Below are positions 1 to 64,000 of a DNA stretch of 64,000 nucleotides, in pieces. The notes under the pieces are model-generated. The model did no database searches, was not told where the DNA came from, and saw nothing but the letters and a program-made list of their open reading frames with translations. Positions within the stretch are counted from its first letter, which is position 1. The number at the start of each line of letters is the position of its first letter. Source of the stretch: Pseudomonadota bacterium (lineage in GTDB: Bacteria; Pseudomonadota; Gammaproteobacteria; Eutrophobiales; Eutrophobiaceae); contig JAYQJO010000001.1 in the NCBI GenBank assembly GCA_038142205.1, positions 678,527-742,526 on the forward strand. The letters run 5' to 3'. The position numbers were made by a program, and so were the translations under genes.

Positions 1-2109
1 GCCAAAGACGCAAATAAGGAAGAAAGCAACGACGGAACCACAGGTTTTACATATACCGTTAAGCTCGACAATGCTGCATCAGAGGCTTTCGATGTTAACT
101 GGAAAGTAGGTGATGACAGCAAGACCAACAAAGATGATTTCGCAGCGGACACTGGAAAGTTAAGTTTTGCCAAAGGCGATCAATCAAAAGATCTGGTGGT
201 TCAAGTCAAAGGTGATAAGGCATGGGAGGGTAATGAAGAGTTCACCGTTGCGATTGATGAAACCACACTACCAAAGGGAATTAAGCTGGGCGCCAATTCT
301 ACAGCAAAGGGAACGATCAAAAATGACGATTACCCAACTATTTCAATCGTTGGTCCAGGAGACAGCGTAAATGAAGGAAACAGCGATTCAGAATTAGTTA
401 TTTTTGCTGTTTATGTTCAAGATAATGGAAATGAAATTTCCTCTGATAAGGTGATATCAGCTGTCACGATCGATTGGAAGATATTGTTAGAAAGCGAGAA
501 TGCAACGGATAAAAACGATTTTACCGATGATACAAAGTTATCAGGAACTTATAAGGTTGATAAAGATACAGCTTCATACAATTATCTGGATTTCAAGGTA
601 AAAGGGGATGAGATCTGGGAGTCAGACGAAACAGTTACTATTGAAGTTACGCATTCAATTATCGAATCTGGACAAACCAAAGAGTTAGGGAAAACGCGTA
701 GTTCCGTAACAATAAAAAATGATGACGCGAAAGATTACTGCGCTGACGATCCTTGTAAAAATAACGGTCAATGTAGTAACGATTTAGAAAAGAAAACATT
801 TAGTTGTGCTTGTACCACAGAGTATAAAGGAACGACTTGTGATCAGTTAATAAACAACCCACCTGTCGTTAAAAAGAAGATAGAGGATCAGATAAAAACA
901 GTAGGAGACTGGGTATATTTGCAATTTAATTATACTGATTATTTCAGTGATGCGGATGGTGACGGTCTTGCTCTGGAGATAACAGGTTACCCTGAAAGCT
1001 TGTCTTTTACTTATCCTACTCCCGGCGGTGGCAGCATGATTAGTGGTACGCTGAAAGATAAGGATGTCCGAGAACACACAATCACCGTCACTGCAAAAGA
1101 TGGTAAAGGTGGCAAAGAATCGACAACCTTCAAGCTGACTGTTAAGGCTAAAGATAATTCAAGTATTATAAATGCAACATGTCCTGTAGTGACACCATTC
1201 AGATGTCCGGATAACACATGTAAAGCAACACACTCAGATTGTACTAGAACATCGTCAGCTACCGGCTGTCCTAAAATCACATGTCCTGATGGAAGTTGTG
1301 TTGAATATATAGCAAGTTGCCCTAAAGCTTCGACTAGTACTGCTTCAAGCAAAAAAACAACTGACTTCAAAGTCGTTAATAAAACAGTGTCTGTTTCACA
1401 AACAATCGATGAAAAAGAAGACAGCGACGGTAATAAGTCACTTACCTTTACCATTGAATTGAGTTGCCCAACAGACAAACCGGTTGAATGTTCAGCGAAT
1501 ACCTGTGCGCCAACACAAGCAGAGTGCACGACAACGGGAACGACATGTTCAGGTACGACACCCGTACAATGTGCTGATGGTAGCTGTGCAGTAAATCAGA
1601 CGAGTTGTCCTACAGTAGGGACGACTTGTGCAGCACCGACACCATTCAGATGTCCGGATAACACATGTAAAGCAACACAATCAGATTGTCCTGCTGAGAC
1701 ATCATCAGCATGCGCTACTGGTCAAGTGTTATGCAAAGATGGTTCATGCGCTAGTTCACCAAATCAGTGTCCTACAGTAGGGACGACTTGTGCAGCACCG
1801 ACATCGATTAGATGTCCGGATAACAGATGTAAAGCAACACAAGCAGAGTGCACGACAACGGGAACGACATGTTCAGGTACGACACCCGTACAATGTGCTG
1901 ATGGTAGTTGTGCAGTAAATCAGACGAGTTGTCCTACAGTAGGGACGACTTGTGCAGCACCGACACCACTCAGATGCCCTGATAACACATGTAAAGCAAC
2001 ACAATCAGAGTGTACTAGAACATCGTCAGCTACCGGCTGTCCTGCGACAGCGCCAATTACATGTAATGATGGAAGTTGTAGACCTACTTTAGGCGAGTGT
2101 CCGAGATAA
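1..2109 (+). CDS. Large secreted/surface protein, 3' part only (the gene starts upstream of the window). It has Calx-beta-like motifs, an EGF-like module, and tandem Cys-rich repeats.
   Basis: Frame 1 is open from nucleotide 1; the first ATG in the ORF track is at 196. The motif 'DDxWEGNEEFTVAID...TIKNDD' resembles Calx-beta. 'CADDPCKNNGQCSNDLEKKTFSCACTTEYKGTTCDQ' has EGF-like cysteine spacing. It is followed by repeated 'CPDNTCKATQSDC' and 'CADGSCAVNQTSCPTVGTTCAAPT' units. Repeats 1516-1641 and 1850-1975 are near-identical at the nucleotide level. Confidence 0.7.
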   Translation, partial: AKDANKEESNDGTTGFTYTVKLDNAASEAFDVNWKVGDDSKTNKDDFAADTGKLSFAKGDQSKDLVVQVKGDKAWEGNEEFTVAIDETTLPKGIKLGANSTAKGTIKNDDYPTISIVGPGDSVNEGNSDSELVIFAVYVQDNGNEISSDKVISAVTIDWKILLESENATDKNDFTDDTKLSGTYKVDKDTASYNYLDFKVKGDEIWESDETVTIEVTHSIIESGQTKELGKTRSSVTIKNDDAKDYCADDPCKNNGQCSNDLEKKTFSCACTTEYKGTTCDQLINNPPVVKKKIEDQIKTVGDWVYLQFNYTDYFSDADGDGLALEITGYPESLSFTYPTPGGGSMISGTLKDKDVREHTITVTAKDGKGGKESTTFKLTVKAKDNSSIINATCPVVTPFRCPDNTCKATHSDCTRTSSATGCPKITCPDGSCVEYIASCPKASTSTASSKKTTDFKVVNKTVSVSQTIDEKEDSDGNKSLTFTIELSCPTDKPVECSANTCAPTQAECTTTGTTCSGTTPVQCADGSCAVNQTSCPTVGTTCAAPTPFRCPDNTCKATQSDCPAETSSACATGQVLCKDGSCASSPNQCPTVGTTCAAPTSIRCPDNRCKATQAECTTTGTTCSGTTPVQCADGSCAVNQTSCPTVGTTCAAPTPLRCPDNTCKATQSECTRTSSATGCPATAPITCNDGSCRPTLGECPR

Positions 2110-2137
2110 AAGAATGATGAGAACACTTAACTACATA

Positions 2138-2290
2138 TTTTTCTTTTTTTCTCAGTGTTTGGTATTTTTATATTACCTGTCGTTAGTGCGGACGAAGACT
2201 CTGTGTCCGTTCCTTATTCTATTGATGGCATTAATCAGGATGATGTACTTGAAGATGGTAAGTTAAAAGGTAATGTCGAGTTTAAAAAAA
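2138..2290 (+). other. Homopolymer tracts (T5+T7 at 2138-2150; A7G4 at 2284-2294) that separate a signal-peptide-like N-terminus from the body of the surface-protein gene. They may be phase-variation switches or homopolymer miscalls.
   Basis: Three reading frames each carry one protein-like piece of a single N-terminal region. Switching frame at the T and A runs gives a continuous signal peptide plus mature protein. Confidence 0.45.
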
Positions 2291-4735
2291 GGGGAGAACT
2301 CTAAAACCATTACAATAAAAATAAAAAAGGATGCGAGTAAAAGTGGTGATGACGAACCTAAATTCTCACTTGGCGAAACGGATGATAAGAAAGTAAAACG
2401 CGGTAAAAATAATTCCGTCGCGATTAAACTGCCTGATACTCTGAAGCCTGCTGTCGCGAAAAACACCCCACCGACGGGTGCTGATAAGACAATTCAGGTA
2501 TTAGGAAACGACTCTTATACAAAAGCTTCGGAATATAGTGGCGCTTATTATGAATTTTCAGAAAAAGACTATGGTTTTAGTGATGCAGATGAGGGTGATT
2601 CTCTTTATACAGTTAAAATACTAAGTTTACCTGAGAGAGGGTGGTTATCAGGAGTTTTCTCTAATGGTACTTCAGGAAATCCGAAAGTCGGTGATGTGTT
2701 AGATAGTATTTATCTTGATGCATTGAGGTATTACCCCGTCGATGATGAGAGCGGTACCGTTAGTTTTCAATTTAGTGTCTCTGACAGTAAAGCCTTTTCT
2801 GTGCCCTATACCATGACGTTGAATTTTTCATGTCCTGAAGGTGAAGAATTAAAAGATGGTAAGTGTGTTGCAAAGAATACCCCACCGACGGGTGCTGATA
2901 AGACAATCCAGGTATTAGGAAACGACTCTTATACAAAAGCTTCGGAATATAGTGGCGCTTATTATGAATTTTCAGAAAAAGACTATGGTTTTAGTGATGC
3001 AGATGAGGGTGATTCTCTTTATACAGTTAAAATACTAAGTTTACCTGAGAGAGGGTGGTTATCAGGAGTTTTCTCTAATGGTACTTCAGGAAATCCGAAA
3101 GTCGGTGATGTGTTAGATAGTATTTATCTTGATGCATTGAGGTATTACCCCGTCGATGATGAGAGCGGTACCGTTAGTTTTCAATTTAGTGTCTCTGACA
3201 GTAAAGCCTTTTCTGTGCCCTATACCATGACGTTGGATTTTTCTGCTGTAGAGAAAACGAACACGCCTACTATTCAAGCCAACAGAAATATCATTGCGAA
3301 ACCGAATCCGGTTGAGTCAGGTGGTGTCGTCAGTCTTGATGCCAGAGGTACAGGTGTTTTTTATCAATATACAATTGAACCCGGTGCTCATACTGAAAGA
3401 TGGGAAGGATTTTGTGTTCCCGGCATTGCCGATAGAGCAACAATTGAGGATAACTCAAGCAAAACACCTGGGAATAACTTTAGCAAAAAAGGTCCTGCTC
3501 CATTTAATTTCATAGATGGAAAAATCGTTTTTGAGAATGATACGCTTAAAACCACGTGGACTGCGCCGATCAATACGACGAATGAAGTTATGACGTGTAA
3601 ATTAACGGTTATTGCTTCAAACAACGACGGCAATGCGTTTGCTCAATCTGTATTTGTCACTGTCTTACCTACTAAACAAGTCGCTGATACCAATTTGGTC
3701 GATGACAAACTGACACCCAAACCTAAGAAGGAATTTAAGTTAGTCGAGAACAGCAGGAAATTCTTGTTATATGATTCGCGTTTAATTAATGGCATCAGCT
3801 TAACTCAAGAAACAAGCTTTACTGATGCAGTTAATGCCGCTATTAATTGTCCTGCCAATAAACCGATACTTTGTTCGGATATGACATGTGCGGTATCAGA
3901 CGATGCGTGTACGACAACAACAACTACGACCACAACAGCCGCTGCGCCACCTGAAATCTGCGGTAACCTTGTTGATGATGATGGAGATACTCTTATCGAC
4001 TTTGCCGACCCTGATTGTACTACTGCGGAAAACGCTGGTGCAGGAAACTGTGGTGATTTTTTTGATAATGATAATGATGGCTTAACAGATTTTGCCGACG
4101 CTGGTTGTACTACTGCGGAAAACGCTGGTGCAGGAAACTGTGGTGATTTTTTTGATAATGATAATGATGGCTTAACAGATTTTCTCGACCCTGATTGTGT
4201 TGAAACAATATGTAATGACTTTACTGATAATGACAGTGATGGCGCTATAGATTTTGCTGACCCTGATTGTACTACTGCGGAAAACACTGGCGCAGGAAAT
4301 TGTGCTGACGGATTTGATAATGATAATGATGGCTTAACAGATGGGGCTGACCCAGATTGCGCACCAGCGTCATCGGCATTAACACTGGTTCCGCCTTTAC
4401 TTAACGATACTTCGTTTGCAAATACAATTGTGATTGTCGTCAATGGAGCAAATCTTAGTACGGTAATAGATGCTGACGCAGACTCGGTGGCGAACTCGCT
4501 ATTTCATGTACAGTTTACTGGTCCAGGAAGTGCTCTTGCGGTTCCTGCCACAGGTACCACTGTTGATAACACGAATATGTTGATGGACGGACCAAACATT
4601 GGACTCGGTTTTACAAGAGGCGGTATTACTTATGAAATCAATCTCGGTTTGACCATTACTTTTGACGATGACATTACCACCGATGCCTTGAGCGGTAGAA
4701 ATTGTGGGGCAGGAGGGACAGCACCATGTCCATGA
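2273..4735 (+). CDS. Large repeat-rich surface protein. It contains a 138-aa tandem duplication, a poly-Thr linker, and Cys-bracketed DxDxDG calcium-binding-like repeats. The true start may lie upstream at 2114, reached through two homopolymer frame changes.
   Basis: An 820-aa ORF. Near-identical direct repeats lie at 2459-2832 and 2873-3246. 'TTTTTTTTAAAPP' follows. Then come three 30-aa units, 'CTTAENAGAGNCGDFFDNDNDGLTDFADxxC'. The ATG at 2114 (frame 2) encodes 'MMRTLNYIFFFF'. Frame 1 continues as 'FSVFGIFILPVVSA|DEDSVSVPYSIDG...' after a T5/T7 run at 2138-2150. It rejoins the frame of 2273 at the A7 run at 2284-2290. Confidence 0.65.
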   Translation: MSSLKKGENSKTITIKIKKDASKSGDDEPKFSLGETDDKKVKRGKNNSVAIKLPDTLKPAVAKNTPPTGADKTIQVLGNDSYTKASEYSGAYYEFSEKDYGFSDADEGDSLYTVKILSLPERGWLSGVFSNGTSGNPKVGDVLDSIYLDALRYYPVDDESGTVSFQFSVSDSKAFSVPYTMTLNFSCPEGEELKDGKCVAKNTPPTGADKTIQVLGNDSYTKASEYSGAYYEFSEKDYGFSDADEGDSLYTVKILSLPERGWLSGVFSNGTSGNPKVGDVLDSIYLDALRYYPVDDESGTVSFQFSVSDSKAFSVPYTMTLDFSAVEKTNTPTIQANRNIIAKPNPVESGGVVSLDARGTGVFYQYTIEPGAHTERWEGFCVPGIADRATIEDNSSKTPGNNFSKKGPAPFNFIDGKIVFENDTLKTTWTAPINTTNEVMTCKLTVIASNNDGNAFAQSVFVTVLPTKQVADTNLVDDKLTPKPKKEFKLVENSRKFLLYDSRLINGISLTQETSFTDAVNAAINCPANKPILCSDMTCAVSDDACTTTTTTTTTAAAPPEICGNLVDDDGDTLIDFADPDCTTAENAGAGNCGDFFDNDNDGLTDFADAGCTTAENAGAGNCGDFFDNDNDGLTDFLDPDCVETICNDFTDNDSDGAIDFADPDCTTAENTGAGNCADGFDNDNDGLTDGADPDCAPASSALTLVPPLLNDTSFANTIVIVVNGANLSTVIDADADSVANSLFHVQFTGPGSALAVPATGTTVDNTNMLMDGPNIGLGFTRGGITYEINLGLTITFDDDITTDALSGRNCGAGGTAPCP
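2459..3246 (+). repeat. Tandem direct duplication inside the surface-protein gene. The copies are 2459-2832 and 2873-3246 with a 414-bp period.
   Basis: About 372 bp with only 3 mismatches, encoding a 122-aa module 'AKNTPPTGADKTIQVLGNDSYTK...SVPYTMTL'. Confidence 0.9.
4016..4350 (+). repeat. A 90-bp tandem repeat (two identical copies at 4016-4105 and 4106-4195, and a diverged third at ~4268-4350). It encodes the motif 'CTTAENAGAGNCGDFFDNDNDGLTDFxDxxC'.
   Basis: Read directly from the sequence. Confidence 0.85.
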
Positions 4736-5295
4736 TGAAAATAATTACATTCAAAGCATCAATAGCGGCTCTTCTGCTCATGTTTACTTTAGGCAGTATT
4801 CATACTGATGTTGAAGCGCGTGATTTTCGTTCTATCCGCTATGTCGAGTCACCTAAACTCAAAGACATGATAAACAAAGCCCAATTTAAAGATGGTGGTT
4901 TATCGCCAGAAGCAGAGGGGCTTAATTTAAAACCGATTCCGCAAGAAGCGGTACGGCAAGCCGTGCGTGATTTTTTTGCGGCATGGAACAATGGTCCTGG
5001 TTCGTTGGCTTCACATCTTGATCCGGAGTTTGTGAATGCCGCTCGCTTAATTGATTCAATTAATGATGTTGTACCCAGAGATGCCACCGTACGCGTGCTG
5101 GCGATCAGTTCGATAGTAACGCGACCCGACGAAATAGTTTGGTTATCAGAAGAAGATAAAACTAAGGGTTTTGATAGGAAAACCAAAGTTTCTGTCGTTG
5201 TTACGACGCAACTTGAATTTACTAATACCAATGGATTACAAAAAATTAGGGGTAATAGTGAATATAACTTTAACGTCACTGAGGAATACAGATAA
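4726..5295 (+). CDS. Hypothetical secreted protein (~190 aa).
   Basis: ATGs at 4726, 4732 and 4735 overlap the TGA of the upstream gene. The N-terminal signal peptide is 'MKIITFKASIAALLLMFTLGSIHT'. No recognisable family. Confidence 0.5.
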   Translation: MSMMKIITFKASIAALLLMFTLGSIHTDVEARDFRSIRYVESPKLKDMINKAQFKDGGLSPEAEGLNLKPIPQEAVRQAVRDFFAAWNNGPGSLASHLDPEFVNAARLIDSINDVVPRDATVRVLAISSIVTRPDEIVWLSEEDKTKGFDRKTKVSVVVTTQLEFTNTNGLQKIRGNSEYNFNVTEEYR

Positions 5296-5297
5296 AC

Positions 5298-7502
5298 ATG
5301 GGGCGTAGATTAATTTCATTTAATCGTTTATCTATTTCGAGTGTGATGCTCTTTACGAGCATTAACATGATGTCGTCTGTTATGGCAGAGGATGCTGATG
5401 GCCTGTTATTAGATTGGAGTATTAGTGGCTACAACACATACCGTGTGGATAATTATGAAGACAGCGGCAATATTTCTTCTAGTCCTTATCCTAATCGTGG
5501 CTTTCAACAATTTGACGATTTTAGTATCCAACTCAGTCGTGAAGTCTCTGAGTATGAAAATATCGAAGCACAGATTTCTGGAACGGTTGATGATTCGGAA
5601 TACAGAACGTCTGAAGAAGGTTTGATTTTTGAACGCGGTTACATCAATTGGGAGAAAGGCGATGGGGCGATACCGTTTCGTGCCGAACTCGGCGATTTTT
5701 TTGGTAATCAAAGCTTGCGTACATTGCAACGTTCTTTAAAAGGTGTGCAAATAGATTTACAACCTGATTTCTTGTTTCCAACTCCGCATTCGATACAGTT
5801 GTTTAGTGGTGTGACGAATAGTACCTATCGTAGCTTGAGTGATAATAAAAATTTCTTTACGGGCGGATCTTGGCTTGTACCAGAGAACAAACTCGGTGCG
5901 TTTATATTAACTGCGGTTAATAACACGACGCAATCCACCTTAACGACACCGAGATTAAACCAAACTGTGTACAGCATGGCTTGGGCTAAAGAAGCGTCGT
6001 ATTGGAATCAGAGTATAGAGCTTGAAGCAGAATATGGTTTTCTTTCCGGTGACGTATCCACTACCGAACTCAATAAGCATGACAATGGTTTTTTTACGCA
6101 ATTGAAAGGGAAGAGTGAAAATATTCCACTAACTTATCGGCTTCGACATGAACGCTATGGTGATGATTTCAGACCAAACGGTTCTTCTATCACCTCTAAT
6201 CAACGTGCCTCAGAAATTCATTTAGGCTGGCGTTTTACTACCGGGCTCAGTGCTAGAGCACGATTACAAACTTTCAGAACGAACTGGAGAACATCAAATT
6301 ATACGGATAGAGATGTTGTTGGTTTAACATTTAGTGGGCCTTTAATACCCTCTATTGGGTTAACGGGTAGTTTAGGATCGTTTATATCCGATACTGAAAC
6401 GGCGGATAAAACAACGAGTTCATTTTCGAACGCGACTAATGCCTCATTTTCGATGCCGATTGCTGATCATTGGGTAGCGCGTTTAGGTGGTGTGTTAACG
6501 CAAGTTGATAATCGTGTTGCGGGCACGGCAACAGTTAACCGCCAAATATCGTTAGGGCTGATTCATGATTTTAATTTCCATGGTTTTACCGGTTCTATTT
6601 CACCGAGTTTGAATCTCAGAGACAGTATCAGTGCGGGTAGTACAATCCAATCCGACATTTCACCTTCAGTGTCATTGAATGTACGAAAAGGTTCACACAG
6701 TTTAGCGTTTTCTCATAATGTCCAGATATTGGATACAAAGAGTTTGACGGGAACAGATACAGATACATTTCAATCGGCATTGAATTATTCCTACACGAAA
6801 AACGCGCATCGTATACAAATTGAAGCGAATCATTTTGACCGCAATCCGACACCCGGCAGTGGCACCGATGCGTATCGTATCGGCATAGGCTGGACCTATA
6901 ATTTTGATAGGCCCGCTCGCGTGATACCAAGGCCCGATCAAAAGTCAGCAGCTGAAACACAAGCGCCTGTTGAGGCGGCTCCCATGGCCATTGATGCTCA
7001 GCCGGATATAATAGAATTGATTCCGGGTATGGATATGAAAGTTGTTAAAGCCAGATTGGAACAGTCAGGCATTATCGAACCTCTCGTCAGAGGAGAATTG
7101 GAAATCTATGAAACGCCATTTATTGAGAGTATTGATCATCGTCAACGTTTAGGTTTGATTTCAGAAAATGGCTTTTTAGAAAAATCGGTACTTGTTATCG
7201 ACTTTGATGATCTGGGTGATATAGATAGTGCTTCTCAGATATATGATGAAGTACGTAAAGTCTTATTTGATCGCTATGGTCCGCCAACGACAAATATTGA
7301 AGAAGGCGTTTTTTCAGATAACATAAGAAGCGAATTACGCTCTGGTACTTTTCAACGAATTCTCGAATGGCAAACGACATCCAGTGTATTACGTTTTGGT
7401 ATTCCTGACAGAACCGATGGTCAAGTTAGAATGGAAATCATCCATGCTACACGCTTTTCTTCTGGCGAGGATAATTTCTGGAGTACCGAAGCGCTTAGAT
7501 AG
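5298..7502 (+). CDS. Outer-membrane beta-barrel protein with a ~200-aa C-terminal soluble extension.
   Basis: A signal peptide ('MLFTSINMMSSVMA') is followed by ~500 aa of alternating amphipathic strands, ending in a barrel-terminal 'YRIGIGWTYNF'. A Pro/Ala linker and a globular C-terminal domain follow. Confidence 0.55.
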   Translation: MGRRLISFNRLSISSVMLFTSINMMSSVMAEDADGLLLDWSISGYNTYRVDNYEDSGNISSSPYPNRGFQQFDDFSIQLSREVSEYENIEAQISGTVDDSEYRTSEEGLIFERGYINWEKGDGAIPFRAELGDFFGNQSLRTLQRSLKGVQIDLQPDFLFPTPHSIQLFSGVTNSTYRSLSDNKNFFTGGSWLVPENKLGAFILTAVNNTTQSTLTTPRLNQTVYSMAWAKEASYWNQSIELEAEYGFLSGDVSTTELNKHDNGFFTQLKGKSENIPLTYRLRHERYGDDFRPNGSSITSNQRASEIHLGWRFTTGLSARARLQTFRTNWRTSNYTDRDVVGLTFSGPLIPSIGLTGSLGSFISDTETADKTTSSFSNATNASFSMPIADHWVARLGGVLTQVDNRVAGTATVNRQISLGLIHDFNFHGFTGSISPSLNLRDSISAGSTIQSDISPSVSLNVRKGSHSLAFSHNVQILDTKSLTGTDTDTFQSALNYSYTKNAHRIQIEANHFDRNPTPGSGTDAYRIGIGWTYNFDRPARVIPRPDQKSAAETQAPVEAAPMAIDAQPDIIELIPGMDMKVVKARLEQSGIIEPLVRGELEIYETPFIESIDHRQRLGLISENGFLEKSVLVIDFDDLGDIDSASQIYDEVRKVLFDRYGPPTTNIEEGVFSDNIRSELRSGTFQRILEWQTTSSVLRFGIPDRTDGQVRMEIIHATRFSSGEDNFWSTEALR

Positions 7503-7606
7503 TTATGTTTTTTTTACAGCTGAATAATATTAAAGTGACAGAATTATTATAAGTATTACAATAACCAGCACGATGGAACATTGTTCACTTTAGCTGTCTA
7601 AAAAAT

Positions 7607-7879
7607 ATGGTACAAAAGAACATACTAAACCAAATAATGATTTTATTGATGGTGATTTTGCTATCAATTTCATTTTCAGCTATTTCTGAAGAAGACGAAA
7701 AGCGTAGTGTTAAGCCTATAGACGGTGAATTGGTCTTACCTGACGATTACAATAAAGCAGAAGATAAAAAATGTGTTACGGTCTGTGATCGTTGGGGGGA
7801 AGACTGTATACTCAATCCGAGTACGGGTAGTCGGAAATGTCGGCGAGTATGCAAATCATTTGCTGAACAATGTTTCTAA
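7607..7879 (+). CDS. Small secreted cysteine-rich protein (90 aa, 6 Cys in the mature part).
   Basis: An N-terminal hydrophobic signal peptide; the ORF lies in an intergenic gap upstream of tRNA-Leu. Confidence 0.4.
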   Translation: MVQKNILNQIMILLMVILLSISFSAISEEDEKRSVKPIDGELVLPDDYNKAEDKKCVTVCDRWGEDCILNPSTGSRKCRRVCKSFAEQCF

Positions 7880-8030
7880 AAACGTTATTATCTAGCCCAC
7901 CTGTTATATTCAGATTTACAATACAAACTAGCGACTAATAGAATTAACTTTCTTGTATGGATGTTTGTTGTATGGGATCAGTTTGTGCTTATTAAAAACA
8001 GAGAAACAGGTGTTTCTCGAGCCAAAAAAA

Positions 8031-8115
<85 letters not shown>

Positions 8116-8204
8116 ATTAAGATATCTTTGCTATATTATTATGAAATAATAATGTTTATAGTTAAGGTATTGAATTTATTTAATATTTGAGGTTTATGAG
8201 TAGG

Positions 8205-9521
8205 ATGCAAGTATCAGTAGAAAATACCAGTTCGCTTGGGCGTAAGATTAAAGTTGAACTACCACAAGATGAGATCAGCACGGAAGTGAATAATCGTCTT
8301 CAAAATATGACCAAGACGACAAAGATTCAGGGCTTTCGGCCAGGAAAAGTACCTTTAAAAGTGATTCAAGGCCGTTATGGTGTTCAGGTGCGCAAAGAAG
8401 TCGTCGGAGCAATGGTAGAAAAGAGTCTTTATGAAGCCATCAGCCAAGAAAAGCTTAATATCGCCGGTCTACCAAAAATTGATGAATTGAGTGATGAACT
8501 TGGCAAAGATATAGCCTATACCGCAGTTTTTGAAATTTACCCTGAAGTGACTCTCAAGCCTATGGCCGATGTTAAGGTCGAGAAAATGACTTGTGATGTG
8601 TCTGATGATGATGTTGCGAAAATGATAGAAATGCTCCGTAAGCAACGTCGTGAGTTAAAGCCTGTCGAAAGAGCGGCGAAAGATGGCGATAGCATCAATA
8701 TTGATTTTGAGGGGTTTATTGATGGTGAAGCTTTTGAGGGCGGTAAAGCCGAAGGTTATGACCTTGAGTTAGGAGCTAATAGTTTTATTGAAGGCTTTGA
8801 GGAAGGATTGATAGGAAAGTCAGCTGGAGATGACGTTACTTTGGATTTGAAATTTCCCGATGACTATGGAAATGAAACTTTAAAAGGAAAGCAGACCGAA
8901 TTTAAGGTCAAAGTTAATCTGGTTAACGAGTCTGTCCTGCCTGAAATTAATGAAGCTTTTATGGAGCAGTTTGGCGTTAAAGATGGTAAGGAAGAAACAT
9001 TGACTGCTGAAATCCGTCGTAATATGGAACGTGAAGTTGAGTTGGCGACGCGTCGACAATTGAAGGAAACGGTATTTGAGTCTTTACGTGAAGAAAACGA
9101 GGTTGAATTACCGCAATCGTTGATTGAGAGTGAACAACATCGTATCAAGCATGAAATGGCAGAACGACTAAAACAGCAAGGTATGGATGGCGGCGCGATT
9201 GGCGATGCAGATGTGTCTTTATTTGCTGATGAGGCTAAAAAGCGTGTTTCATTACAATTAATTGTGGGTGAAATCATTAAACAAAATGAATTAAGTCCTG
9301 ATCAGGAAAAAGTACGCCAGATGATCGAACAAGCAGCAGCTGGCTATGACGATCCTAATACTGTAATAAACTGGTATTACTCGGATAAAAAGAACCTGAA
9401 GGAAGTCGAATCGTTGGCTCTCGAAGAGAGTGTGATTGACTGGGTATTAGAGCATGCGACTGTTTCTGACAAGGCATACACGTTTGACGAAATTATGAAT
9501 AAAGGGCAGACTGCTGCCTAA
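8205..9521 (+). CDS. tig: Trigger factor.
   Basis: The N-terminus 'MQVSVENTSSLGRKIKVELP' matches E. coli Tig 'MQVSVETTQGLGRRVTI'. It sits upstream of clpP-clpX-lon. Confidence 0.93.
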   Translation: MQVSVENTSSLGRKIKVELPQDEISTEVNNRLQNMTKTTKIQGFRPGKVPLKVIQGRYGVQVRKEVVGAMVEKSLYEAISQEKLNIAGLPKIDELSDELGKDIAYTAVFEIYPEVTLKPMADVKVEKMTCDVSDDDVAKMIEMLRKQRRELKPVERAAKDGDSINIDFEGFIDGEAFEGGKAEGYDLELGANSFIEGFEEGLIGKSAGDDVTLDLKFPDDYGNETLKGKQTEFKVKVNLVNESVLPEINEAFMEQFGVKDGKEETLTAEIRRNMEREVELATRRQLKETVFESLREENEVELPQSLIESEQHRIKHEMAERLKQQGMDGGAIGDADVSLFADEAKKRVSLQLIVGEIIKQNELSPDQEKVRQMIEQAAAGYDDPNTVINWYYSDKKNLKEVESLALEESVIDWVLEHATVSDKAYTFDEIMNKGQTAA

Positions 9522-9553
9522 AGTTATTACAGATTATACCGATATAAATTGCT

Positions 9554-10207
9554 ATGAATAATATTGAAACTCAAGCACTTAATTTAGTGCCAATGGTCGT
9601 TGAACAGACGTCCAGAGGTGAGCGCTCCTACGATATCTATTCGCGACTTCTTAAAGAACGTATTATTTTCTTGGTTGGCGCGGTTGATGATAATGTTGCT
9701 AATGTCATTGTTGCACAACTACTTTTCTTGGAATCAGAAAACCCTGACAAAGATATCCATTTTTATATTAACTCCCCTGGTGGTGTGGTAACAGCTGGTA
9801 TGGCGATTTATGACACCATGCAGTTTATTAAGCCCCAAGTGAGTACGATGTGTCTTGGTCAAGCAGCTAGTATGGGATCATTACTATTAGCTGGAGGTGA
9901 AAAAGGTAAGCGTTATTGCCTACCTCATTCTCGTGTCATGATTCACCAGCCTTTAGGCGGTTTTCAGGGGCAAGCAACGGATATTGACATACACGCCAAA
10001 GAAATTTTGTTTATTCGTGAACGACTTAACCAAGTCCTAGCTCATCATACAGGACAATCGATTGAAACTATCGAAAAGGATACTGACCGTGATAACTTTA
10101 TGAGCGCGGAAGCAGCAAAAGAATACGGACTGATTGATAGTGTTCTGAATGAAAGATCTGGTTTGCCAGAAGAAGATGTCAATGAGGCGGATAAAGAATC
10201 AGAGTAA
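9554..10207 (+). CDS. clpP: ATP-dependent Clp protease proteolytic subunit.
   Basis: ClpP active-site context '[18 protein letters not shown]' and '[10 protein letters not shown]'; conserved synteny. Confidence 0.95.
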
Positions 10208-10234
10208 TTTATTTAATACTGTCAGGAGTAAATA

Positions 10235-11515
10235 ATGACTGATAATAAAGAGGGTAAAAACGGCGACGGTGATCGCCTACTATATTGTTCCTTCTGTGGT
10301 AAGAGTCAGCATGAAGTTAGAAAGTTGATTGCCGGCCCTTCTGTATTTATCTGTGATGAATGTGTCGAATTATGTAATGACATTATTCGCGAAGAAATTC
10401 AGGAGAAATCTGTTAGCGGTGTTGGTTCTTCATTACCTACACCACACGAAATTAACAAGATTTTGAATGAGTATGTTATCGGTCAGGAAAGGGCAAAGAA
10501 AATTCTTTCTGTTGCTGTATACAATCACTATAAACGTCTTGAGCAAGGTGTTAAAAAGTCAGACGTTGAATTATCGAAAAGCAATGTTCTGCTTATTGGA
10601 CCTACTGGTAGTGGTAAAACCTTGTTGGCCGAAACAATGGCGCGATTACTGAATGTGCCCTTTACCATTGCTGATGCAACGACATTAACCGAAGCAGGGT
10701 ATGTCGGCGAAGATGTTGAAAACATCATCCAGAAACTATTACAGAAATGTGATTACGACGTTGATAAAGCGCAGACTGGTATTGTCTATATTGATGAAAT
10801 TGACAAGATTTCACGCAAATCAGATAACCCGTCAATTACTCGCGATGTTTCCGGTGAAGGTGTTCAACAGGCATTATTAAAGCTGATTGAAGGAACCGTA
10901 GCTTCTGTTCCGCCTCAAGGTGGACGTAAGCACCCGCAACAGGAGTTTCTGCAGGTTAATACCGCTAATATCCTGTTTATCTGTGGTGGTGCTTTTGCGG
11001 GACTTGATAAAATTATCCGTGAACGCTCAGAAAAGGGCGGTATTGGCTTTTCTGCAGAAGTGAAAGGCAAGGAGGATAAGAAGAGCGTCAGCGAAGTTAT
11101 TCATACGGTAGAACCGGAAGATCTAATCAAATACGGTTTAATTCCAGAATTCGTAGGTCGTTTACCTGTCGCGGCAACATTATCTGAACTTGACGAAGAA
11201 CAGCTCTTGCAAATCTTACAAGAACCTAAAAATGCAATTACTAAGCAATATACGCGATTATTTGATATGGAAGGCTGTGAACTTGAGTTTCGTGAAGACT
11301 CCTTACGTGCTGTGGCCAGAAAATCGATGGAGCGTAAAACAGGTGCGCGTGGATTACGTTCAATAATGGAAAATGTGCTATTAGATACAATGTATGATTT
11401 ACCTTCTATGGATAATGTCGCCAAAGTCGTTATTGATGAAGGTGTAATTAATGGTGAATCAGAACCTTTGATGATTTATGAAGGCTCTGATATGTCAAAA
11501 GCTGCATCTGAGTAA
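10235..11515 (+). CDS. clpX: ATP-dependent Clp protease ATP-binding subunit ClpX.
   Basis: A zinc-binding '[30 protein letters not shown]' segment and the Walker A motif 'GPTGSGKT'; conserved synteny. Confidence 0.95.
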
Positions 11516-11573
11516 GGTTTTCTAATTTCCTGCCGAATATTTGCATGATTAGTGCATAACTCTAATCATGCAT

Positions 11574-11601
11574 CTTGAAAAAGAGAAATAAGCCACCATA
11601 T
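11574..11601 (+). promoter_or_regulatory. Putative sigma-32 heat-shock promoter for lon. A perfect 10-bp inverted repeat, GCATGATTAG...CTAATCATGC, lies just upstream at 11543-11571.
   Basis: CTTGAAA at 11574-11580 and CCACCATAT at 11593-11601 match the sigma-32 consensus CTTGAAA-N13-CCCCATNT. lon is a sigma-32 gene in E. coli. Confidence 0.5.
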
Positions 11602-11650
11602 CGTTTTAAGGTATACTTATTTAACTCGTAAAATTTACAAAAGGTTTTTT

Positions 11651-14059
11651 ATGACAAAAGAAACTGAGACACTTCCTGTTCTTCCCCTTCGTGATGTTGT
11701 TGTTTATCCACACATGGTTATTCCCTTGTTTGTCGGACGTGAAAAGTCGATTAAAGCATTGGATAAAGCGATGGAGGGCAGTAAACAAATTTTACTTGTT
11801 GCGCAGAAAAGCGCTGCTGAGGATGAGCCCGGTCAAGATGAAACCTATAATATTGGAACACTTGCCAATATTTTACAGCTATTAAAATTACCAGATGGCA
11901 CGATTAAGGTTTTAGTCGAAGGTACAGCCAGAGCAGGCATAAAAGATTATCGCGATGAAGACGGTATGTTTGTCGCTGATGTTGAATTACTTGAAGGTGT
12001 TGTCGCCGATGAACAGGAAATGGACGTGCATGCGCGTTCAGCAATGAATCAGTTCGAGCAGTATGTAAAATTAAACAAGAAAGTTCCGCCAGAAATTATT
12101 TCCTCGCTTACCAGTATTGATGATGCCAGTCGCTTGGCTGATACGATCGCAGCGCATATGTCGATAAAAATAGAGGAAAAACAACATGTTCTGGAGATTA
12201 TCGATATAAAAGAACGCCTTGAGCATCTCATCCATTTGATGGAATCAGAGATTGATTTGTTGCAGGTCGAAAAACGTATTCGTGGTCGTGTGAAGTCTCA
12301 AATGGAAAAGAGCCAGCGCGAGTATTATTTGAATGAGCAGATGAAAGCGATTCAGAAAGAGTTGGGTGAAATGGATGATGTGCCTAATGAAATTGATGAA
12401 TTAACGGATAAAATTGAAAAAGCAGGTATGCATAAAGAGGCTAGGGAAAAGGCTGATTCAGAATTAAATAAACTGAAAATGATGTCGCCGATGTCTGCGG
12501 AGGCGACGGTAGTTCGTAATTACATAGACTGGCTTGTTGGCGTGCCATGGAAAAAGCGTAGTAAGGTTTCACAAGATATAGCCAAAGCAGAAAACATACT
12601 TGAAGAAGATCATTTTGGATTGGAAAAAGTAAAAGAACGTATTCTCGAATATCTTGCTGTACAACAACGCGTCAAGAAAATGAAAGGTCCTATCTTATGC
12701 CTGGTCGGTCCTCCTGGTGTCGGTAAAACATCGCTTGGCCGTTCTATTGCCAGAGCAACAAACCGTAAATTTATTCGCATGTCTTTGGGTGGCGTTCGTG
12801 ACGAAGCTGAAATTCGAGGTCATAGACGAACTTATATCGGTTCTATGCCCGGAAAAATTGTCCAAGGCATGTCAAAAATCGGTAAGAAAAACCCGCTTTT
12901 CTTGCTTGATGAAATAGACAAGATGGCAATGGATTCACGAGGTGATCCAGCATCGGCTTTACTGGAAGTTTTAGATCCGGAACAAAATAACACGTTTAAC
13001 GACCACTATCTTGAAGTTGATTATGATTTATCCGAAGTCATGTTTGTGACGACGGCGAATAGTTTAAATATTCCTGGACCTTTATTAGATCGTATGGAAA
13101 TTATTCGTATCTCCGGTTATACCGAAGATGAAAAAATTAATATTGCTAAGCGTTATTTGATACCGAAGCAATTTACAAGTAATGGTATAAAAGAAGGTGA
13201 AGTAGTTATTAGAGAAGGTGTTATTCGCGATATTATTCGTTATTACACGCGAGAAGCAGGTGTTCGTAGTCTTGACAGGGAAATTGCGAATATATGCAGA
13301 AAAATAGTGAAGCAAATTTTGCTTAAACCTACTGATAAAACAGTCACAGTCACTGAGAAAAAACTTGAATCTTTATTAGGCGTTAAAAGATTCCGTTATG
13401 GTCGAGCTGAAGAAGAAGATCGTATCGGTCAGGTTACCGGACTTGCCTGGACGGAAGTTGGTGGTGAATTATTGACGATTGAAGCGGCTATGGTTGATGG
13501 TAAAGGAAAAATAACACGTACTGGTAAATTAGGTGAAGTTATGCAGGAGTCAATCGAAGCAGCGATGACTGTTGTCAGAAGCCGTAGTAATATTCTCGGT
13601 ATTGATCATGATTTCTATAAGGAAAATGATTTTCATATTCATGTGCCGGAAGGAGCGACACCAAAAGATGGGCCAAGTGCCGGTGTGGGTATGTGTACAG
13701 CGCTTGTTTCTGCACTTTGTAAAATTCCTGTTAAATCCAGTGTTGCGATGACAGGAGAAATTACCTTACGTGGTGAAGTGTTGCCAATTGGCGGTTTAAA
13801 AGAAAAATTACTTGCTGCGCTAAGAGGAGGAATTGAAACAGTATTAATACCTTACGAGAATGATCGAGAATTATCCGAGATTCCAAAGAACATAAAACAG
13901 AATCTTGATATTCGACCGGTTAAATGGATTGATGAAGTACTTGAGGTGGCATTGGAAAAAATGCCGGAGCCGAGTGCCAAAAGTGGTTCTGAATCTGATA
14001 TAGTCAAAACCGAAGAAGTAATAGGAAAAGAGAAAAACGATTTAATCCGACCACACTAA
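11651..14059 (+). CDS. lon: Lon protease.
   Basis: 802 aa. The Lon N-terminal domain is '[23 protein letters not shown]'. Walker A 'GPPGVGKTS' and the catalytic 'DGPSAG' are present. Confidence 0.95.
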
Positions 14060-14087
14060 ATTATTTGCATCTGTTTGAAACCATTGC

Positions 14088-14116
14088 TTGACGCCTATTT
14101 CAGCTCTTGGTATAAA
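14088..14116 (+). promoter_or_regulatory. Sigma-70 promoter for hupB.
   Basis: TTGACG (14088-14093), a 17-bp spacer, then TATAAA (14111-14116), about 110 bp upstream of the hupB ATG. Confidence 0.55.
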
Positions 14117-14226
14117 ACTAGCGCAAAAAAAAAGTATCCAGGTCAAAAGAACAATACTATCTCACCAGTCAGACACATATCTGTAATAGCTGTAGCTGGG
14201 AATTATATACAAGGGGAATAATTATT

Positions 14227-14499
14227 ATGAATAAAGCTGAACTTATTGATGCTGTAGCCGATTCTGCAGATTTGTCTAAAGCATCTGCAGGACGAGCATT
14301 GGATGCAGCAATAGAAGCAATAACAAAAGCACTTAAAAAAGGTGATACCGTTACATTAGTAGGGTTTGGAACATTTTCAGTTCGTAAGCGTGCAGCGCGT
14401 ACGGGTCGTAACCCAAGAACGGGTGAAGAAATAAAAATCAAAGCGTCAAAAGTTCCTGGCTTTAAAGCTGGCAAAGCTCTCAAGGATGCCATAAACTAG
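14227..14499 (+). CDS. hupB: DNA-binding protein HU-beta.
   Basis: 90 aa. '[11 protein letters not shown]...[26 protein letters not shown]...' closely matches E. coli HupB. Confidence 0.93.
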
Positions 14500-14508
14500 C
14501 GCGCCCTT

Positions 14509-14584
14509 GGGTGCTTAGCTCAGTTGGTAGAGCGTCGCCTTTACACGGCGTAGGTCGGGGGTTCGAATCCCTCAGCACCCACCA
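14509..14584 (+). tRNA. tRNA-Val (anticodon TAC).
   Basis: GGGTGCT...AGCACCC-A-CCA. Anticodon stem CGCC/GGCG with loop TTTACAC. Similar to E. coli tRNA-Val(UAC). Confidence 0.9.
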
Positions 14585-14617
14585 TGTTAAAAATTTAATA
14601 AGAGTAGAACACACTTA

Positions 14618-14694
14618 GGAGTGGTAGTTCAGTTGGTTAGAATACCGGCCTGTCACGCCGGGGGTCGCGGGTTCGAGTCCCGTCCACTCCGCCA
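14618..14694 (+). tRNA. tRNA-Asp (anticodon GTC).
   Basis: Near-identical to E. coli tRNA-Asp: GGAGTGGTAGTTCAGTTGGTTAGAATACC...CTGTCACG...GGGTTCGAGTCCCGTCCACTCCGCCA. Confidence 0.92.
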
Positions 14695-14705
14695 ACAGAT
14701 TAGCC

Positions 14706-14745
14706 GGGTGTATCATTAAAGTGATACGCCCGTTTTTATTTATAA
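14706..14745 (+). terminator. Rho-independent terminator after the tRNA pair.
   Basis: The hairpin GGGTGTATCA-ttaaag-TGATACGCCC is followed by GTTTTTATTT. Confidence 0.6.
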
Positions 14746-14767
14746 TAGAGAGAAAGTTGGGTTTGTC

Positions 14768-16699
14768 ATGTTAGGAGTTATCAGAGATAAAGCATCAGGT
14801 GTTGTTGCCAGTGTTATTGTTGGCGCATTAATTATTTCATTTGCGTTCTGGGGTGTTAATTCTTACTTTGGCGGTCCTAATGTTAATGTCGCTACGGTTA
14901 ATGATTCCGAAATAAGCTATCAAACCTTCCAGCGTTCTTTTTATTCTTTACGTCAGCAAATGCAAGCTGTTCTAGGCGGTGATACGCTTAGCATGGAAGA
15001 AGAAGACTATGTTAAAGAACAAACTTTACAAAGTCTGGTTGATAGAGAGTTAGTCAATCAAATAATTGAAGATAACCACTTACGTGTCAGCAATGAGAAA
15101 GTTGTTGATACGATCAAAAATCTGGAATATTTCAAAGGTGAAAAAGGATTTGACCGCTATAAATATGAAAGAGCTGTTTCAAGTATGGGTATGGACTCTG
15201 TTGTTTTTGAAACTCAACTTAGGATGGACTTATTGGCCGAACAACTTCAGGCGGCTTTGTCTGATAGCCTTTTCGTGCTTGATTCTGAACTCGAAAATGT
15301 TCTTAAGTTGAAATCACAAACGCGAGATATTACTTACACAACACTGAATCTCGCTTCATTTATAGAAGATACAAGTGAAGTTGCAGATACTGAAGTCGAA
15401 GACTTTTATAAAGCAAATCCTGATAAGTTTGCTGAACCTGAAAAAGTTAAAATTGCTTATTTAGAACTTGATGTAAATGGGTTGGCAAAAAACATTGAGT
15501 CAGATGAAGAAAGCCTCCGCAGCTATTACAGTGATAATAAAGATACTTATGATGTTGCTGAACAACGTTCAATTACTAAACTATTTGTACAAACTGCAGA
15601 AAAAAATGCAGACAACGAGTATGAAGAAGTAACAGAAGAAGAAAAGGCCAAGGCAAAGCAAGCTATTGAAAAAGCATTAGCCCGCGTTAAAGAAGGCAAA
15701 ACCTTTGAAGAAGTGTTAGAAAGTTTCACAGAAGAAGGCAAAGGTGCTTTGCAATTTAGCGAAAATAACTTTCTACCAAAAGGTGTTCTGGAGAAAGAAG
15801 TTGAAGAGTTTCTATTTGCTTCTGAAGAAGGTGCTATTAGTGATGTTATTGAGAGCAAAAAAGGTTTCAATATTATTAAAGTTGGTGAAATCAGAGGTGG
15901 ACCAAAAAATGTATATGAAACTGTTGCAGAACAGGTCGCGCAAGACTATAAACGCGATCAAGCTGAACTACAGTTTTTTGAATTAGCCGATCAATTAACC
16001 AATCTGAGTTATGAACATTCTGATTCGTTAGAGGTAGCTGCAGAAGCGATAAATGGAGATATTGTTGAAACAGATTTTTTCAGTCGTGATAGCGCTTCAG
16101 ATGGCATAATATCTAAACCTCAGATTATCACAGCAAGTTTTAATGATGAATTAATTAGCTCCGGTAGGAACAGCGATGCGATAGAGCTGTCTGATAATCA
16201 TATTGTTGTTTTAAGAGTATTGGAACATCAGGTAGCCAAAACTAAAGCATTAGAAGATGTGCGCGATGATGTTATAGCGGAAATCAGACTTGGAAGAGCA
16301 GCAAAGAAAATTACAGAAGAAAGCAACTCAATCGTAAAACAACTTGAGTCTGGTGTTTCTACAGAGAGTATTGAGAGCGATGTTAAACTTGTATGGGCGT
16401 CCGTCGAAAAAACAACACGCGAAAGTATTGAAGTAAACAGATCTGTGCTACGAAATGCCTTTCAACTAGGCGTTCCTGAAGATAAGCCGCTTGTTGCCAG
16501 TAATCGTTTAGGCAGTGGTGATTATTCAATTGTTATCGTCACAGCGGTTCATAAAGCTGAAGTTGTTGATAAAGAAGATGAACTGGCTAAATCAACAGAT
16601 ATAAACATACGACGTACTCGTGGAAACAATGAGTGGCAAGAGTTTATTAAAAATGCGAAGAGCAATGCGGAGATTAAACTCTTTAGAGAAAATATTTAA
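14768..16699 (+). CDS. ppiD: Periplasmic chaperone / peptidyl-prolyl isomerase PpiD.
   Basis: 643 aa with an N-terminal TM anchor 'VVASVIVGALIISFAFWGVNSYFGG', like E. coli PpiD. A central PPIase/SurA-like region. Position after lon-hupB as in enterics. Confidence 0.85.
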   Translation: MLGVIRDKASGVVASVIVGALIISFAFWGVNSYFGGPNVNVATVNDSEISYQTFQRSFYSLRQQMQAVLGGDTLSMEEEDYVKEQTLQSLVDRELVNQIIEDNHLRVSNEKVVDTIKNLEYFKGEKGFDRYKYERAVSSMGMDSVVFETQLRMDLLAEQLQAALSDSLFVLDSELENVLKLKSQTRDITYTTLNLASFIEDTSEVADTEVEDFYKANPDKFAEPEKVKIAYLELDVNGLAKNIESDEESLRSYYSDNKDTYDVAEQRSITKLFVQTAEKNADNEYEEVTEEEKAKAKQAIEKALARVKEGKTFEEVLESFTEEGKGALQFSENNFLPKGVLEKEVEEFLFASEEGAISDVIESKKGFNIIKVGEIRGGPKNVYETVAEQVAQDYKRDQAELQFFELADQLTNLSYEHSDSLEVAAEAINGDIVETDFFSRDSASDGIISKPQIITASFNDELISSGRNSDAIELSDNHIVVLRVLEHQVAKTKALEDVRDDVIAEIRLGRAAKKITEESNSIVKQLESGVSTESIESDVKLVWASVEKTTRESIEVNRSVLRNAFQLGVPEDKPLVASNRLGSGDYSIVIVTAVHKAEVVDKEDELAKSTDINIRRTRGNNEWQEFIKNAKSNAEIKLFRENI

Positions 16700-16746
16700 T
16701 AACTCGCTTGGTTAAATTCATTAGTCTTTAATCAAACTGGTTTTGT

Positions 16747-18008
16747 TTAATATATTTTTTCCCCTTCAGTTTTGGCAACAATAACTGCGCAACAACTGTC
16801 ACTAAATACGTTTACAGCTGTTCTTGTCATATCCAGAATCCTGTCCGTTACCAGAAGCAAGCCAATTCCTTCCAACGGTAAACCAATAACACCGAGAATA
16901 ACAGTAATTGCGACAAGACTGGCTGCAGGAATACCGGCAACACCGATTGATGTTAAAAGAGCGACAAGAACGATTGTAAACTGTGTTGTAAAAGTCAGAT
17001 CCAGACCATAAGCTTGAGCAATAAATATTGCAGCAACACACTCATATAAAGCCGTACCATCCATGTTGATGGTTGCCCCTAACGGTAATACGAAAGAAGT
17101 TGTCTGGTTTGATACGCCTGCCTTTTTTCTATACATTCCATAGTAATGGGTAATGTGCCTGAGGAAGACGCCGTTGAAAAAGCAGTAAGCATTGCCGGAG
17201 CCATCGTCGTGTAATGACTTAACGGGTTTATCTTTACAACAGTTTTTAATAATAAAGCCAGCGTTATAAATTTATGAAAAAGTAGTGCCAGTAATACAGT
17301 TATAAAAAATAAAAGCAAGGGCTGGAAAGCACTAAAACCAGTAGCCGTAATTGTTTTAGCCACAAGCCCAAATACACCGATGGGCGCAAACTTCATAACA
17401 AACATGGTTATTGCCATCATTGTGTTAAACACGCCTTGCCAGAAGTTTTCTAAAGCCTGTTTTTGTTGTCCAGCAAGTTGGCTCATAAAATAGCCAAATA
17501 ACATGCCGAAGAAGATGAGTCCAAGCATTTGACCTTCGGCTGCTGCTTTTACGATATTGGTCGGCACCATACGAAGAAAAACATCGGTTATATCACTGGC
17601 ACTGCGATCTTCAACACGTTCTAATTGAGAAGCGACTTCTGTATCTGTACTCAGATTGAGTATTTCTCCTGCCGGTTTCCCATCAACGATGCCAGGCGTT
17701 AGAACATTGACAAAAATTAGGCCGATAAGAATAGCTAATAGACTTGATAATAAATAAAAACCTATTGTTTTACTTCCCAGTCGTCCAAGGTTTTCACTAG
17801 CACCGATACTGGATATGCCGCAAATAATAGAGGAAAGCACAAGCGGCACGATGATCATCTTCAGCGCATTTAGAAAAAGGGTGCCGATAAAGCTAAAGAT
17901 GCTATAGAAAGTGACACTGCCTATAGCAGTGTCCTTATCTATCATTGCCCCAATCAGCATTGCCAAAATAATGGCAATAAGAATTTGCCAATGTAATTTC
18001 AGCTTCAT
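16747..18008 (-). pseudogene. Dicarboxylate/amino-acid:cation symporter (DAACS, GltP/SstT-like), split by a -1 frame change in a T6/A6 run at 17123-17128.
   Basis: The N-terminal ORF 17079-18008 and C-terminal ORF 16747-17136 overlap. The expected DAACS motif '...[13 protein letters not shown]|[27 protein letters not shown]' is restored if the A6 run (minus strand) is A7. Confidence 0.65.
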
Positions 18009-18097
18009 TACAGTTTTAACTTGTTAAGTAAATGAGTTGAAATGAGCTTATGCATAAAGGAATAATCATTGTCCTGTTAAAATAGTGTTTCGGGCAT

Positions 18098-18874
18098 TTA
18101 GCCCATCCCGATTGAATTAAATCCATTATCAACGTAAGTGATTTCGCCGGTGATAGCTGACGCGTAATCAGAACACATAAATGCGGCAACGTTACCGACT
18201 TCATCAATCGTGACATTGCGTCTAAGAGGCGAGACTTTTTCAACATGATTCAAAAAGTCACGCATGCCGCTAATACCGGACGCTGCCAAGGTACGAATTG
18301 GACCTGCTGAGAGTGCATTAACACGGATTCCTTCTGGTCCGAGGCTGGAAGCCATGTAACGAACATTGGCTTCAAGGCTAGCTTTAGCGACACCCATGAC
18401 ATTGTAATTAGGCATAGCGCGTACAGCGCCAATATAGCTGAGTGTCAGCATTGAGCCGTTTCGACCTTTCATCATTTCCCTGGAAGCATCAGCCAGCGCA
18501 GAAAAACTATAGGAACTAATTTCGTGTGCCTGTAGAAAGCCTTGACGGGTGACATTTTCTAAATATTCGCCATCAAGTTGTTCTTTTGGCGCGAAAGCTA
18601 CAGAATGAACCAATATGTCCAAGCCATCCCAATAATCGTCCAAATGCTCGAAAACAGATTGAATTTCTTCATCACTGGAAACATCACAGGGGACAACGAT
18701 TTCTGAGCCGAGTTCTTCGGCAAATTTTTCGACCCTGCCGCGTAATTTGTCATTTTGATAGGTAAAAGCCAGTTCAGCGCCTTCACGATGCATCGCTTGC
18801 GCAATACCCCAGGCAATTGAACGGTTACTGGCAACGCCAACAATTAGAGCACGTTTATTATCAAGTAGTCCCAT
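18098..18874 (-). CDS. fabI: Enoyl-ACP reductase (NADH).
   Basis: 258 aa. '[43 protein letters not shown]' is near-identical to E. coli FabI. Confidence 0.92.
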
Positions 18875-18967
18875 CTGTGTTTATCCTTCTTAATATTGTT
18901 ATTTGAAACTTTTTATTGTTTGAATATCTAAAGTGTACAGAAAAATGCACGCGTTTATAATGCACAG

Positions 18968-21148
18968 GTGACCACAAAATACATAAAAATAATAAATAGA
19001 ATGAAGTTCGGCACTATATGGCTATTTCTCTGCTCATTCTTGCTTGCAGGGTGTGAGCAATCGGCATGGAATAACCCCTACCCGCAAGAGGATGCGTCTA
19101 AACGCATCTATTATGACTCGTTTTCTGAGCGCCCCAAGCATCTTGACCCGGTCAGTTCCTATAGTTCAAATGAATATGTGTTTTTAGGACAAATTTACGA
19201 GCCGCCATTGCAATATCACTTTTTAAAGCGTCCTTATGAATTAATACCGCTTACAGCGACAGAATTACCAAAGCCGGTATATCTGGATAGTGCTGGCAAT
19301 GTTTTAGATGAAAATGCTGATCCTGAAAAAATTGAACAGGTTAAATACAGCATTTCAATCAAACCAGGTATTTTATTTCAGCCACACCCTGCATTCGCAA
19401 AAGATGCTAGTGATAATTACCTTTATCATGATCTGAATCCTGAAAAATTAACGAATATTTATACCCTGTCTGACTTTGATGTAGTTGGTACGCGTGAATT
19501 GCTGGCAAAAGATTATGTTTATCAGATAAAAAGAATGGCGCATCCGAAAATTCATTCTCCGATTGCCGGACTAATGGGTAAGTATATTGTTGGGCTGACT
19601 GAACTCGCTAAAGAATTACATGATATTGATTTATCAAAAACAAACTACATTGATTTGAATGAGTATGAGTTGCCGGGTGTAAAGGTCATTGATGATATGA
19701 CGTTTGAAATAACACTGAATCAGAAATACCCGCAATTTATATATTGGTTATCGATGAGCTTTTTTGCACCAATGCCGTGGGAAGCGGATTACTTTTATAC
19801 ACAAGAGGGTATGAAAGATAAAAACATAACACTTGATTGGTATCCGGTAGGCACAGGGCCATTCATGTTGTCAGAAAATAATCCAAATCGGCGAATGGTT
19901 TTGAAACAAAACCCGAACTTTCGTGGTGAAGCGTATCCGAAAGAAGGAGAGGAGGGTGATAGAGAATTAGGTTTGCTTGATGATGCGGGTAAGGAAATGC
20001 CATTTATCGATATGGCTATTTATAGCCTAGAAAAAGAGTCGATACCGTCATGGAATAAGTTCCTGGAAGGTTATTACGATACTTCAGGTATTGTTTCAGA
20101 TAGTTTTGATCAGGCTGTTCAGTTTAATGCCCAAGGTGATGCGCAACTAACGGGCGAAATGCAGGAAAAAGGAATACGTTTAATAACAGCAATAACGACA
20201 TCAACTTATTACAATGGTTTTAATATGGCGGATGACGTGATTGGCGGTAATAGTGAAAGCGCGCGCTTATTAAGACAAGCTATATCAATAGCAGTAGATT
20301 ACGAAGAATATATTTCAATATTTGCAAATGGACGTGGCAAACCGGCACAAGGACCTATTCCACCAGGAATATTTGGCTCTGTCGAAGGGGAAGCAGGAAT
20401 AAACCCTTATGTATATGAATGGAAAAATGGTAAACCTGTCAGACGCGATATTGAATACGCAAAAGAATTAATGGTTAAAGCTGGCTATCCCAATGGACGA
20501 GATCGGGAAACAGGTAAGCCCTTAACATTAAACCTTGATACACCTGCATCAGGACCGGGTGCTAAAGCGGTATTCGACTGGATACGAAAACAATACGACA
20601 AGCTCGGTATTAATCTTGTTGTACGTGCAACTGACTATAATCGTTTCCAGGAAAAAGTACGTAAAGGCACAACGCAAATTTTTCAATGGGGCTGGAATGC
20701 GGATTACCCTGATCCGGAAAACTTTTTCTTTTTACTCTATGGCCCGAATGGAAAAGTTAAATATCAGGGAGAGAATGCGTCAAATTACAGTGATCCAGAA
20801 TTTGATAAATTATTTAATCAAATGAAAAGCATGAGTAACTCACCTGAAAGACAGGAAGTTATAAATCAGATGGTTGATATTGCCAGAAAAGATGCACCCT
20901 GGTTATGGGGCTTTCATCCTGTAGGTTTTTCTTTGCATCATGGTTGGTATCACAATGCAAAACCAAACCTGATGGCAAACAATAAATTAAAATATCGTCG
21001 CATAGAACCGCAGCAACGTTCAGAAAAACGAATAGCATGGAATAAACCTGTTTGGTGGCCGATTGCATTAGTCGTAATATTGGTAGTAGCGATATTACTG
21101 CCGGGTATTATTTCCTATCGCCGCAGAGAGAGGGAAGTAATCTTATGA
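18968..21148 (+). CDS. Family-5 solute-binding protein of a YejABEF-like peptide ABC transporter. It is predicted to be a lipoprotein, and an extra C-terminal TM helix is also predicted.
   Basis: The lipobox is 'LFLCSFLLAGCEQ' (likely start at M 19001). The SBP_bac_5-like body is larger than YejA (726 vs ~600 aa). The C-terminus ends 'WWPIALVVILVVAILLPGIISYRRRE'. Confidence 0.8.
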   Translation: MTTKYIKIINRMKFGTIWLFLCSFLLAGCEQSAWNNPYPQEDASKRIYYDSFSERPKHLDPVSSYSSNEYVFLGQIYEPPLQYHFLKRPYELIPLTATELPKPVYLDSAGNVLDENADPEKIEQVKYSISIKPGILFQPHPAFAKDASDNYLYHDLNPEKLTNIYTLSDFDVVGTRELLAKDYVYQIKRMAHPKIHSPIAGLMGKYIVGLTELAKELHDIDLSKTNYIDLNEYELPGVKVIDDMTFEITLNQKYPQFIYWLSMSFFAPMPWEADYFYTQEGMKDKNITLDWYPVGTGPFMLSENNPNRRMVLKQNPNFRGEAYPKEGEEGDRELGLLDDAGKEMPFIDMAIYSLEKESIPSWNKFLEGYYDTSGIVSDSFDQAVQFNAQGDAQLTGEMQEKGIRLITAITTSTYYNGFNMADDVIGGNSESARLLRQAISIAVDYEEYISIFANGRGKPAQGPIPPGIFGSVEGEAGINPYVYEWKNGKPVRRDIEYAKELMVKAGYPNGRDRETGKPLTLNLDTPASGPGAKAVFDWIRKQYDKLGINLVVRATDYNRFQEKVRKGTTQIFQWGWNADYPDPENFFFLLYGPNGKVKYQGENASNYSDPEFDKLFNQMKSMSNSPERQEVINQMVDIARKDAPWLWGFHPVGFSLHHGWYHNAKPNLMANNKLKYRRIEPQQRSEKRIAWNKPVWWPIALVVILVVAILLPGIISYRRREREVIL

Positions 21149-22120
21149 TGGCTTATATCGTAAGGCGTATTGCTTATGCCATTCCCATACGCATAGGTGT
21201 CAATATCATTACGTTTCTATTGTTTTTTGTTGTTAATACACCTGATGATATGGCTCGTATGCAACATGGCGCGAAACATGTTAGTGAAGCTGCCATAGAA
21301 AAGTGGAAAGAAGAAAGGGGCTATGACAAACCGATACTCTGGAACAGCGATGCCGAAGCATCAGAAAAAATAACGGATACGATCTTTTTGAAAACTCAGT
21401 AAAACTGTTTTTGTTTGATTTTGGTCGTTCAGATAGTGGCCGTGATATTAGTTATGATATCAGTCAGCGTATGTGGCCCAGTCTTTCTATTACAGTACCC
21501 AGTTTACTATTAGGTCTATTGGCCTATATCACCTTTGGTTTAATACCGCCTTCTTCCGCGGCAGTTATATTGATGTATCCGGTGTTATTCTTTGTGTTGC
21601 CATGATGTCGATATCCGGTTTGTTTTATATTATTGGCGGCCAGTTTCTAATAGGTAAAGTTCTGCATCTTGTGCCTATTTCCGGCTATGACACAGGGCTT
21701 AATGCAATTAAATTTACAGTCTTACCCGTATTAATCGGTTTGGTTGGCGGTATTGGTGCGAGTACCCGTTGGTATAGAACTATTTTTCTTGAAGAGATGG
21801 GGAAGGATTATGTGCGTACAGCAAAAGCGAAAGGCTTATCAGAAACGATAGTTTTATATAAACATGTATTAGCGAATGGACTTATTCCAATTTTGACGGG
21901 AGTTGTTGTTATTCTGCCTACTTTATTTATGGGGAGTTTAATTGTTGAGTCCTTTTTCGCTATTCCCGGTTTAGGCAGCTATACCATCGATGCAATTAGT
22001 GCGCAGGATTTCGCCATTGTACGCTCGATGGTCTTCCTAGGTTCTGTGCTTTATATTATTGGTTTGATATTAACTGACATCTCTTACACTCTCGTTGATC
22101 CAAGAGTGAGGCTAAACTAA
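21145..22120 (+). pseudogene. YejB-like ABC permease, interrupted by two -1 frame changes (near 21365-21395 and near 21548-21560).
   Basis: Three consecutive ORFs in frames 1, 3 and 2 (21145-21402, 21411-21605, 21473-22120) together align colinearly with E. coli YejB. The matched segments are 'MMAYIVRRIAYAIP...', '...LFLFDFGRSD...SITVPSLLLG...', and '...RGSYIDVSGV...EAA-loop...DISYTLVDPRV'. Confidence 0.6.
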
Positions 22121-23523
22121 TGCCTGTTATTTTTATCACAGATGCCTTTATCTTCCTGTTAGTGTTCATGGTGATAGGTTTTGTTTTCTATGCAAGAAAA
22201 CATGAACACTTAAGTGCGCCGTGGAGAGATGTTGCGCGTCGCCCTATAGCTATGTCAGCAGCCGTAGTGTTATCGGTATATATCGTTATCGGTTTACTCG
22301 ATTCATTGCATTTCCATCCCAAGCTTGAAGACAATAAACCATCAGAAACGGTTTATTCTACTCAGATACTCAGTGTGCTCGATCTGGTTTTATCTGATCT
22401 GCGAGAGAACACAGAAAGGACCTATTCAGCGCCATTAGCAAGTCATGCGTTTGCAAAAGAAATGATAGATCAACCGAATGGTAAACAGATACGAGATTAT
22501 CCGCGGTTGAAATTCGGTGGTGCACATCTTAATGATCCCGAGGCAGAACGTTGTGTAGATATTACTCAGCGGTTTTTTATCGGTTTAATAGCGGGCTTAC
22601 TCATTAGTGCAGTTGTTATTCTTTTCATTACCTTAATGATAAGTAAAAAGAATAATATGGTATTCAAAGCGACACTAAATAAATGCATCAAAAATGAATT
22701 GGACATTCCCTGGTATGCTATTTTTATTACATTAGCTTTTATTATTACAACCATCGCGTGTATCTATAACCTTGCTCAATACTATCATGTGTTAGGCACG
22801 GATAAGGTTGGACAAGATGTGCTTTATCAGTCATTAAAAAGTATACGTACTGGTTTGGTGATTGGTACGTTAACAACATTAGTCATGCTGCCATTTGCTA
22901 TCATGATGGGCTTAATGGCGGGCTACTTCCGTGGCTGGATAGATGACGTTATTCAATATCTCTATACAACATTAAACTCCATTCCTGGCGTATTGCTAAT
23001 TGCGGCTTCAATACTGTTGTTACAAGTCTATATTAGTAATCATGAAGCGGATTTTACCAGTCTCGAACAACGCGCTGATTTAAGGTTATTATTTCTCTGT
23101 ATCATTCTTGGTATTACAAGTTGGACAGGTTTGTGTCGTTTATTAAGAGCGGAAGCTTTAAAGCTCAGAGATGTTGATTATGTACAGGCCGCTCAGGCAT
23201 TTGGTGTTGGTAATTTCAGTATTTTATTGCGTCATCTATTACCTAATGTCATGCATATCGTCATGATTTCAATTGTTCTGGATTTTAGCGGTTTGGTATT
23301 AGCTGAAGCAGTCCTGTCATATATTAATATCGGCGTGGACCCGAGTATGTATAGCTGGGGTAATATGATTAATAGTGCGCGTTTGGAAATTGCGCGTGAT
23401 CCTGTTGTTTGGTGGTCACTAGCCGCAGCTTTTATATTTATGTTTGTTCTTGTGCTTGCGGCCAACCTGTTTTCTGATGCTGTTCGCGATGCGTTTGATC
23501 CAAGATTACGTGGAGAAGTTTAA
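22120..23523 (+). CDS. YejE-like ABC permease.
   Basis: 467 aa. The BPD_transp_1 C-terminal region ends '...DAVRDAFDPRLRGEV' (YejE ends 'EAVRDAFDPNK'). Multiple TM helices. Confidence 0.8.
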   Translation: MPVIFITDAFIFLLVFMVIGFVFYARKHEHLSAPWRDVARRPIAMSAAVVLSVYIVIGLLDSLHFHPKLEDNKPSETVYSTQILSVLDLVLSDLRENTERTYSAPLASHAFAKEMIDQPNGKQIRDYPRLKFGGAHLNDPEAERCVDITQRFFIGLIAGLLISAVVILFITLMISKKNNMVFKATLNKCIKNELDIPWYAIFITLAFIITTIACIYNLAQYYHVLGTDKVGQDVLYQSLKSIRTGLVIGTLTTLVMLPFAIMMGLMAGYFRGWIDDVIQYLYTTLNSIPGVLLIAASILLLQVYISNHEADFTSLEQRADLRLLFLCIILGITSWTGLCRLLRAEALKLRDVDYVQAAQAFGVGNFSILLRHLLPNVMHIVMISIVLDFSGLVLAEAVLSYINIGVDPSMYSWGNMINSARLEIARDPVVWWSLAAAFIFMFVLVLAANLFSDAVRDAFDPRLRGEV

Positions 23524-23525
23524 TT

Positions 23526-23927
23526 ATGACGATAGTAGAACTTCCAAAAGATAGACAACCTGAAATAAAAATTGTAGCAATGCCGAAAGATACTAATCCT
23601 GGCGGTAGTATTTTAGGCGGATGGATAATGTCGCAAATTGATGTTGCAGCAGGGATAACCGCTTTGGAACGCGCAAAAGGCAGAGTGGTTACTGTAGCTG
23701 TTAATTCAATCGAGTTTCATGAGCCTGTTTTTGTCGGTGATATTATTAGCTGCTATACAGAGATTATTAAAACAGGTAATACCTCTATAACAATCAAAGT
23801 CGAAGTCTTTTCTCAGAGAAATCCATCGAATATAGAAACCGTCAAAGTCACGGAAGCAGAGTTAACCTATGTGGCGTTGGATGAAAATAGAAAACCACGA
23901 CAATTACCAGATTTGGATACGGAATAG
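23526..23927 (+). CDS. yciA: Acyl-CoA thioester hydrolase of the hotdog fold (YciA-like), embedded inside the ABC transporter operon.
   Basis: 133 aa. 'IVAMPKDTNPGGSILGGWIMSQIDVAAG...GRVVTVAVNSIEFHEPVFVGD' aligns with E. coli YciA 'LAMPADTNANGDIFGGWLMSQMDIGG...GRVVTVRVEGMTF'. Confidence 0.8.
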   Translation: MTIVELPKDRQPEIKIVAMPKDTNPGGSILGGWIMSQIDVAAGITALERAKGRVVTVAVNSIEFHEPVFVGDIISCYTEIIKTGNTSITIKVEVFSQRNPSNIETVKVTEAELTYVALDENRKPRQLPDLDTE

Positions 23928-23929
23928 TT

Positions 23930-25567
23930 ATGTCTGAAATATTACTCGAAGTTAAAAACCTGGTTACATCTGTTAGAACAAACAGCAATAAAGTAAATGT
24001 TGTTGATGATGTCAGTTTTAATATCAACAAAGGAGAGACTTTTGTTTTATTAGGTGAGTCCGGTAGTGGTAAGTCCATGAGCGCTTTATCCATTATGCGC
24101 TTACTTCCAGCTGCATTGAAAATTAACGGCGGTAGTGTTGTATTAAATGGACAGAACTTATTCGAATTACCGGAAAGTAAAATGCGTGATATACGTGGCG
24201 CACAAATCGGTATGATATTTCAGGAACCGCAAACATCATTAAATCCGGTATTGACTGCGGGGCAACAAATCAGCGAAACATTATTTAGACACCAAAAACT
24301 ATCAAAACAGGAATGTATTAAACGCAGCATTGAGTTGCTCGATGCCGTTGGTATTCCTGAGCCGGATAGGCGAATTAATGAATATCCACATCAGTTTTCC
24401 GGCGGCATGAAGCAACGCATTATGATTGCCATAGCATTAGCCGGCAAACCTGATTTATTAATTGCGGATGAACCAACAACAGCACTGGATGTGACCATTC
24501 AGGCTCAAGTACTGGATTTATTATTGAAGCTACAAAAAGATAATAATATGTCTATTCTTTTTATCACGCATGATTTAGGTGTAACTGCACAAATGGCTGA
24601 TCATGTCGCGGTAATGCGCCAGGGAAAAATAGTCGAAGAAAAAGATAAAACCAGTTTATTTGAAAAGCCAGAACACCCTTATACTCTGCAATTATTTGAT
24701 GCAATTCCCAGTTGGGATAAACGACAATCAGAAGCGGACGATACCGAGTTTGAACGTAAGGATGAAGATTGTTTATTAAAAGTACGTGATTTAAAAGTGC
24801 ATTATCCTATTTGTGAAGGTTTATTTAAGAAAGTAGTCGGGCATGTCAAAGCGGTCGATGGTGTTACATTGGATGTCCATGCCGGCGAAACAGTTGCTGT
24901 AGTTGGTGAATCCGGAAGCGGTAAGACAACGATGGGAAAAGGTATATTGCGCTTATTGCAAACAACTGATGGCGAAGTGTTATATGAAGGGAATGATTTG
25001 AGTCATCTGAATGCAGAAGCATTAAGAAAAAAACGCTCAGAAATACAAATTGTCTTTCAGGATCCTTACTCATCTATGAACCCGAGAATGATGATTAGAG
25101 ATATCATTCAAGAAGGTATGCTTGCGCAAGGTATCGGTGCGACGCAGCAGGAACGTGATCAAATGACGACTGAATTATTATTACAAGTTGGCTTGTTGGA
25201 AGAACATTTATTACGTTATCCGCATGAGTTTTCAGGAGGACAACGTCAGCGTATTTGTATAGCACGCGCATTAGCAGTAAAACCGAAGTTAATTATTTGT
25301 GATGAACCGACCAGTGCACTGGATGTATCCGTGCAAGCACAAATATTGGAGTTATTACGAGAGTTACAAAAGCAACATCAACTTGGGTATTTGTTCATTA
25401 CACATAACATCAGTGTGGTTGAATATATTGCGCACTATGTCGCCGTCATGTACCAAGGAAAAATTGTAGAACAGGGAAAAGTAGAACAGGTGTTAATGAA
25501 TCCTGAAAATGACTACACGAAACAATTGCTTTCAGCCGTGCCGCGTATTAGTACGGCGACAGCATAA
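23930..25567 (+). CDS. YejF-like double ABC ATPase.
   Basis: 545 aa with two Walker A motifs ([16 protein letters not shown]) and two LSGGQ-type signatures ([16 protein letters not shown]). Confidence 0.9.
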
Positions 25568-25608
25568 AATTAAATAATTTGAATAGAGATAGGTAAGATT
25601 TAAAGCAG

Positions 25609-25905
25609 ATGGAAATTTCATTTGGCGATACAGTAAAAGTATTAAGTACAGAACAAACAGAAGAAACCGGTTTAGCAGGTAAAACGGGAGAAATACTGGG
25701 AGAAACCAGTCCATCATCAACAGGCGTGACGTATTTCGGTGACGCGAAAGATGATTATGTGATTAATGTCGAATTTCTCGATATAAATGAAGAATACTGG
25801 TTTGCGCCTGATTTATTAGAACTCGTTTCTGATGACAGTAATAAAGAAACAACAACGTATTCAAAAACTGTTCAACAAAAAAAATGGTGGCAAGTTTGGA
25901 AATAA
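25609..25905 (+). CDS. Hypothetical protein (98 aa).
   Basis: An ORF directly downstream of the ABC ATPase. Acidic, with no recognised domain. Weak call. Confidence 0.3.
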   Translation: MEISFGDTVKVLSTEQTEETGLAGKTGEILGETSPSSTGVTYFGDAKDDYVINVEFLDINEEYWFAPDLLELVSDDSNKETTTYSKTVQQKKWWQVWK

Positions 25906-25906
25906 G

Positions 25907-26323
25907 ATGAAAATATGTATTAAAATTTTTTCTCTATCATTTCTTTCATTAATTGTCACTTTTAATTGCCATGCAGCATGTTCTATTTATAAAGCAAAAA
26001 CTGCCGAGGAAACTATAGTCGGTATCAAAAGCTGGAGTGATTTAGATGAACACTTTGCTGAATTTCACAGTTGCGATGATGGTGCAATAGCAGAAGGTTA
26101 TTCCGATGTTATTTCAATGTTGCTTACAAAAAAATGGAAAGAGTTAAATTCACTTAAAATAGATGATGAATTTAAGAAATTTATAGTTTCGCATATAGAT
26201 AAAACATGGGAAGAATCAGAAATAACTTCTGCTTCAAATAATGTTAATAGTTATTGTATAGATAATATAAAAGAGATTTGTGAAGCAATAATGATTTTAA
26301 GCAACAATTTCTCAAAACTTTAA
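25907..26323 (+). CDS. Hypothetical small secreted protein (138 aa from the ATG at 25907).
   Basis: The signal peptide is 'MKICIKIFSLSFLSLIVTFNCHA'. The ORF is locally very AT-rich and contains 4 Cys. Confidence 0.4.
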   Translation: MKICIKIFSLSFLSLIVTFNCHAACSIYKAKTAEETIVGIKSWSDLDEHFAEFHSCDDGAIAEGYSDVISMLLTKKWKELNSLKIDDEFKKFIVSHIDKTWEESEITSASNNVNSYCIDNIKEICEAIMILSNNFSKL

Positions 26324-27828
26324 TGAGTAAAACTATTGGCTTAATCATCGGGCCTGTTCTGTTTTTATTGTTGTTGCTCATGCCGTCATCAGAGCAGTTG
26401 CCGCAGAATGCAGTTTATGTGCTTGCTATAGCTGCGTTAATGGCGACATGGTGGATTACTGAAGCGATACCTATACCGGCTACGGCTATGCTACCTATTT
26501 TTTTGTTTCCGGTTTTTGGGGTGATGGATGGTAGTAGCGTCACTCAAGCTTATGCGCATCATCTTATCTATTTATTTCTCGGTGGTTTTCTTATTGCTGT
26601 TACCATGGAGAAATGGAATCTTCACCGACGTATTGCTCTTCATACTATTCTATTTTTTGGGACGACACCTGATCGTATTGTTCTAGGATTCATGGTCTCA
26701 TCTGCAGGTTTATCTATGTGGATCAGTAACACTGCTGCGACGATGATGATGCTTACGATTGGAATTGCTGTGTTAAAAAAAATAAGCGATGAAATTAAAT
26801 ACGACAAGTCTTTGCAGGTTGATACTCGACCTGAGTATTTTCGTTTTGGAATTGCATTGATGCTAGGTATTGCCTACGGCGCTTCAATTGGAGGTATATC
26901 AACATTAATTGGTACGCCGCCTAATGCCGTACTTGCTGGTATTATCGAAACACAATTCCAGCAAAGTATTAGCTTCTTGGATTGGATGATATTTGCTTTA
27001 CCTTTATCAATCATCATGCTGATAATTACTTGGTGCTTTTTAACGCGCTTCGCTTATCCAAGTGAAATAAAACAACTACCGGGCAGTAAAGCAGTTTTAA
27101 AGCAAGAGATGGCAGAATTAGGCGCTATGTCCAAAGAGGAAAAAATAGTGTTATTCGTTTTTTGCGGTGTGGCACTGGCATGGGTGGTCCGTGGTCTCGT
27201 AGAGATCGAACAGTTTAAATTGATTAAAGATTCAACCATCGCAATTGGTGGTGCGTTATTACTTTTTATCATTCCATCAAACCTTAAGAAACGTGAGTTT
27301 TTGCTCGATTGGAAAACGGCACTTAAAATACCGTGGGATATATTAATATTATTTGGTGGTGGCTTTGCGCTGGCAAAAGGCTTTTCTGATAGTGGTTTAA
27401 CTCACGCAATTGCAATTCAACTTAATATGCTTCAAGGCAGCAACCTGTTTCTTATCATAATAGCCGTTACGTTGATGGTTATTGTTTTAACGGAAATAAC
27501 ATCTAATGTTGCTACAGCATCTATGATCCTTCCTGTTATTGCAGCATTGGCTATTGCAATAAATATTCATCCTTACTGTTTGATGTTTTCTGTTGCCATT
27601 GCCGCTTCTTTTGCTTTTATGTTGCCTGTAGCTACGCCGCCTAATGCTATTGCCTTTAGTAGCCGTTACGTCACAATAAGACAAATGGTTAAAGCGGGTA
27701 TATGGATAAATCTTTTCGGATTAATTTTAATTACTTTATTTATAAACTATTATTTACCAGTTGTATGGGGAATAGACATTAATACACTGCCATCAGAATT
27801 TACGGTAGTAACCGAAAGTTTATTTTAG
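26323..27828 (+). CDS. Divalent anion:Na+ symporter (DASS/SLC13 family) permease.
   Basis: 501 aa polytopic protein. 'ATWWITEAIPIPATAMLPIFLFPVFGV' and the duplicated 'TPPNA' motifs ('GTPPNAVLAG', 'ATPPNAIAF') are typical of NadC/SLC13-type transporters. Confidence 0.8.
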   Translation: MSKTIGLIIGPVLFLLLLLMPSSEQLPQNAVYVLAIAALMATWWITEAIPIPATAMLPIFLFPVFGVMDGSSVTQAYAHHLIYLFLGGFLIAVTMEKWNLHRRIALHTILFFGTTPDRIVLGFMVSSAGLSMWISNTAATMMMLTIGIAVLKKISDEIKYDKSLQVDTRPEYFRFGIALMLGIAYGASIGGISTLIGTPPNAVLAGIIETQFQQSISFLDWMIFALPLSIIMLIITWCFLTRFAYPSEIKQLPGSKAVLKQEMAELGAMSKEEKIVLFVFCGVALAWVVRGLVEIEQFKLIKDSTIAIGGALLLFIIPSNLKKREFLLDWKTALKIPWDILILFGGGFALAKGFSDSGLTHAIAIQLNMLQGSNLFLIIIAVTLMVIVLTEITSNVATASMILPVIAALAIAINIHPYCLMFSVAIAASFAFMLPVATPPNAIAFSSRYVTIRQMVKAGIWINLFGLILITLFINYYLPVVWGIDINTLPSEFTVVTESLF

Positions 27829-27878
27829 TTAACACATATTATAAAAGAACTAAAAAGGGCTGTTTAAGAAACCTCCCA

Positions 27879-28394
27879 TTGAATATTATGGAACAAGATT
27901 ACGACGACTACGAAGAGTTTGGGAAAAGCAAATCTCAGGTTAAACGGGAGTTGCAAGAGTTACATGATTTAGGTAAGCAGCTTGTTGAGTTGCCTGATGC
28001 TCATTTCTTGCAAGTTCCTGTGTCGGATAAATTAAGAGAAGCCGTTACTGCAGCTAAAAAGATGAAGCTCGCCGCATTAAAACGTCAACTTAAGTTTGTG
28101 TCGGGTTTAATGCAGAAAGAAGATGAGGTCGCAATTCGCACTGCATTGGAAAAATTACGAAAACCACACAAGCAAAAAGTGGATCAGTTTCATGAAGTAG
28201 AACAATGGCGTGATTCATTGTTGGAAGGTAATCAAGAATTGATTAGCGAATTAGCGGATAAGTTTGAAAATTTTGAACGACAGCACGTTAATCAATTAAT
28301 TCGTAACGCTAAAAAAGAGCAGACTAATAATAAGGCACCTAAATCAGCGCGATTATTGTTTAAATATTTATCTGAGTTACAAAGCGAACAATGA
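27879..28394 (+). CDS. yjgA: DUF615 / YjgA (DarP) ribosome-associated protein.
   Basis: 171 aa. '[26 protein letters not shown]...[28 protein letters not shown]' parallels E. coli YjgA '...SKSEIKRDAEELKRLGAELVDL...[28 protein letters not shown]'. Confidence 0.8.
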   Translation: [171 protein letters not shown]

Positions 28395-28825
28395 GCCTTG
28401 AAATAGTGCTTGCTGATTATTCCAGTGAGCAGCATAGCAACGATATTATTTCTCTTCTTAATGATTACGCGCTCGATCCTATGGGCGGTGGCGAAGCATT
28501 ATCTTCTTATGTAAAAGAAAATCTTGTTATTGAATTAGCCAAGCAGTATGGCGCTATTACTGTTCTTGCTTATATTGATGATAAACCAGCAGGTTTGATT
28601 AATTGTTTTCAGTGTTTTTCTACTTTTAAATGTAAACCATTGCTAAACATTCATGATGTTGTCGTTCTGAATCAATATCGCGACCAAGGTATTTGTCAGA
28701 AGATGTTGAATAAAGTTGAAGAATTGGCTACAGAAAAAGATTGCTGCAAATTAACACTTGAAGTTCTGCAAGGAAATGAGGCTGCAAAAAAAGCTTATAT
28801 TAATTATGGCTTTGAAGCATATTAA
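28391..28825 (+). CDS. GNAT family N-acetyltransferase.
   Basis: 144 aa. The acetyl-CoA binding region 'VVVLNQYRDQGICQKMLNKVEE' (Q/RxxGxG/A-like); ATGA overlap with yjgA. Confidence 0.75.
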   Translation: MSLEIVLADYSSEQHSNDIISLLNDYALDPMGGGEALSSYVKENLVIELAKQYGAITVLAYIDDKPAGLINCFQCFSTFKCKPLLNIHDVVVLNQYRDQGICQKMLNKVEELATEKDCCKLTLEVLQGNEAAKKAYINYGFEAY

Positions 28826-28854
28826 CTTGATCCGGCAAATGGCAAAGCCTTATT

Positions 28855-29514
28855 TTGGCAGAAAACACTGGAATAATTATTATGGTTGATGAACGCTCTA
28901 CAGATCTAGATGATATTGAGAAAGTGACGTTAGCACATTATGACAATAGTGCTGAGTCTTTTTGGCAAGGCACAAAAGATCATGATGTTAGTCAGAATAT
29001 TGAAGCTTTTCTGAATGCACTACCTGAAGACGTGGCGTTAGATATTCTTGATTTTGGCTGTGGTCCCGGTCGTGATGTTCATACGTTTAAAACGTTAGGG
29101 CATAATCCTGTTGGTCTTGATGGTAGCCTGTCATTTTGTGAAATGGCTAGGAAACACAGTGCTTGTCCTGTTTTACACCAGCAATTTTTAAGTCTTGATT
29201 TACAGGAAAATACATTTGATGGCATTTTTGCAAATGCGTCACTATTTCATGTGCCCAGCAAGGAATTACCTCGTGTTTTACTAGAGTTAAATAGAGCGTT
29301 ACGTCCTAATGGAATTTTGTTTACATCAAATCCTAGAGGGAATGTAGAGGGCTGGAACGGGCAGCGTTATGGGCACTATATGGAATTAGAAGTTAGCAAG
29401 AAGTTTATGGAAACTGCCGGTTTTGAAATCATTCATTATTATTATCGTCCTGAAGGCCTACCTTGCGAACAACAACCCTGGTTGGCCATTGTCAGTAAAG
29501 CATTACCGTTATAA
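28855..29514 (+). CDS. Class I SAM-dependent methyltransferase.
   Basis: Motif I 'ILDFGCGPGRD'. Confidence 0.7.
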   Translation: MAENTGIIIMVDERSTDLDDIEKVTLAHYDNSAESFWQGTKDHDVSQNIEAFLNALPEDVALDILDFGCGPGRDVHTFKTLGHNPVGLDGSLSFCEMARKHSACPVLHQQFLSLDLQENTFDGIFANASLFHVPSKELPRVLLELNRALRPNGILFTSNPRGNVEGWNGQRYGHYMELEVSKKFMETAGFEIIHYYYRPEGLPCEQQPWLAIVSKALPL

Positions 29515-29580
29515 GCATAATCCCTGCTAAACTTTGTTTTGAAACAGTGACTGTAAAAATCTAAAAGGGGAGAAGTATGT

Positions 29581-29934
29581 ATGGAATACTTTACTGATGC
29601 ATTTAAGAAATATGCCGAGTTTTCAGGACGTGCGACACGTACACAGTATTGGATGTTCATATTGATATATATGATTGTTTATGTTGTCTTAGCGGTGATA
29701 GATGGTTTTGTTTTAGGGTTTCCTATACTTTCAGGTATTTTAAGTCTTGCAGCAATTATTCCCAGCTTAAGTCTTGCAGCAAGACGATTACATGATATTG
29801 GGCGTACAGGTTGGTGGTTGCTAATATCTTTAGTCCCACTGGTCGGAGTAGTCGTGCTATTAGTATTTTTTATTATGGACAGTGTTGAAGACAATGAATA
29901 CGGTCCAAATCCAAAAGCAGCGTTAGACGCTTAG
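29581..29934 (+). CDS. DUF805 inner-membrane protein (YhaH/YhaI family).
   Basis: 'FSGRATRTQYWMF...' and '...RRLHDIGRTGWW' are hallmark DUF805 motifs, flanking TM helices. Confidence 0.7.
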   Translation: MEYFTDAFKKYAEFSGRATRTQYWMFILIYMIVYVVLAVIDGFVLGFPILSGILSLAAIIPSLSLAARRLHDIGRTGWWLLISLVPLVGVVVLLVFFIMDSVEDNEYGPNPKAALDA

Positions 29935-29938
29935 TAAC

Positions 29939-29976
29939 AAAGCTGCATCATGAGTATGATGCAGCTTTTGCTTTTT
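29939..29976. terminator. Bidirectional rho-independent terminator between the convergent DUF805 gene and gor.
   Basis: The hairpin AGCTGCATCAT-gagt-ATGATGCAGCT is followed by TTTTGCTTTTT. An A-rich stretch precedes it on the other strand. Confidence 0.65.
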
Positions 29977-31330
29977 AGTCGCTAATAGGTTCACGCATCG
30001 TAACGAATTCTTCTGCTGCTGTTGGGTGAATACCAATGGTTGAATCAAATACTTTCTTAGTCGCTCCTGCTTTTATTGCTATTCCTATACCTTGAATAAT
30101 TTCTCCTGCATCAGGCCCGAGCATGTGCACACCGACAACAAGATCTGTTTTTTTATCGACAATGATCTTCATCAATGTTTTTTCATCGTTATCTGACAAC
30201 GAAAGTTTCATAGGCTTGAAAGATGATTTATAAATTTCAATTTCATCAAACTTTTTACGTGCTTCTTCTTCTGTCAGTCCAACCGTTCCAATATTGGGCT
30301 GGCTGAATACACAGGTTGGAATATTAGAATAGTCTACATCTTTATCTTCATTAGCATAAAACCGTTTTGCTAAAACCATGCCTTCTGCAAGCGCAACCGG
30401 TGTTAGATTGACACGATTAGTTACGTCGCCAATGGCATAAATAGAAGGCACATTGGTTTGATATTCTTCATTTACTTTGATGGCATTATTTTTATCTATC
30501 TCAACTCCAACTGTTTCTAACCCCAGGTTTTCCGTCATGGGTTTACGACCGGTTGCATACATGATTTGTCCGGCTTCAAGTTGTTCGCTATTTTCCAGCG
30601 TTGCAATTAATCCATCACCCTTTTTTTCAATCGCAGCGATATTTGAATTAAATTTGATTTTAATACCCTTTTTTTGCATTTCATCTGCTAATGCTTCACG
30701 TAGATCTTGATCAAATCCACGCAAGAATAATGGGCCACGATAAAGTAGTGTAGTATCAACGCCCAAGCCATGAAAAATACCGGCAAACTCGACGGCGATA
30801 TAACCGCCACCAACAATAATGATTTTTTCCGGAAGTGCATCAAGAAAAAAAGCTTCATTGGAAGAAATAATATGTTCTTTACCGGGTATATCAGGAACAC
30901 TTGGCCAGCCGCCTGTTGCGACTAATATGCGTTCTGCTGTGATGTGCTTGCCTTCTACTTCAACAGTATGTTCATCAACTATTTTCGCGCGTCCAAGGAT
31001 GATTTTAGCACCAGAATTATTGAGAATGCGTTCATAAACACCATTCAAACGTTTAATTTCAGTGTTTTTGTTTTTTATTAATGTTGACCAGTCAAAATCA
31101 GTCTTGCTGATATCCCAGCCAAAACTTCTAGCATTTTCAAAGTCTTCTGAAAAATGTGATGCGTAAACAAATAGTTTTTTCGGTACACAACCAACATTAA
31201 CGCAAGTGCCGCCGAGGTAACGGTCTTCGGCAACCGCGACACGCGCGCCAAGACTTGCTGACATGCGCGCGGCACGAACACCGCCAGAGCCTGCGCCGAT
31301 AACAAATAAGTCGTACTCAAATTTACTCAT
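29975..31330 (-). CDS. gor: Glutathione-disulfide reductase.
   Basis: 451 aa. The FAD fold is '[15 protein letters not shown]'. The redox-active disulfide is '[13 protein letters not shown]'. The C-terminal '[13 protein letters not shown]' is identical in character to E. coli Gor. Confidence 0.9.
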
Positions 31331-31417
31331 GATATAGTGTTCTCTTTTTTAAATGCAGATTAACTCAATTAGCACTCATTCTGTAGTTGAATATATTAAT
31401 AGAGGCGATAAATAAAT

Positions 31418-32083
31418 ATGATAGAACTTTTTACCGCAGCTACACCCAATGGGCATAAAGTCACAATAGCATTGGAAGAAATGGGATTAGAATATACAAC
31501 GCATCGAATTGACCTGGGTGCCAAAGAGCAAAAAGAAGACTGGTATCTGAAGTTAAATCCTAATGGGCGTATTCCTACGATTGTTGATCGTGATAATGAT
31601 GATTTTGTCGTCTTCGAATCTGGAGCAATATTAATTTATCTGGCAGAGAAAACAGGGCAATTCCTGCCGCAGGATAGCAAAGGTCGATCATTGGTAATGC
31701 AATGGCTTATGTATCAAATGGGTGGGGTTGGCCCGATGCAAGGCCAGGCTAATGTATTTCATCGCTATGCGCCGGAGAAAATACCGTACGCTATTGAACG
31801 TTACCAGAATGAATGCCGACGTTTATATGAAGTGTTGAATACACGACTTGCAGATAATGAATATCTGGCCGGTGATTATTCCATTGCTGATATTGCTACC
31901 TGGCCGTGGATCAGCGGTCATCAATGGTCAGGACTGACGCTTGATGATCTGGAGCATCTTAAACGTTGGTTTGAACAGATTGGAAAACGGAAGGCCGTTA
32001 TTGTTGGCAAGGATATTCCGGATGAAATGGAGGCTGGAACGGGCAAGTCGAAAGTAGATGTTATCCGTGAGTTTGTAATCTAG
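31418..32083 (+). CDS. Glutathione S-transferase, YfcG-like.
   Basis: 221 aa. '[25 protein letters not shown]...[15 protein letters not shown]...[16 protein letters not shown]' aligns with E. coli YfcG. Confidence 0.85.
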
Positions 32084-32086
32084 AGT

Positions 32087-33540
32087 CTATCCGCGCATCC
32101 AGTTATGAAATTTTTCTACGAGTTTCAATAGACCTTGTGGCGCATTAGCTTTTTTCCAGACACCCGCCGTAAATTTATTGGCTTCTGATAGCGTAGGGTA
32201 GATATGTATCGTACCTAGTATCTTGTTCATGCCAAAGCCGTGTTTCATGGCACTGATGTATTCAGTTATTAATTCACCGGCATGATCACCAATAATCGTA
32301 ACGCCCAGTATTTTATCTTTGCCGGGAACGGTTAATACTTTAACAGAGCCATGAGCTTCGCTTTCGGCAATAGCGCGATCCAAATCATCAATTCCATAGC
32401 GTGTTACTTCATAAGCTATGCCTTTTTCCTTTGCTTCCAGTTCATTTAAACCGACGCGAGCGACTTCTGGATCAGTAAAGGTTGCCCAGGGAATAACAGA
32501 GTAATCCACTTTGAATTTTTTGAACTTGCCAAATAAGGCATTGACGGATGCATACCAAGCTTGGTGAGCAGCGGTATGGGTAAATTGATAAGGCCCGGCA
32601 ACATCGCCGCAAGCATAGATATTAGGAATAGAGCTTTGTAATTTTTCGTTTACGCGTATTGTTTTGTTTGGGTTTAACTCAACGCCGAGTTCTTCCAATC
32701 CGAAACCGCTGGTGTTTGCTGCGCGACCTACCGCAACAAGAATTTCATCAAACTCTATCTCAACTGTTTGTTCATTATACTCACAGACGAGTACCTTTTG
32801 TCCGTCACGATTAATCACTTCTTTTGCTAAATGATTCGTTCGAACATCAACGCCTTCATCAAGAAAACGTTGATTAACCATGGCGGATATCTCTTCATCT
32901 TCCCTGATCATTATACGCGGTAACATTTCAATTTGTGTTACTTGACTGCCTAAACGACAAAATGCCTGTGTTAACTCACAACCGATGGGTCCGCCGCCTA
33001 GAACAACAAGCCGTTTGGGTAAATCACGCATTTCCCAGAGATTGTCCGAAGTCAGGTAATTAATTTCATTTAATCCTTTTATCGGTGGGACAAATGGACG
33101 TGCGCCAGTAGCGATAATTATGCTACGCGTGCTCAGCGTTTTGCCATTGACTTCAACAGTCCAGGGAGAGGTTATCTTTGCTTCACCTTCAATGCACTCA
33201 ACGCCCAGGCTTTCATAACGTTCGATTGAATCATGTGGTTCAATTTTTTTTATCGTTGACTGAACACGTTCCATAACAGCAGTAAAGTCTATATTGGACT
33301 CAGGAACATTAATGCCAAATTCATCTGCACGTTTTATCAGTGATGCAACTTTGGCTGATTTGATGAGTGCTTTCGATGGAACACAACCCGTATTTAAACA
33401 GTCGCCTCCCATCTTATGTTTTTCTATTAGTGTGACCTTTGCATTTATTGCTGCAGCAATATAGGCCGAGACAAGACCGGCAGACCCCCACCAATGACAA
33501 TTAAATTACGATCAAATTTATTCGGTTTGGCTTGGCTCAC
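32087..33540 (-). CDS. FAD-dependent pyridine nucleotide-disulfide oxidoreductase (lipoamide dehydrogenase/MerA-like fold). The N-terminus is displaced by a -1 frame change in a C5 run at 33485-33489.
   Basis: The 441-aa ORF starts at 'MGGDCLNTGCVPSK' (the CxxxxC redox disulfide) and lacks an FAD-binding GxGxxG. Upstream, in another frame, is 'KFDRNLIVIGGG', then after the G/C run 'SAGLVSAYIAAAINAKVTLIEKHK'. A G6 in place of G5 restores 'VIGGGSAGLVSAY'. The probable GTG start at 33538-33540 overlaps the stop of the DedA gene. Confidence 0.7.
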
Positions 33541-34274
33541 TTTGAAACTTCGCTTTCTGCTTCTGTCGTGGACTCAAGCAAATCATTTTCACTTTCTTCA
33601 CGCTTGTTTCTTATATAAGTGATAGTTTTCTTCGCAACTAGTGGAAACAGGCCTAATAATATAAATGAGAAAATAAGTTCGGGTGATAACACATCAGCCA
33701 GTGATTCTATCTTGGCTAATTGTGTGCCTGCATTAACGAAAATCATGCTCGGCAAAAACATGGCGACTTGACTAATCAAAGCATAATTAATGGTTTTAAT
33801 CGGAGTCAGCGCCATCAGGTTGTTGACGACGAAAAATGGAAAGATCGGTACCAGACGTATGGTAAATAAATATAAATTACCTTCTTTACGTATACCTTCA
33901 TTTATCGGTTCAATATATTTCTTAAATTTTTCCTGAACATAATCATGAAATAAATAACGTGCGACCAAAAAGGCAAGGGTGGCACCAATTACCGAGGCAA
34001 AAGAAACCAGTATCGTTCCCCATACAACACCGAAAATGGCGCCCGCAGCTAGCGTCATAATGCCTGCCCCGGGTAGTGAGACGCCGGTGACAACAATATA
34101 GCTTATAAAAAAGATTAAACCTGTTTGTATCGGGTTTTGTTGATAATAATTGTTGATCGCTTCCTGTTGTGATTTTACATAAGCGAGGTTGAGGTATTGA
34201 CCCAGATCAAAGCTTAAAAACAGAGCAATAATGGCAATAAAAACGCCGACGATAATTATTTTTTTATTTTTCAT
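33537..34274 (-). CDS. DedA / TVP38-TMEM64 family membrane protein.
   Basis: 245 aa polytopic protein. 'FLPSMIFVNAGTQ' and the 'GxxxM/GxxxG' re-entrant loops 'LPGAGIMTLAAGAIFG' are typical of DedA. Confidence 0.8.
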   Translation of the reverse strand: MKNKKIIIVGVFIAIIALFLSFDLGQYLNLAYVKSQQEAINNYYQQNPIQTGLIFFISYIVVTGVSLPGAGIMTLAAGAIFGVVWGTILVSFASVIGATLAFLVARYLFHDYVQEKFKKYIEPINEGIRKEGNLYLFTIRLVPIFPFFVVNNLMALTPIKTINYALISQVAMFLPSMIFVNAGTQLAKIESLADVLSPELIFSFILLGLFPLVAKKTITYIRNKREESENDLLESTTEAESEVSK

Positions 34275-34347
34275 ATGAGTGCTTAGAGTGTCCTCTCGAC
34301 ATTAGTTCCATTTAGCTTGTGACGGGTTAATCATACAGCAATACAAC

Positions 34348-34390
34348 GAAAAAAGGCTGTAGGGCAGTCACCCTACAGCCTTTTAATTTT
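34348..34390. terminator. Rho-independent terminator hairpin (an 11-bp perfect stem flanked by A- and T-runs).
   Basis: AAAA-AGGCTGTAGGG-cagtca-CCCTACAGCCT-TTTAATTTT. It lies immediately downstream of the minus-strand ORF 34406-34693. Confidence 0.6.
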
Positions 34391-34405
34391 AAGCCATATT
34401 TTAAT

Positions 34406-34693
34406 TCATACCATGCTGAATAGTATGCCGGCAACAGAACTCGGTTTTTTATTTTGGAATAATAATGATTTTATATAGTTGAATGGGTTGAGGCGTAATT
34501 TCTCGAGTTTCCTTTCAGTTTTTAATTCATACTCTTTAGCAAAAGCATTATGAAAGACCAAGTCATTTAACGAAACATGTTTATGGATCCTGTTGCTTAT
34601 TTGCCCCATTTCAGGAACAAACATCCAACGCGAATTATCACTGCGGCAACAATAGCCTTTTAGTCCTAGATACCAACATTGATAAACGTTCAT
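34406..34693 (-). CDS. Hypothetical small protein (95 aa).
   Basis: An ORF followed within 20 bp by a strong terminator hairpin. No recognisable domain. Confidence 0.35.
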   Translation of the reverse strand: MNVYQCWYLGLKGYCCRSDNSRWMFVPEMGQISNRIHKHVSLNDLVFHNAFAKEYELKTERKLEKLRLNPFNYIKSLLFQNKKPSSVAGILFSMV

Positions 34694-34993
34694 AGTGAAT
34701 GCTCCTCACTCTTTTTTTATTCTTATTTCTGCAATAGATATACCGTAAACTAATATCACAGATCGTGTTTTAATTATTTTGTGATATCAATCACAATATT
34801 TATATTAAAATATTTTAAAAATCAATGAGATAACTATTTAATATTAGAGTGGAAATAACTGAAAACGACGATGTTGTGGTTAGGTTTAATCGAAGATACT
34901 AAATATTGTGTCGTAGACTGATGACATAGTTTTTGGATTCTTTTCATTAAAAAGGTAGGATACAAGTCTAAAAGGAACAATATTAAAAATAAA

Positions 34994-35626
34994 ATGATAA
35001 AAAAATACGCTATCTCTCTCCTTCTTTCTTTAGTCTCAATAAGTGTTTTTGCTGCTGATTTAAGTAGCCCTACTGGACGTGTTAAGGACTCGGTTGATAA
35101 AGTCCTGAAAGTTTTAAAGGATGAATCGCTGGATCGCGAAGCACGCTGGAGCAAAATTGGCATTGTTATTAATGACAGTTTTGATTTTCGCAGTATGTCA
35201 CAAAGCATATTGGCCACGAACTGGAAAAAAGCAACGCCAGAAGAACGCCAGCAGTTTGTTGTTTTCTTTTCGCAGTATCTTGAAGATACCTACCGAACCA
35301 AGATCGAAGCCTATACCAATCAGAGAATTGAATTCACTGGAGAAACGATTCGGGGTAAGAAAGCCGTCGTTGAAACAGTCATTATTACTGATAACTCTGA
35401 AATACCCATTAATTATAAATTAAAAAATAATGATGGTTTTTGGTATGCGTATGACGTTGTTATTGAAGGTATCAGTCTTGTAAGCAATTACAGAAGTACG
35501 TTTTCCGCGATTGTTAAAAATGATGGAATGGGTGGCTTATTAAACGACATTCAAAGTCGTGTTAATAAATATAAGGCATCTCAGAAAGAAACGCCGGCAA
35601 AAGAAGAGTTATCAGAGGATAGCTAA
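34994..35626 (+). CDS. mlaC: Phospholipid-binding periplasmic protein MlaC (Ttg2D family).
   Basis: A signal peptide is present. 'ATPEERQQFVVFFSQYLEDTY' aligns with E. coli MlaC '[21 protein letters not shown]'. 'FWYAYDVVIEGISLVSNYRSTF' aligns with '[21 protein letters not shown]'. Confidence 0.8.
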   Translation: MIKKYAISLLLSLVSISVFAADLSSPTGRVKDSVDKVLKVLKDESLDREARWSKIGIVINDSFDFRSMSQSILATNWKKATPEERQQFVVFFSQYLEDTYRTKIEAYTNQRIEFTGETIRGKKAVVETVIITDNSEIPINYKLKNNDGFWYAYDVVIEGISLVSNYRSTFSAIVKNDGMGGLLNDIQSRVNKYKASQKETPAKEELSEDS

Positions 35627-35654
35627 AGATAATCGGTAGATAATCAGTAAAATA

Positions 35655-36110
35655 TTATTTATCTCCTGATTCAAAAATATATTTACTGATTAACTCTTCA
35701 AGGTTGATTGACGGTTCGGTTTCAATGATTTCCATACCTGCTTCAACCATATCTTCACTACCACCAGCTGAAATTTTTATAAATTTATCACCGATAATAC
35801 CAGCGGTTCTTATTGATGCGATAGAGTCATCTGGTATTAGTATTTCTTTTGGTATACTTATACTGACATCAGCGAGATAGTTTTCCGTATCAAACTCAAT
35901 CCTTTTTACTTTACCAACAGTAACGCCTGCTATCTCGACGTAAGCGCCTTCACGTAAACCTGAGGCAGATGTAAATTTGGCTTTAATGACATATTCATCG
36001 TTATTAAATAAACCTACATCACCTAAACGTAATGCAAGAAAAGAAATAGCAATAATGCCAGCAAGCATGAATATGCCGACTAAGAGTTCTGTATGTTGTT
36101 TATCGTTCAT
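35655..36110 (-). CDS. mlaD: MCE-domain protein MlaD.
   Basis: 151 aa. An N-terminal TM anchor is followed by an MCE domain ('KFTSASGLREGAYVEIAGVTVGKV'). Confidence 0.85.
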   Translation of the reverse strand: MNDKQHTELLVGIFMLAGIIAISFLALRLGDVGLFNNDEYVIKAKFTSASGLREGAYVEIAGVTVGKVKRIEFDTENYLADVSISIPKEILIPDDSIASIRTAGIIGDKFIKISAGGSEDMVEAGMEIIETEPSINLEELISKYIFESGDK

Positions 36111-36114
36111 AATT

Positions 36115-36903
36115 TTATAATATCAATGCACTGATTAAGTAATCACTAAAAAGAACTGCCATCGAAGAGAGGACAACAGATTCGGTTGTAATTCGACTTA
36201 CGCCATCCGAGCCATAGGCACCACGATTATCTATATGTAAATTAAATCCTTTATCGCATGCTATCCAGACAATTAATAAACCAAACACAATCGACTTGGA
36301 AAAACACATTAATATATCCCGGTTTAATATCGTGTCGGCCATGCCTTGAAAAAAAGAACCAGGACTGACACCAAATAAAATAACTCCGACAAAATAACCA
36401 CCGAAAACACCAACGACAATGAATATTGCTGTCAATATCGGTACGCAAATAACACCGGCTAATATTCGCGGAGCAAATAAATAACGGTAAGGATCAATTG
36501 CCATGCATTCCAATGCATCAATCTGGTTGTCAACACGCATAATACCGATTTCTGCACACATGGCTGAACCTGCACGTCCAATTACCATTAATGCTGTGAT
36601 TACGGGACCTAGCTCTCGAATCAGGCTTAAACCAACAGCGGAACCGAGTAAGCTAATGGAGCCAAAACGAAGTAATGTATCGTAGAACTGTAAAGCGATA
36701 ACCATACCGACAAACAAACCTGCAACAACAATAACCAACATCGAACGTGCGCCAATAAATGCAATTTGTTTGATTAGTGGTTTTAAAGAATAGGGCGGAG
36801 ATAAAATAGCTAAAATAGTTTCGTATAAAAATAATCCGGCAGTACCGAGACGTATCAATCGGTTTTCTATAGCAGATAGCGGTCGGACTTTAGTAGCGTT
36901 CAT
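36115..36903 (-). CDS. mlaE: ABC permease MlaE.
   Basis: 262 aa. MlaE/Ttg2B family, with 'GPVITALMVIGRAGSAMCAEIGIMRV..QIDALE'. Confidence 0.85.
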   Translation of the reverse strand: MNATKVRPLSAIENRLIRLGTAGLFLYETILAILSPPYSLKPLIKQIAFIGARSMLVIVVAGLFVGMVIALQFYDTLLRFGSISLLGSAVGLSLIRELGPVITALMVIGRAGSAMCAEIGIMRVDNQIDALECMAIDPYRYLFAPRILAGVICVPILTAIFIVVGVFGGYFVGVILFGVSPGSFFQGMADTILNRDILMCFSKSIVFGLLIVWIACDKGFNLHIDNRGAYGSDGVSRITTESVVLSSMAVLFSDYLISALIL

Positions 36904-37700
36904 TTATTTACGCGTCAGTTTATCTAGATAGTCATCTGCATCAACCATGTCTTCCATGGCCTTGCGTTCGAGCATATTGACAATTCTTGGGTCAGGCGAT
37001 TTTCTGATTATGTTTTTATCACCGGTAATAATCTGATGACCGTCATCCAATACAGTAATTCGATCTGCAATTTTAAAAGCACTATCCAGATCATGCGTGA
37101 CAACAACAATGGTCATATTAAGAGCATCACGTAATTGCAAAATTAAATCATCAAGTTCAGCCGAAGTAACCGGGTCAAGACCTGCTGAAGGTTCATCAAA
37201 AAAAGTACTTCCGGATCCATCACAACAGCTCTGGCTAAACCTGCTCGTTTTAACATGCCACCAGATAGTTCAGCAGGCATGAGTGTTTCACTATCACCTA
37301 AATTCATTAATTCAAGTTTAAGGCGAGACATAATGCGTATTGTATTTTTATCAAGCTTGGTGTGTTCGTGTAAAGGCAGTTCTACGTTTTCCTGAAGTGT
37401 CATCGAGCTGAATAAGGCGCCATTTTGAAAAGCAACGCCAATCCTACGTCGTAAAGCGTGCAACTCTTTCGTTTTTAGACGAGTTACTTCTTCATTCAGT
37501 AGTTTGATTGAACCTGATTTGGGTTTATTCAGGCCTATCATATGTCTTAATAGTGTACTTTTACCGGAGCCGCTATGCCCCATGATGACCATGATTTCCT
37601 TGTGGACTACATTTAAAGAAATATTCGACAGAATTTGTCTATCGCCATACCAGGTATTTAAACCTTCTATTTCAATAATGTTTTCCGGTGTTTCACTCAT
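36904..37700 (-). CDS. mlaF: ABC ATPase MlaF, interrupted by a -1 frame change in an A7/T7 run at 37198-37204.
   Basis: ORF 37143-37700 carries Walker A 'GHSGSGKST' and the signature 'LSGGMLKRAGLARA'. It then reads 'DPEVLF|LMNLQQ...'. The expected 'DPEVLFFDEPSAGLDP...' is restored when the run is T8. The downstream ORF 36904-37140 carries the H-loop 'VVVTHDL'. Confidence 0.75.
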
Positions 37701-37774
37701 GATATTTAATCGTTGAATTTACCAGAGCTATGATGCCAGAAAATATGAGCTCTGGCACGATGATGATTGAATTA

Positions 37775-39247
37775 TTATAAAGAAGGGTTTGTTATACGAC
37801 TGCTTATCTGTTTTGCCAATTGTAATGATTCATTCAACTCGATTTCGGATAGTTCACTTTTAAGCCTGTCTCTGCGATGTAAATCCATTGCATTTCCAGT
37901 GTAGGCAACTACTTCATACCATGCCAATGCTTGCACCTTATTTTGTTCTACTCCTGTACCATTGAGGTACATTGTTGCCATATTTCTTTGAGCAATGGTA
38001 TGGCCTTGTTCAGCTGCTTTTCGATACCATTCGGCGGCCTGTTTATTATCTTGCCGCACGCCTTCACCATATGCGAATGCAACGCCCAGCTTATATTGTG
38101 CAAGTACATAACCTTGTTCTGCTGCTTCATAAAAAAGATTAAAAGCAGTGCGATCATTCTGAGGAACACCATCACCAAAAGTATAGGCTAAAGCTTGCTC
38201 ATATAACGCTTCAACAGAGTTATCATTTTCAGTTTGTTCATCATCAAGACTAACTAATTGTGAAGTGTTAGTTGTTTCTACTTCTGTTTCTTCAATAATA
38301 GCTACTTGTGTTTTTTGTATATTAGCAAGATTGTGCTCAGCTGAAGTATGTCCTTGTTCTGCTGCCATGGCATACCATTCTGCAGCTTGCTCATCGTTTT
38401 GTTCGACACCTTCTCCCATTAACTACATGTTGCCTAAACTGTACTGCGCATCAATATTGCCTTGTTGCGCCGCGCGTCTATACCAAAGCGCGGCTTGAAT
38501 GTAGTCTTGTTTAACATCATTACTCGCATAATATAACGTGCCTAATTGATACTGAGCATCAGCATCACCTTGCGTAGCTAATGAACGGATACGATCTATT
38601 TCAGACAATGTTGGAACATTTTCGGCAAGTTCTTCATTAACTGTTGTTTCAATTTCTGTTGTAGATTCGATAGTTTCACTATCAGCTAAGGCAATAGTTT
38701 CTGTGTTTTCATCACTACTACCGAATAAGCGTGAAAAGAACCCAGGTGATTCTTCCTCTATAGCAGGTTCACTTATTTCTATATCAGCGATTAATCCAGA
38801 CTCTTCATTAGAAGCAAGTTCAAATGTTTCTATAGGCTCTTCAACTATTTCTTCGGCACTTGCTGTTTTTGTTTCTGTAGTAACGATTTCTTCATCATTT
38901 ACAGATTCTACTTCTTTTATTTCATTCGTTGTTTGAAGAGCGATAGCATCAACGTCTTCTTTCGTTTTTTGTTGGTCATCATTACCAAATAACCGTGAAA
39001 AGAAACCTGGTGAATTTTCTTTTTCTGCTATCGTTGTGTTATTGGGTTCTATCTCTGTTATTAACTCTGTTTCTTCTTCATTAAAAATAACTTCGTTTTC
39101 TATTGTTTCATCTACGATTGTAGTCTTTTCGACTTCAACAACTTTATTTTCTTCTGTTTCGTCAGTCTCTAAAGTTGCAAAATCATCTTGTTTTTCTTCT
39201 TCCTCATTAATTGCCTCAGTTTTTGCTGTTTCTTGTTCTGTTGCCAA
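37775..39247 (-). pseudogene. Sel1-repeat protein with an in-frame TAG at 38423-38425. The N-terminal half is acidic low-complexity and contains two 'SPGFFSRLFG' motifs. It may be the continuation of the upstream Sel1 gene.
   Basis: ORFs 38423-39247 and 37775-38419 are in the same frame, separated only by the TAG. Read through, the sequence is 'AQYSLGNM-*-LMGEGVEQNDEQAAEWYAMAAEQGH', a canonical Sel1 repeat in which Tyr (TAY) is replaced by TAG. Upstream there is no ATG. The frame is open back to the A7 run at 39298-39304. Confidence 0.6.
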
Positions 39248-39285
39248 CGCATCAAGTTTTAACTGATTTTCTCTGTTTAATGCTT

Positions 39286-41136
39286 CTAATTTTTCCAGGT
39301 TTTCAAGATTTTTTTAGCAGCAGAATGTCCTTGGTCACTTGCCAAACTATACCATTTGGCAGCGTTCGCATTACTCTGCTCTACATTCTCCCCAAGAAGA
39401 TACATATTACCTATGCTGTATTGTGCATCAACATTGCCTTGGTCGGCCGCTTTCTTATACCAGTTATAAGCTTGTTCTATGTCTTTATTAACGCCTTTAC
39501 CCACATAATAAAGAGAACCTAGATGAGCTTGCGCCTCATCATCTCCTGCGTCTGCTAATGCTTTAAAATGATTGTAAGCGTCATCATAATTATTATTAGC
39601 GAGAGCACGACGACCATCATCTATACTGTGCTGTTCTATATTTGTTTCTGCTTTTTCAGCTAGTCCAGTTTCTTCTACAACTGTTTGAGATTCTAATTCG
39701 GAAGTTTCAGTTTTGTTGCTACTAAACAAACGGCTAAAGAAACCACCTGATGGTTCTTTTTCTTCAGACGCTAAATCGTTTGAACTTCCTCCATTATCTA
39801 TTTCTTCTTGTGTTGTGTCTGCCCAGTTATTTTCAGCGGCCTCTATTTGTCCTTCGGTTTCTTCTACCTGAGTAGCGAGTTCTATTTCTTTTTCTTCATT
39901 ATCTATTTCTTCCTGTGTTGTATCTGCACTGTTATTTTCAGCAACGTTAATTTGTTCTTCTGTTTCCATTGCTTCTGTCTTTTTAATGTCAGGTTCAGCA
40001 GTAATTTCTTCAACAGGTTTTTGTTTAATAACTTCTGTAACTATTTCTTCTTCAGGTTTATCTGCTATTTCATTTTTAGCAATTATCTTTTCAACTTCAG
40101 GTTCGACCGTCGTTTCTATAGTTGCTTCCGGTTTTACAATATCCAGTTCAGATTCATCAAGTGATAATAATCCTTCTTTTTCTACACTGAACAAGGGTTC
40201 TTTTTTCGTTTCTTTAGATTCTTCAACTTGTTGTTGTGGCGTTTGTTCTATTTCAGCAATAGTTTCTTCTTCAACGGTATCTTCTATTACTTCTTGTTTT
40301 TTTGTTGGAGTAGACTCAGAGCTTGTTTCTGAAACTGAAGGTATTTCCGGTTTTGTTTGAATAGCACGCGTTGCAACGTTGGCTGCTGCGGAACGTTCTA
40401 AACTGGCTAATTCATTAGTTGCAGCAGCATAACCTTGATCTGATGATTGTCTGAACCAGCGTTTAGCTTGAGCATAGTTTTGTTCTACGCCTTTACCTGA
40501 ACGATACATAGTGCCATGGTTATATTGTGCTGTTGCATCACCGCGATCTGCTGCTAAACGGTACCAACGAACTGCCTGAGAATAATCCTGCTCTACACCT
40601 TCGCCTGTATGATACATACTGCCCAAATGAACTTGCGCGCGTGCATAACCTTGTTCCGCCGCTTTTTTGAACCAGCTTGCGGCTTCTTTCTGGTCTTGCG
40701 ACACACCTTCACCATAAGCATAAGAAATACCAAGACTGTATTGTGAAACGACATGTCCCTGTTCAGCGGCTCGACGGTACCAGATTGCAGCTTCTGTTAA
40801 ATTTTGTTTTACGCCTTCACCAAAAGCATAAGATACTGCGAGATTATATTGTGCATCGCGATTGCCTTGCGTTGCTGCTTTTCGATACCAAAAAACAGCA
40901 TTTTCAAAACTTTGAGGGACACCTTCGCCAGCATAATACATATAGCCGAGATTCGCTTGAGCGTTAGCATCACCGTTTTCAGCTAATTCCGTAAATTCTT
41001 TTACGGCCTTTTCATAGTCACCTCTGGAAAGTGCATTATTGGCGCTGTAAATATCTGCCTGAGCAGTGAAGGTGTATATTGAAAGTAGGGCGATTGACAG
41101 AAAACGTGTCATTGTTACCAATCCTTTATGAACCAT
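39286..41136 (-). CDS. Secreted Sel1-repeat protein. It has Sel1 repeats, then an acidic linker with 'GGFFSRLFS', then more Sel1 repeats.
   Basis: 616-aa ORF. The signal peptide is 'MTRFLSIALLSIYTFTAQA' (likely start ~41112). It has at least 10 Sel1 units of the type 'AQxxLGxMYxxGxGVxQDxxxAxxWYRKAAEQG'. Confidence 0.7.
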   Translation of the reverse strand: MVHKGLVTMTRFLSIALLSIYTFTAQADIYSANNALSRGDYEKAVKEFTELAENGDANAQANLGYMYYAGEGVPQSFENAVFWYRKAATQGNRDAQYNLAVSYAFGEGVKQNLTEAAIWYRRAAEQGHVVSQYSLGISYAYGEGVSQDQKEAASWFKKAAEQGYARAQVHLGSMYHTGEGVEQDYSQAVRWYRLAADRGDATAQYNHGTMYRSGKGVEQNYAQAKRWFRQSSDQGYAAATNELASLERSAAANVATRAIQTKPEIPSVSETSSESTPTKKQEVIEDTVEEETIAEIEQTPQQQVEESKETKKEPLFSVEKEGLLSLDESELDIVKPEATIETTVEPEVEKIIAKNEIADKPEEEIVTEVIKQKPVEEITAEPDIKKTEAMETEEQINVAENNSADTTQEEIDNEEKEIELATQVEETEGQIEAAENNWADTTQEEIDNGGSSNDLASEEKEPSGGFFSRLFSSNKTETSELESQTVVEETGLAEKAETNIEQHSIDDGRRALANNNYDDAYNHFKALADAGDDEAQAHLGSLYYVGKGVNKDIEQAYNWYKKAADQGNVDAQYSIGNMYLLGENVEQSNANAAKWYSLASDQGHSAAKKILKTWKN

Positions 41137-41287
41137 AAGAGATTTAATGTATAAGTCAGCGTTACAAGTGATTTTACGAAAACACAGTATATTTTGATGA
41201 ATTCACCGAATTGTAGTGTAAAAACAGCTTAAAAACACTATATATTGTGTTTTGTAGGCAAAAAACGGTATTTTTACCGTAATTTGA

Positions 41288-41608
41288 TCAAGCTAATAAA
41301 CCACCAATAAGTGCGCCGATCAATAAAGGTGGAATATAGAATACATAGAGCAGCAGTCCGCTACCCGCGAGTATTGCGCCAATAAAAGGTAGCGTCGTAA
41401 GCATTGTTCCAGCAAAGAACAAAGCAGCTCCAACAACAATACCCGGTAACATTGCTGCCATAATGCCTGCCATGATACCGCCTGCACGCTTACCACCAAC
41501 GATACCTGCAATCAGTGAACCGATACCCGGTAACCAAAATAAAAGGAGGGATATAATGAACATCCATATCATGCCCATTGTGATGCTGCCGTTATTACCG
41601 TCTGTCAT
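41288..41608 (-). CDS. Small Gly/Ala-rich integral membrane protein (106 aa).
   Basis: Three predicted TM helices rich in GxxxG-like spacing. No family recognised. Confidence 0.4.
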   Translation of the reverse strand: MTDGNNGSITMGMIWMFIISLLLFWLPGIGSLIAGIVGGKRAGGIMAGIMAAMLPGIVVGAALFFAGTMLTTLPFIGAILAGSGLLLYVFYIPPLLIGALIGGLLA

Positions 41609-41673
41609 TTGTCGAATCTCCAGATAATGATTATTACTTAATCCTGAATCGCACTGTAGTACAATTCAGATAG

Positions 41674-42582
41674 TTGATCCTACATAAAATTTCTTTCAGG
41701 AGCATCGTAATGATAAAAAAACAAAGTCCAGCATCACAATTTCGTGAATTAATGGAAAAGCCAGGAATTATAAAAATGCTGGGTGCTCATGATGTGTTAA
41801 CGGCAGTGATGGTAGAACAATGTGGATTCGATTCTGTTTTTATAGGTGGTTTTGGCACCAGTGCCAGCTTATACGGCTTACCAGATTTAAGTTTTCTCGG
41901 TATGACGGAAATGGTTGATGCGACTCGTCGAATGGCGCACCGGGTTTCCATTCCGGTCCTTGCTGATGCCGATACCGGGCATGGTGATCTGCATAATGTT
42001 ATGCGTTGTGTTAACGAATTTGAAGGAGCAGGGGCGGCTGGTATTATTCTGGAAGACCAGGTTTTCCCAAAACGGTGTGGGCATTTTGGTGGTAAAGAGG
42101 TTATTCCTGCAGATGATATGGTGATGAAATTTAAGGCCGCTGTCGCTGAGCGAAATGATCCTGACTTTTCCTTTATCGCACGTACGGATTCGCGCGAAAC
42201 AGATGGACTTGATGATGCTATTGACCGGGTCAACCGTTATTGTGATGCCGGTGCCGATATCGCCTTTATTGAAGCACCCTTATCAATCAATGAACTGGAA
42301 GAGATTTGTAAACGCGTTGAATATCCCAAGTTTGTTAACATGCTTGCCTTGGGCAAGACTCCCATATTGAGTGCTGCTGAACTTGAAGATATGGGTTTCA
42401 AGATCATGGTCGCGCCAATTGATTCCGTGTTATTAACAGCGCATATCATGCGTGAGATGGCTGAAGTATTTAATCGCGATGGGCATACAAAAAGTCTTGA
42501 AGATAAAATGGTGGGTTTTGATGAAATAAAAGATATTCTGGGATTGCCTGAGTATTTATCATTAAAAGAAAATCTAAAATAA
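41674..42582 (+). CDS. PEP mutase / isocitrate lyase superfamily enzyme. It resembles methylisocitrate lyase, carboxyvinyl-carboxyphosphonate phosphorylmutase, or oxaloacetate decarboxylase.
   Basis: 'LGAHDVLTAVMVEQCGFDSVFIGGFGTSAS', 'DADTGHG', 'AGAAGIILEDQVFPKRCGH' and 'IARTDS' are ICL/PEPM family motifs. The likely start is M at 41707. Confidence 0.8.
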   Translation: MILHKISFRSIVMIKKQSPASQFRELMEKPGIIKMLGAHDVLTAVMVEQCGFDSVFIGGFGTSASLYGLPDLSFLGMTEMVDATRRMAHRVSIPVLADADTGHGDLHNVMRCVNEFEGAGAAGIILEDQVFPKRCGHFGGKEVIPADDMVMKFKAAVAERNDPDFSFIARTDSRETDGLDDAIDRVNRYCDAGADIAFIEAPLSINELEEICKRVEYPKFVNMLALGKTPILSAAELEDMGFKIMVAPIDSVLLTAHIMREMAEVFNRDGHTKSLEDKMVGFDEIKDILGLPEYLSLKENLK

Positions 42583-42601
42583 TTTTATTATCAAGTTTGT
42601 T

Positions 42602-42811
42602 ATGAAACGGCGATACGGGATACTTACTGTCTACTTTTTATTAGTCGTTACGGGGATACCCTGGTATTGGCCTAAGGGTAACGATGTGATTTTATTTGGT
42701 TTCCCAGCTTGGGTGTTTGTGGCCATCCTTGTATCAGCTTGCGCCTCAGTCTTTACTGCTTTTATCTTGTTGCGTTATCCCTGGAAAACTGAAGAAGGAA
42801 CAGATGAATAG
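42602..42811 (+). CDS. Small two-TM membrane protein (DUF3311/DUF485-like) that precedes the sodium:solute symporter.
   Basis: 69 aa. Its TAG overlaps the downstream ATG (ATGAATAG). The arrangement is typical of small accessory subunits of SSS transporters. Confidence 0.55.
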   Translation: MKRRYGILTVYFLLVVTGIPWYWPKGNDVILFGFPAWVFVAILVSACASVFTAFILLRYPWKTEEGTDE

Positions 42812-44300
42812 TATTCAGGTTTTTGATCAAAGAGCCTGGCTGTTTATCAGTGTTTATCTGGGCTCGTTAATACTGGTTGGTTTTTTAGGTTATCGCGCCA
42901 GACAGGAAAACACACTCAAAGACTTTTATCTTGCTGGAAACGGTTTTGGTTTAATCGTTATTTTTCTCACATTATACGCCACACAATATAGCGGCAATAC
43001 CTTGTTTGGATACTCAGGGAAAACTTACCGTATCGGTTATGCATGGATTATGAGTATTCATTTTATGACCGCAATCGTTGCGTGTTACTTGATTTATGCA
43101 CCGCAACTCTATGCGCGGGCTAGAAAATTTAATTACATAACACCAACGGATTATCTTCAACATCGTTTTAATTCAAACTGGATTAATATCGTCGCGACAA
43201 TCATTATGATTGTTGTTTTAAGTAACTATCTTCTTGCTCAGTTAATGGCAATGGGACGAGCGATGCAAGGCTTATCGACAGCCGATCCGGCAACAGCCTA
43301 TCAGCAAGGTGTTATTTTGCTCACATTGATCATGGTTATTTATGGAACGCTGGGAGGTATACGTGCCGTTGCCTGGACGGATGCTATTCAAGGTGTGGTT
43401 TTGATGATCGGATTTACTATCCTGCTATACATTGTATACAAACAGTTCGGCCCGATATCTCAAGCAACAATAACCATTCAGCAGTCGCAGGATATGGCAA
43501 AGGTCAATGTGCCTGATGCAAACCGACTCAGAGAGTGGTTAAGCTATATCATTATCGTTGGACTCGGTTCAACGTTATATCCGCAAGCTATTCAACGAAT
43601 TTATGCAGCACGCTCAGAAAAAGTGTTAAGACATGGGCTTGCCTTTATGGCCTTTGCACCATTATTAACAACGCTGATTGCTGTTATCACTGGAATTTAT
43701 GCGATTGCCTATGTACCAGGGCTAGAGGGCGCTGCTTCAGATCAAGTATTGGCAAAAATTATGATGCTGGTTCAACAAAATTCGGTATTAGGTTATTGGT
43801 TAGTTGTTGTTCTTTATGCAGCGATACTCGCTGCAATGATGTCAACGGCGGATTCAGCGCTGCTTTCGATTTCCTCAATGCTAAGTAAAGATATCTATGG
43901 CCGGTTTGTTGACGCAGATGCGAGCGAAGCAAGGCTAACGTTAATGGGTAAAATATTTTCCTGGTGTCTTATTATCTTTCTGGTATGGCTTGCTATTTAC
44001 TTGAGCGACAAAGCTTCATTAATAAAATTACTTGATAGGAAGTTCGATTTGCTAATACAACTTGTGCCTGCTTTTATGATCAGTATTCACTGGCAAAGGA
44101 TGAAGGCATTGCCAACATTTGTTGGACTTATTGTCGGGATAGTTGTTTCTTTGATACTTGCTTTTGGTGGATTTGATTTTGTTCAGAATGGCAAGGTGTA
44201 TGGTTTCCACCCCGGTTTATTTGGTCTTGTGGTTAACCTATCAATTGCAGTGCTTGGCAGCATGTTGATTGAAAAAAAGACAACAGACTATGCAACCTAG
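42804..44300 (+). CDS. Sodium:solute symporter (SSS) family transporter.
   Basis: About 13 TM helices. SSS-type motif regions 'YLAGNGFGLIVIFLTLYATQYSGNTLFG' and 'GGIRAVAWTDAIQG'. Confidence 0.8.
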   Translation: MNSIQVFDQRAWLFISVYLGSLILVGFLGYRARQENTLKDFYLAGNGFGLIVIFLTLYATQYSGNTLFGYSGKTYRIGYAWIMSIHFMTAIVACYLIYAPQLYARARKFNYITPTDYLQHRFNSNWINIVATIIMIVVLSNYLLAQLMAMGRAMQGLSTADPATAYQQGVILLTLIMVIYGTLGGIRAVAWTDAIQGVVLMIGFTILLYIVYKQFGPISQATITIQQSQDMAKVNVPDANRLREWLSYIIIVGLGSTLYPQAIQRIYAARSEKVLRHGLAFMAFAPLLTTLIAVITGIYAIAYVPGLEGAASDQVLAKIMMLVQQNSVLGYWLVVVLYAAILAAMMSTADSALLSISSMLSKDIYGRFVDADASEARLTLMGKIFSWCLIIFLVWLAIYLSDKASLIKLLDRKFDLLIQLVPAFMISIHWQRMKALPTFVGLIVGIVVSLILAFGGFDFVQNGKVYGFHPGLFGLVVNLSIAVLGSMLIEKKTTDYAT

Positions 44301-44302
44301 AG

Positions 44303-44725
44303 TCAGGCTTGTTTTATCCATTTCCGATTCATTTCGTAGTACGTAAACGATGCTGTCCAGGCAATGAGCACTAGTCCCATTACACCTTCCACAACAGCCA
44401 TGATTCGTCCATTCCCAGTAAGAATGATGTCGCCATAGCCTATGGTGGTATAGGTTGTTCCTGAAAAATAAACAAGATCAAGAAATGTTGGTGAGTCGAT
44501 TGAGAAAGTAATCAGGCTCATTGAAAACATGATTTGCCATGCAACAGCAAAGATAAGTATTTCAAGTAGATGTGCAATAACAGCAAGGAATAAGGCAAGA
44601 ACAATACTGGCAGGATGAGTGCCATGGAAATATCCCAACAACTTTGTTGTAGATAATAAAGCGGTGTAATGCAGGCCAATTGAAAATGCGACAGCAAATG
44701 TTGTAATTAATATTATGTAATACAT
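44303..44725 (-). CDS. Small two-TM potassium channel protein (KcsA-like pore domain).
   Basis: 140 aa with the K+ selectivity-filter signature 'TTIGYGD' between two hydrophobic helices. Confidence 0.7.
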   Translation of the reverse strand: MYYIILITTFAVAFSIGLHYTALLSTTKLLGYFHGTHPASIVLALFLAVIAHLLEILIFAVAWQIMFSMSLITFSIDSPTFLDLVYFSGTTYTTIGYGDIILTGNGRIMAVVEGVMGLVLIAWTASFTYYEMNRKWIKQA

Positions 44726-44746
44726 CTCTTAGGATTATATAATTAG

Positions 44747-45112
44747 CTAGTCATCAGTTAGTGCGTGTTTTTCCAGAACATCGAGTGGTACATATTCAAG
44801 TACTGAATGATGTGTAGAACGTAAGGAAAGCCTAGGGGCAACACCAGCCTCTAATGCTTCAATCCAGCGTGGCAAACATATACACCAGCGATCACCGGGC
44901 TTAAGTCCGGGAAAATCAAATTCCTCTCTAGGTGTTGATAAATCATTACCCGTTTTTTTTGAGAAGGCTAAAAACTCTTCAGTCATTTCAGCACACACCG
45001 TATGCATACCTAAGTCTTCATCACAGGTATCACAACTGCCATCACGAAAGAATCCTGTTGCCGGATCGAGGCAGCAATCTTCTAAATCTGTTCCTAAAGT
45101 ATTTTTAGCCAT
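44747..45112 (-). CDS. Conserved hypothetical protein (DUF2237-like).
   Basis: 121 aa. The Cys pattern 'CCLDP...GSCDTC...RWCIC' is typical of this family. The family assignment is tentative. Confidence 0.5.
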   Translation of the reverse strand: MAKNTLGTDLEDCCLDPATGFFRDGSCDTCDEDLGMHTVCAEMTEEFLAFSKKTGNDLSTPREEFDFPGLKPGDRWCICLPRWIEALEAGVAPRLSLRSTHHSVLEYVPLDVLEKHALTDD

Positions 45113-45166
45113 AATTTTTTATATATTCTAGTGTTTAAAATGAAATTAGCATATTAAATTCAATAT

Positions 45167-46429
45167 TTAAAAGTCAGACAAGTTTGGTATACGACCAAAA
45201 GCGATTTTTGCACCTGCATACCCGCCGGGAGGGTCTTCCCAAACACCTAGACTGGCAGCTTTATTACCATATTTACTAACAATCTCGTCCATTGTTTGTG
45301 TCAGTCTTTGCCATTTTATGTTCGTTCGATTGTTTTCAGTAAACAAGTCAGCTTGAGTTTGGTTTCCGTCGTTTAAATGAAAAATTGCTATGGAAACCTG
45401 TTTAATTCTATGCGGATATTTATTTTTGTCACCGCTATGGTTTTGCATGGCTTCTATCCATAGTATTGTCAATGCATTTAGAAAAGTATGATCATCAGAA
45501 GCAAAAGCAAAATGCTCTTCAGCATTCCACTTTATTTTATTTTCAAAACGCACACTTAAGCCAAATGAGGACGCTGTAAAACCGCTGCGACGGAGCCGTC
45601 TGGCTGCCTTTACAGTAAGTAAACGCGCGCAGTTACGTGCGCTTCGTGGCATACGATTTTCGGGTGTCAGTATACGACTATGTCCGAACATACGACGTGA
45701 TGTTTCATTTGGTTCGATTGTATAGCCATGCAAACCATACCAAAAACGTTCTCCTTCAATGGAGCCCCAAAGCGTGCGCAGGTTTTCTTTTGAGAGTGAA
45801 TAGAGTTTTTTGATTGAATGTATGTTTGCTATTTGCAAGCGTCTTTCCATGCTATGGCCAATACCCGGCAAGTCTCTTAACTTTAATGTATATAGTTGTT
45901 CTTCATATTGTTGTGGATGCCAGATGACAATGCCTTCCGGTTTGTCATAATCTGAAGCTGTTTTCGATAATAAATAATTTGGCGCGAAACCCATTGAGCA
46001 AGTTATGTAAGTCCCTATTTCATCAGCAAGCTTTTTTCTTATTTTATAAGCTAATGCTTTTAGATTTTTTCTTTCTCTACCGAGTAAAGTACAAATGACT
46101 TCATCAATAGAGTATGCCTGATCGATATGCACACAACTTTCTATACTTTGATAAATACGATGATGTAATTTCACATAAACATCATGACGGGCAGGGGCAA
46201 ATTTAATTTCAGGGCATAGCCCTAATGCTTCTTTAACACGCATTCCTGTTTTTACACCCTGTTTCTTCGCTTCGCGACTCGGTGCAATGATACATGATGT
46301 TTTTGACATGAAAGGCAATATACCAACAGGTCGCTGGCGCAAACGAGGTTGTAATTGTAGTTCGACGCTGGCAAAGAAACAATCGAAGTCGATATATAAA
46401 CGTTCGATTTCTGAGGGAAGCTGTATCAT
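45167..46429 (-). CDS. Y-family (DinB/UmuC/ImuB-like) translesion DNA polymerase.
   Basis: The N-terminal 'LYIDFDCFFASVE' matches the IMS catalytic motif 'DxDxFFA(S)VE'. 420 aa. Confidence 0.8.
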   Translation of the reverse strand: MIQLPSEIERLYIDFDCFFASVELQLQPRLRQRPVGILPFMSKTSCIIAPSREAKKQGVKTGMRVKEALGLCPEIKFAPARHDVYVKLHHRIYQSIESCVHIDQAYSIDEVICTLLGRERKNLKALAYKIRKKLADEIGTYITCSMGFAPNYLLSKTASDYDKPEGIVIWHPQQYEEQLYTLKLRDLPGIGHSMERRLQIANIHSIKKLYSLSKENLRTLWGSIEGERFWYGLHGYTIEPNETSRRMFGHSRILTPENRMPRSARNCARLLTVKAARRLRRSGFTASSFGLSVRFENKIKWNAEEHFAFASDDHTFLNALTILWIEAMQNHSGDKNKYPHRIKQVSIAIFHLNDGNQTQADLFTENNRTNIKWQRLTQTMDEIVSKYGNKAASLGVWEDPPGGYAGAKIAFGRIPNLSDF

Positions 46430-46547
46430 TCTTATTCTCCAAAACGGCTCTTAATTATAAGAGAACATTAAGAGAACTTTCAATTGAAAAATAAAGTAGA
46501 TAATGCTTCTGAAAAGTAGAGAAGTACTTATTATCTAATTGAATTAA

Positions 46548-47744
46548 CTAGAAATTATATGTTAAAAATAATTCGATATAATCATCTTTTGTGAGGGCAA
46601 AAGCAGGATCTGCCATCTTTTGATTCTCGAAAAACCGCCCTTGAATTTCAAGTAACCAGCTTTCGCCAACTCGCCGACTGGCTTCAATATTAAAGAACTT
46701 ACCTCCTGTGTTTCTATCCCAAATCAGGCCTATCAGAACTTCACTTGACTGGACATCATTAAAGGCAAGGCGTGCGCCCACCGCGATATCATCTTCAAAG
46801 ATACTTATTGCTGATTCACCGCGATCATCGTAATGGTATTCACCAAGTAAGCCTAAGTCGACACTGCTATCCATGATGCCAACAAAGGTGTATTCAAACC
46901 CACCAGCAAGCGCGTTATAGGTATTTGCCTGTCCACTACGATGCAACGCTTCGAGTTTCCATAACATATTGCCTTTTGTTGCTTGCAAATCTAATGAAGT
47001 CTGATTAATGATGTCGTAGAACGGAGTAAAGACAGTATTACCATTATTATCATTGCTTAGTAATAAACGTGGCTCGCGGCTAGTACCGTAAAAGTGTGAG
47101 ATGCCAATATCCCAGTCGCCAAAATAATGCGAATAACGCGCAGCAAGATCAATATGTTTTTCTTTAGAAGATGACTCGAATTGAGAACGCGTTTGATCGA
47201 TATACGGGATTGTTCTTAGACGACTGGACGTGCTGGGGAAATAGCGTTCACGGAAATAGGGCATAACAAACAAATCAACCGTGCCCCAATCATTAATCAA
47301 GGCCAGGTTAATCATGGGTTGGCCAAGTTTATCTTCAGTATCAAGGTTTTCAACTAAGTCTGTTTGATTAATTACATCAATCAGATGCTGAAACTCGGTC
47401 ACGCCCCAAAATACCTTTCGTATGCCAAGGCGTAATTCCCAGTTTTCAGCAACTTTCAGGTAGGTTAACTCGCGAATATCAAAATGTGTTCGTTCATTAT
47501 CATTTTCGTCTAATCGAAAAAAAGGAACAAAAGCAATGCTTTGATCACCATTATCCCAATCATGGTAATACTCAGACTCAAAAACAAATGAAAAGTTAGT
47601 TGAATAATCTTGTTGGGTATTCAGTGCTGTTTGAGTAAAGCCCTTGAATTCCAGCCCCGCATAACCTGTCAACTCACCTGCCGTAATAGAGGTACTGAAA
47701 AATAAGCTGCCTAATGCAATAGTGAGTGATTGCCGAAGCTTAAA
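46548..47744 (-). CDS. Outer-membrane beta-barrel protein (DUF1302-like).
   Basis: Signal peptide 'MFKLRQSLTIALGSLFFSTSITA'. Abundant aromatic-girdle strands. The C-terminus ends '...LFLTYNF'. Confidence 0.6.
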   Translation of the reverse strand, partial: FKLRQSLTIALGSLFFSTSITAGELTGYAGLEFKGFTQTALNTQQDYSTNFSFVFESEYYHDWDNGDQSIAFVPFFRLDENDNERTHFDIRELTYLKVAENWELRLGIRKVFWGVTEFQHLIDVINQTDLVENLDTEDKLGQPMINLALINDWGTVDLFVMPYFRERYFPSTSSRLRTIPYIDQTRSQFESSSKEKHIDLAARYSHYFGDWDIGISHFYGTSREPRLLLSNDNNGNTVFTPFYDIINQTSLDLQATKGNMLWKLEALHRSGQANTYNALAGGFEYTFVGIMDSSVDLGLLGEYHYDDRGESAISIFEDDIAVGARLAFNDVQSSEVLIGLIWDRNTGGKFFNIEASRRVGESWLLEIQGRFFENQKMADPAFALTKDDYIELFLTYNF

Positions 47745-47754
47745 CATTAAATAG

Positions 47755-48549
47755 TTAGCGCGCTCGTTTAAGTGTGTTCTTATCAAAATCTCGATCACTT
47801 AAGCCTGTTTTAAATTGATAATTTTCCCAGGATAAGGTCGTGCTCTTACCTGTTTGATGATTTGTCATTTCCATGGCACCAGGGCGCCAGTATTGATCAA
47901 GATATTGTTTGTAATCTAAAAAACGTAATGTTTTTAATGAGGCATTTTTACGATCATAGAATTCAAGTTTATTCGGCTGGTACATTTCCTTGTCTAACCA
48001 GACGATTTGTCGTGTATAACCGGAATGTTCGTATTGAGGATAGCGTTCGATAACAAAATTATCGCGGCTATCAACGACTTCATCACGTAGCCATTTATAT
48101 TTATATTTTTCCACTTCTTGTGATGCCAGATCTTCATAAGCGTATTCGCTCCCTACAAACGGCCCTGATTTATTAGAAGATGAAATACGTTTTACACGTT
48201 TTAGCGCAGGTAAATATAACCACTGATCATCAGGTGTTAGTGAGTGTGTATGACTTAAAAAAGCAGTGCCTTTTATATCTCTTGGGTTATCAAAAGTAAG
48301 TAAACTTTTGTCTCCATCACCTTTAACCTCAAGGGTAGTTATTTTCATGATGCGAGTACTGGTATTACCCTGTTTGTTTTTCAGGGTCATATTCATATCA
48401 GCGATTTGATCTGCCCAACCTGTATCACGCGTATCCGCTTCTATGGCAATGGCTAAACCTTTTTCCTCGGGTGTTTGTGCATAAACTGCATTAAGCAGTG
48501 GTGTTAATAGTGCTGTTATTAGTATCGTTGGTGTTAATATTTTCTTCAT
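47755..48549 (-). CDS. Outer-membrane lipoprotein-sorting (LolA-like, DUF1329) periplasmic protein.
   Basis: Signal peptide 'MKKILTPTILITALLTPLLNAVYA'. ~260 aa. It is typically co-encoded with DUF1302 and an RND/MMPL exporter. Confidence 0.6.
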   Translation of the reverse strand: MKKILTPTILITALLTPLLNAVYAQTPEEKGLAIAIEADTRDTGWADQIADMNMTLKNKQGNTSTRIMKITTLEVKGDGDKSLLTFDNPRDIKGTAFLSHTHSLTPDDQWLYLPALKRVKRISSSNKSGPFVGSEYAYEDLASQEVEKYKYKWLRDEVVDSRDNFVIERYPQYEHSGYTRQIVWLDKEMYQPNKLEFYDRKNASLKTLRFLDYKQYLDQYWRPGAMEMTNHQTGKSTTLSWENYQFKTGLSDRDFDKNTLKRAR

Positions 48550-50842
48550 CGGTTTTACCCTCAGTTTTCATTAAGATAGCTGGCAGAAGTAAGAAGTCAG
48601 CAAACAATGCAAATGCGATTACTATTGCTGTTAATAATCCCATTCCAGCATTTAGCTCAAAGCTTGATGTTGCCAAGATTAAAAAGCCAGTAACCAATAC
48701 AATAGACGTTACAATTAATGCTCTTCCTACTGTAGTAAATGCATAACGAACGGCATCTTTTGAGTTCAATCCTTTTTCTCTTCTTGCGCGTAAATATTTG
48801 CTGAGAAAGTGCACTGAGTCATCGACAACAATACCTAAACTCATACTGGCGACAATAGATAAGGAAAGCCCAATTTCTCCAACCAATAAACCCCATAAAC
48901 CAAAGCCCATTGCTGCTGGAACAAGGTTTGGAACCAGACTAATGACGCCGATTTTCAAGGAGCGCAGTGCAAAGATTAAAATGATTGATATTAGTATTAA
49001 TGCTACGGTTGTTCCCATCAACATACTAGAAATATTTCTTTTACCAATATTAGCGAACATAATTGATGTGCCGCTACCGTCCGCTTGCGCAATATGTTGA
49101 GTATTGTTTTTCAACCAGTTTTGAGCGCGCTTTTCCAGTTCGATTAAGTTATTCGACGAAATTGTTTTTAATGTTGCTGTCATGCGCGTTGCTGACTTGT
49201 CGATATTAATCTGATTATTAAGATCGAGACCGTAAGGTAAGGACATTTCATAAAGCAGTAAATACTGTGCTGATAAATTTCGGCCGTCTGGGACCTTATA
49301 ATAAGATTCATCATCAGCATGCATGTTTTTATTTAAACGTTTTATTATGTCGGTATAAATATTTACATGAAGTGTTTCCGGTTGTGCTCTATACCAGTTT
49401 GCGAAAGCTTCTATTTCGCGTAAAAACGCCGGTTCATTAATACCGCCTTCTTTTCCTGAACTTAAAGAATATTCAATATTGTATAAGCCGGTAAGGTTAT
49501 CTGTAGTAAAGTCTGAGTCTGTGCGAAACTCAATTGTCTCATCAAAATAATGAACAAAAATATCATTAAGTTCATTGCGTGGTAATGCGGCTATCAATAA
49601 TAAAATAAGCCCCGTCATTCCCCAGAAAAGAGGCGTCCTTTTAGCAACAACAAAGTCAGCGAATTTAGCTAATGCAGGATGTTTATCATCTTTTCGTTGC
49701 TTAACGCGCACTGGTAATAATGAAATGATTGCAGGCAACATTGATACGGACAGAATGAACGAAAATAAGATGCCAATTGAAACAAAGTTACCCAAATGAC
49801 CAAAAGGCGGGACATCGGAAAAATTCATCGTTAAGAAGCCAATCATTGTTGTAAAACTGGCAAGAAACACAGGTTGTAAGTTCAATCTTAAGCTTTCGGT
49901 TAAAGCATCGTTCTTACTTTTGCCAATGCGCATTTCATGCATAAACGTGACGAGTATATGAACACAGTTTGCTATGGCGACGGTTAATATAATTGTTGGT
50001 GCTGTTGCTGAAGGAGGGGACAGTGGCATACCTAAATATGCGCCTACACCCATACCTGACATTATTGAAAATAATATGACTAATAAAGTTGCAAATGTAC
50101 CGGTAAACCCGCCTACCAATAATGCGATTAAGAATAACATGGCGCCAAAACTAATAAGCACAATCGAAGCCATGTCATTTTTCGAAGATTCGGCAAAGGA
50201 ATTATTCATCATAACCATACCGGTGATATAAACTTTAATATCAGGATGCGCAGCGCGTACTTCATCGGCTAATTTTCTTGCATAGCTGACGACTTCCGGT
50301 GTTTCTTTTGTTTCATCTATTCTTGGTAATTGTACTGTTACATTAATACCAGTGACATGGCCGCTTTTAGAAATTAAACGATTAAGCAATAGTGGTTCGT
50401 TGATTGAAATATTTTTTATTTTTTCCAATTCCTGAACATTTAATGTCATCGCATCTGTAACCAGATCTCTCACAATCAAATCATCTTCTTCGGCTTCTGT
50501 GTGTTGATAGTTCGTAATGGAATCAACGCGGTTGGAGTAGGGGACCTGCCAGGCTTTTTCAGTTAGATTTGCAATAACAGATAGCATTTCCTGGGTAAAA
50601 ACATTACCGTTTTCAGGCGCGAGGACGAATAAGACGTTGTCGTTTTGCACATAAGTTTTTTCCAGTGCTTCAAAAGCTAATAACTGTGGATTATCTTCAC
50701 TGAAAAAGACTCGGTAGTTAGTGGTAAAACTGAGCAAGCGGCCACCACTTGCCGCTGATGCAACAATAAGAAGTGATAAAAAGATAACTAACCAACGGTG
50801 TTCCAATAACCATTTAGGATAACTTTTTTCTAGCCAGTTCAT
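48491..50842 (-). CDS. RND-superfamily (MMPL/SSD-type) exporter.
   Basis: 783 aa. Two 6-TM bundles are each preceded by a large periplasmic loop. The gene overlaps the DUF1329 gene by 59 nt. Confidence 0.8.
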   Translation of the reverse strand: MNWLEKSYPKWLLEHRWLVIFLSLLIVASAASGGRLLSFTTNYRVFFSEDNPQLLAFEALEKTYVQNDNVLFVLAPENGNVFTQEMLSVIANLTEKAWQVPYSNRVDSITNYQHTEAEEDDLIVRDLVTDAMTLNVQELEKIKNISINEPLLLNRLISKSGHVTGINVTVQLPRIDETKETPEVVSYARKLADEVRAAHPDIKVYITGMVMMNNSFAESSKNDMASIVLISFGAMLFLIALLVGGFTGTFATLLVILFSIMSGMGVGAYLGMPLSPPSATAPTIILTVAIANCVHILVTFMHEMRIGKSKNDALTESLRLNLQPVFLASFTTMIGFLTMNFSDVPPFGHLGNFVSIGILFSFILSVSMLPAIISLLPVRVKQRKDDKHPALAKFADFVVAKRTPLFWGMTGLILLLIAALPRNELNDIFVHYFDETIEFRTDSDFTTDNLTGLYNIEYSLSSGKEGGINEPAFLREIEAFANWYRAQPETLHVNIYTDIIKRLNKNMHADDESYYKVPDGRNLSAQYLLLYEMSLPYGLDLNNQINIDKSATRMTATLKTISSNNLIELEKRAQNWLKNNTQHIAQADGSGTSIMFANIGKRNISSMLMGTTVALILISIILIFALRSLKIGVISLVPNLVPAAMGFGLWGLLVGEIGLSLSIVASMSLGIVVDDSVHFLSKYLRARREKGLNSKDAVRYAFTTVGRALIVTSIVLVTGFLILATSSFELNAGMGLLTAIVIAFALFADFLLLPAILMKTEGKTDEENINTNDTNNSTINTTA

Positions 50843-50913
50843 AATTTTATCTCACTGTTAATATCGTAAATAATAAATAATTTGTAAAATATTTATTCAT
50901 AGTACAAATTTTT

Positions 50914-51516
50914 TTATTTAGTAAGTCCTGATAATATGAATCTAATAACTGAATGTGCTTTTTCTTCGAATTGCTCTTTTGTATAAAGCGACATAAACAT
51001 GGGTACATCAAAAACCACAAGACAGGCATTGATTGCGATTGCAGTATCGTTTAAATCATCAACATTAAACTCTTCGGATTGATTACCGTGTGCCAGGATT
51101 TCAACTAATAATGCTCTACTGTTCGCAATTTTATTATGTATCATTTCCGTATTGCTTTTCATTATTTCAGCACAGACCTCATCGAACTTCTTATTTTCTA
51201 AAGCAGCATTTTGACTAGCATGTAGCGTTGCTAGAACATATTTTTCTAGCTTTTCAGTTGCTGTTAAATTCTTATTTCTAACAATTTCTTTTAGTGCTTC
51301 TGCTTTTTCATTCATGTGGCATTTCGTACAAGCAGCTGCAATATCTTCTTTGCTCTTGTAGTAACGGTATAAATTGGCGGCAGACATGCCAGTATCTTCA
51401 GCAATTTCTGCCATGGTCGTTTTGTTATAACCGTATTCGCTGAAACGTCTTTCTGCTGCTTCCAGGATCAAAGTCGCAGTATCTTTTTTATCGTAAATTT
51501 CCGCAGTATTTTTCAT
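50914..51516 (-). CDS. TetR family transcriptional regulator.
   Basis: The N-terminal HTH is 'ILEAAERRFSEYGYNKTTMAEIAEDTGMSAANLYRYYKSKEDI'. Confidence 0.8.
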   Translation of the reverse strand: MKNTAEIYDKKDTATLILEAAERRFSEYGYNKTTMAEIAEDTGMSAANLYRYYKSKEDIAAACTKCHMNEKAEALKEIVRNKNLTATEKLEKYVLATLHASQNAALENKKFDEVCAEIMKSNTEMIHNKIANSRALLVEILAHGNQSEEFNVDDLNDTAIAINACLVVFDVPMFMSLYTKEQFEEKAHSVIRFILSGLTK

Positions 51517-51608
51517 GGGTAAAAGAATAGATCAGCAATAGTGAATATTCAACAAAATATTTATTATTTATTATTTTGAATGAGGAAATTTGTTACTTTT
51601 TGTGAATA

Positions 51609-51968
51609 TTATTTTTCAAAACAGCGTTTTTCGGCCATTCGGTATCGTACTTCTTCAATTTTGACGAGAGTAGATTTTGCTCCAACGCCTGTTTTGTAAT
51701 CCTGAAACGCACTGTAGCCTAATAAATAAAGTGCAGGCGTAAAGACTGTGCTCACAGCACTGGCAATTTGCGTCCTCTCACCTTTATTTGTTTCGTACGA
51801 GAAAGATTGTTTTTCGAGTGCTGATGCTTCCATGTAAAGTTCATTGCAGCTCCTAATATCGTAGAGCTTTTCTCCAGAGGATTCCTTCATTTGAACAAGG
51901 TTAAATGCCAGTACTTGTGCACTGGCGAAGATACATACGTTAAATATAATAAATACTCGTTTTCTCAT
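51609..51968 (-). CDS. Hypothetical small secreted protein (119 aa).
   Basis: Signal peptide 'MRKRVFIIFNVCIFASAQVLA'. Confidence 0.4.
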   Translation of the reverse strand: MRKRVFIIFNVCIFASAQVLAFNLVQMKESSGEKLYDIRSCNELYMEASALEKQSFSYETNKGERTQIASAVSTVFTPALYLLGYSAFQDYKTGVGAKSTLVKIEEVRYRMAEKRCFEK

Positions 51969-52143
51969 GTTCGTTTCCCACCATAAAGTTAGACTTCATG
52001 AACATGTTATCGGCATGATTAGAAAAAGTTTTACGGGTTATTTCGAATAAAAACAATATATTTATTAAGTGCCTAGATAGAAAGTGGCTTGATTTATCCA
52101 AGTCTGGCCTTATATAGTCATCTGTAAATAAATAAGGAATAAC

Positions 52144-53145
52144 ATGAATATCTTTGACGAAAATAAACCGCTAATTAAATCGATTGCTGTGGGCTTATTG
52201 GTTCTTTTAGTCATCATGTTGGCGTTAATGGTTTATTGGGATTCTGAACCGGATTTATTTGATGTGAAGGAAGTAAGCCAATATCAAAATCAGGGTAGTA
52301 CAGACTTTGTTACGGGTTATGTTACGACGGCAACGATGGTCGAAGTTGCTGATACTTTACTTCATAAGCGTGGTGGTTACTTGAGCAATGACATCATGCC
52401 ACCCAGTGTTTTTATGGATAACATCCCGAACTGGGAGTTTGGTGTTTTAACACAAATAAGAGATTTAGCTCGCTCCATGCGGAATGACTTTAGTCGTTCA
52501 CAAACGCAATCGATAGAAGATAAAGATTTAATGATTGCCGATCCACAGTTTCATTTTGATTCAGAGTCCTGGATTTTGCCGGCAACGGAACGCGAATATC
52601 AAAAAGGTATTGATGCGCTTGAAAAATATCTAACACGCTTATCTGATCCCAATGAACAGGATGCTCAATTCTTTTCTCGCGCTGATAATTTACGCGATTG
52701 GTTAGCAATCGTTGAAAAACGTTTAGGTAGCTTATCGCAACGCTTAAGTGCCAGTGTCGGCCAAGCGAGAGTCAATACCGATCTGAAAGGGGATGCCGAA
52801 GCAACACAATCAACAGTAAAACCGGATCTTGTTCAGATTAAGACACCGTGGCTAGAAATTGATGATATTTTCTATGAAGCGCGAGGGACCTGTTGGGCTT
52901 TAATACATTTCATGCGTGCGATTGAATATGATTTACATGATGTATTACAAAAGAAAAATGCGTTAGTAAGTTTAAGACAAATCATTCGTGAACTGGAAGC
53001 AACACAAGACACTGTCTGGAGTCCAATGATATTAAATGGAACCGGCTTTGGATTTTTAGCTAACCATTCATTGGTTATGGCGTCTTATATATCGAGTGCC
53101 AATGCGGCGGTTATTGATCTTAGAAATCTGTTAGAGCAGGGTTAA
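52144..53145 (+). CDS. Membrane-anchored conserved hypothetical protein (DUF2333-like).
   Basis: 333 aa. A single N-terminal TM segment ('SIAVGLLVLLVIMLALMVYW') is followed by a soluble domain. The family assignment is tentative. Confidence 0.5.
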   Translation: MNIFDENKPLIKSIAVGLLVLLVIMLALMVYWDSEPDLFDVKEVSQYQNQGSTDFVTGYVTTATMVEVADTLLHKRGGYLSNDIMPPSVFMDNIPNWEFGVLTQIRDLARSMRNDFSRSQTQSIEDKDLMIADPQFHFDSESWILPATEREYQKGIDALEKYLTRLSDPNEQDAQFFSRADNLRDWLAIVEKRLGSLSQRLSASVGQARVNTDLKGDAEATQSTVKPDLVQIKTPWLEIDDIFYEARGTCWALIHFMRAIEYDLHDVLQKKNALVSLRQIIRELEATQDTVWSPMILNGTGFGFLANHSLVMASYISSANAAVIDLRNLLEQG

Positions 53146-53429
53146 GCTCACTCCAGATTAAAATTATTAATACGAGAATGTTAATATCATCCTAATCTTG
53201 AAACTACGAGTCACTGTGGTAGGCGACAACATTATCCTGTAAATCAACAAGACTATTAATTGTTAAGTTTGGTTCAACATCCCATGGGTCAAGAATGCTG
53301 TTTTCAAAGCGCCAACAATTTTATCTATTTTTTCATTAGCACTATTTATGTCAAGTAAAGTGCCATAGACATCAAATGCGAGAGTAACTTTCATTGATTA
53401 TATTTTAATAAGCTTTTTTTAATGAGGTA

Positions 53430-54092
53430 TTATTCTTTCCAATGAGGCGGGTATGTCTTTTCGTACCCCGGAATTGATTCAATTCGTTTACACCAAGCAC
53501 TTATCGCTGGATAATTTTTGTCTATAGATCTTAATTTTCCACTGACTTCTGCGGTATTTTCTTTTAATGCTGCTCTAGATAAAAAAGGGATAACAGGGTA
53601 GAGCACTATATCAGCTGCTGACAGGGTATCTGCAGCCAGATAATCTTTATTGTTTAGATTTTTTTCAATGTTAATGAATTCGGTTTCAATTGCTTCTCTT
53701 GCAGAAATAGCGACATTTTTCTTTTCCGACAACTCACCATAAAATATGGTGCGGGCATAATCCAGTAGATTGGGTTCAATATAATTCATCAGTTCCATAA
53801 TTGAGCACCAAACTTTACTTCGTTCAACTGGGTCGTGGCCAAATAGGACAGGTTCAACTTTTAAATCTTCCAGGTACCGTATTATCGCAATAGATTCATG
53901 AACTGTGACTGAACCATCTTTAATGGCAGGCACTTTTCCACGCGGGCTGATCGCCAGATATTCGTCTGATTTCAGGTCTTCATCAGTGAAACTAAGGCGA
54001 TTACTCTCATAAGGAATTTGCTTAACTTCAAGCGCTAATAAAACACGCCATGCATAAGGACTACCACTACCCCAATAGACTTCTAAGGCCAC
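53430..54092 (-). CDS. Glutathione S-transferase.
   Basis: 'LEVYWGSGSPYAWRVLLALEVKQIPYE' is a thioredoxin-like N-terminal domain with the 'ESIAIIRYLE' G-site. A C-terminal alpha domain follows. Confidence 0.8.
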   Translation of the reverse strand: MALEVYWGSGSPYAWRVLLALEVKQIPYESNRLSFTDEDLKSDEYLAISPRGKVPAIKDGSVTVHESIAIIRYLEDLKVEPVLFGHDPVERSKVWCSIMELMNYIEPNLLDYARTIFYGELSEKKNVAISAREAIETEFINIEKNLNNKDYLAADTLSAADIVLYPVIPFLSRAALKENTAEVSGKLRSIDKNYPAISAWCKRIESIPGYEKTYPPHWKE

Positions 54093-54230
54093 TAGCTTTC
54101 TCCAATGATAAAAATTTGATGATATATTATCCTAACAGAACAATAGTGTTTTTCATAAAACTTATACATTAAACGAAATCTCTCACGCAAGAGAAGAGCT
54201 CAGTAAGTTGTAGTAGAAAGAAAATAAAAA

Positions 54231-55190
54231 CTAACGTTTTATAATGAACTGCCCATATGCTCTCGAACCTTCACCAGTTTCAATGGTGTTAGTAACTTCA
54301 AGAGTGTTTGTATCTATAACTGTAACAGTACCGTCAAACCAGTTGGCGACATAAACGCTTTTACCATCCGGGTGTATATTAATGCCTTCTGGCATTTCAC
54401 CAACATAGATTTTTTTTATGTTTTTAAAGTTTGTTCTATCAACAACAGATACAGAACTGTCTCGTTTATTCGTAATAAATAATTGGTTGTGTACTTCATC
54501 AATAGCAACAATATAAGGAAATGTATCGACGGGAAAAGTATGTGTCACTTTTATATCTTTGATATTAATAACGCTGACATCTTCTGATTGTACGTTTACA
54601 ACATAAAGTCGCTGTTTATCGTCATCAAGTGTAATGCCAAAAGGTGCTGTGCCTACTTTAATTTTTGATATTATTTTTCCAGAATTACTATCAATAAACA
54701 GCACAGCATTATCATTTTTGTTTGTGACATATAAAGTTTTACCGTCTTTAGATACTGTTATGCCGGAGGGCGCGTCACCTACTTTGAATTCATTTTCAAT
54801 TTTTAAATTCTTAGTGTTAATCGTAAACACTGTATCCTTATGCCAGTCCGCGATGAATAGTTGTTTATTGTCATGACTTATTGTCATGGCGAGAGGTGAT
54901 TCTCCAACACTAATTGTGTTTATAACTTCAAGTGAGTTTGTATCAATAACACTAATTTCCTGATTGCCGGGGTTTGATACATAAACATATTTATTATCAT
55001 AGCTGGCAGTCACGCCTGCGGGTTTAATGCCAACTGCAATTGTTTTAATAACTGATTCATCAGCAGTATCAATAACGGAAACTGTGTTTTCCAGTTGGTT
55101 TGTTATAAAAGCGAGGTTTTGGGCTAAGGCAGAATTTGCCAAAGCCCAAATTGATATGACTAATAAAGCTGCTTTAAATCGCGCTTGCAA
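54231..55190 (-). CDS. Secreted YVTN-type beta-propeller repeat protein.
   Basis: A signal peptide is followed by seven ~40-aa repeats of the form 'xxVSVIDTxxxxVIxTIxVGxxPxGIxxSxDGKxLYVxN'. Confidence 0.7.
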   Translation of the reverse strand: MQARFKAALLVISIWALANSALAQNLAFITNQLENTVSVIDTADESVIKTIAVGIKPAGVTASYDNKYVYVSNPGNQEISVIDTNSLEVINTISVGESPLAMTISHDNKQLFIADWHKDTVFTINTKNLKIENEFKVGDAPSGITVSKDGKTLYVTNKNDNAVLFIDSNSGKIISKIKVGTAPFGITLDDDKQRLYVVNVQSEDVSVINIKDIKVTHTFPVDTFPYIVAIDEVHNQLFITNKRDSSVSVVDRTNFKNIKKIYVGEMPEGINIHPDGKSVYVANWFDGTVTVIDTNTLEVTNTIETGEGSRAYGQFIIKR

Positions 55191-55199
55191 CGTGTTTAA

Positions 55200-55733
55200 T
55201 TACTTACTTTCGAAATAATTCTTCAAACCATCTAAGGTTTTGCTATGTAATGTTTCTACAGCGGCTTTACAGAAAGCATCGGAGCGATCGGGTGGCGCTG
55301 ATTTTCCTTCAAATGAGCTGTATGCTGTGCCACGAATCTTTACTTTCGAGCCAGCTCCGTTTTCAGTGACTGATAAGAAAGTGCCCATTGACATAATGGG
55401 TATGTCTTTTATGACTCTACCTTTCTCAACTTTTAACGTGGTCAACAGTCGTTTTCGGTCATCTTGAACTTTGGTGACTTCTTCTTTCAATACTTCTCCG
55501 TTATCAAGAGTATAATCTCTAAAAGCGCCTAAGCCTTCGCCAGTAGCAGTGCATTCTGTAATAGATTCGTTCCAGTCTTTTATCGCGCAAATATTATTAA
55601 CTGCCGCCCAAACTTCATCAGGACTAGCATTAACTTCGACCTCCAGGTCAAACTTTAATGGCGTTGGGCCATGCGCCAATGTCATCGCCGGAAGAAGTAA
55701 AACACTTAACAGGCTTAGTTTAAGGAATTTCAT
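55200..55733 (-). CDS. Secreted SRPBCC (START/Bet v1-like) domain protein.
   Basis: Signal peptide 'MKFLKLSLLSVLLLPAMTLA'. About 150 aa consistent with the SRPBCC/polyketide-cyclase-like fold ('SPDEVWAAVNNICAIKDW'). Confidence 0.6.
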   Translation of the reverse strand: MKFLKLSLLSVLLLPAMTLAHGPTPLKFDLEVEVNASPDEVWAAVNNICAIKDWNESITECTATGEGLGAFRDYTLDNGEVLKEEVTKVQDDRKRLLTTLKVEKGRVIKDIPIMSMGTFLSVTENGAGSKVKIRGTAYSSFEGKSAPPDRSDAFCKAAVETLHSKTLDGLKNYFESK

Positions 55734-56093
55734 TATGATTGATCTCCGCTGAACTATTTATTTCAAATTATTTATTCTTTTCTATACCTACCTGAATGTA
55801 GACGACTTCACCTAGGCGAAGTTCAAGGTTCAATAGTTTAAAGATTCTGTACGACTATGGCTATGCCATGTCTAAATTTAATGAAATATTTTGAAGTTTG
55901 TTTGATTTAAGGTAAATAATGAAAACCTTGCATTTATCAGGAAAAGTTTTTTATATTGAATAAATGACTTAAACTATGATGAATAAACCTGCTATGCATG
56001 AAAAATGTTCAGGTTATAACAATAATTATAAGTAAATGGTCGTACTCAACCTATTCACTGGTATTGCAATTTCGTCTCTGGAGGACGTTTTTG

Positions 56094-57266
56094 ATGAAAA
56101 TTATTCTTGCACCCGATTCATTTAAAGAAAACTTAACCTCGTTACAAGTTGCTACGGCACTGGAAAAAGGCGTGAAACGCGTACTACCTAAAGCTAATTG
56201 TATCAAAGTACCTATGGCAGATGGTGGTGAAGGTACGGTGCAATCATTAGTTGATGGAACCGGAGGTAAGTTTCTTCGTAAAAAAGTGATAGGGCCAGCT
56301 GGCAGTAAAGTTTCTGCGCGTTACGGTATGTTGGCTGACGGTGAAACAGCGGTGATTGAAATGGCTGAAGCATCAGGACTACATTTAGTTAGTGGTAAAA
56401 CCCAGAATCCGTTAAAAACAACAAGTTATGCTACGCGACAATTAATGCTTGAAGCTGCGAAACGCGGTGCAAAGAAAATTATTATTGGTATCGGTGGTTC
56501 TGCAACCAATGAGGGCGGGGTCGGCATGGCTCAGGCATTAGGTGTTCGTTTTCTCAATAGAAGCGGACAGGAGATTACTGATCTGGGTGCAGGCGGCATG
56601 ATCAATAAAATTGGCAGTGTTGATATAAAAAATCTGAATCCATTAATTAAAAAAGTAAAAATTATTGTTGCCTGCGATGTGAATAATCCTTTGTGTGGTA
56701 AGAAAGGAGCATCAACTGTATTTGGTCCTCAAAAAGGAGCAACACCAGCAATGGTTAAAAGATTGGATGCTAATTTAAAACATTTAGCTACGATTATTAA
56801 AAAGGACTTAAAGAAAAGTGTTATGTCCGTTAAAGGTGCTGGTGCAGCAGGCGGCTTAGGCGCTGGCTTATTTGCTTTTACTAACGCCAAAATGAAAAGC
56901 GGTGTTGATATCGTAATTGAAGCAACAGAGCTACATAAGCACTTAAGAGGTGCGGACTTGGTTATAACCGGTGAAGGTCGCGTTGATTTTCAAACTGCTT
57001 TCGGAAAAACACCTTCAGGTGTTGCAAAAGCAGCGCGTAAACATCGTGTGCCAACAGTTGCTATTGGTGGCGGTATTACAGATGATGCGAATGGTGTTTT
57101 CACACATGGCATTGACGGTTTGGAAAGTGCCTGCGCGCGTGATATGCCATTAGACGTTGCAATTAGTTATTCAAAACCGCACCTTACTAATGCAGCAGAA
57201 CGTGTTGTCCGTTTAATTCTTATTGGCAAGAAGATGGCCATGAGTAAACGTAGAGAACGAAAATAA
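56094..57266 (+). CDS. Glycerate kinase.
   Basis: 'MKIILAPDSFKENLTSLQVA...VPMADGGEGT' is the hallmark glycerate kinase (GarK/GlxK) N-terminus. The ATG at 56094 is preferred over the TTG-extended ORF. Confidence 0.85.
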   Translation: MKIILAPDSFKENLTSLQVATALEKGVKRVLPKANCIKVPMADGGEGTVQSLVDGTGGKFLRKKVIGPAGSKVSARYGMLADGETAVIEMAEASGLHLVSGKTQNPLKTTSYATRQLMLEAAKRGAKKIIIGIGGSATNEGGVGMAQALGVRFLNRSGQEITDLGAGGMINKIGSVDIKNLNPLIKKVKIIVACDVNNPLCGKKGASTVFGPQKGATPAMVKRLDANLKHLATIIKKDLKKSVMSVKGAGAAGGLGAGLFAFTNAKMKSGVDIVIEATELHKHLRGADLVITGEGRVDFQTAFGKTPSGVAKAARKHRVPTVAIGGGITDDANGVFTHGIDGLESACARDMPLDVAISYSKPHLTNAAERVVRLILIGKKMAMSKRRERK

Positions 57267-57285
57267 ATAGTATTAATATAACTAG

Positions 57286-57320
57286 GTTATTGAAGCCCGT
57301 TTTAGAATGCGGGCTTTTTA
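57286..57320 (+). terminator. Rho-independent terminator after the glycerate kinase gene.
   Basis: The hairpin AAGCCCG-ttttagaat-GCGGGCTT is followed by TTTT. Confidence 0.6.
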
Positions 57321-57333
57321 ATTCAATTCGATT

Positions 57334-58584
57334 ATGAAATTTTCAAAATTTGCTTCTCGCTTTAATAGTGATGCAGGAATTGTTCAATTGATGGATGATC
57401 TTGGTAATGCTATGTCAGGTAAATCTGACGTACTTATGTTAGGTGGTGGTAATCCAAGTCATATCCCAGCTGTACAACAATACCTTCGGGACTCATTGCA
57501 TAGGTTAATTGATAATCCAGCATCATTTTCCCATGCTGTAGGTAATTATGAATTACCACAAGGCAATCAGGAATTCATTGACGCTGTTGTTAATATGATG
57601 AACGAACAGTATCAATGGGGAATAACTTCTGACAATGTTGTATTAACGGTTGGTAGCCAGTCTGCCTTTTTCTTTCTTTTTAATATGCTGGCCGGTGAAG
57701 ATGAAGACGGGGTTTTCAAACAAATTTTATTACCGTTAACACCGGAATACATTGGTTATTCTGATGTGGCTTTATCAGATAATATGTTTTATTCCTGTCG
57801 GCCGTTAATAGAAAAACTGGATGAACCATTTTTTAAATATCACGTTGATTTTGAAAACCTACAGGTGCGTGATAATACTGCAGCGATATGTGTGTCCAGA
57901 CCAACAAATCCAACTGGTAACGTGTTAGACGATGATGAAGTGTCAAAATTATTATCGTTGGCAGAAACACATGATATTCCGTTAATTGTTGATAATGCTT
58001 ATGGTGAACCTTTTCCTAATATTATTTTCACAAAAACTAACCCTGTCTGGAATGAAAATATTATATACTGCATGAGTTTGTCTAAAGTAGGTTTGCCCGG
58101 GACAAGAACAGGTATTGTTATCGCTGATAAACCAGTTGTTGAGTTGATACGTAATATGAATGCGATTGTCAATTTAGCCCCAGCAAACCTCGGTGCGATG
58201 ATGGCGAAAGATTTGATCAGTAGTGGCGAAATATTACGTTTATCTGAGCTGTTGATAAAACCTTTTTATCAAACCAAAGTTGATCATGCCGTTAAAATTT
58301 TATGTAAAGAGTTTGAAGGCATTGAGTTTTATATTCATAAACCGGAAGGTGCTATATTCCTCTGGCTTTGGTTTCCTACATTACCGATTACATCGAATGA
58401 ATTATATGAACGTTTAAAAGAAAAGAATGTGTTGGTCATTTCAGGTTCGTATTTCTTTCCTGGCTTGGAAGAAGATTGGAAGCATGCGCATCAGTGTCTA
58501 CGCATTACGTATTCTATGGATGAAAAAACTGTGGAAGAGGGGATTAAGATTATTGCCCAGGAACTTAAAAAGTTGATGGTCTAG
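57334..58584 (+). CDS. avtA: Valine-pyruvate aminotransferase (AvtA-like).
   Basis: Colinear with E. coli AvtA ('GGGNPSHIPAVQQY', 'CVSRPTNPTGNV', 'VDNAYGEPFPNIIF', 'CMSLSKVGLPGTR', 'KPEGAIFLWLWF'). Confidence 0.85.
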   Translation: MKFSKFASRFNSDAGIVQLMDDLGNAMSGKSDVLMLGGGNPSHIPAVQQYLRDSLHRLIDNPASFSHAVGNYELPQGNQEFIDAVVNMMNEQYQWGITSDNVVLTVGSQSAFFFLFNMLAGEDEDGVFKQILLPLTPEYIGYSDVALSDNMFYSCRPLIEKLDEPFFKYHVDFENLQVRDNTAAICVSRPTNPTGNVLDDDEVSKLLSLAETHDIPLIVDNAYGEPFPNIIFTKTNPVWNENIIYCMSLSKVGLPGTRTGIVIADKPVVELIRNMNAIVNLAPANLGAMMAKDLISSGEILRLSELLIKPFYQTKVDHAVKILCKEFEGIEFYIHKPEGAIFLWLWFPTLPITSNELYERLKEKNVLVISGSYFFPGLEEDWKHAHQCLRITYSMDEKTVEEGIKIIAQELKKLMV

Positions 58585-58586
58585 GG

Positions 58587-59579
58587 TTACCCTCTACCAT
58601 CAAGTCTTTCAAGTAAGTTAGCACCAAACGAAAATAGTTTTTCTGAAACTGCTTTTTTGCGTTCAAATTTCACTTCAAACACATCGGCTTCTGCTGCTGC
58701 TTTAGTTAGGTAATCGTCACTTGTAATCAGTTCGTCAACAAGTTTTAGTTCTATGGCGCGTTTGCCATACCAATGCTCGCCCGTTGCAATTTTATCGATG
58801 TCGACTTGTTCTCTGTTATCTTTTACAAATTCTTTAAAAAGTTTATGAGTGTCTTCCAGTTCTTCTTTAAATTTTTCCCTATCTTTATCTGTGTTTTCAC
58901 CAAATAGTGTTAATGTTCGTTTGTAATCACCCGCTGTAATTTGCTCAAAATCAATATCCATTTTCTTTAACAAACGATGAAAGTTAGGTATCTGTGCAAG
59001 AACACCTATGGATCCAATAATGGCGAAAGGTGCTGCAATTATTTTCTCAGCAACACAGGCCATCATATAGCCACCGCTGGCAGCAACCTTATCAACTGCT
59101 ACGGTTAAATTTATTTCGTTATCGCGAATACGTTTAAGTTGTGATGCGCCAAAACCATAACCGTGCACAGTGCCACCGCCGCTTTCAAGAATAACCAGTA
59201 CTTCATCTTTTTTATCAGCAATGCTTAATATCGCGGTAATTTCTTCTCTGAGTGATGAAACAGTGCTTGCTTTAATATCACCAACAAAATTCAGAACAAA
59301 AACCTTTTTCCGTGTTTCGGCAATGTTCTTTTCTTTATCCTTATGTTCCTTTTTTTGTTCCTTTAAGTATTTTTTTAATTCTTTTTTATTTAAAACCTGT
59401 TGTTTGAGCATAAGCCCCATAGCTTCGAACTTCTCATTGATGTTTTTAATCGTGAGATGATCGGTTTCTCCTTTTGCTTGCATGAGCATAAAAATGAATG
59501 CGGCGACAATGATTAAAAATAAAATTGAAACAGTTCCTAGTTTAGCGAGAAACATTCCATATTCAGATAAAAATTCCAC
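58587..59579 (-). CDS. sohB: S49 family periplasmic protease SohB.
   Basis: 'MEFLSEYGMFLAKLGTV' matches E. coli SohB 'MELLSEYGLFLAKIVTV'. The catalytic region 'VDKVAASGGYMMACVAEKIIAAPFAIIGSIGV' is conserved. Confidence 0.85.
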   Translation of the reverse strand: MEFLSEYGMFLAKLGTVSILFLIIVAAFIFMLMQAKGETDHLTIKNINEKFEAMGLMLKQQVLNKKELKKYLKEQKKEHKDKEKNIAETRKKVFVLNFVGDIKASTVSSLREEITAILSIADKKDEVLVILESGGGTVHGYGFGASQLKRIRDNEINLTVAVDKVAASGGYMMACVAEKIIAAPFAIIGSIGVLAQIPNFHRLLKKMDIDFEQITAGDYKRTLTLFGENTDKDREKFKEELEDTHKLFKEFVKDNREQVDIDKIATGEHWYGKRAIELKLVDELITSDDYLTKAAAEADVFEVKFERKKAVSEKLFSFGANLLERLDGRG

Positions 59580-59689
59580 AGATAAAGCTCCTGATTAAAG
59601 TAGTCTCAATATAATATGCCAGATAATCTTGAAATTCATCAAGCTGAGTACAGTGTGAATGGCAGTTTTATTGAATGTAAAATATAAGT

Positions 59690-60439
59690 TTATTGAAGGG
59701 TTTCAGGTAAGAATAAGCTTTCTATGTCTGAAGTTATTTCAATATTTTTGAACTTTGTTGCTTGATGCTTCCATCTATACTGACTGTATTTGATAACTCG
59801 TTGTTTTATTTTGTCAATCTCATCAGGTGAAATTTCAGCTCTTATCTCTTGTAGATGAGATATTATTTTATCAAGTAAGTTATCTTTTTGTTTTTGTTGT
59901 ACAAGCATTAAGCGATATTTTTTATTTTTATATTGTTTTCTATCAGCAGTTAAATTTTTACTGGCATATTCGTAGATGAACTGATGTGCAGCAACAACCA
60001 TCCAGGCATACGCATTGATGCTATTTTGTTTTACACCTGAGCCGTTTAGATACATCAGCCCAAGATGATATTGCCCTAATGGGTATCCAAGCTTTGCTGA
60101 TTTTTGATAATAGCGTATCGCTTTTTTAGTACTTTTCTTTGTGCCAACGCCTTCTTCATACATTACACCGAGCTTATACATCGCATCAGCACGTCCATTT
60201 TGAGCCGCTTCTTTAAAGAGTTCAAATGCCTTTTTTAGATCTTTTTCTACACCTTGTCCTGCTACATACATTGAGCCCAGGGCATACATGGCGCGATGAT
60301 CACCACGTTTAGCCAGAGGAATAAATTCATTTGCAGCAGTTTCGTAATCACCTCTTATATAAGCATCTCCGCCATCTTTAAAATCAGCATGGCATAATAG
60401 TGGGGTTAAAACTGAAAAATATAAAATAATACGCTTCAT
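59690..60439 (-). CDS. Secreted Sel1-repeat protein (249 aa).
   Basis: A signal peptide is present, plus about 4 Sel1 units ('AMYALGSMYVAGQGVEKDLKKAFELFKEAAQNG...'). Confidence 0.75.
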   Translation of the reverse strand: MKRIILYFSVLTPLLCHADFKDGGDAYIRGDYETAANEFIPLAKRGDHRAMYALGSMYVAGQGVEKDLKKAFELFKEAAQNGRADAMYKLGVMYEEGVGTKKSTKKAIRYYQKSAKLGYPLGQYHLGLMYLNGSGVKQNSINAYAWMVVAAHQFIYEYASKNLTADRKQYKNKKYRLMLVQQKQKDNLLDKIISHLQEIRAEISPDEIDKIKQRVIKYSQYRWKHQATKFKNIEITSDIESLFLPETLQ

Positions 60440-60441
60440 TT

Positions 60442-63078
60442 TTATGTCAGCTCAAATGACTCTACCATGTTTGATTCAGTAAGATTTTTCTGAATTTCTC
60501 CGACAAAATTGCCCAAGGTATAATCTGTTCCTGCAGTAATTGCATCAGTTAATAGCGTTGAGTCCTCTATGCCGTATGTAATGATTTTTATATTTTTTGA
60601 TTTAATATATTGAAGTAAGGTTAGTTTTTCTTCTTGTTCTTCATTATCTGAGACACTGTTTTCTTCTGAATTTGGTGCAAGCACATCTGATAATTTTTGT
60701 AACTGTTCGGTATTTGCAATCAATAACTTTGATGTGGTTAAAGAACAATATTCAGATAAGTTTTCAATCGTGTTTAAATTCGAAAGCGAAACAGTAAAGC
60801 CGTGCGTTTTACGTAAAGTATCAATCAATGCCTGAGCACGTTTTTGATGCTTAATAAAAAGATCAAGTGGCACATCCAATATTATTGATTTTCCGGGGCT
60901 GTATTTTTTTGTTTGCTGCAATATTTTTTGTAACCACTGGAATAATGCTATATCTGAAAACCACGATTCAGTTGCACTAACTAAAAAAAGATACTGACAT
61001 TCACTGGTGCCACTTTCTGTAATTCTCAAGAATATTTGTCTGAGTACCCATTCATTTATTGCTTGTTGTAATGTAAGTGAAAAAGCAGAAGTGTCTGCTA
61101 AATATTCATTAAGCGCTTCATTTTCTGATAAAGCTTGAAGCCCTGTTTTATAAATTTCTCTGGGATCGCTTTCATCTTCAAACATGGCAGTAACAGGTTG
61201 ATACGTCTGAATGATTTTGTTTTCATCAATTAATTTATTGATTTGACTTTCGATTTCTTCAATCGAAGACTCGCTGTTTTCTTCGTTTTCATCTTCCTGC
61301 TTTGTTTTCTGAGCTGCTTTTTCATTAGCTTGCTTTTGCACTTCTTCCTGAAGTGCATTGCTATTTTTAGTTTCTTCTATTTTCGTTATCCGTGGAGTCA
61401 CTTCTTTGTTATCAGCAGGTTTTTCTACTTCAGTATCTGGCTGATTTTTCTGATTAGTTTTGACCTCAGTCATCGCTTTTAATTCAGCTTCTAATTTTTC
61501 TTTTTGTTCTCTCGCTGCTCGCATTTCTGCTTCAGCTTCTTCCTTTGCTTTGGCAATTGCTTTTAATTCAGCTTCCATTTTTTCTTTTTCTTGCCGTGCC
61601 GCATTCATTTTTGCTTCAGCTTCGGCTTTTTCATTTTCTTCTTGTTCTGCTCGAAGAGCGACTTGGGCCTTTTCGGCCTCTTCTCTCGCTTTTAGTTGAG
61701 CTTGAAGTTTTTCTTTTTCTTCTTCGGCAGCTTTAATTTTCGCTTCAGCTTCAGCTTTTTCTTTTGCTTCCTGTTCTGCTCGAAGAGCGACTTGGGCCTT
61801 TTCGGCTTCTTCTCTCGCTTTTAGTTGAGCCTGAAGTTTTTCTTTTTCTTCTTCGGCAGCTTTAATTTTCGCTTCAGCTTCAGCTTTTTCTTTTGCTTCC
61901 TGTTCTGCTCGAAGAGCGACTTGGGCCTTTTCAGCTTCTTCTCTCGCTTTTAGTTGAGCCTGAAGTTTTTCTTTTTCTTCTTCGGCAGCTTTAATTTTCG
62001 CTTCAGCTTCAGCTTTTTCTTTTGCCTCTTGTTCTTCTTGTATAGCAGCTTGTGCTTTCGCTTGTTCTTCTCTCGCTTTTAATTCAGCTTCAAGCTTTTC
62101 TTTTTCTTCTTCGGCAGCTTTAATTTTCGCTTCAGCCTCAGCTTTTTCTTTTGCTTCTTGTTCAGCATGAGCAGCTTGTTCTTTCGCTTGTTCTTCTCTA
62201 GCTTTTAATTCGCCCTCAAGTTTTTCTTTTTCTTCTTCGGCAGCTTTAATTTTCGCTTCAGCTTCAGCTTTTTCTTTTGCCTCTTGTTCTTCTTGTAGAG
62301 CAGCTTGTTCTTTCGCTTGTTCTTCTCTAGCTTTTAATTCGCCCTCAAGTTTTTCTTTTTCTTCTTCGGCAGCTTTAATATTCGCTTCAGCTTCAGCTTT
62401 TTCTTTTGCTTCCTGTTCAGCTTGTATAGCAGCCTGTGTTTTTTCAGCTTTTTCCTTTGCTTTTAATTCGGCCTCAAGTTTTTTCCTTGCTTCTTCGGCA
62501 GCTTTAATTTTCGCTTCAGCTTCGATTTTTTCTTTTTCTTCTTCGGTAGCTTTAATTTTCGCTTCAGCTTCGGCTTTTTCTTTTGCTTTTCGTTCAGCTT
62601 GTAGCGCGGATTGCGCTTTTTCAGCTTCTTCCTTTGCTTTTAATTTAGCTTCGAGTTTTTTCTTTTCCTCTTCTATGGCCAGCATCTTTGCTTCAGCTTT
62701 TTCTTTCGCCTCCTGTTCTGCTTTCAAAGCTGCTTGCGCTTTTTCTGCTTCTTCTTTTGCTTTTAATTGAGTCTGGAGTTTTTCTTTTTCTGCTTCAGCC
62801 GCTTTAATTCTTGCTTCAGTCTCGGTTTTTTCTTTCGCTTTTTGCTCAGCTTTTAATGCAGCTTGTGCTTTTTCTGCTTCTTCCTTGCTTCTTAATTCTG
62901 CTTCAAGTTTTTCTTTTTCTTCTTCGGCGACTCTAATTCTCGCTTCAACTTCTTCTTTTTCTTTTAGAATGGCTTTAGACTTTTCTTCATTTTTTTCTGC
63001 CGATAAAGTTTCAGCTGCAATTGCATCATTTTGAGACTGTTCTACAAGCTCAGAGGGAGGGCATCTGAATCTTTCCAT
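60442..63078 (-). CDS. The C-terminal two-thirds of a c-di-GMP signalling protein. It has about 14 tandem 43-aa E/K/A-rich helical repeats followed by a degenerate EAL domain.
   Basis: The repeats are of the form 'AEAEAKIKAAEEEKEKLQAQLKAREEAEKAQVALRAEQEAKEK', encoded by 129-bp units at ~61440-62990. The C-terminal ~260 aa have an EAL-fold topology ('TYQPVTAMF', '...IITYGIEDSTLLTDAITAGTDYTLGNFVG'). However, the EAL and DDFGTG motifs are replaced. Confidence 0.7.
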   Translation of the reverse strand: MERFRCPPSELVEQSQNDAIAAETLSAEKNEEKSKAILKEKEEVEARIRVAEEEKEKLEAELRSKEEAEKAQAALKAEQKAKEKTETEARIKAAEAEKEKLQTQLKAKEEAEKAQAALKAEQEAKEKAEAKMLAIEEEKKKLEAKLKAKEEAEKAQSALQAERKAKEKAEAEAKIKATEEEKEKIEAEAKIKAAEEARKKLEAELKAKEKAEKTQAAIQAEQEAKEKAEAEANIKAAEEEKEKLEGELKAREEQAKEQAALQEEQEAKEKAEAEAKIKAAEEEKEKLEGELKAREEQAKEQAAHAEQEAKEKAEAEAKIKAAEEEKEKLEAELKAREEQAKAQAAIQEEQEAKEKAEAEAKIKAAEEEKEKLQAQLKAREEAEKAQVALRAEQEAKEKAEAEAKIKAAEEEKEKLQAQLKAREEAEKAQVALRAEQEAKEKAEAEAKIKAAEEEKEKLQAQLKAREEAEKAQVALRAEQEENEKAEAEAKMNAARQEKEKMEAELKAIAKAKEEAEAEMRAAREQKEKLEAELKAMTEVKTNQKNQPDTEVEKPADNKEVTPRITKIEETKNSNALQEEVQKQANEKAAQKTKQEDENEENSESSIEEIESQINKLIDENKIIQTYQPVTAMFEDESDPREIYKTGLQALSENEALNEYLADTSAFSLTLQQAINEWVLRQIFLRITESGTSECQYLFLVSATESWFSDIALFQWLQKILQQTKKYSPGKSIILDVPLDLFIKHQKRAQALIDTLRKTHGFTVSLSNLNTIENLSEYCSLTTSKLLIANTEQLQKLSDVLAPNSEENSVSDNEEQEEKLTLLQYIKSKNIKIITYGIEDSTLLTDAITAGTDYTLGNFVGEIQKNLTESNMVESFELT
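61440..62990 (-). repeat. About 14 tandem copies of a 129-bp (43-codon) coding repeat, several identical at the nucleotide level.
   Basis: The periodicity is seen in 'tcttcggcagctttaattttcgcttcagc' recurring at 61721, 61850 and 61979 (interval 129). Confidence 0.85.
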
Positions 63079-63716
63079 ATGTAAAAGGAATTGCCTATTG
63101 AGCTACTAGCATTATCACATGCTGCAGATGCTATATAAATTAACTGTCCTGCTGTTTTATCAAATACCCCAAGTTTTAAAATACCTATGCTGACAGAAAA
63201 AACATATTTTTCTTCAGCGAACTTAAAAGTACTTTTTGCAAGATGATCACATAAACCTTGCATATTAAAACTCAGTGTTTCCAAATTAATCGGGTAATCA
63301 ATTTGAATTCCAATTTCTGTATCACTAATTTTTGTAATATTTGGGTTGCATGCGCCTAATTTAAAAGTGTCATAACTGTTTTTCGCAATGTGATTGATTA
63401 ACCTGTCTTTGCCTATGACACCAACCTGTTCTTCAATAAGATCAAGATTGTCAGGTTTGATAATAATAAGTGCACGCTCAGGAAGGTTTGAATCAAATGC
63501 TTTTTCAAGATTTTCATAAAATACTTCTTTGCTAAAAGAGCGGTTATGTTGTGTTAATTCCTGTTTTTTTTGGCGTTCAGCTTTTTTAGCTTCCCATGCA
63601 TGGATGACGGATTGTTTTAATTTGTCTTTGGTTAGTGACTGTTTAGGTAGGTATTCATATATTCCCGTTTTTAATGCGCGCACCGCAATTTCTTCAGTGC
63701 CTGCGCCTGTTAGCAT
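63042..63716 (-). CDS. Degenerate GGDEF-like domain; the middle segment of the same signalling gene.
   Basis: '...MLTGAGTEEIAVRALKTGIYEYLPK' is the end of a REC domain. Then come GGDEF-like elements ('ALIIIKPDNLDLIEE', 'KYVFSVSIGIL') without a GG(D/E)EF motif. The 37-nt overlap with the downstream ORF is in a frame that differs by one nucleotide, as a single-base deletion would produce. Confidence 0.6.
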   Translation of the reverse strand: MLTGAGTEEIAVRALKTGIYEYLPKQSLTKDKLKQSVIHAWEAKKAERQKKQELTQHNRSFSKEVFYENLEKAFDSNLPERALIIIKPDNLDLIEEQVGVIGKDRLINHIAKNSYDTFKLGACNPNITKISDTEIGIQIDYPINLETLSFNMQGLCDHLAKSTFKFAEEKYVFSVSIGILKLGVFDKTAGQLIYIASAACDNASSSIGNSFYIWKDSDALPLSL

Positions 63717-63979
63717 TATTGTTGCGGGGAATGTGTTTTTTTGTGATGCTTATGGAGTACATCCAGTCCTGTTGTTCCAACGATCGATAAGTGATAATCA
63801 AGTAACAATACATCTATATCTGACCAGTTATAGCTATCATCAGGCACGCCTTCAAAAACCGGATCAAGTTCAATAACTTCAGTGCCGGGTAAAAGCTTGC
63901 TGATAAATGTATTTATTAATTTACGATAATCAGAATTATCATCGATGATTAATATTTTTTCTAAATTAGAATCAGACAT
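63716..63979 (-). CDS. Response-regulator receiver (REC) domain; the N-terminal segment of the same gene. It is separated from the rest by a -1 frame change in a T7/A7 run at 63737-63743.
   Basis: 'KILIIDDNSDYRKLI...DVLLLDYHL...GLDVLHKHHKK'. Then, with A8 in place of A7, 'NTFPATIMLTGAGTEEIAVRALKTG' gives a complete CheY-like fold. Confidence 0.7.
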   Translation of the reverse strand: MSDSNLEKILIIDDNSDYRKLINTFISKLLPGTEVIELDPVFEGVPDDSYNWSDIDVLLLDYHLSIVGTTGLDVLHKHHKKTHSPQQ

Positions 63980-64000
63980 AAGTTATAAAAATTATTGTAT

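What the first reader, a model, noticed from the sequence alone, without database searches (positions are those of the whole stretch)
1..64000. At least nine genes are broken by apparent -1 single-base deletions, most in homopolymer runs (probable systematic miscalls rather than pseudogenes)
The frame-breaking sites found are listed here. (1) The T5/T7 run at 2138-2150 and the A7 run at 2284-2290 at the 5' end of the surface-protein gene. (2) The T6 run at 17123-17128 in the DAACS symporter. (3) An A6 or T5 run at ~21365-21390 in yejB. (4) A CC dinucleotide at ~21553 in yejB. (5) The C5 run at 33485-33489 in the FAD oxidoreductase. (6) The A7 run at 37198-37204 in mlaF. (7) The T7 run at 39298-39304 joining the two Sel1 ORFs. 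(8) The junction at 63042-63078 in the signalling gene. (9) The T7 run at 63737-63743 in the same gene. In every case a conserved motif is restored by adding exactly one base, so the run becomes n+1. Examples are [36 protein letters not shown], and the REC motif IMLTGAGTEE. In every case the downstream frame offset is the one expected from a deletion. That uniform direction is the signature of homopolymer under-calling by flow-based or nanopore sequencing. It is not what random pseudogenisation would produce. Some of the affected genes are near-essential (mlaF), which argues the same way. Gene calling on this assembly will fragment many genes.
Basis: seen in the sequence. Interest (0 to 1): 0.55.

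Follow-up and report, generated by a model that had tools for sequence, protein, structure and literature searches.

The report
Assembly errors, not real pseudogenes
Seven genes in this stretch look broken only because the deposited long-read assembly mis-counted bases, mostly in runs of one letter; other assemblies of the same bacterium have all seven genes intact, so this is a data-quality problem, not biology.

Summary
There are ten indel events in seven genes, not nine genes. I compared the window with independent metagenome contigs of the same organism (99.0-100% identical, at least 11 samples, covering 63,532 of 64,000 bases). The only small indels separating the window from them are exactly these ten. 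At every site all other assemblies carry the frame-restoring version (1 to 5 samples per site), and the genes there are full length with complete Pfam domains. Eight other species also keep the longer spacing at the three sites I could check.

Three points need correcting:
- Direction is not uniform. Eight sites are -1, the A7 at 2284-2290 is +1 (true A6), and 63052-63053 is a +2 'AG'.
- Site 21546 is a lost lone T, not a homopolymer.
- Two sets of coordinates are off, by 11 and by 1 base.

The window also has 40 private substitutions. They look like noise (ts:tv 8:32, no codon-position bias, 28 nonsynonymous plus 1 nonsense against 10 synonymous). The 302 shared natural polymorphisms look selected (225:77, mostly synonymous). 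The window crosses repeats where short-read assemblies break, and it sits on a 2.66-Mb NCBI contig, so it is probably a long-read assembly.

Verdict: consensus errors of roughly Q31; of low biological interest.

The parts
2144..2150 (+). T7 run in the signal-peptide codons of the surface-protein gene (2114..4735). It is one T short; the true length is T8.
   Evidence: L001/L121 (ENA TAOJ22-1 scaffold_11) has T8 and an intact 873-aa ORF beginning MMRTLNYIFFFFFSVFGIFILPVVSADEDS. Only one independent sample covers this site.
2284..2290 (+). A7 run in the same gene. It is one A too long (true A6), so this is an over-call, not a deletion.
   Evidence: L001 has A6. The ATG at 2114 and ORF 2273..4735 are in the same frame in the window, so the two indels must have opposite signs.
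17123..17128 (-). T6 on the + strand (A-run in the coding strand) in the sodium:dicarboxylate symporter gene 16747..18008. It is one base short.
   Evidence: T7 in 3 samples (L008, L117, L118). The intact 420-aa protein matches Pfam SDF over 1-386 of 387 positions.
21385..21389 (+). T5 run in yejB (21145..22120), one base short.
   Evidence: T6 in 5 samples (L008, L117-L120). The intact 325-aa protein has BPD_transp_1_N and BPD_transp_1.
21546..21547 (+). A single T is missing between these two C's in yejB. It is not a homopolymer site.
   Evidence: The window reads ATAC-CGCC and 5 samples read ATACTCGCC.
33485..33489 (-). C5 on the + strand (G-run in the GxGxxG FAD motif) of the pyridine-nucleotide disulphide oxidoreductase gene 32087..33541. 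It is one base short.
   Evidence: C6 in 4 samples. A 99.0%-identical strain (L018) has AACCCCC, which is the same length with a synonymous change. The intact 484-aa protein matches Pyr_redox_2 over 2-291 of 291 positions. Relatives L037, L039-L041, L043 and L053 also have the extra base.
37198..37204 (-). A7 on the + strand in mlaF (36904..37700), one base short.
   Evidence: A8 in 5 samples. Six other species have eight bases here, with varying sequence. The intact 265-aa protein matches ABC_tran over 1-136 of 137 positions.
39309..39315 (-). T7 on the + strand joining the 616-aa and 274-aa Sel1 ORFs, one base short.
   Evidence: T8 in 4 samples. The intact protein is 1120 aa with 12 Sel1 repeats. 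Relatives have the extra base.
63052..63053 (-). Two extra bases: 'AG' on the + strand, or CTCT instead of CT on the coding strand. They lie in the REC/GGDEF-like/EAL gene (60442..63979).
   Evidence: L027 lacks them. Homologues from other assemblies (68-89% identical) read IWK[DE]sD..PE straight through. Only one same-species sample covers this site.
63736..63742 (-). T7 on the + strand in the receiver domain of the same gene, one base short.
   Evidence: T8 in L027. The repaired protein matches Response_reg over 1-109 of 111 positions. HKHHKK..FPATIMLTGAGTEE is continuous in five homologues.
28823..28825 (+). A window-private G-to-T change (GAA to TAA). It cuts the acetyltransferase (28391..28876) from 161 to 144 aa.
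   Evidence: All 9 covering loci have G. The gene is called at 161 aa in other assemblies.
56431..56439 (+). A cluster of four private transversions within 9 bases of the glycerate kinase gene. SYGTGE becomes SYATRQ.
   Evidence: The covering contigs, from 3 samples, all agree against the window.
36205..36234 (-). Three private A/T transversions in mlaE, each changing an amino acid.
   Evidence: All 10 covering loci agree against the window. This explains why the window's MlaE has no exact match on record.
38423..38425 (-). An in-frame TAG in the Sel1 gene. This is a natural nonsense polymorphism, not an error.
   Evidence: Four references have TAT, but the independent short-read contig L022 also has TAG and there the gene is called as 904 + 214 aa.
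61458..63006 (-). A tandem array of about 12 units of 129 bp (43 aa, Glu/Lys/Ala-rich) inside the signalling gene. The window spans it but short-read assemblies do not.
   Evidence: Contigs from four samples all end at 61672. L027 has 100 N in place of 61887-62354.
14618..14694 (+). tRNA-Asp, next to tRNA-Val at 14509-14584. The short-read scaffolds break here and the window runs through.
   Evidence: TAOJ22-1 scaffold_11 ends at window 14669 and scaffold_70 starts at 14642.

Best explanation
The window comes from a public assembly on a 2.66-Mb NCBI contig. The organism is an uncultured gammaproteobacterium with about 39% G+C. The consensus was most probably built from long reads and is about Q31 in quality. 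When the consensus was called, homopolymer lengths were mis-counted: usually one base short, once one base long. A few other local errors were also made: a lost T, a duplicated dinucleotide and 40 substitutions, partly in clusters. Each indel shifts the reading frame, so seven intact genes appear as two or three ORFs. One substitution creates a false stop in an eighth gene.

Shown here:
- The indels and substitutions are private to this assembly.
- The other assemblies carry intact genes.
- The private changes have a noise-like spectrum and are clustered.

Inferred:
- That the cause is sequencing or consensus error rather than very recent mutation.
- That the platform was a long-read one.
For: 1. 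Independent contigs of the same organism (99.0-100% identity, at least 11 samples) cover 63,532 of 64,000 bases. The only 1-2-base indels against them are the ten frame-breaking sites, and at each site every covering contig has the frame-restoring version.
2. The genes in those contigs are full length with complete Pfam matches: SDF 1-386/387, Pyr_redox_2 2-291/291, ABC_tran 1-136/137, Response_reg 1-109/111 and 12 Sel1 repeats.
3. Eight other species (70-87% DNA identity) have the extra base at the FAD, mlaF and Sel1 sites although the sequence there differs. Protein homologues from other assemblies read through both sites of the signalling gene.
4. The error rate rises with run length. 4 of 11 true A/T 8-mers are shortened, against 1 of 32 7-mers, 2 of 88 6-mers and 0 of about 300 5-mers.
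5. The 40 window-private substitutions have ts:tv of 8:32, codon positions 12/12/15, and 28 nonsynonymous plus 1 nonsense against 10 synonymous. The 302 polymorphisms the window shares with at least one reference have 225:77, 214 at third positions, and 221 synonymous against 69 nonsynonymous. Fisher p is 3e-11 and 1e-9.
6. Private events are clustered. There are 10 gaps of 100 b or less against 3.8 expected, P=0.002.
7. The window runs through a tRNA pair and a 1.5-kb tandem array where short-read assemblies stop. Its fragment ORF 63042..63716 is on record from an NCBI contig of 2,664,267 b.
8. Homopolymer indels that fragment gene calls are a documented property of unpolished or low-coverage nanopore assemblies and MAGs (PMC9262707).
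Against: - No reads or base qualities are available, so error against very recent real mutation is inferred, not observed.
- Sites 2144, 2284, 63052 and 63736 are each checked against a single same-species sample, the TAOJ22-1 assembly.
- By my recollection, which I did not check here, nanopore substitution errors favour transitions. The private substitutions here are transversion-rich and roughly uniform, so the platform and the cause of the substitutions remain unclear.
- Slippage mutation in vivo is also length-dependent, so point 4 alone does not discriminate.
- A lineage under fully relaxed selection would also show a high nonsynonymous share.
Confidence: 0.9

Rival explanations
1. The frameshifts are real. 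The sequenced lineage is a very recent offshoot undergoing pseudogenisation, for example a hypermutator or a newly host-restricted clone under relaxed selection.
For: - Indels in runs are what mismatch-repair-deficient lineages accumulate.
- The high nonsynonymous share of the private substitutions also fits relaxed selection.
- Sel1-repeat and large adhesin-like genes hint at host association.
- One natural nonsense allele does exist in the population, at 38423.
Against: - None of the 10 indels or 40 private substitutions is seen in any other sample, while all 302 remaining polymorphic sites are shared with at least one.
- A ratio of one frameshift per four substitutions, with 13% of genes hit at under 0.1% divergence, is far above natural ratios (general knowledge).
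- The spectrum is 80% transversions, a third of them A<->T, which fits no known mutator; repair-deficient lines give transitions (general knowledge).
- Four substitutions within 9 bases and similar clusters are not independent mutations.
Confidence: 0.05
2. Some tracts are phase-variable contingency loci switched by slipped-strand mispairing, above all T8 and A6 at the 5' end of the surface-protein gene. On this reading the window records an OFF variant.
For: The two tracts sit in and just after the signal peptide of a secreted repeat protein, which is the classic position for such switches. Only one other sample covers them, so variability is untested there.
Against: - Two opposite-sign changes are needed where one would be enough to switch the gene off.
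- The same kind of change hits housekeeping genes (mlaF, yejB, the symporter), where 3-5 samples show no length variation.
- Tracts of 6-8 bases are short for contingency loci (general knowledge).
Confidence: 0.03
3. The genes are expressed despite the shifts, by programmed ribosomal frameshifting or transcriptional slippage on the A/T runs.
For: Runs of A or T can support transcriptional slippage, as reported for endosymbionts with long poly(A) tracts (general knowledge).
Against: A programmed shift would be conserved. Here every other assembly and every related species has the in-frame version. Two sites are not in runs at all.
Confidence: 0.01
4. The window is correct and the short-read assemblies are wrong.
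For: None, beyond the fact that four of the sites are checked by one sample only.
Against: - Contigs from different studies and pipelines (the ENA-held TAOJ22-1, WANG22-1 and k141-named assemblies, and Logan) agree with one another.
- Their version gives intact conserved domains.
- Their version matches the spacing in other species.
Confidence: 0.01

Closest known systems
Homopolymer indel errors in long-read (notably Oxford Nanopore) consensus assemblies and MAGs, which fragment gene calls (Sereika et al. 2022, PMC9262707; the IDEEL test)
   Same: - Single-base indels, mostly deletions, in runs of 5-8 bases.
- The rate rises with run length.
- Genes are split into adjacent ORFs.
- The contig is very long and spans repeats.
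- Short-read data from the same organism show the corrected length.
   Different: - Two of the ten events are outside homopolymers and one is an over-call.
- The accompanying substitution errors are transversion-rich, which is not the usual nanopore pattern as I recall it (not checked here).
- Seven 8-mers and one 9-mer are called correctly, so the assembly is partly accurate or polished.
- The platform is not known.
Genuine frameshift pseudogenes in bacteria undergoing reductive evolution
   Same: Adjacent ORF fragments of conserved genes, with frameshifts often in runs.
   Different: Here the disruptions are private to one assembly at under 0.1% divergence. They come with noise-like substitutions and are absent from every other sample.
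Phase-variable homopolymer tracts (contingency loci)
   Same: T and A tracts at the 5' end of a secreted surface-protein gene.
   Different: The tracts are short. No length variation is seen among samples where that could be tested. Identical events occur in housekeeping genes.

Membership tests
Long-read consensus (homopolymer) indel artefact | The indel lies in a homopolymer run and changes its length by one | tested here: met
   This holds at 8 of 10 events. The exceptions are 21546 (a lone T) and 63052-63053 (a +2 dinucleotide).
Long-read consensus (homopolymer) indel artefact | The variant is absent from independent, short-read-based assemblies of the same organism | tested here: met
   All 10 events are private to the window, checked against 1 to 5 independent samples per site.
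Long-read consensus (homopolymer) indel artefact | The error rate increases with run length | tested here: met
   36% of true A/T 8-mers, 3% of 7-mers, 2% of 6-mers and 0% of 5-mers are miscalled. In-vivo slippage shares this property.
Long-read consensus (homopolymer) indel artefact | The assembly derives from long reads | tested here: inconclusive
   This is indirect. The window spans a tRNA pair and a 1.5-kb tandem array that break short-read assemblies, and its ORF is on a 2,664,267-b NCBI contig. The record and platform could not be retrieved.
Long-read consensus (homopolymer) indel artefact | Read pile-ups or base qualities show ambiguity or the longer run at the sites | not testable with these tools
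   No reads are available.
Genuine pseudogenes / reductive evolution | The disruptions are heritable, that is, shared by independent samples of the lineage | tested here: not met
   None of the ten indels is shared. Only the TAG at 38423 is shared (with L022), and that is a substitution.
Genuine pseudogenes / reductive evolution | The accompanying substitutions have a natural mutational spectrum | tested here: not met
   The private ts:tv is 8:32, against 225:77 for natural polymorphisms in the same window.
Phase-variable contingency locus | Tract length varies among independent samples or reads | tested here: not met
   There is no variation among 3-5 samples at sites 17123, 21385, 33485, 37198 and 39309. 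It is untested for 2144 and 2284, which only one sample covers.
Programmed frameshift / transcriptional slippage | The out-of-frame arrangement is conserved in relatives | tested here: not met
   All conspecific contigs and all related species that could be checked are in frame.

The most novel reading that the evidence does not exclude
A minority of the sites could be real, population-level on/off variants rather than errors. The best candidates are the T8/A6 tracts at the start of the secreted repeat protein (2144-2290). Together with the demonstrably natural TAG allele that splits the Sel1 protein at 38423, that would mean this organism varies its surface and host-interaction proteins by slippage and nonsense alleles.
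Probability: 0.04. Interest if true: 0.3.

Novelty: not a real feature. Interest (0 to 1): 0.1.

Why it matters
The value is practical, not biological. Extrapolating from this window gives about 10 frameshifts per 64 kb, or roughly 400 across a 2.66-Mb contig. That means about one gene in eight would be split or truncated in this public assembly. Gene calls, protein clusters, pseudogene counts and metabolic reconstructions drawn from it would be misleading. It would also wrongly suggest reductive evolution in an uncultured lineage that other data show to have intact genes. The test used here is reusable: compare private against shared differences with other assemblies, looking at indels, ts:tv and codon position. 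It separates assembly noise from real pseudogenisation without needing reads.

Tried and rejected
- **Exact-protein look-ups that found nothing.** The window's MlaE, PpiD and Pol IV-like protein have no exact match on record. Each turned out to carry a window-private amino-acid change (36205/36226/36234, 16392 and 46359), which itself supports the error reading.
- **Source record.** Looking up P0006, the window's own 224-aa fragment, gave no contig. The source record, sample and platform therefore stay unknown.
- **JGI metagenome scan.** A scan for the site-9 region allowing 7 or 8 bases in the run found nothing.
- **GTDB representative genomes.** These hold only related species (best 98% amino-acid and 87% DNA identity), not the window's own assembly.
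- **Coding bias.** I considered whether all errors falling in coding sequence was suspicious. It is not: 93.6% of the window is coding, and 33 of the 37 7-mers, 6 of the 7 8-mers and nearly all the shorter runs lie in genes.
- **Planted changes.** I considered whether the changes were added to the window after deposition. This is rejected at least for the two signalling-gene frameshifts, because the fragment ORF they delimit is already in a public protein collection from an NCBI contig.
- **Small inversion.** I considered a small inversion to explain the 56431-56439 cluster. The window segment is not the reverse complement of the reference segment.
Full report
**Check of the observation**

To test them against something independent, I looked up intact window proteins by exact sequence in public assemblies. 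This returned contigs from at least 11 different samples: the ENA TAOJ22-1 and WANG22-1 metagenome assemblies, two other ENA assemblies, many Logan assemblies of SRA runs, and one JGI metagenome. They are 99.0-100% identical to the window. Together they cover 63,532 of the 64,000 bases; only 61887-62354, inside a tandem array, is uncovered.

I listed every indel between the window and these contigs.

| Site in window | Window | Other assemblies |
|---|---|---|
| 2144-2150 | T7 | T8 |
| 2284-2290 | A7 | A6 |
| 17123-17128 | T6 | T7 |
| 21385-21389 | T5 | T6 |
| between 21546 and 21547 | T missing | T present |
| 33485-33489 | C5 | six bases |
| 37198-37204 | A7 | A8 |
| 39309-39315 | T7 | T8 |
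| 63052-63053 | extra AG | absent |
| 63736-63742 | T7 | T8 |

At every site all covering contigs disagree with the window. The number of independent samples is:
- one for the two surface-protein sites and the two signalling-gene sites;
- three for the symporter site;
- five for the two yejB sites, the oxidoreductase site and the mlaF site;
- four for the Sel1 site.

**Corrections to the observation**

- There are ten events in seven genes, not nine genes.
- Direction is not uniform. The A7 run at 2284 is one base too long. This is visible in the window itself, because the ATG at 2114 and the main ORF 2273..4735 share a frame and only the 141 nt between the two runs is shifted.
- The event at 63052 is a two-base insertion: CTCT instead of CT on the coding strand.
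- The yejB site near 21550 is the loss of a lone T (TACTCGCC has become TACCGCC), not a C from a CC pair.
- The Sel1 run is 11 bases from the stated coordinates, and the last run is 1 base off.

**What the intact versions look like**

In the other assemblies the genes are called at full length:
- surface protein, 873 aa;
- symporter, 420 aa;
- YejB, 325 aa;
- oxidoreductase, 484 aa;
- MlaF, 265 aa;
- Sel1 protein, 1120 aa.

Their Pfam matches are complete across the break points: SDF 1-386 of 387, BPD_transp_1_N plus BPD_transp_1, Pyr_redox_2 2-291 of 291, ABC_tran 1-136 of 137, and 12 Sel1 repeats. The 873-aa protein begins with a plausible signal peptide.

For the signalling gene, repairing the two sites as in L027 gives one ORF of about 1180 aa. 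It has a receiver domain (Response_reg 1-109 of 111), a GGDEF-like middle part, a long repeat region and a weak EAL domain. Five homologues from other assemblies, 68-89% identical, read straight through both sites.

In eight other species (70-87% DNA identity) the oxidoreductase, mlaF and Sel1 sites all have one base more than the window, although the bases themselves differ there. Length is therefore conserved while sequence is not.

**Errors or real mutations?**

The frameshifts are private to this assembly, so they arose either in its own very short branch or in its making. Four results point to its making.

1. The window also differs from all covering contigs at 40 substitution sites, and these look like noise. 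They have 8 transitions to 32 transversions, codon positions 12/12/15, and 28 nonsynonymous plus one nonsense against 10 synonymous. The 302 sites where the window agrees with at least one other assembly look like ordinary evolution. They have 225 transitions to 77 transversions, 214 at third positions, and 221 synonymous against 69 nonsynonymous. Fisher p is 3e-11 and 1e-9.
2. The private events are clustered. There are ten gaps of 100 bases or less where 3.8 are expected, P=0.002. Examples:
   - four transversions within nine bases that turn SYGTGE into SYATRQ in glycerate kinase;
   - three in mlaE where ten loci agree against the window;
   - three substitutions beside the symporter indel and two beside the yejB indels.
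3. The miscall rate rises with run length: 4 of 11 true A/T 8-mers, 1 of 32 7-mers, 2 of 88 6-mers and none of about 300 5-mers. In-vivo slippage would also do this.
4. One frameshift per four substitutions, hitting 7 of 55 genes at under 0.1% divergence, is far from natural ratios. That last comparison rests on general knowledge.

That all the indels lie in genes is not informative, because 93.6% of the window is coding.

**Where the sequence comes from**

The fragment ORF 63042..63716 is held in the protein collection as P0006. It comes from NCBI, from a contig of 2,664,267 bases, with no protein accession. The two signalling-gene frameshifts that delimit this ORF are therefore already in the public record. 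The record itself could not be retrieved.

The window runs through a tRNA-Val/tRNA-Asp pair, where the TAOJ22-1 scaffolds end and begin. It also runs through a tandem array of about 12 units of 129 bp, where short-read contigs from four samples all stop at 61672 and one scaffold has 100 N. A megabase-scale contig of an uncultured bacterium that spans such repeats is most simply a long-read assembly. This is inference.

Homopolymer indels that fragment gene calls are a documented weakness of nanopore assemblies and of low-coverage MAGs (PMC9262707). The transversion-rich substitutions are not what I would expect from nanopore data (my recollection, not checked here), so I do not name the platform.

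**Rivals**

- Real recent pseudogenisation, or a mutator lineage, is not excluded without reads. It is contradicted by the spectrum, by the clustering and by the complete absence of the variants elsewhere.
- Phase variation is conceivable only for the T8/A6 tracts at the start of the surface-protein gene, where a single sample is available. Two opposite changes would be an odd way to switch a gene off, and the same kind of change hits housekeeping genes that show no length variation among samples.
- Programmed frameshifting is contradicted by the in-frame versions in all relatives.

**Verdict**

The details need correcting: seven genes, ten events, eight -1, one +1, one +2, two outside runs, plus 40 substitution errors, one of which makes a false stop at 28823.

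The consensus quality here is about 50 errors in 63.5 kb, or roughly Q31. Extrapolated to the whole contig, that implies several hundred false frameshifts. This is an artefact of a known kind and of low biological interest. It is worth flagging for anyone who uses this assembly.

Noticed in passing
window 38423-38425 (- strand): There is an in-frame TAG in the 1120-aa Sel1-repeat gene. Four other assemblies have TAT (Tyr), but the independent short-read contig L022 (SRR15322231) has the same TAG and splits the gene into 904 + 214 aa. This is a genuine nonsense polymorphism in the population, unlike the indels.
   Followed up: partly
window 28823: A window-private G-to-T change turns GAA into TAA and shortens an acetyltransferase (28391..28876) from 161 to 144 aa. 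It is an eighth damaged gene that was not in the finding.
   Followed up: yes
window 60442-63979 (- strand): Once repaired, the 'signalling gene' is a protein of about 1180 aa. It has a receiver domain, a GGDEF-like region, about 12 tandem 43-aa Glu/Lys/Ala-rich (probably coiled-coil) repeats and a weak EAL domain. Related 580-aa REC-GGDEF-EAL proteins lack the repeat insert. Copy number cannot be checked, because short-read assemblies collapse here.
   Followed up: partly
window 56431-56439, 56513-56519, 36205-36234, 17236-17312: These are tight clusters of window-private transversions that change conserved residues, for example SYGTGE to SYATRQ in glycerate kinase. They point to locally poor consensus rather than to independent mutations.
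   Followed up: yes
whole window; loci L001-L036, L117-L129: The same organism appears at 99.0-100% nucleotide identity in at least 15 unrelated sequencing runs and assemblies (ENA, Logan, JGI). This uncultured gammaproteobacterium (closest named MAGs are 'Thiotrichaceae bacterium') is therefore widespread and has low diversity. Its habitat was not looked up.
   Followed up: no
window 35627-35637: An 11-base intergenic segment between mlaC and mlaD is absent from two roughly 99%-identical strains (L023, L024). It is an ordinary indel polymorphism.
   Followed up: partly
window 2452-2829 and 2866-3243: The surface-protein gene contains two 378-base direct repeats that are 98% identical, plus further internal repeats. 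The upstream Calx-beta gene (1-2109) is also internally repetitive.
   Followed up: no

Follow-up and report, generated by a model that had tools for sequence, protein, structure and literature searches.

A secreted mosaic protein of a marine gammaproteobacterium that combines Calx-beta, EGF and four-cysteine repeat modules

Calx-beta and cadherin-like arrays are common in bacterial biofilm adhesins of the LapA type. These and other modular calcium-dependent adhesins or 'eukaryotic-like proteins' of marine and sponge-associated bacteria share with the protein described here a secreted build of Calx-beta, cadherin-like Ig and EGF domains, repeat expansion and domain shuffling. Giant adhesins of the RTX type, which leave the cell through type I secretion systems (T1SS), lack a Sec signal, carry C-terminal GGxGxD nonapeptide repeats and are usually longer than 2,000 aa. 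In the metazoan matrix, the FRAS1/FREM family likewise sets Calx-beta domains beside small disulfide-rich modules within adhesive proteins of the extracellular space, a likeness that we draw from background knowledge. The sponge aggregation factor is reported to use Calx-beta arrays (PMC11670116). A literature search for the peptide strings of the repeat unit reported below, or for EGF and Calx-beta domains in marine bacteria, returned nothing specific.

The gene and its full-length product

We analysed a DNA stretch of 64,000 nt (the window), with a GC content of 39%, from an uncultured marine gammaproteobacterium. Rfam models detected three tRNAs only in the window, which elsewhere encodes a Sel1-repeat protein, Opp ABC transport and Na+ symporters. 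Its first 2,109 nt (1-2109, + strand) form an ORF of 702 codons in frame 1 that is open at the 5′ edge from base 1, as the first-pass annotation had recognized, and ends with TAA at 2107-2109; all peptides quoted in that annotation occur in the translation. The upstream sequence that it had called for was obtained from contig L086, which is 99.95% identical to window positions 1-14669 and supplies the whole gene. The full protein (P0084/P0083) has 1,404 aa; the window encodes its C-terminal half with an identical translation, and the N-terminal half is encoded upstream.

The 1,404-aa protein begins with a classical N-terminal Sec signal peptide and contains 66 cysteines, an even number. About five of its domains are beta domains of the Calx-beta type and two are cadherin-like Ig domains (He_PIG); there are also three EGF domains, of which one sits inside a PKD/REJ-like domain. 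The protein ends in an array of ten 27-aa units with four cysteines each. Neither RTX repeats (GG.G.D) nor an LPXTG motif nor a transmembrane segment other than the signal peptide was found in it. The previous description as a 'giant' surface protein thus does not suit a product that is large but has only 1,404 aa, a Sec signal peptide and no RTX repeats.

The codon composition of the gene is that of its surroundings: GC3 is 0.31, on a par with clpX, lon and tig (0.31-0.36), and cysteine and threonine codons are used as in housekeeping genes. There is therefore no sign of recent import, and any transfer would be old. Several of the records that contain these genes have names in the style of seawater surveys, and one is a Tara Oceans sample.

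Calx-beta, EGF and four-cysteine modules

The part of the protein encoded in the window starts with a Calx-beta domain, a calcium-binding Ig-like fold (1-327, + strand). PF03160, with a Pfam gathering threshold of 27 bits, scored 32.4 bits on the fragment (aa 17-109, model positions 25-118 of 119) and 40.6 bits on the full protein (aa 697-811, model positions 6-118). The domain claimed by the first-pass annotation is therefore present; the motif quoted for it is not, the sequence being GDKAWEGNEEFTVAID rather than DD..EGNEEF. The acidic motif that is found (EGNEEF, ...NDD) is a candidate Ca2+ site. A second, divergent beta domain (KGDEIWESDETVTIEV ... VTIKNDD; 337-729, + strand) scored below the Pfam threshold; judged by eye, its motif pattern is like that of the first domain, and it is probably Calx-beta-like.

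Downstream lies an EGF domain of the hEGF/Notch type with six cysteines (739-840, + strand; CADDPCKNNGQCSNDLEKKTFSCACTTEYKGTTC). PF00008 (threshold 21.5 bits) scored 31.5 bits on the isolated module, 21.7 on the fragment and 34.4 on the full protein. Its spacing, C-x4-C-x5-C-x10-C-x-C-x8-C with Y-K-G before Cys6, falls within the EGF pattern C-x(3-7)-C-x(3-7)-C-x(6-12)-C-x-C-x(6-10)-C with a Gly/aromatic pair before the last cysteine, and the closest sequence matches in the PDB are a Notch1 EGF (E 5e-6) and EGF1 of factors VII and IX. The EGF-like module proposed earlier is thus a genuine one, and the concern that cysteine spacing and domain models might fit neither EGF nor Calx-beta is allayed, since both domains exceed curated Pfam thresholds. 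Bona fide EGF domains are now on record in a planktonic gammaproteobacterium. The EGF domain is followed by a dystroglycan-type cadherin-like Ig domain, He_PIG (862-1143, + strand; aa 288-381). PF05345 (threshold 24 bits) scored it at 27.2 bits when run on the fragment and at 31.1 bits on the full protein; this domain was absent from the earlier annotation.

Most cysteines of the fragment (40 of 46) fall in ten units of invariant spacing, C-x(4-7)-C-x4-C-x6-C (summarised as C-x7-C-x4-C-x6-C), with a period of 27 aa, a regularity far beyond chance. Units 1 and 2 (CPVVTPFRCPDNTCKATHSDC, CPKITCPDGSCVEYIASC) occupy 1180-1320 (+ strand; aa 394-440), and units 3-10, with Thr/Pro/Ala-rich linkers, occupy 1465-2100 (+ strand; aa 489-700); Tandem Repeats Finder (TRF) reported a period of 162 nt, i.e. 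two units. All ten fit the pattern of the wider family, a tandem C-x(4-8)-C-x-[DN]-[GN]-x-C-x6-C usually followed by Pro. The two groups are separated by a Ser/Thr-rich linker (1321-1464, + strand) with a mini-module, KVVNKTVSVSQ...LTFTIELS, that is conserved in relatives and lacks a Pfam match; in P0001, P0003, P0004 and the upstream 701-aa gene it always lies 5′ of a Cys unit. The tandem array of at least eight units announced previously is thus real, but every unit has four cysteines instead of four to six.

Part of the array has been duplicated. A 126-bp segment at 1516-1641 recurs at 1840-1965 (both + strand) with one mismatch, and forms the core of a 324-nt duplication of four units. The duplication as such had been noticed before, with the partner placed at 1850-1975; that segment differs from 1516-1641 at 101 of 126 positions. 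The single mismatch (window position 1908) is a synonymous strain SNP, and the two copies agree there in L086.

A cystine-knot module needs at least six cysteines and a knotted three-disulfide core, and TIL domains have ten cysteines in about 55 aa. The assignment of the units as Cys-knot-like or TIL has to be abandoned: each has four cysteines, and TIL, knot or other Pfam models gave no match at E ≤ 10. Against Pfam plus NCBIfam at that cut-off the Cys region returned no family, VWC alone appearing at E 1.2, which is noise. An AF2 model of four units (53-row alignment of in-register unit windows) showed one small hairpin per unit at low confidence (pLDDT 62, pTM 0.27), and a Foldseek search of this model against the PDB gave nothing significant (best E 0.13).

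A profile-to-PDB search pointed to the LDL-receptor class A module (LDLa): all 24 matches were LDLa-repeat proteins (VLDLR at 3.2e-5), covering Cys1-Cys4 only and with high composition bias. The C-x7-C-x4-C-x6-C unit and its F/I-x-C-x-D-G-x-C hairpin align with Cys1-Cys4 of LDLa, and the units weakly resemble the first half of such modules. In contrast to LDLa, with about 40 aa and six cysteines, the unit has 27 aa and four; the acidic calcium cage (D-C-x-D-x-S-D-E) is missing, as neither D.SDE nor C.D..[SD]DE occurs anywhere in the protein, and PF00057 does not match the units at E ≤ 10.

Relatives of the unit were sought with a profile of the four-Cys unit (~25-27 aa) against representative proteins. 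It found 1,201 of them, 215 at E ≤ 1e-30; the best matches are proteins of 1,300-5,500 aa that carry a median of 26 units and reach scores of up to 836 bits. Of the 135 top matches longer than 800 aa, 92 show a hydrophobic stretch close to the C-terminus. Five top matches carry an organism or transcriptome label: Rhodelphis marinus (EukProt), the ciliate Pseudomicrothorax dubius, Mantamonas plastica and two EukProt transcriptome assemblies. The best matches of the family are giant proteins, those with a label being of protist origin. A word-indexed search placed the unit in few bacterial-looking proteins. The 'eukaryote-like' module combination seen in the first-pass annotation is borne out by the Calx-beta and EGF models together with the protist matches, which make the Cys-rich tail more eukaryote-like than had been supposed. 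With more than 1,000 representatives and no Pfam or NCBIfam counterpart, the four-Cys family could become a model at once.

A variable island with a conserved outer-membrane barrel

Four mosaic genes of one orientation lie in an operon-like island between cysS and tig, and the gene for the 1,404-aa protein is the third. A gap of 39 nt separates the first two (614 aa and 701 aa), and from the 701-aa gene through the barrel gene described below the gaps are −4 to 6 nt, with 4 nt between the 1,404-aa gene and its successor. That successor (2114-4735, + strand; 873 aa in L086) is interrupted in the window by two homopolymer indels, at positions 2143 (T7 versus T8) and 2283 (A7 versus A6). Its product has a signal peptide, a 138-aa domain in duplicate, a single four-Cys unit and acidic double-disulfide repeats, followed by a conserved C-terminal domain ending in NCG.....CP. 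The last mosaic gene of each island always encodes this same C-terminal domain, which the 1,404-aa protein lacks.

Two conserved genes follow. The first (4732-5295, + strand) encodes a 187-aa secreted protein of no known family, which lies beside the barrel also in L085, L091, L092 and L093 and gave us the impression of being NTF2/SnoaL-like. The second (5298-7502, + strand) encodes a 734-aa outer-membrane protein, 68% identical in L091, with a signal peptide, a predicted 26-strand beta-barrel (aa 41-538), a linker and an alpha/beta C-terminal domain (AF2 pLDDT 80.5). Large outer-membrane barrels include MtrB and LptD with 26 strands and the FimD/PapC ushers with 24. A Foldseek search of the 734-aa model matched the FimD/PapC ushers at E 5e-9; by TM-score MtrB came first, at 0.42. 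In contrast to these four proteins it has an extra C-terminal alpha/beta domain and no sequence family match, and it is paired with the soluble 187-aa protein instead of a chaperone, a cytochrome or an LptE homologue. The 187-aa partner, the barrel C-terminal domain, a 90-aa protein and the C-terminal domain of the 873-aa protein had no Pfam or PDB sequence match.

An island between cysS and tig with different mosaic genes was also found in L085, L091 and L093. Among these relatives the domain content of the mosaic genes is reshuffled at 18-28% identity, and the barrel and small partner stay conserved. Relative to the organism of L093, for example, ClpX is 92.5%, Lon 88.5%, the barrel 63% and the mosaic proteins 18-22% identical. 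In L092, a remote relative at 36% identity, barrel and small protein adjoin Cys-poor, unrelated proteins. Searching 80 ClpX loci of GTDB species representatives by tblastn detected neither barrel, partner nor mosaic halves, the 90-aa gene alone being conserved there; the island thus either belongs to a narrow clade or is lacking on these short contigs. Exact protein look-ups retrieved ClpX, the 734-aa protein and P0083, and not the 820-aa ORF of the window, the trigger factor with a TTG start or P0084. The island is small, well delimited and hypervariable, and its large conserved barrel is a candidate export or anchoring device.

Proposed function and comparison with known systems

We consider it reasonably probable that the 1,404-aa protein is a Sec-exported, heavily disulfide-bonded modular extracellular protein, most likely an adhesin; calcium-dependent adhesion is what we infer as its function. 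Once exported and oxidatively folded in the periplasm, it would reach the cell surface or the medium and there serve as a calcium-stiffened adhesin or matrix component. Ligand binding would fall to the Calx-beta, Ig and EGF modules, and the Cys-unit array with its Thr/Pro-rich linkers could form a stalk or a further binding array; eukaryotic cell surfaces or particles would be likely targets. Going by gene order, the barrel pair may be linked to the mosaic proteins, which it may export or anchor, the best candidate cargo being what the final gene of each island encodes. Both the shuffling of domains and the recent duplication of four units point to rapid diversification, a usual trait of surface-exposed binding proteins.

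Several other explanations were weighed. One possible, though not probable, account is that a symbiont or pathogen uses the protein to interact with its host, the EGF and Cys-repeat modules having been acquired horizontally from a eukaryotic host and imitating the host's surface proteins. The EGF matches to Notch and factor VII fit it, as do the TSP1 and TNFR Cys-rich domains in island relatives (P0003), a Cys unit abundant in protist surface proteins and found in few bacterial-looking ones, and the Sel1-repeat protein encoded in the window. Against it stand the native GC3 and codon usage, by which any transfer must be old, the seawater-survey names of the records and the ordinary free-living heterotroph functions (Opp transport, Na+ symporters) in the rest of the window.

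We rate as improbable a self-directed structural role, in which the protein would form a matrix, sheath, S-layer-like coat or cell-cell aggregation factor not aimed at eukaryotes. In its favour, several mosaic genes share an operon with an outer-membrane barrel, Calx-beta arrays are at home in biofilm adhesins, and a LapA model gave a hit of 25.4 bits, under its cut-off of 27. Against it, coats are usually conserved, whereas content here is reshuffled among close relatives, and the modules and Cys unit are typical of eukaryotic receptors.

An RTX-type giant adhesin would share the Calx-beta/LapA-like and cadherin-like repeats; 1,404 aa, a classical signal peptide, no GGxGxD, 66 cysteines and no T1SS genes adjoining the gene contradict this idea and make it very improbable. 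Eukaryotic contamination or a chimeric assembly, suggested by the eukaryotic look of the module set and Cys unit, has next to no probability and is contradicted by the data: the gene is unbroken and joined to tig-clpP-clpX-lon not only in the window but also in an ENA scaffold of 381,930 bp and in an NCBI record (exact protein look-up), it has a bacterial signal peptide, a 4-nt gap to the next gene and native GC3, and related islands occur in three further assemblies.

The Sec-exported modular adhesin thus remains our preferred reading. A bolder extension, which we hold to be rather unlikely, takes the cysS-tig island as an undescribed display or secretion module, in which the 26-strand barrel and its small partner serve fast-evolving, disulfide-rich, eukaryote-type mosaic adhesins. 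The four-Cys repeat would then be a widespread extracellular fold, new and overlooked by domain databases, that protists and this bacterial clade have exchanged and that serves attachment to protist hosts or mimicry of their receptors. Bacterial secreted proteins made of animal- or protist-type modules are candidate means of attachment to eukaryotes in the ocean, in partnerships that are hard to observe; were both the link to the barrel and the eukaryotic target to prove wrong, an ordinary modular adhesin would remain.

Among known proteins, the giant protist type I membrane proteins share the repeat family (consensus CP..P..C.DGSC......CP): P0085 and P0129, which we read as being of this type, and P0087 from Rhodelphis marinus. 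They have filamin/GEX2-type Ig domains, then 20-48 units, are anchored in the membrane, extend a coiled-coil tail into the cytoplasm and lack Calx-beta. In contrast, the bacterial protein has ten units of slightly longer period and no anchor. With the FRAS1/FREM family, homology is limited to the shared domains, whose order and partner domains differ. Compared with the modular adhesins of marine and sponge-associated bacteria and those of the LapA type, the 1,404-aa protein stands apart in its Sec signal in place of T1SS/RTX export, its 66 cysteines, a repeat without a Pfam or NCBIfam model, and its location in an island between cysS and tig that has its own dedicated 26-strand barrel and small partner.

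A secreted mosaic protein of 1,404 residues

On the plus strand, frame 1 is open from base 1 to a TAA at 2107-2109 (702 codons); overlapping minus-strand ORFs (e.g. 1011-1529) were unsupported and were taken as shadow ORFs. Exact matches to the window's ClpX and 734-aa ORF located a 381,930-bp ENA scaffold that is 99.95% identical to window 1-14669 (five substitutions, two single-base indels), and this supplied the upstream sequence called for by the first-pass annotation: the complete gene is 4,215 nt long and encodes 1,404 aa. An exact look-up placed a near-identical 1,404-aa protein (P0084) in an NCBI record. Its C-terminal half equals the window translation, so that the window covers precisely the second half of the sequence. 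The N-terminus is a typical signal peptide (MNNFINKLLFIASWLFVVAAPVVHA/QDE), and 66 cysteines are present. Scanning the protein revealed no hydrophobic segment beyond the signal peptide, no RTX nonapeptides and no LPXTG. The protein is large, not 'giant' as initially described, and we rejected a giant-adhesin reading on the basis of its length, its signal peptide and the lack of RTX nonapeptides.

Three Pfam domains in the window-encoded fragment scored above their curated cut-offs, i.e. Calx-beta at aa 17-109 (32.4 bits, cut-off 27), EGF at aa 247-277 (21.7 bits, cut-off 21.5) and He_PIG, a dystroglycan-type cadherin-like Ig domain, at aa 288-381 (27.2 bits, cut-off 24). Scanned alone, the EGF module reached 31.5 bits; its cysteine spacing is 4, 5, 10, 1, 8, and among solved structures the nearest in sequence are the EGF repeats of Notch1 (E 5e-6) and EGF1 of factor VII/IX. 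Both domain assignments of the first-pass annotation therefore stand, while the DD motif it quoted for Calx-beta was in error.

Scans of the protein in segments gave the full-length architecture. The signal peptide is followed by a Calx-like N-terminal domain, a He_PIG domain, an EGF-like half module containing four Cys, a pair of divergent Calx-beta/LapA-like domains, and an EGF that begins with the calcium-binding-type motif N-I-D-D-C (36.3 bits). Next come a PKD/REJ-like domain, inside which a further EGF is nested (18-22 bits with the various EGF models), a Calx-beta domain (40.6 bits), a divergent Calx-like domain, the last EGF and a second He_PIG. The C-terminal tail then comprises two four-Cys units, a linker with a mini-module, and eight further units. 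The mini-module, K(V/I)V.K.VS(V/I)S....(E/D)..(N/D)..(L/I)TFT(V/I).LSCP...P.ECSA.TC (window 1321-1470), has no Pfam match and looks like two Calx-type beta strands joined to a Cys unit; it recurs twice at L094 7889-9994 and in the relatives' mosaic proteins P0001, P0003 and P0004, being 64% identical to P0004 across the stretch.

A four-cysteine repeat without a Pfam or NCBIfam model

The 40 cysteines outside the EGF module are fully regular and form ten units, two at aa 394-440 and eight at aa 489-700 of the fragment. Every unit has four cysteines, rather than the four to six first reported; nine of the ten follow C-x(6-7)-C-x4-C-x6-C, and unit 2 has x4 in the first gap. With linkers of 6-8 residues the period is 27 aa, and TRF called a 162-nt array period, equal to two units. 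The array is Thr/Ser/Pro-rich (T 19%, C 13%, S 10%). The 126-bp repeat with one mismatch does exist, with one copy at 1516-1641 as annotated, but the other lies at 1840-1965, not at 1850-1975; the repeat forms the core of a duplication that spans four units (324 nt) and is 88% identical over 232 nt.

The earlier suggestion of cystine knots or TIL domains was discarded, as each unit has only four cysteines and no Pfam or NCBIfam model matched the units even at E ≤ 10. A word-indexed search with the tail yielded 23 proteins built of the same unit (consensus CP..P..C.DGSC......CP, period 24-27 aa), none of which carried a precomputed Pfam domain. Profile A1, made from 53 four-unit windows, was then searched against PDB sequences and 1.84 billion representative proteins. 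In the PDB it matched only LDL-receptor class A (LDLa) repeat proteins (VLDLR 3.2e-5, LRP2 2e-3, and others), with the four cysteines aligned on Cys1-4 of LDLa and a high composition bias. The calcium cage of LDLa is missing from the units of the window protein; judged by sequence, the unit resembles half an LDLa module without being a member of that family. An AF2 model of four units (pLDDT 62) placed a small hairpin around C-x-D-G-x-C in each unit, with floppy linkers, and Foldseek found no significant match to it.

Among the representative proteins, A1 matched 1,201 at E ≤ 1e-3, of which 215 reached E ≤ 1e-30. For the 145 best new matches the medians are 2,105 aa and 26 units; of the 135 among them that exceed 800 aa, 92 carry a strongly hydrophobic segment within the last 450 residues. 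Only five of the 20 top matches looked up were labelled with an organism or a transcriptome, and these five, from EukProt, are all eukaryotic: Rhodelphis marinus, the ciliate Pseudomicrothorax dubius, Mantamonas plastica and two transcriptome assemblies. The contig of one match also looks eukaryotic (sparse gene calls, a NECAP-type domain). Two giant matches examined at full length, P0085 and P0129, read as type I membrane proteins, each with the unit in dozens of copies, a membrane anchor and a tail of coiled-coil type; P0085 adds N-terminal filamin/GEX2-type Ig domains, and no Pfam domain was found in P0129. The A1 search and the labelled matches therefore assign the tail to a large repeat family without a Pfam or NCBIfam model, which is protist wherever labelled. 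The module set is thus eukaryote-like, as first proposed, and to a greater degree than that proposal held; the initial observation holds in substance, apart from four small errors.

The cysS-tig island

In the same organism, cysS and an oppositely oriented 240-aa gene are followed by six co-directional genes (614, 701, 1404, 873, 187 and 734 aa) with gaps of 39, 6, 4, -4 and 2 nt, and then by a 90-aa gene, a tRNA and tig-clpP-clpX-lon. The 701-aa protein combines Big_9 domains of cadherin-like type with teneurin-type EGFs and a REJ-like domain. The 614-aa and 701-aa calls (L094 6005-9994) are only 39 nt apart, and neither shows an obvious signal peptide where it is called to start; they may be one frameshift-split gene or have mis-called starts. 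The 873-aa protein comprises a signal peptide, a duplicated 138-aa domain, one four-Cys unit, acidic double-disulfide repeats and the C-terminus NCG.....CP. Its duplicated domain corresponds to a 414-bp tandem duplication at window 2465-3243 (1.9 copies, 99% matches), a further very recent duplication in this operon; 90-bp tandem repeats at 4001-4198 and 4216-4342 encode the acidic repeats FADPDCTTAENAGAGNCGDFFDNDNDGLTD (NF033662, 89.9 bits). Two single-base homopolymer differences separate the window from contig L086 (99.95% identical): the window reads T7 rather than T8 (~2143) and A7 rather than A6 (~2283), both in the signal-peptide end of this gene (2114-2290); read from ATG 2114 the window copy stops at ~2263, and an ORF picks up again at 2273. 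These indels reflect either assembly or sequencing error or on/off slippage in a surface-protein gene.

The last two genes form a pair. The 187-aa protein has a signal peptide, and no family was detected for it. The 734-aa family is small, comprising 24 clusters, none with a meaningful name; the two labelled ones (an unclassified bacterium and a Chromatiales MAG) come from metagenome-assembled genomes. In the AF2 prediction (pLDDT 80.5), aa 41-538 form a 26-strand barrel, which a disordered linker joins to an alpha/beta C-terminal domain, and Foldseek returned outer-membrane barrels (ushers, E 5e-9; top TM-score 0.42, 26-strand MtrB). The 90-aa secreted protein (window 7607-7879; six Cys, no known family), conserved directly upstream of tig, is kept in nine related genomes without a barrel/mosaic match, at least five of them with the full 10 kb upstream of clpX, and therefore does not belong to the island proper. 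Elsewhere the window carries functions that are ordinary for a heterotroph, among them an oligopeptide ABC transporter, Na+ symporters and an MMPL protein. A 616-aa protein (39286-41136, minus strand) has seven Sel1 repeats (232 bits), which are often counted among 'eukaryotic-like' protein repeats; an 877-aa ORF (60442-63078, minus strand) had no Pfam match at E ≤ 1e-5.

The island also occurs in three further assemblies. It lies between cysS and tig in L091 and in L093 (Tara Oceans); L085 starts at cysS and ends short of tig. Each has two or three mosaic genes, then a pair of 176-178 aa and 735-747 aa. The mosaic genes draw on a common parts list in differing orders and numbers, P0003 adding TSP1 and TNFR Cys-rich domains. 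Identity to the L093 organism is 92.5% for ClpX, 88.5% for Lon, 68% for Tig, 63% for the barrel and 18-22% for the mosaic proteins. The last mosaic gene before the pair always has a common, unannotated C-terminal domain (...KEFKLVE.SRKFLL.DSRL...NCG.....CP-stop; window 3900-4735, L085 13241-19786, L091 13411-17874, L093 4966-9465), which the 1,404-aa protein lacks and which may serve the barrel as a signal for sorting or anchoring. A more distant relative, L092, whose barrel shares 36% identity, retains the pair next to unrelated Cys-poor proteins, so that a functional link between pair and mosaic genes is no more than plausible. None of 80 ClpX loci from GTDB species representatives showed barrel/mosaic genes upstream of tig.

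Origin and proposed mode of action

Contamination or chimerism is excluded, because independent assemblies place the gene on one contiguous stretch with tig-clpPX-lon, and its features are those of a bacterial gene. The host is an uncultured gammaproteobacterium (ClpX ≤ 92% identical to GTDB representatives; NCBI labels Thiotrichaceae or Pseudomonadota). GC3 is 0.31 for the gene and 0.26 for its Cys region, compared with 0.31-0.36 for housekeeping genes, and Cys codon choice agrees with the latter; neither measure reveals a compositional trace of recent import.

The Sec signal, the even and very high cysteine count, the extracellular-type domains, the operon context, rapid reshuffling and very recent internal duplication together suggest a mode of action. 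Sec would export the protein, and after oxidation in the periplasm it would be released or displayed; calcium would stiffen the Calx-beta and EGF modules, and the Cys-unit array would serve as a stalk or multivalent binding array. The protein would probably act as an adhesin or matrix protein, and, judging by the modules it is built from, its putative targets are eukaryotic surfaces or particles. Attachment to a specific host may apply as a narrower reading; that the modules were acquired by a symbiont or pathogen for host interaction, as first proposed, is unproven. From gene order and barrel size only, the pair may export or anchor the island proteins. Collectively, the protein is classed with the known bacterial secreted mosaic 'eukaryotic-like' adhesins, as a variant that adds two testable leads, an unmodelled repeat family and the island's barrel pair.

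Follow-up and report, generated by a model that had tools for sequence, protein, structure and literature searches.

Does the region at positions 2114-4735 of the window (the whole 64,000-nucleotide stretch of a gammaproteobacterial contig that was analysed) hold one surface-protein gene, and what is to be made of the two homopolymer tracts at which its reading frame changes? The initial annotation had described a surface-protein gene of the secreted type with a duplicated module, a poly-Thr linker, Cys-bracketed repeats and homopolymer tracts at the 5' end, and all four features are indeed present, in place or nearly so. The repeat, the linker, the Cys loops and the frames were judged not to be chance patterns. 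We consider it likely that the region is a single forward-strand gene for a secreted, repeat-built surface protein of 873 amino acids (aa), with both calcium binding and surface location being predicted.

Gene architecture

In nature, the intact gene would encode a Sec-exported, Asp-, Thr- and Cys-rich modular adhesin-like protein of 873 aa. From the N-terminus, its predicted parts are a signal peptide, a Calx-beta-like domain and two near-identical tandem-95/cadherin-like modules with a disulfide-loop linker between them, followed by an Ig-like region, the SRKFLLYDSRL/four-Cys segment and a poly-Thr linker, and finally by five disulfide-bracketed acidic loops and a conserved C-terminal domain.

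2114-4735, forward: whole gene, lying in three frames in the window assembly via two 1-bp homopolymer differences
2114-2190, forward: region coding for the Sec-type signal peptide, in intact form MMRTLNYIFFFFFSVFGIFILPVVSA followed by DED
2138-2150, forward: T5CT7 tract; its T7 run (2144-2150) is T8 in the ENA assembly, the window being one T short (frame 2 to 1)
2191-2440, forward: N-terminal Calx-beta-like domain (SVSVPYSIDG...VAIKLPDT), conserved in all orthologues
2284-2294, forward: A7G4 tract, A6G4 in the ENA assembly and in strain L002, the window having one A extra (frame 1 to 2)
2465-2829, forward: module copy 1 (M1), a divergent tandem-95/bacterial cadherin-like domain
2830-2878, forward: inter-module linker, unique, with the disulfide loop CPEGEELKDGKC plus VAKN; also found before the single module of strain L001
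2879-3243, forward: module copy 2 (M2), positional orthologue of the single copy in L001
3244-3727, forward: Ig/PKD-like region with one Cys pair (381/442 in the numbering of the 820-aa product), kept in L002 and more loosely in L001
3728-3910, forward: KEFKLVENSRKFLLYDSRL segment and four-Cys knot (CPANKPILCSDMTCAVSDDAC), conserved in P0002 and P0003
3911-3952, forward: T9A3P2 linker with mixed Thr codons
3959-4360, forward: five acidic C-x18-C loops (NF033662), predicted to bind Ca2+
4361-4732, forward: C-terminal domain of ~125 aa ending in SGRNCGAGGTAPCP, 96% identical in L001 and 47% in L002

From the ATG at 2114, the gene is read in frame 2; past the T5CT7 tract, the signal-peptide-like reading runs on in frame 1 (2155-2304), and past the A7G4 tract, the body returns to frame 2 (2273-4735). 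The leader thus lies upstream of the body and is parted from it by a frame change at each tract, as had been described. When one T was added and one A removed, the window sequence yielded a continuous open reading frame of 873 aa. Except for an I/L and an F/L replacement, the reconstruction equals P0005 (873 aa), encoded on scaffold_11 of the independent, near-identical assembly ENA ERZ23498511. The Sec-type leader is in frame with the body in P0005 as well as in the orthologues P0002 and P0003, in which both are read in one uninterrupted frame. By heuristic reading, the leader comprises Arg3, a basic n-region, an 18-residue hydrophobic core (15-residue Kyte-Doolittle means of up to 2.6) and a small-x-small cleavage motif (VSA before D); that of P0002 is analogous, ending in IASA before EEE.

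Reading-frame breaks in the window assembly

For the frame changes, two explanations had been put forward, namely, miscalls and slipped-strand phase-variation switches, of which the evidence favours the former: T7 in place of T8 and A7 in place of A6 are most likely single-base consensus errors of the window assembly rather than a regulatory device. In the alignment, the gap for the missing T falls at window position 2143 opposite position 10031 of L003, the ENA scaffold. At the A tract, L002 reads GAGTTTAAAAAAGGGGAG with identical flanks. Whereas the T run is absent from the leaders of the orthologues L001 and L002, the A6 run is present in both and is read through in frame. The two shifts do not compensate each other because a stop codon lies at 2264-2266, inside the out-of-frame stretch.

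Comparison of the window with ENA ERZ23498511 over 55,309 bp revealed 33 substitutions, including 26 transversions and seven transitions, and six one-base indels, five of which are located in homopolymers and five of which are deletions in the window. Window positions 1-14669 differ from the ENA scaffold by five substitutions and exactly two indels (2143 and 2284). By contrast, natural differences to the 99.5% strains L019 and L020 lack indels and consist of 56 transitions and 11 transversions (Fisher P = 1.7e-9). Wherever another independent assembly covers a window-private site, it has the ENA allele and never that of the window; the assemblies in question come from more than eight runs, and the two more divergent strains L019 and L020 have the ENA allele too. 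Non-synonymous and synonymous changes number 23 and 9 among the private substitutions, versus 17 and 27 among the natural ones (P = 0.005). The private differences are also clustered (of the 38 gaps, 12 measure less than 165 bp; P = 5e-4), forming patches that span 90-380 bp; four changes within 9 nt at 56431-56439 are one example, and the focal indel pair lies inside the patch 1908-2284. The other private indels (17122, 21384, 21546 and 33484) reside in unrelated genes and break an SDF symporter, an ABC permease and a Pyr_redox enzyme, all intact in the ENA assembly, as is an acetyltransferase truncated in the window by a private G>T change. A glycerate kinase loses 14 bits on PF02595 through four private residue changes. 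A caution is that the 5' end of the focal gene contains two of the six private indels, 141 bp or less apart and with a net length change of zero, since a hypermutable tract pair could yield the same pattern.

One-base homopolymer deletions are a typical bias of long-read consensus sequences. Taken together, the spectrum, the clustering and the lack of selective filtering point to consensus error, rather than real private mutation, as the best reading. It appears unlikely that the private indels and substitutions are real mutations of the sequenced lineage, for instance, of a mutator, bottlenecked or laboratory-propagated clone, which would make the adhesin gene a true pseudogene in which one tract had caused the inactivation and the other had drifted later. 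In favour of real mutation, the window alleles are both private and derived, the seven G:C>T:A changes counted by hand among the first 19 substitutions are what a mutator of the oxidative-damage or mutY type would produce as well, and the non-synonymous excess and the broken genes fit unfiltered mutation equally well as error. However, independent mutations would not usually form such tight patches, breakage affects several transport and redox genes together within 20 kb, and the indels are, with a single exception, one-base deletions, mostly in homopolymers.

Surface genes under homopolymer-tract contingency are known in Neisseria, Haemophilus, Campylobacter and Helicobacter, and, as in those genes, mononucleotide runs whose length sets the frame are found here in the 5' coding region (T7/T8 at 2144-2150 and A7/A6 at 2284-2290), although they are short; for phase variation, A/T runs of 6-8 lie near the lower end of the length range. 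Both tracts occur within 180 bp of the start of a surface-protein gene, the 14.7 kb of alignment contain no indels besides theirs, and tract length alone would separate an ON form, the ENA assembly, from a double-OFF form, the window. Nevertheless, we regard slipped-strand on/off switching as improbable. Unlike in the known phase-variable genes, the variant lengths are confined to one error-like assembly, which has 37 other private differences of this kind over 55 kb, with equivalent indels in housekeeping-type genes, and no tract-length polymorphism above the background indel rate was found among the assemblies compared. The sole other assembly found to cover the tracts, that from ENA, has T8 and A6, and the remaining assemblies, wherever they overlap the window, share none of its private alleles. 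The T tract is not a conserved device, being missing from L001 and L002, and A/T runs of this size are common here, with 112 runs of six or more in the compared 55 kb. Furthermore, switching on from the window state would need two simultaneous changes. The main value of the locus is one of quality control: the window assembly carries ~0.7 private error-like differences per kb, gene-breaking indels included, and claims of frameshifts, pseudogenes or phase variation made from it need to be checked against independent assemblies.

Modules, secretion route and calcium loops

Tandem Repeats Finder (TRF) reported a period of 414 bp with 1.9 copies and 99% matches over 2465-3243. The near-identical core consists of 365 nt (2465-2829 versus 2879-3243) with two differences, at 2494 (T/C, synonymous) and 2822 (A/G, Asn/Asp). 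The pair of segments noted initially is real, but not its reported dimensions of 372 bp and three differences: the stretches 2459-2832 and 2873-3246 are 374 nt long and differ at seven positions. There is no complete 414-bp tandem unit in any register, since the 49 nt between the cores (CPEGEELKDGKCVAKN) are unique and the sequence past copy 2 is unrelated. Describing the pair as a fresh 414-bp tandem duplication was therefore imprecise, with only 365 bp being duplicated around a unique linker that precedes the single L001 copy as well. The repeat is nonetheless recent, as had been supposed: the copies are 99.5% alike, whereas the single copy of the closest divergent strain shares only ~89% identity with each of them. 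A comparison of copy number among related strains, which had been proposed as a check, gave one copy or none, and the duplication itself is present in both the window and ENA assemblies.

Window positions 2831-3406 are colinear with L001 9757-10344, M1 matches the same L001 segment, and homology to other strains ends at a breakpoint at 2440. Given that the linker already precedes the single L001 copy and that only 365 bp are duplicated, we infer that the module pair is a product of cassette turnover or gene conversion, not of a simple tandem duplication; recent replacement or conversion, in which the second module overwrote an older and divergent first one, would have left the near-identical pair. 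Cassette turnover would then distinguish strains at the adhesin locus, the pair being one instance, and the gene would offer a tidy example of surface-protein diversification, with domain cassettes being swapped and homogenised while the end domains stay fixed. An assembly artefact, that is, a mis-joined or collapsed repeat, is very improbable. The gene is hard to assemble, as short-read assemblies from other runs break inside it (contigs L005 and L006 begin at window position 4151), but the ENA scaffold likewise contains both copies and the two differences between them, the window and L003 have no differences anywhere in 2452-3243, and the linker between the copies and the sequence on either side of them are unique.

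An exhaustive phmmer search with the 124-aa module matched 1317 cluster representatives (445 at E<=1e-10), many of them proteins of multiple thousands of residues with up to 37 copies each. Eight hits, a convenience pick of the shorter ones, were scanned; all eight pass Pfam cut-offs (Big_9, Cadherin_3/4/5) and seven pass that of NF012211, with the Pfam matches overlapping the phmmer match, as in P0174 (module match at residues 122-217, Cadherin_3 match at 117-216). Scored directly, the module falls below the curated cut-offs of Cadherin_3 (19.3 versus 25.5 bits), Cadherin_5 (15.0 versus 26.5) and NF012211 (17.9 versus 90). By sequence homology, it is a divergent tandem-95/bacterial cadherin-like domain, with membership being transitive only. 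Homology to the giant tandem-95/cadherin-like adhesins (NF012211; Big_9, Cadherin_3/4/5) is significant over the whole module; unlike these giants, the protein has only two copies, scores below the direct cut-offs and carries a Sec leader. Type I secretion is typical of many such giants. A type I-secreted RTX adhesin was considered and rejected, GGxGxD nonapeptide repeats being absent and a Sec-type leader present. That translation truly starts at ATG 2273, giving a leaderless protein for type I export, an option also raised initially, is exceedingly improbable: the NCBI annotation gives precisely this 820-aa product (P0001), but a motif search found no GGxGxD/RTX motif in the protein, an oxidising compartment is required because its 20 cysteines are positioned as likely disulfide pairs, three other strains conserve the residues encoded 5' of 2273, in frame with Sec leaders, and the A6 form puts ATG 2273 out of frame.

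The poly-Thr linker, initially read as T8A3P2, is present with nine threonines, and it is followed by five C-x18-C loops (3959-4018, 4049-4108, 4139-4198, 4211-4270 and 4301-4360). The three 30-aa Cys units first described correspond to the three loops preceded by a TTAEN(A/T)GAGN spacer, and the total is five, one more than in P0002 and P0003 by alignment. Each loop includes six or seven Asp/Glu, with ten Cys in the loop region as a whole; exact DxDxDG occurs in four of the five, and TRF detected a 90-bp period over 4001-4198 (2.2 copies, 94% matches). The protein passes the curated whole-protein cut-off of NF033662 (E=9e-26, 89.3 versus 41 bits, five stretches) and belongs to this family by that threshold; the family is defined by the repeat only, and membership does not imply the Calx-beta-like, tandem-95 or C-terminal parts. 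A literature search on NF033662 returned no paper.

Together with a match to the C-rich domain of teneurin-4 (7PLP), the NF033662 score upholds the proposed likeness to thrombospondin (TSP) type 3 and DxDxDG loops. Ca2+ sites I and II of the teneurin C-rich domain have been matched to TSP type 3 repeats, and the ligand residues and the C838-C857 disulfide of teneurin-4 have been described (PMC9058538). Although the match is marginal (E=0.002), this domain is the closest solved relative of the loops, whose motif C-G-D-x-x-D-N-D-x-D-G-L-x-D-x-x-D-P-D-C aligns to teneurin-4 residues 838-857. In a hand mapping, the ligands D840, D843, N844, D845, D847, D851, D854 and D856 have identical counterparts, whereas E835 has no aligned counterpart. 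The six-Cys, three-disulfide pattern (1-3, 2-5, 4-6) was not found in the loops: each has equivalents of C838 and C857 only, C852 aligns to Phe, and C858, C863 and C869 are likewise without equivalents. Equivalents of the Ca2+ ligands other than E835 and of the C838-C857 disulfide are thus shared with teneurin, but only one of the three disulfides is present here, and the loops would form a five-fold iterated stalk, whereas the teneurin domain is single and packed on the TTR domain. The five loops most likely each chelate Ca2+ and stiffen this stalk, which would make the teneurin/TSP3-type calcium loop an iterated stalk element in a bacterial protein.

End domains and downstream genes

Two further genes, both conserved, directly follow that of the adhesin-like protein.

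4732-5295, forward: accessory gene 1, encoding a signal-peptide protein of 187 aa; start codon overlapping the stop codon of the adhesin gene
5298-7502, forward: accessory gene 2, encoding a protein of 734 aa, predicted to form a 26-strand outer-membrane beta-barrel plus a C-terminal alpha/beta domain

With stops and starts overlapping or abutting, the adhesin would be followed by a small periplasmic-type protein and then by a large outer-membrane beta-barrel, and the accessory pair probably helps to display or anchor it. Accessory gene 1, which has no match in Pfam, adjoins the barrel gene in L001, L002, L003, L023 and L021/L022; its Chromatiales homologue has a weak match to DUF1348 (E=0.029). 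For accessory gene 2, 24 homologues were found, and its AF2 model (pLDDT 80.5) has 26 strands over residues 41-538. Ranking by Foldseek E-value puts the ushers FimD and PapC on top, whereas the best PDB TM-score (0.42/0.47) is to MtrB (6R2Q_B), the 26-strand sheath of MtrCAB. The predicted strand number is the same, but sequence identity to MtrB is ~9%, no cytochrome genes lie near the accessory barrel, and the latter has the extra C-terminal alpha/beta domain. By analogy, a barrel of MtrB size could hold a polypeptide in its lumen.

Neither the cassette diversification nor the iterated calcium loop would surprise a specialist; the pair of small protein and 26-strand barrel is the sole part that might repay further work. 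As a tentative and rather doubtful proposal, marine Gammaproteobacteria may possess a hitherto undescribed outer-membrane display module of three genes, with the focal gene supplying its variable 'cargo'. Such a module would comprise an adhesin whose cassettes are shuffled between a constant Calx-beta N-domain and a constant C-terminal domain ending in SG-x-NCG-x5/6-CP, a signal-peptide protein of ~180 aa, possibly NTF2-like, and a 26-strand barrel of ~730 aa with a C-terminal alpha/beta domain; the barrel would thread the adhesin or anchor it, in the way that MtrB forms a sheath around MtrA.

The direct Pfam Calx-beta match of the N-domain is weak (E=0.16); in a Tara Oceans cargo protein, the homologous N-terminus falls within a Calx-beta match (best stretch at residues 32-90; whole protein E=5e-18, three stretches). 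The region 3244-3727 has no significant family match in Pfam and NCBIfam, and the label Ig/PKD-like reflects its sequence pattern. The C-terminal domain, possibly an anchor or recognition domain, belongs, like the acidic loops, to the C-terminal third of the protein, modelled by AF2 with a pLDDT of just 34; the Tara cargo C-terminus ends in SGFNCGTSQANCP, and the BLAST match to it is not significant. The 3728-3910 segment, on the other hand, matches Tara cargo proteins with 67% identity over 40 aa (E=1.6e-10 and 2.2e-10). Gene order is kept as far as the Tara Oceans relative (65% identity) and a Chromatiales metagenome-assembled genome (35% identity), and the cargo differs even between strains with identical accessory genes.

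Reading frames of the adhesin-like gene

The adhesin-like gene at 2114–4735 (+) is an ordinary, variable surface-protein gene, the apparent frame switches of which are best explained as errors of the window assembly. The gene opens at 2114 in frame 2, is read in frame 1 at 2155–2304 and again in frame 2 at 2273–4735, and the frame changes lie at a T5CT7 tract (2138–2150) and an A7G4 tract (2284–2294), exactly where the initial annotation had placed them. With one T inserted and one A deleted, the open reading frame becomes continuous over 873 aa; the NCBI product of the same genome, P0001, encoded on a contig of 2,664,267 bp, has 820 aa and starts at 2273. An independent, near-identical ENA metagenome assembly (ERZ23498511) encodes on its scaffold_11 an 873-aa protein, P0005, which shares a 90% cluster with P0001 and is identical to our reconstruction save for one I/L and one F/L difference. 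At the DNA level, window positions 1–14669 differ from scaffold_11 by five substitutions and two gaps, and both gaps fall in the focal gene: T7 in the window versus T8 at 2143, and A7 versus A6 at 2284. In two more distant orthologues, P0002 from locus L001 (987 aa) and P0003 from locus L002 (759 aa), the Sec-type leader is continuous with the body of the protein, and the L002 sequence, GAGTTTAAAAAAGGGGAG, reads A6G4 between the same flanks as in the window. Judging from sequence, the 2114–4735 region is one gene.

A compensating pair of −1/+1 shifts giving a functional protein was rejected, because frame 2 carries a stop at 2264–2266, between the tracts, so that the two shifts do not compensate. 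Searches for further samples covering the tracts yielded none: an exact 27-mer from between them had no match in a JGI metagenome scan, a scan of the same kind with protein alignment gave no confirmed match, and none of the 210 pattern matches from a profile scan of genome contigs with the orthologue alignment was confirmed. Partial 5′ ends in other samples were sought by homology to the first 163 aa, but nothing scored, and neither the 50-aa ORF in frame 2 nor the NCBI protein of 820 aa was recorded by exact look-up in other contigs. The ENA scaffold is thus the sole second sample found to span both tracts.

Private differences of the window assembly

Extending the comparison to two further stretches of the ENA assembly (L014 and L018) brought the compared length to 55,309 bp, across which the window differs by 33 substitutions and six one-base indels. 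Besides the focal gene, the following genes are altered by alleles present in the window assembly only (hereafter, private).

Genes altered by private differences (window versus ENA)
16747–18008 (−): SDF sodium:dicarboxylate symporter; indel at 17122 (T6 versus T7); ORFs of 129 and 309 aa in the window, 420 aa intact in ENA
21052–22120 (+): ABC permease (BPD_transp_1); indels at 21384 (T5 versus T6) and 21546 (a lone T outside a homopolymer); ORFs of 116 and 215 aa in the window, 325 aa intact in ENA
32087–33550 (−): Pyr_redox enzyme; indel at 33484 (C5 versus C6); 441 aa in the window, 484 aa intact in ENA
28823: acetyltransferase; private G>T creating TAA; 144 aa in the window versus 161 aa

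The private substitutions have an unusual spectrum. Transversions account for 26 of the 33, whereas natural differences between the window lineage and two strains at 99.5% identity (L019 and L020) comprise 56 transitions, 11 transversions and no indels (Fisher P = 1.7e-9). Private changes are non-synonymous in 23 cases and synonymous in nine, a ratio close to that of unfiltered change, as opposed to 17 and 27 among the natural ones (P = 0.005). At every private site covered by another independent assembly (runs from SRR, ERR and DRR projects), the ENA allele was found and never that of the window; the more divergent L019 and L020 likewise carry the ENA alleles. Private sites are also clustered, with 12 of 38 inter-site gaps shorter than 165 bp (P = 5e-4), and form patches at 1908–2284, 17122–17312, 21191–21546, 28613–28823 and 56431–56519. 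In the symporter gene, three private transversions lie within 190 bp beyond the indel, and in the permease gene the two private one-base deletions are 162 bp apart, with two private substitutions just upstream. The last patch, in a glycerate kinase gene (55998–57266), packs six private substitutions into 89 bp, with four crowded into 9 nt; the four resulting residue changes cost the protein 14 bits on PF02595, and L019 and L020 again show the ENA alleles. Exact look-up of the window protein encoded at 45170–46429 returned no match, probably owing to a private substitution at 46359.

Given that the tract differences of the focal gene sit in one of several such error-like patches, residual consensus error of the window assembly is the simplest reading of the frame breaks. 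The bias of the private indels towards loss of a single base in a homopolymer is typical of long-read assemblies. The private, transversion-rich and clustered differences thus favour the miscalls that the initial annotation had offered as one of two explanations. That the two tract differences are instead real private mutations of the sequenced clone appears unlikely. The other explanation offered, a locus-specific slipped-strand phase switch, is highly improbable: the T tract is missing from the leaders of the orthologues, runs of at least six nucleotides are common here, numbering 112 over the 55 kb compared, both tracts would need to change together, and the stop at 2264–2266 in the intervening frame keeps the shifts from compensating.

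A repetitive, Lys/Glu/Ala-rich, coiled-coil-like coding repeat lies at 61886–62355, inside a minus-strand ORF (60442–63078). In the ENA scaffold this position is a gap of 100 N, which the window assembly spans with ~470 bp. Repeats beyond the reach of short reads are thus resolved in the window assembly, consistent with a long-read origin.

Module turnover and domain architecture

Tandem Repeats Finder reports a repeat of period 414 at 2465–3243 (1.9 copies, 99% matches), which had initially been described as a fresh 414-bp tandem duplication comprising two 372-bp segments with three differences. Near-identity of the copies holds; however, the segments as originally delimited measure 374 nt and differ at seven positions, and the duplication is not a simple one. 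Base-by-base comparison at offset 414 defines a 365-nt core (2465–2829, M1, and 2879–3243, M2) which differs between copies only at 2494 and 2822. The cores are separated by a unique 49-nt linker (2830–2878) encoding CPEGEELKDGKCVAKN; the sequences directly 3′ of each core are unrelated, and those 5′ are alike over only ~13 nt (VAKN codons, with four third-position differences). A clean 414-bp tandem duplication was therefore rejected in every register, given the unrelated flanks of the 365-bp core. Both assemblies, window and ENA, show the duplication with the same two inter-copy differences, so that it is an artefact of neither.

The copy number of the module in related strains, a check proposed at the outset, was determined: L001 has one M and L002 none. 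At the corresponding place, L001 carries a divergent module X, followed by the same CPEGEELKDGKC linker and a single M, to which both window copies are ~89% identical. Modules X and M share 27% identity over 64 aligned columns and the same fold pattern. In L002, a 444-bp segment, which by protein alignment appears Calx-beta-like, occupies the space between the same breakpoints (window 2440 and 3263). The most economical scenario would be an ancestral X-linker-M arrangement in which X gave way to a copy of M in the window lineage, by gene conversion or segmental replacement. Alternatively, the duplication is older and its core was homogenised later. Under either history, the locus displays concerted evolution and cassette turnover in a variable region that lies between conserved domain junctions. 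The number of acidic loops also varies, with five here versus four in each of the two orthologues.

At E ≤ 1e-3, an exhaustive search with the 124-aa module recovered 1317 cluster representatives, including many giant proteins with up to 37 copies. All eight matches scanned, a convenience pick of shorter ones, hit Big_9, Cadherin_4, Cadherin_5 or Cadherin_3 and the NCBIfam tandem-95 family (NF012211) at matching positions; the module itself scores under the curated cut-offs and is accordingly called a divergent tandem-95/cadherin-like member by transitive homology. The N-domain, with a weak direct match (E = 0.16), is Calx-beta-like. The homologous N-terminus of the adhesin-like protein of a Tara Oceans relative lies in a Calx-beta match, the E-value of which (5e-18) refers to the whole protein. 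No RTX motif is present in the focal protein. It contains 20 cysteines, the positions of which suggest disulfide pairs and fit an exported, oxidised protein. AlphaFold2 modelling of the C-terminal 335 aa from a three-sequence alignment reached a pLDDT of 34.

The Thr-rich linker (3911–3952), originally given as T8A3P2, is T9A3P2; its Thr codons are mixed, and a slippage-prone microsatellite was rejected. Further downstream, three Cys-bracketed units with a TTAEN(A/T)GAGN spacer had been noted and are present, but they belong to a total of five acidic C-x18-C loops; Tandem Repeats Finder detects a 90-bp period at 4001–4198 (2.2 copies). The loop motif is a catalogued one, since the loops exceed the cut-off of NCBIfam NF033662 (89.3 versus 41 bits) in five stretches. 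A literature search for ‘acidic double-disulfide repeat’ found no papers, and neither did searches with the sample and run accessions. The sole PDB sequence match of the loops is the C-rich domain of teneurin-4 (7PLP, E = 0.002); that domain binds three Ca2+, and the coordination at its sites I and II is that of thrombospondin type 3 repeats (PMC9058538). In a manual comparison with the residues listed in that paper, the loops retain equivalents of D840, D843, N844, D845, D847, D851, D854, D856 and the C838-C857 disulfide, but lack the other two disulfides of teneurin. The family match and the preserved ligands make the original description of Cys-bracketed, thrombospondin type 3- or DxDxDG-like units an apt one.

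Genomic neighbourhood and accessory genes

The focal gene is the last in a run of large Calx-beta, EGF, He_PIG and cadherin-like genes and is followed by two accessory genes.

Genes flanking the focal gene
1–2109 (+): C-terminal part (702 aa) of a secreted protein of 1404 aa with Calx-beta, EGF and He_PIG/Big_9 domains, running off the left end
4732–5295 (+): 187-aa signal-peptide protein; ATG at 4732 overlaps the focal TGA (4733–4735)
5298–7502 (+): 734-aa protein; ATG at 5298, 3 nt past the preceding stop

The leader and first domain (TVTVPYTI...) of the upstream protein resemble those of the focal protein, and in its gene a unit of 162 bp, coding for Cys-rich CPDNTCKATQSDC-type motifs, is repeated three times in tandem at 1461–2016.

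Neither accessory protein has a significant Pfam or NCBIfam family. An AVRDFFAAWN motif suggests an NTF2-like fold for the 187-aa protein. The 734-aa protein is modelled as an outer-membrane barrel: AlphaFold2, with a 24-sequence alignment, predicts 26 strands followed by a C-terminal alpha/beta domain (pLDDT 80.5). Among PDB matches to this model, MtrB has the highest TM-score (0.42/0.47) and usher barrels rank first by E-value. The adhesin-like gene preceding the pair (‘cargo’) and both accessory genes are conserved in L001, L002, the ENA locus, a Tara Oceans relative with 65% identity, where the tig-clpP-clpX-lon neighbourhood is also shared, and, at 35% identity, a Chromatiales MAG. Two Tara samples (L023 and L024) encode identical 178-aa and 743-aa accessory proteins, but their cargo proteins measure 1499 aa versus 856 aa, with the C-terminal parts common to both. 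Tara cargo shares with the focal protein the leader, the Calx-beta N-domain, an SRKFLL-x-DSRL segment (67% identity across 40 aa, with E-values of 1.6e-10 to 2.2e-10) and a C-terminus ending in SGFNCGTSQANCP, but lacks acidic loops. The accessory pair may serve in display or anchoring.

Taking as its observed elements one gene, a heuristically recognised Sec-type leader, a modular architecture, strain cassette variation, conserved accessory genes and a Ca-loop motif with conserved ligands, a route to the cell surface can be outlined. The protein would be exported through Sec, and its disulfides would form in the periplasm. Past the poly-Thr linker, Ca2+ loading of the five loops would produce a stiff acidic stalk, with the cadherin-like and Calx-beta modules presented for adhesion. 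The conserved C-terminal domain might be handed over to the downstream barrel.

A 90-aa Cys-rich protein with a signal peptide and no known family is encoded at 7607–7879 (+); at least seven contigs, each time at 100% identity, carry it in different sequencing projects. The GC content of the window is 38.8%, and its ClpX clusters at the 90% level with MAG proteins labelled Thiotrichaceae bacterium. At least eight public runs of unrelated origin (SRR, ERR, DRR) contain the same organism, and those with 100% identity include SRR19664650, DRR796587, SRR15322231/41/42, SRR26337552/54, ERR7460771 and ERR9769275; the corresponding loci (L005–L017), compared with window positions 4151–27785, are 100% identical to it apart from private sites, which is unusually clonal for an environmental bacterium.

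What the first reader, a model, noticed from the sequence alone, without database searches (positions are those of the whole stretch)
37775..41136. A ~3.4 kb Sel1-repeat mega-locus, possibly one ~1,100-aa protein, with a recurring GFFSRLF(G) motif in acidic linkers and an in-frame amber codon
Two or three minus-strand ORFs encode blocks of Sel1/TPR-like repeats, and each block is followed by a long Glu/Thr/Ile-rich low-complexity linker. Inside the linkers the short motif (S)(P/G)GFFSRLF(G/S) occurs three times: 'SGGFFSRLFSSNK', 'SPGFFSRLFGNDD' and 'SPGFFSRLFGSSD'. A conserved hydrophobic-basic peptide that recurs within otherwise disordered acidic sequence looks like a short linear interaction or membrane-insertion motif. 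The ORF 39286-41136 ends at an A7 run. Adding one base fuses it in-frame to the next ORF ('...SAAKKNLENLEKLEALNRENQLKLDALATEQE...'). Separately, a TAG at 38423-38425 interrupts a perfect Sel1 unit ('YSLGNM*LMGEGV', where the consensus has Tyr). This is a substitution, not a homopolymer error. It is the only break in the window that looks like a genuine nonsense mutation. The overall size and the signal peptide resemble the large secreted Sel1 proteins that intracellular bacteria use at the host interface.
Basis: partly seen in the sequence, partly recalled or inferred. Interest (0 to 1): 0.62.

Follow-up and report, generated by a model that had tools for sequence, protein, structure and literature searches.

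The report
Sel1 protein with MinD-like membrane motifs
The three reading frames are one gene for an exported repeat protein of about 1,110 residues, broken here probably by sequencing errors. Its floppy acidic linkers carry three copies of a short peptide nearly identical to the membrane anchor of the cell-division protein MinD, a design shared by many uncultured gammaproteobacteria, usually next to a lipid-transport operon.

Summary
Window 41136-37775 (minus strand) is one Sel1-repeat gene split by a one-base-short A-run (39309-39315; A8 in a 93%-identical relative) and a TAG (38423-38425; TAT in two relatives). Two other genes in the window have the same −1 homopolymer break, and the source assembly has a 2.66 Mb contig. 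The frameshift is therefore almost certainly an assembly error. The TAG is either an error or a very recent mutation: pN/pS downstream is 0.09-0.11.

GFFSRLF is not chance. G-F-F-x-[RK]-L-F-[GS] occurs 252 times in 87 family members, against about 2 in shuffles. It always lies in fast-evolving disordered linkers, and the three window copies use different codons. It matches the membrane-targeting sequences of MinD (KGFLKRLFGG) and RocS (KKGFFARLFGGK).

The family has a conserved Sec signal peptide, so I read it as a periplasmic Sel1 scaffold held on a membrane surface by several weak amphipathic anchors. In 7 of 10 loci, counting the window, it directly precedes mlaFED.

A host-interface effector role is not supported. 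No membrane binding has been tested.

The parts
37775..41136 (-). One Sel1-repeat gene. It gives 1120 aa from the ATG at 41136 and 1112 aa from the ATG at 41112, after restoring one A and reading TAG as Tyr. The stop codon is at 37775-37777.
   Evidence: Uninterrupted orthologues in L001 and L002. P0001 is 1073 aa, 68% identical, 99% coverage.
41056..41112 (-). Probable true start (ATG at 41112, with AAGGA 9 nt upstream) and Sec-type signal peptide MTRFLSIALLSIYTFTAQA, with cleavage expected before DIYSA.
   Evidence: sequence. Orthologues start at MTRFLS, and the n-h-AxA pattern is conserved across the family. No signal-peptide predictor was available, so this rests on inspection.
40387..41055 (-). 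Sel1 block A (about six repeats, aa 28-250).
   Evidence: Pfam Sel1. AF2 pLDDT 96-98 with alternating helix pairs. PDB sequence hits 6ok3, 4bwr and 8sxq.
39622..40386 (-). Linker 1 (aa 251-505): acidic, Glu/Thr/Ile-rich and disordered. It includes a 105-nt tandem duplication at 39754-39963.
   Evidence: Composition and net charge -49. AF2 pLDDT below 50 for residues 262-497. Duplication D5. pN/pS 0.7-0.8.
40135..40206 (-). Second conserved linker peptide, KKEPLFSVEKEGLLSLDESELDIV (aa 311-334).
   Evidence: Family consensus KKPLFSVEKxDLLxLDxSxLDI, with K and L nearly invariant in 40 homologues. Function unknown.
39724..39744 (-). Motif copy 1, GFFSRLF (aa 465-471; context EKEPSGGFFSRLFSSNK).
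39311..39621 (-). Sel1 block B (three repeats, aa 506-609).
   Evidence: Pfam. AF2 pLDDT 92-98.
39309..39315 (-). A7 homopolymer, one base short: this is the frameshift site. It lies inside a predicted continuous helix of about 45 residues that follows block B.
   Evidence: A8 in L001 and AAAAGCAA in L002. Helix 579-624 in the model of orthologue P0001. The same kind of -1 break occurs in mlaF (T7 at 37198-37204, T8 in L001) and in an SDF symporter (A6 at 17123-17128).
38603..39187 (-). Linker 2 (aa 651-845): acidic and disordered, carrying motif copies 2 and 3.
   Evidence: Net charge -57 for aa 611-850. The orthologue model has pLDDT below 50 here except at the motifs. pN/pS 0.43-0.66.
38987..39007 (-). 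Motif copy 2, GFFSRLF (aa 711-717; context EKENSPGFFSRLFGNDD).
38723..38743 (-). Motif copy 3, GFFSRLF (aa 799-805; context IEEESPGFFSRLFGSSD).
38303..38602 (-). Sel1 block C (aa 846-945).
   Evidence: Pfam. Orthologue model pLDDT 90-97.
38423..38425 (-). In-frame TAG at the conserved Tyr of a Sel1 unit.
   Evidence: TAT in both L001 and L002. TAG is a normal stop in the window. No suppressor tRNA in the window. pN/pS downstream is 0.09-0.11.
37778..38221 (-). Sel1 block D plus C-terminal helices (aa 973-1120), preceded by the short acidic linker 3 (38222-38302).
   Evidence: Pfam best stretch 1012-1046. Orthologue model.
35655..37700 (-). mlaF (broken at T7, 37198-37204), mlaE and mlaD, directly downstream on the same strand. 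This is conserved neighbourhood, not part of the gene.
   Evidence: Pfam. The same order occurs in L001, L002, L007, L009, L011 and L012. No terminator-like site was found in the 74-nt gap.

Best explanation
This is a single gene for an exported Sel1-repeat scaffold of about 1,110 residues. A Sec signal peptide is followed by four well-folded Sel1 solenoid blocks, joined by long acidic disordered linkers.

The linkers carry three copies of G-F-F-S-R-L-F-(G/S). This short peptide has the same sequence pattern and hydrophobic face (F,F..L,F) as the amphipathic membrane-targeting sequences of MinD, RocS and FtsY.

Proposed mechanism, by inference:
1. After export, each motif folds into a two-turn helix on contact with a phospholipid surface and inserts shallowly.
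2. Several weak anchors on flexible tethers add up to stable but reversible attachment. [quoted passage not shown]
3. The Sel1 blocks remain free to bind protein partners.
4. The conserved position directly upstream of mlaFED suggests the partners or the process concern envelope phospholipid handling.

The two breaks in this window do not reflect separate genes. The A-run frameshift is an assembly error. The TAG is an error or a very recent mutation.

What is shown: gene continuity, motif conservation, linker disorder, the conserved signal peptide, the synteny, and the identity of the pattern to published membrane-targeting sequences.

What is inferred: export, membrane binding, which membrane is bound, and any link to Mla.
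For: One gene:
- L001 (about 93-95% nt identity) and L002 have single ORFs with A8 and TAT at the two break sites.
- P0001 is 1073 aa with 99% coverage.
- The frameshift falls inside one predicted 45-residue helix.
- There are no internal promoter or terminator signals above chance: 5 promoter-like sites against 12.6 expected.

Assembly error:
- Three independent -1 breaks at A/T runs occur in the window: this gene, mlaF and an SDF symporter.
- The window's ORF2 (P0130) comes from an NCBI assembly with a 2.66 Mb contig.

Motif is real:
- 252 observed against about 2 expected in 87 homologues.
- Logo: acidic tract, then (P/S)-K-K-G-F-F-S-R-L-F-G-K-K-D.
- It is always in linkers, 1-7 copies per protein.
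- The three window copies differ at synonymous sites, including AGC versus TCA for Ser.
- Linkers have pN/pS 0.4-0.8, against 0.09-0.22 for Sel1 blocks.

Membrane reading:
- E. coli MinD targeting sequence is KGFLKRLFGG (PMC5471200).
- RocS KKGFFARLFGGK is reported to associate with lipid bilayers, from NMR on vesicles and simulations (PMC13042908).
- FtsY lipid-binding segments are KRGFFSWL and EGFFARLKRS (PMC3189734).
- Core hydrophobicity and hydrophobic moment are 0.75/0.62 here, 0.62/0.68 for MinD and 0.80/0.60 for RocS.
- The motifs are the hydrophobicity maxima of the linkers.
- AF2 places short helices exactly at the three motif sites of P0001, in otherwise unstructured linkers, with no docking onto the Sel1 blocks.

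Use outside the cytoplasm is plausible:
- A signal peptide is conserved family-wide.
- A motif-only profile found 211 proteins (E<=1e-3) in 1.84 billion representatives.
- These include histidine kinases with the motif between TM1 and TM2 next to the CHASE3 sensor domain, a signal-peptide SPOR protein, and about 12 lipobox proteins.
- They also include cytoplasmic cases: N-terminal extensions of DotU/TssL, and one FtsY.

Synteny: the Sel1 gene is followed by mlaF-mlaE-mlaD in the window, L001, L002, L007, L009, L011 and L012. It is followed by the VTT/DedA gene without mla in L006 and L010.
Against: - No experiment on any family member was found in the paper library searched.
- In this window's copies the flanks are neutral to acidic: net charge +2, -1 and 0 over 13 residues, against +4 for MinD, RocS and the wider-family consensus. 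The linkers carry -49 and -57. This should weaken binding to anionic lipid and may point to a different partner or a need for divalent cations.
- AF2 of the window's own first ORF gave no helix at motif 1 (pLDDT about 35).
- The motifs are internal, whereas the MinD and RocS sequences are C-terminal.
- The signal peptide was judged by eye only.
- The synteny may be inherited gene order within one clade. Two loci lack mla and one lacks everything.
Confidence: 0.55

Rival explanations
1. The motif is a protein-binding ligand rather than a lipid anchor. It would dock into the concave groove of Sel1 blocks, in the same or in neighbouring molecules, or onto another periplasmic partner. That would give a multivalent self-associating network or condensate.
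For: - Sel1/TPR solenoids commonly bind short peptides (general knowledge).
- Motifs and Sel1 blocks always co-occur in this family.
- The acidic flanks in this clade are poorly suited to anionic lipid.
Against: - AF2 with a 40-sequence alignment leaves the motifs undocked, with pLDDT roughly 35-60.
- Motif number varies from 1 to 7 while the number of Sel1 blocks stays at about four.
- The same motif recurs in about 88 proteins with no Sel1 repeats (DotU, histidine kinases, SPOR, lipoproteins), which argues for a partner common to all of them, such as the bilayer.
Confidence: 0.17
2. The TAG is a true, recent nonsense mutation in this organism. The gene would then make a 904-residue exported protein lacking the last Sel1 block and a half. 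The locus would be at the start of decay, or variable within the population.
For: - It is a substitution, not a homopolymer slip.
- TAG is a normal stop here.
- No suppressor tRNA is present in the window.
Against: - Codons after the TAG show pN/pS 0.09-0.11, the same as other Sel1 blocks.
- Both relatives have TAT.
- The assembly demonstrably contains errors in neighbouring genes.
Confidence: 0.3
3. These are three separate genes, each with its own start, making independent Sel1 proteins.
For: Three ORFs with possible start codons exist in the sequence as given.
Against: - Orthologues are single ORFs.
- ORFs 2 and 3 would lack signal peptides and ribosome-binding sites.
- ORF 3 would begin inside a Sel1 unit.
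- The ORF 1/2 junction lies in one predicted helix.
- There are no internal promoter signals above chance.
Confidence: 0.03
4. It is a secreted host-interface effector of the kind intracellular bacteria use.
For: - Large size, a signal peptide and Sel1 repeats.
- PDB sequence hits include chain 6deh, deposited as 'TPR repeat protein, protein-protein interaction'. From memory this is Legionella LpnE; I did not check it.
Against: - The nearest relatives are environmental Thiotrichaceae and gammaproteobacterial MAGs.
- Neighbours are mla, DedA/VTT and oxidoreductase genes, with no secretion-system genes.
- The similarity is generic to Sel1 repeats.
- All curated family scores are below cut-off.
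Confidence: 0.04

Closest known systems
MinD C-terminal membrane-targeting sequence (E. coli KGFLKRLFGG)
   Same: - Nearly the same peptide: G-F-[FL]-x-[RK]-L-F-G.
- The wider family also shares the preceding acidic tract and K-K (MinD ...EEEKKGFLKRLF).
- Similar core hydrophobicity and hydrophobic moment.
- A single copy binds weakly, so multiple copies are needed. For MinD this is achieved by dimerisation (my own knowledge).
   Different: - MinD has one copy at the extreme C-terminus of a cytoplasmic ATPase.
- Here there are three internal copies (1-7 in relatives), in disordered linkers of a protein with a signal peptide.
- The flanks in this window are not basic.
RocS membrane-targeting sequence of Streptococcus (KKGFFARLFGGK)
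   Same: The core GFFxRLFG is identical apart from x. The paper reports that the RocS peptide associates with lipid bilayers as a kinked amphipathic helix, using NMR on vesicles and simulations (PMC13042908).
   Different: RocS is a cytoplasmic DNA-binding protein of a Gram-positive bacterium with one C-terminal copy.
FtsY acidic A-domain with lipid-binding helices (E. coli KRGFFSWL and EGFFARLKRS)
   Same: A G-F-F-x-[RW]-L type lipid-binding segment. It sits beside a long acidic disordered region (my own knowledge of the E. coli A-domain). One SRP54/FtsY-type protein was recovered by the motif profile.
   Different: FtsY is a cytoplasmic GTPase with no Sel1 repeats, and its motifs are not repeated in the same way.
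Bacterial periplasmic or secreted Sel1-repeat proteins: EsiB (4bwr), the Legionella protein 6deh, HcpC (1ouv), 6ok3, plus the NCBIfam families MerG, ExoR, MotX and AlgK
   Same: Signal peptide plus Sel1 solenoids. There is strong sequence similarity of the repeat blocks, E 4e-102 to 3e-32.
   Different: - The solved chains matched are 135-547 residues.
- The NCBIfam profiles are 211-448 positions.
- From memory, these proteins are compact solenoids without long acidic linkers or GFFxRLFG motifs; I did not scan their sequences.
- All four NCBIfam scores are far below cut-off: 257 vs 350, 127 vs 450, 92 vs 330 and 83 vs 700.
C-terminal amphipathic anchors of periplasmic penicillin-binding proteins (PBP5, PBP6)
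   Same: A precedent, from my own knowledge, for an exported protein held on the periplasmic face of the inner membrane by an amphipathic helix rather than a transmembrane segment.
   Different: The sequences are unrelated, there is a single C-terminal helix, and this was not tested here.

Membership tests
Sel1 repeat proteins (Pfam PF08238) | Multiple Sel1 repeat units scoring above the Pfam gathering threshold. | tested here: met
   368 bits against a cut-off of 30.7, with 12 stretches. AF2 gives helix-pair solenoids at pLDDT above 90.
MinD/RocS-type amphipathic membrane-targeting sequence | Sequence pattern G-F-[FL]-x-[RK]-L-F-G. | tested here: met
   All three window copies are GFFSRLF(G/S). 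Published sequences: KGFLKRLFGG and KKGFFARLFGGK.
MinD/RocS-type amphipathic membrane-targeting sequence | Amphipathic helix with a hydrophobic face and a comparable hydrophobic moment. | tested here: met
   Core H/muH is 0.75/0.62, against MinD 0.62/0.68 and RocS 0.80/0.60. Short helices are predicted at all three motif sites of orthologue P0001, but not at motif 1 in the window ORF1 model.
MinD/RocS-type amphipathic membrane-targeting sequence | Basic residues flanking the hydrophobic core, for binding to anionic lipid. | tested here: not met
   Net charge is +2, -1 and 0 for the window copies, against +4 for MinD and RocS. The feature is met in the wider family, whose consensus is K-K-GFFSRLFG-K-K.
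MinD/RocS-type amphipathic membrane-targeting sequence | Position at the C-terminal end of a cytoplasmic protein. | tested here: not met
   The copies are internal (aa 465, 711 and 799 of 1120), in a protein with a conserved signal peptide.
MinD/RocS-type amphipathic membrane-targeting sequence | Demonstrated binding to lipid bilayers. | not testable with these tools
   Needs liposome binding or in vivo localisation.
NCBIfam equivalogs MerG, ExoR, MotX, AlgK | Whole-protein score above the curated cut-off. | tested here: not met
   Orthologue P0001 scores 257 vs 350, 127 vs 450, 92 vs 330 and 83 vs 700.
Sec-exported (periplasmic) proteins | N-terminal signal peptide with a positive n-region, a hydrophobic core and an AxA cleavage site. 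| tested here: inconclusive
   MTRFLSIALLSIYTFTAQA|D, and the same pattern in most of the 120 listed homologues. This was judged by inspection, as no dedicated predictor was available. There is no lipobox cysteine.
Legionella EnhC/LpnE-type host-interface Sel1 proteins | Orthology beyond the generic repeat, and occurrence in host-associated lineages. | tested here: not met
   The best full-length relatives are environmental MAG proteins. Similarity to 6deh is confined to the repeats. No EnhC sequence was compared directly.

The most novel reading that the evidence does not exclude
GFFxRLFG may be a general, compartment-independent membrane-tethering module that bacteria also use outside the cytoplasm. 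In this uncharacterised gammaproteobacterial family, several copies on acidic disordered tethers would hold a periplasmic Sel1 scaffold on a membrane surface. With tethers several hundred residues long, it could even span the gap between inner and outer membrane. It would then work with the adjacent MlaFED phospholipid transporter, and perhaps the DedA/VTT protein, in envelope lipid homeostasis.
Probability: 0.3. Interest if true: 0.7.

Novelty: new variant of a known kind. Interest (0 to 1): 0.5.

Why it matters
The MinD-type membrane-targeting sequence is a textbook device of cytoplasmic proteins. Here the same peptide is used several times over, inside disordered linkers, in a protein family that carries a signal peptide. 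A motif-only search finds it in other proteins that appear to be extracytoplasmic: sensor loops of histidine kinases, a SPOR protein and lipoproteins.

If these copies do bind membranes, this would be a simple and widespread way of attaching periplasmic proteins to a bilayer without a transmembrane helix or a lipid modification. It would also define a new accessory candidate for the Mla lipid-transport pathway. How Mla components are organised across the periplasm is, as far as I know, still unsettled.

On the practical side, the case shows that the split annotation of this locus, and of mlaF and a symporter nearby, comes from homopolymer errors in a long-read assembly and not from gene decay.

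Tried and rejected
- **Word-indexed profile search with the 42-column motif alignment.** Only 37 candidates and one weak hit, so it was uninformative. The exhaustive HMMER search worked instead.
- **Structure prediction of the repaired 1120-aa protein.** I modelled the window's first ORF and the orthologue P0001 instead.
- **Exact look-ups of the window's ORF1 and ORF2.** Both were meant to find the source record and found nothing. The cluster look-up showed only that ORF2 comes from an NCBI assembly with a 2.66 Mb contig, so the organism name and sequencing platform remain unknown.
- **Stop-codon reassignment or programmed read-through of TAG.** Rejected: TAG ends 12 of 43 long ORFs and no suppressor tRNA is in the window.
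- **Motif recurrence as a by-product of recent DNA duplication.** Rejected: the three copies share only 64-80% nucleotide identity and use different codons.
- **FFAT-like motif ('two phenylalanines in an acidic tract').** I considered this from memory and dropped it. Position 5 is Arg or Lys rather than a small residue, and the wider family has basic flanks.
- **Literature searches.** Searches for the motif strings, for Sel1 combined with periplasmic amphipathic targeting sequences, and for Sel1 with Mla or Beggiatoaceae found nothing describing this family.

Full report
**What is in the sequence**

On the minus strand there are three consecutive ORFs: 41136-39286 (616 aa), 39247-38423 (274 aa) and 38419-37775 (214 aa).

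- The first two are separated by a frameshift. An A7 run lies at 39309-39315, and inserting one A continues the frame as ...SAAKKNLENLEKLEALNRENQLKLDALATEQE....
- The second and third are separated only by TAG at 38423-38425, inside a Sel1 unit (GNM*LMGEGV).
- The repaired product is 1120 aa from the first ATG. A second ATG at 41112 has AAGGA 9 nt upstream and matches the start of the orthologues (MTRFLS...), so 1112 aa is more likely.
- Pfam finds 12 Sel1 stretches (E 1.2e-113).
- GFFSRLF occurs at residues 465, 711 and 799.
- The two long linkers are Glu/Thr/Ile-rich with net charges of -49 and -57.

Two small corrections apply. The A-run is 21 nt before the stop rather than at it. Only two of the linkers are long.

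**One gene, broken by errors**

Two related metagenome-assembled genomes carry the orthologue as a single ORF.

- L001 is a Thiotrichaceae MAG, 93-95% nucleotide identity. L002 is a gammaproteobacterial MAG, about 84-87% identity. At the two break sites they have A8 (or AAAAGCAA) and TAT.
- In the AlphaFold model of P0001, the position of the frameshift lies inside one continuous 45-residue helix that follows the second Sel1 block.

Between the window and L001, the only coding gaps that are not multiples of three are A7-versus-A8 here and T7-versus-T8 in mlaF (37198-37204). A third -1 break at an A-run splits a sodium:dicarboxylate symporter at 17123-17128. The window's second ORF is on record from an NCBI assembly whose contig is 2.66 Mb long. 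Together these fit homopolymer under-calling in a long-read assembly.

The TAG is a different kind of lesion, a T-to-G change.

- TAG is an ordinary stop codon here (12 of 43 long ORFs), and there is no suppressor tRNA in the window, so recoding is not indicated.
- The 215 codons after it have pN/pS of 0.09-0.11 against both relatives, the same as the other Sel1 blocks.
- It is therefore a base error or a very recent mutation. I cannot tell which.
- There are no promoter-like or terminator-like signals above chance inside the gene.

**The motif is a conserved short linear motif**

- The pattern G-[F..]-[F..]-x-[RK]-[L..]-[F..] occurs 1-7 times per protein in 99 of the 120 listed homologues.
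- In the 87 with the family's N-terminus it occurs 252 times, against 2.0 expected from shuffling (maximum 8).
- The logo is an acidic tract, then (P/S)-K-K-G-F-F-S-R-L-F-G-K-K-D, with G, F, F and F essentially invariant.
- It always lies in the linkers between Sel1 blocks, and the copy number varies while the four blocks stay constant.
- The three copies in the window differ at synonymous positions. Examples are Ser AGC/TCA/TCA, Arg CGT/CGG/CGC and Leu TTG/TTA/TTA. They share only 64-80% nucleotide identity. The peptide, not the DNA, is what is conserved.
- Linkers evolve fast (pN/pS 0.4-0.8), whereas Sel1 blocks do not (0.09-0.22).
- AlphaFold gives the Sel1 blocks pLDDT above 90 and the linkers below 50.
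- In the orthologue model the only secondary structure in the disordered stretches is a short helix at each of the three motif sites. Their confidence is slightly raised, and they do not pack against the Sel1 blocks. In the model of the window's first ORF, motif 1 has no helix.

**What the motif resembles**

A full-text search for the motif strings returned four papers.

- The E. coli MinD membrane-targeting sequence is KGFLKRLFGG (PMC5471200).
- The Streptococcus RocS membrane-targeting sequence is KKGFFARLFGGK. The paper studies its membrane association by NMR on vesicles and by simulation, and aligns it with MinD (PMC13042908).
- A table of lipid-binding helices lists MinD ...EEEKKGFLKRLF and two FtsY segments, KRGFFSWLGFG and EGFFARLKRS (PMC3189734).

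The eight-residue core here has the same mean hydrophobicity and hydrophobic moment as the MinD and RocS cores. The motifs are the most hydrophobic points of the linkers.

One clear difference remains. In this window and its close relatives the flanks are neutral or acidic (net +2, -1, 0). In MinD, RocS and the wider family they are basic (+4).

**Which side of the membrane**

The family has a conserved N-terminus of the Sec signal-peptide type (M-x-R-F-L-S-I-A-L-L-S...A-Q-A | D-I-Y-S-A), with no lipobox. This was judged by inspection.

To see whether the motif is used outside the cytoplasm elsewhere, I searched a 42-column profile of the motif and its flanks against 1.84 billion representative proteins. 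It returned 211 hits at E<=1e-3 and 31 at E<=1e-10. Of the 131 new proteins in the best 150:

- 21 are further Sel1 proteins.
- 88 are longer than 140 residues and have one or no Sel1-like unit by a crude pattern count.
- Pfam on 87 of those finds DotU/TssL in ten, histidine-kinase domains in five, CHASE3 in three, SPOR in two and SRP54/FtsY in one.

The layouts differ by context:

- In nine DotU proteins the motifs lie N-terminal to the DotU domain and its membrane anchor. That is the cytoplasmic side by the accepted TssL topology.
- In the histidine kinases P0198 and P0201 the motif lies between the first and second transmembrane segments, next to the CHASE3 sensor domain. Three more proteins have the same TM1-motif-TM2 layout. 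That is the extracytoplasmic side.
- P0140 has a signal peptide and SPOR domains flanking motif-bearing linkers.
- About a dozen hits have lipoprotein signal sequences.

The motif thus appears on both sides of the inner membrane. That fits a partner present on both sides, most simply the bilayer itself.

**Neighbourhood**

- The gene is followed after 74 nt, on the same strand, by mlaF, mlaE and mlaD. mlaC is on the other strand, and a VTT/DedA gene and a pyridine-nucleotide disulfide oxidoreductase lie further on.
- The same order holds in L001, L002, L007, L009, L011 and L012. These include family members only 38-46% identical to the query.
- In L006 and L010 the Sel1 gene is followed directly by the VTT and oxidoreductase genes without mla. 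In L008 the neighbourhood is unrelated.
- This is suggestive of a link to envelope lipid handling. It could equally be inherited gene order.

**Interpretation**

The best reading is a periplasmic Sel1 scaffold kept at a membrane surface by several weak amphipathic anchors carried on long acidic tethers. Gene continuity, motif conservation, disorder, the signal peptide and the match to known membrane-targeting sequences are shown. Export, lipid binding, which membrane is bound and any connection to Mla are inferred.

The main rival is that the motif is a ligand for the Sel1 grooves or for another protein.

- Against it: there is no predicted docking, motif and block numbers are unmatched, and the motif occurs widely in proteins without Sel1 repeats.
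- For it: the flanks in this clade are unusually acidic.

- The relatives are environmental.
- The similarity to solved Sel1 structures is generic to the repeat.
- No curated family reaches its cut-off.

**Novelty**

Sel1 proteins and MinD-type targeting sequences are both well known. I found no description of this family, or of multi-copy use of this motif in exported proteins, in the paper library. I class it as a new variant of a known kind, of moderate interest, resting entirely on computation.

Noticed in passing
window 37198-37204 (mlaF) and 17123-17128 (SDF symporter): Two more genes are split by -1 errors at A/T homopolymers. mlaF has T7 where L001 has T8. A sodium:dicarboxylate symporter has A6 where the frame needs A7, and its Pfam SDF match is split 1-269 / 267-386. 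This points to systematic homopolymer under-calling in the assembly.
   Followed up: yes
window 40135-40206 (aa 311-334 of the Sel1 protein): There is a second conserved peptide in linker 1, KKEPLFSVEKEGLLSLDESELDIV. The family consensus is KKPLFSVEKxDLLxLDxSxLDI, nearly invariant at K and L in 40 homologues. It is probably another short linear motif, of unknown function.
   Followed up: partly
window 41288-41608 (minus strand): This is a 106-aa glycine-rich membrane protein with no Pfam or NCBIfam match. It is conserved just upstream of the Sel1 gene in L003, L007 and L012, with a shorter ORF in L011. A terminator-like hairpin at 41280-41265 separates it from the Sel1 gene.
   Followed up: partly
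proteins P0141, P0144, P0154, P0174, P0176, P0194, P0205, P0225, P0227 (motif-profile hits): These type VI secretion DotU/TssL proteins have N-terminal extensions of 350-730 residues carrying two or three GFFxRLFG motifs. They look like an uncharacterised membrane-tethered variant of TssL.
   Followed up: partly
proteins P0198, P0201 (also P0193, P0216, P0221): These histidine kinases have the GFFxRLFG motif inserted in or after the extracytoplasmic CHASE3 sensor domain, between the two transmembrane segments.
   Followed up: partly
L009 2465-4444: In one family member's locus, an AsmA/YhdP-like gene (a putative inter-membrane lipid transporter) lies about 1.5 kb upstream of the Sel1-mlaFED cluster.
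   Followed up: no
window 32087-33412 (minus strand): This pyridine-nucleotide disulfide oxidoreductase matches its NCBIfam profiles only from about position 34-69 onward, so its N-terminus may also be cut by an error. Homologues of 482-486 aa (451 aa and cut at the locus end in L011) follow the VTT/DedA gene in related loci.
   Followed up: no
window 39754-39963: There is a 105-nt tandem duplication (73% identity) inside linker 1, encoding EQINVAENNSADTTQEEIDN... twice. It shows how the linkers grow and shrink by unit duplication.
   Followed up: partly
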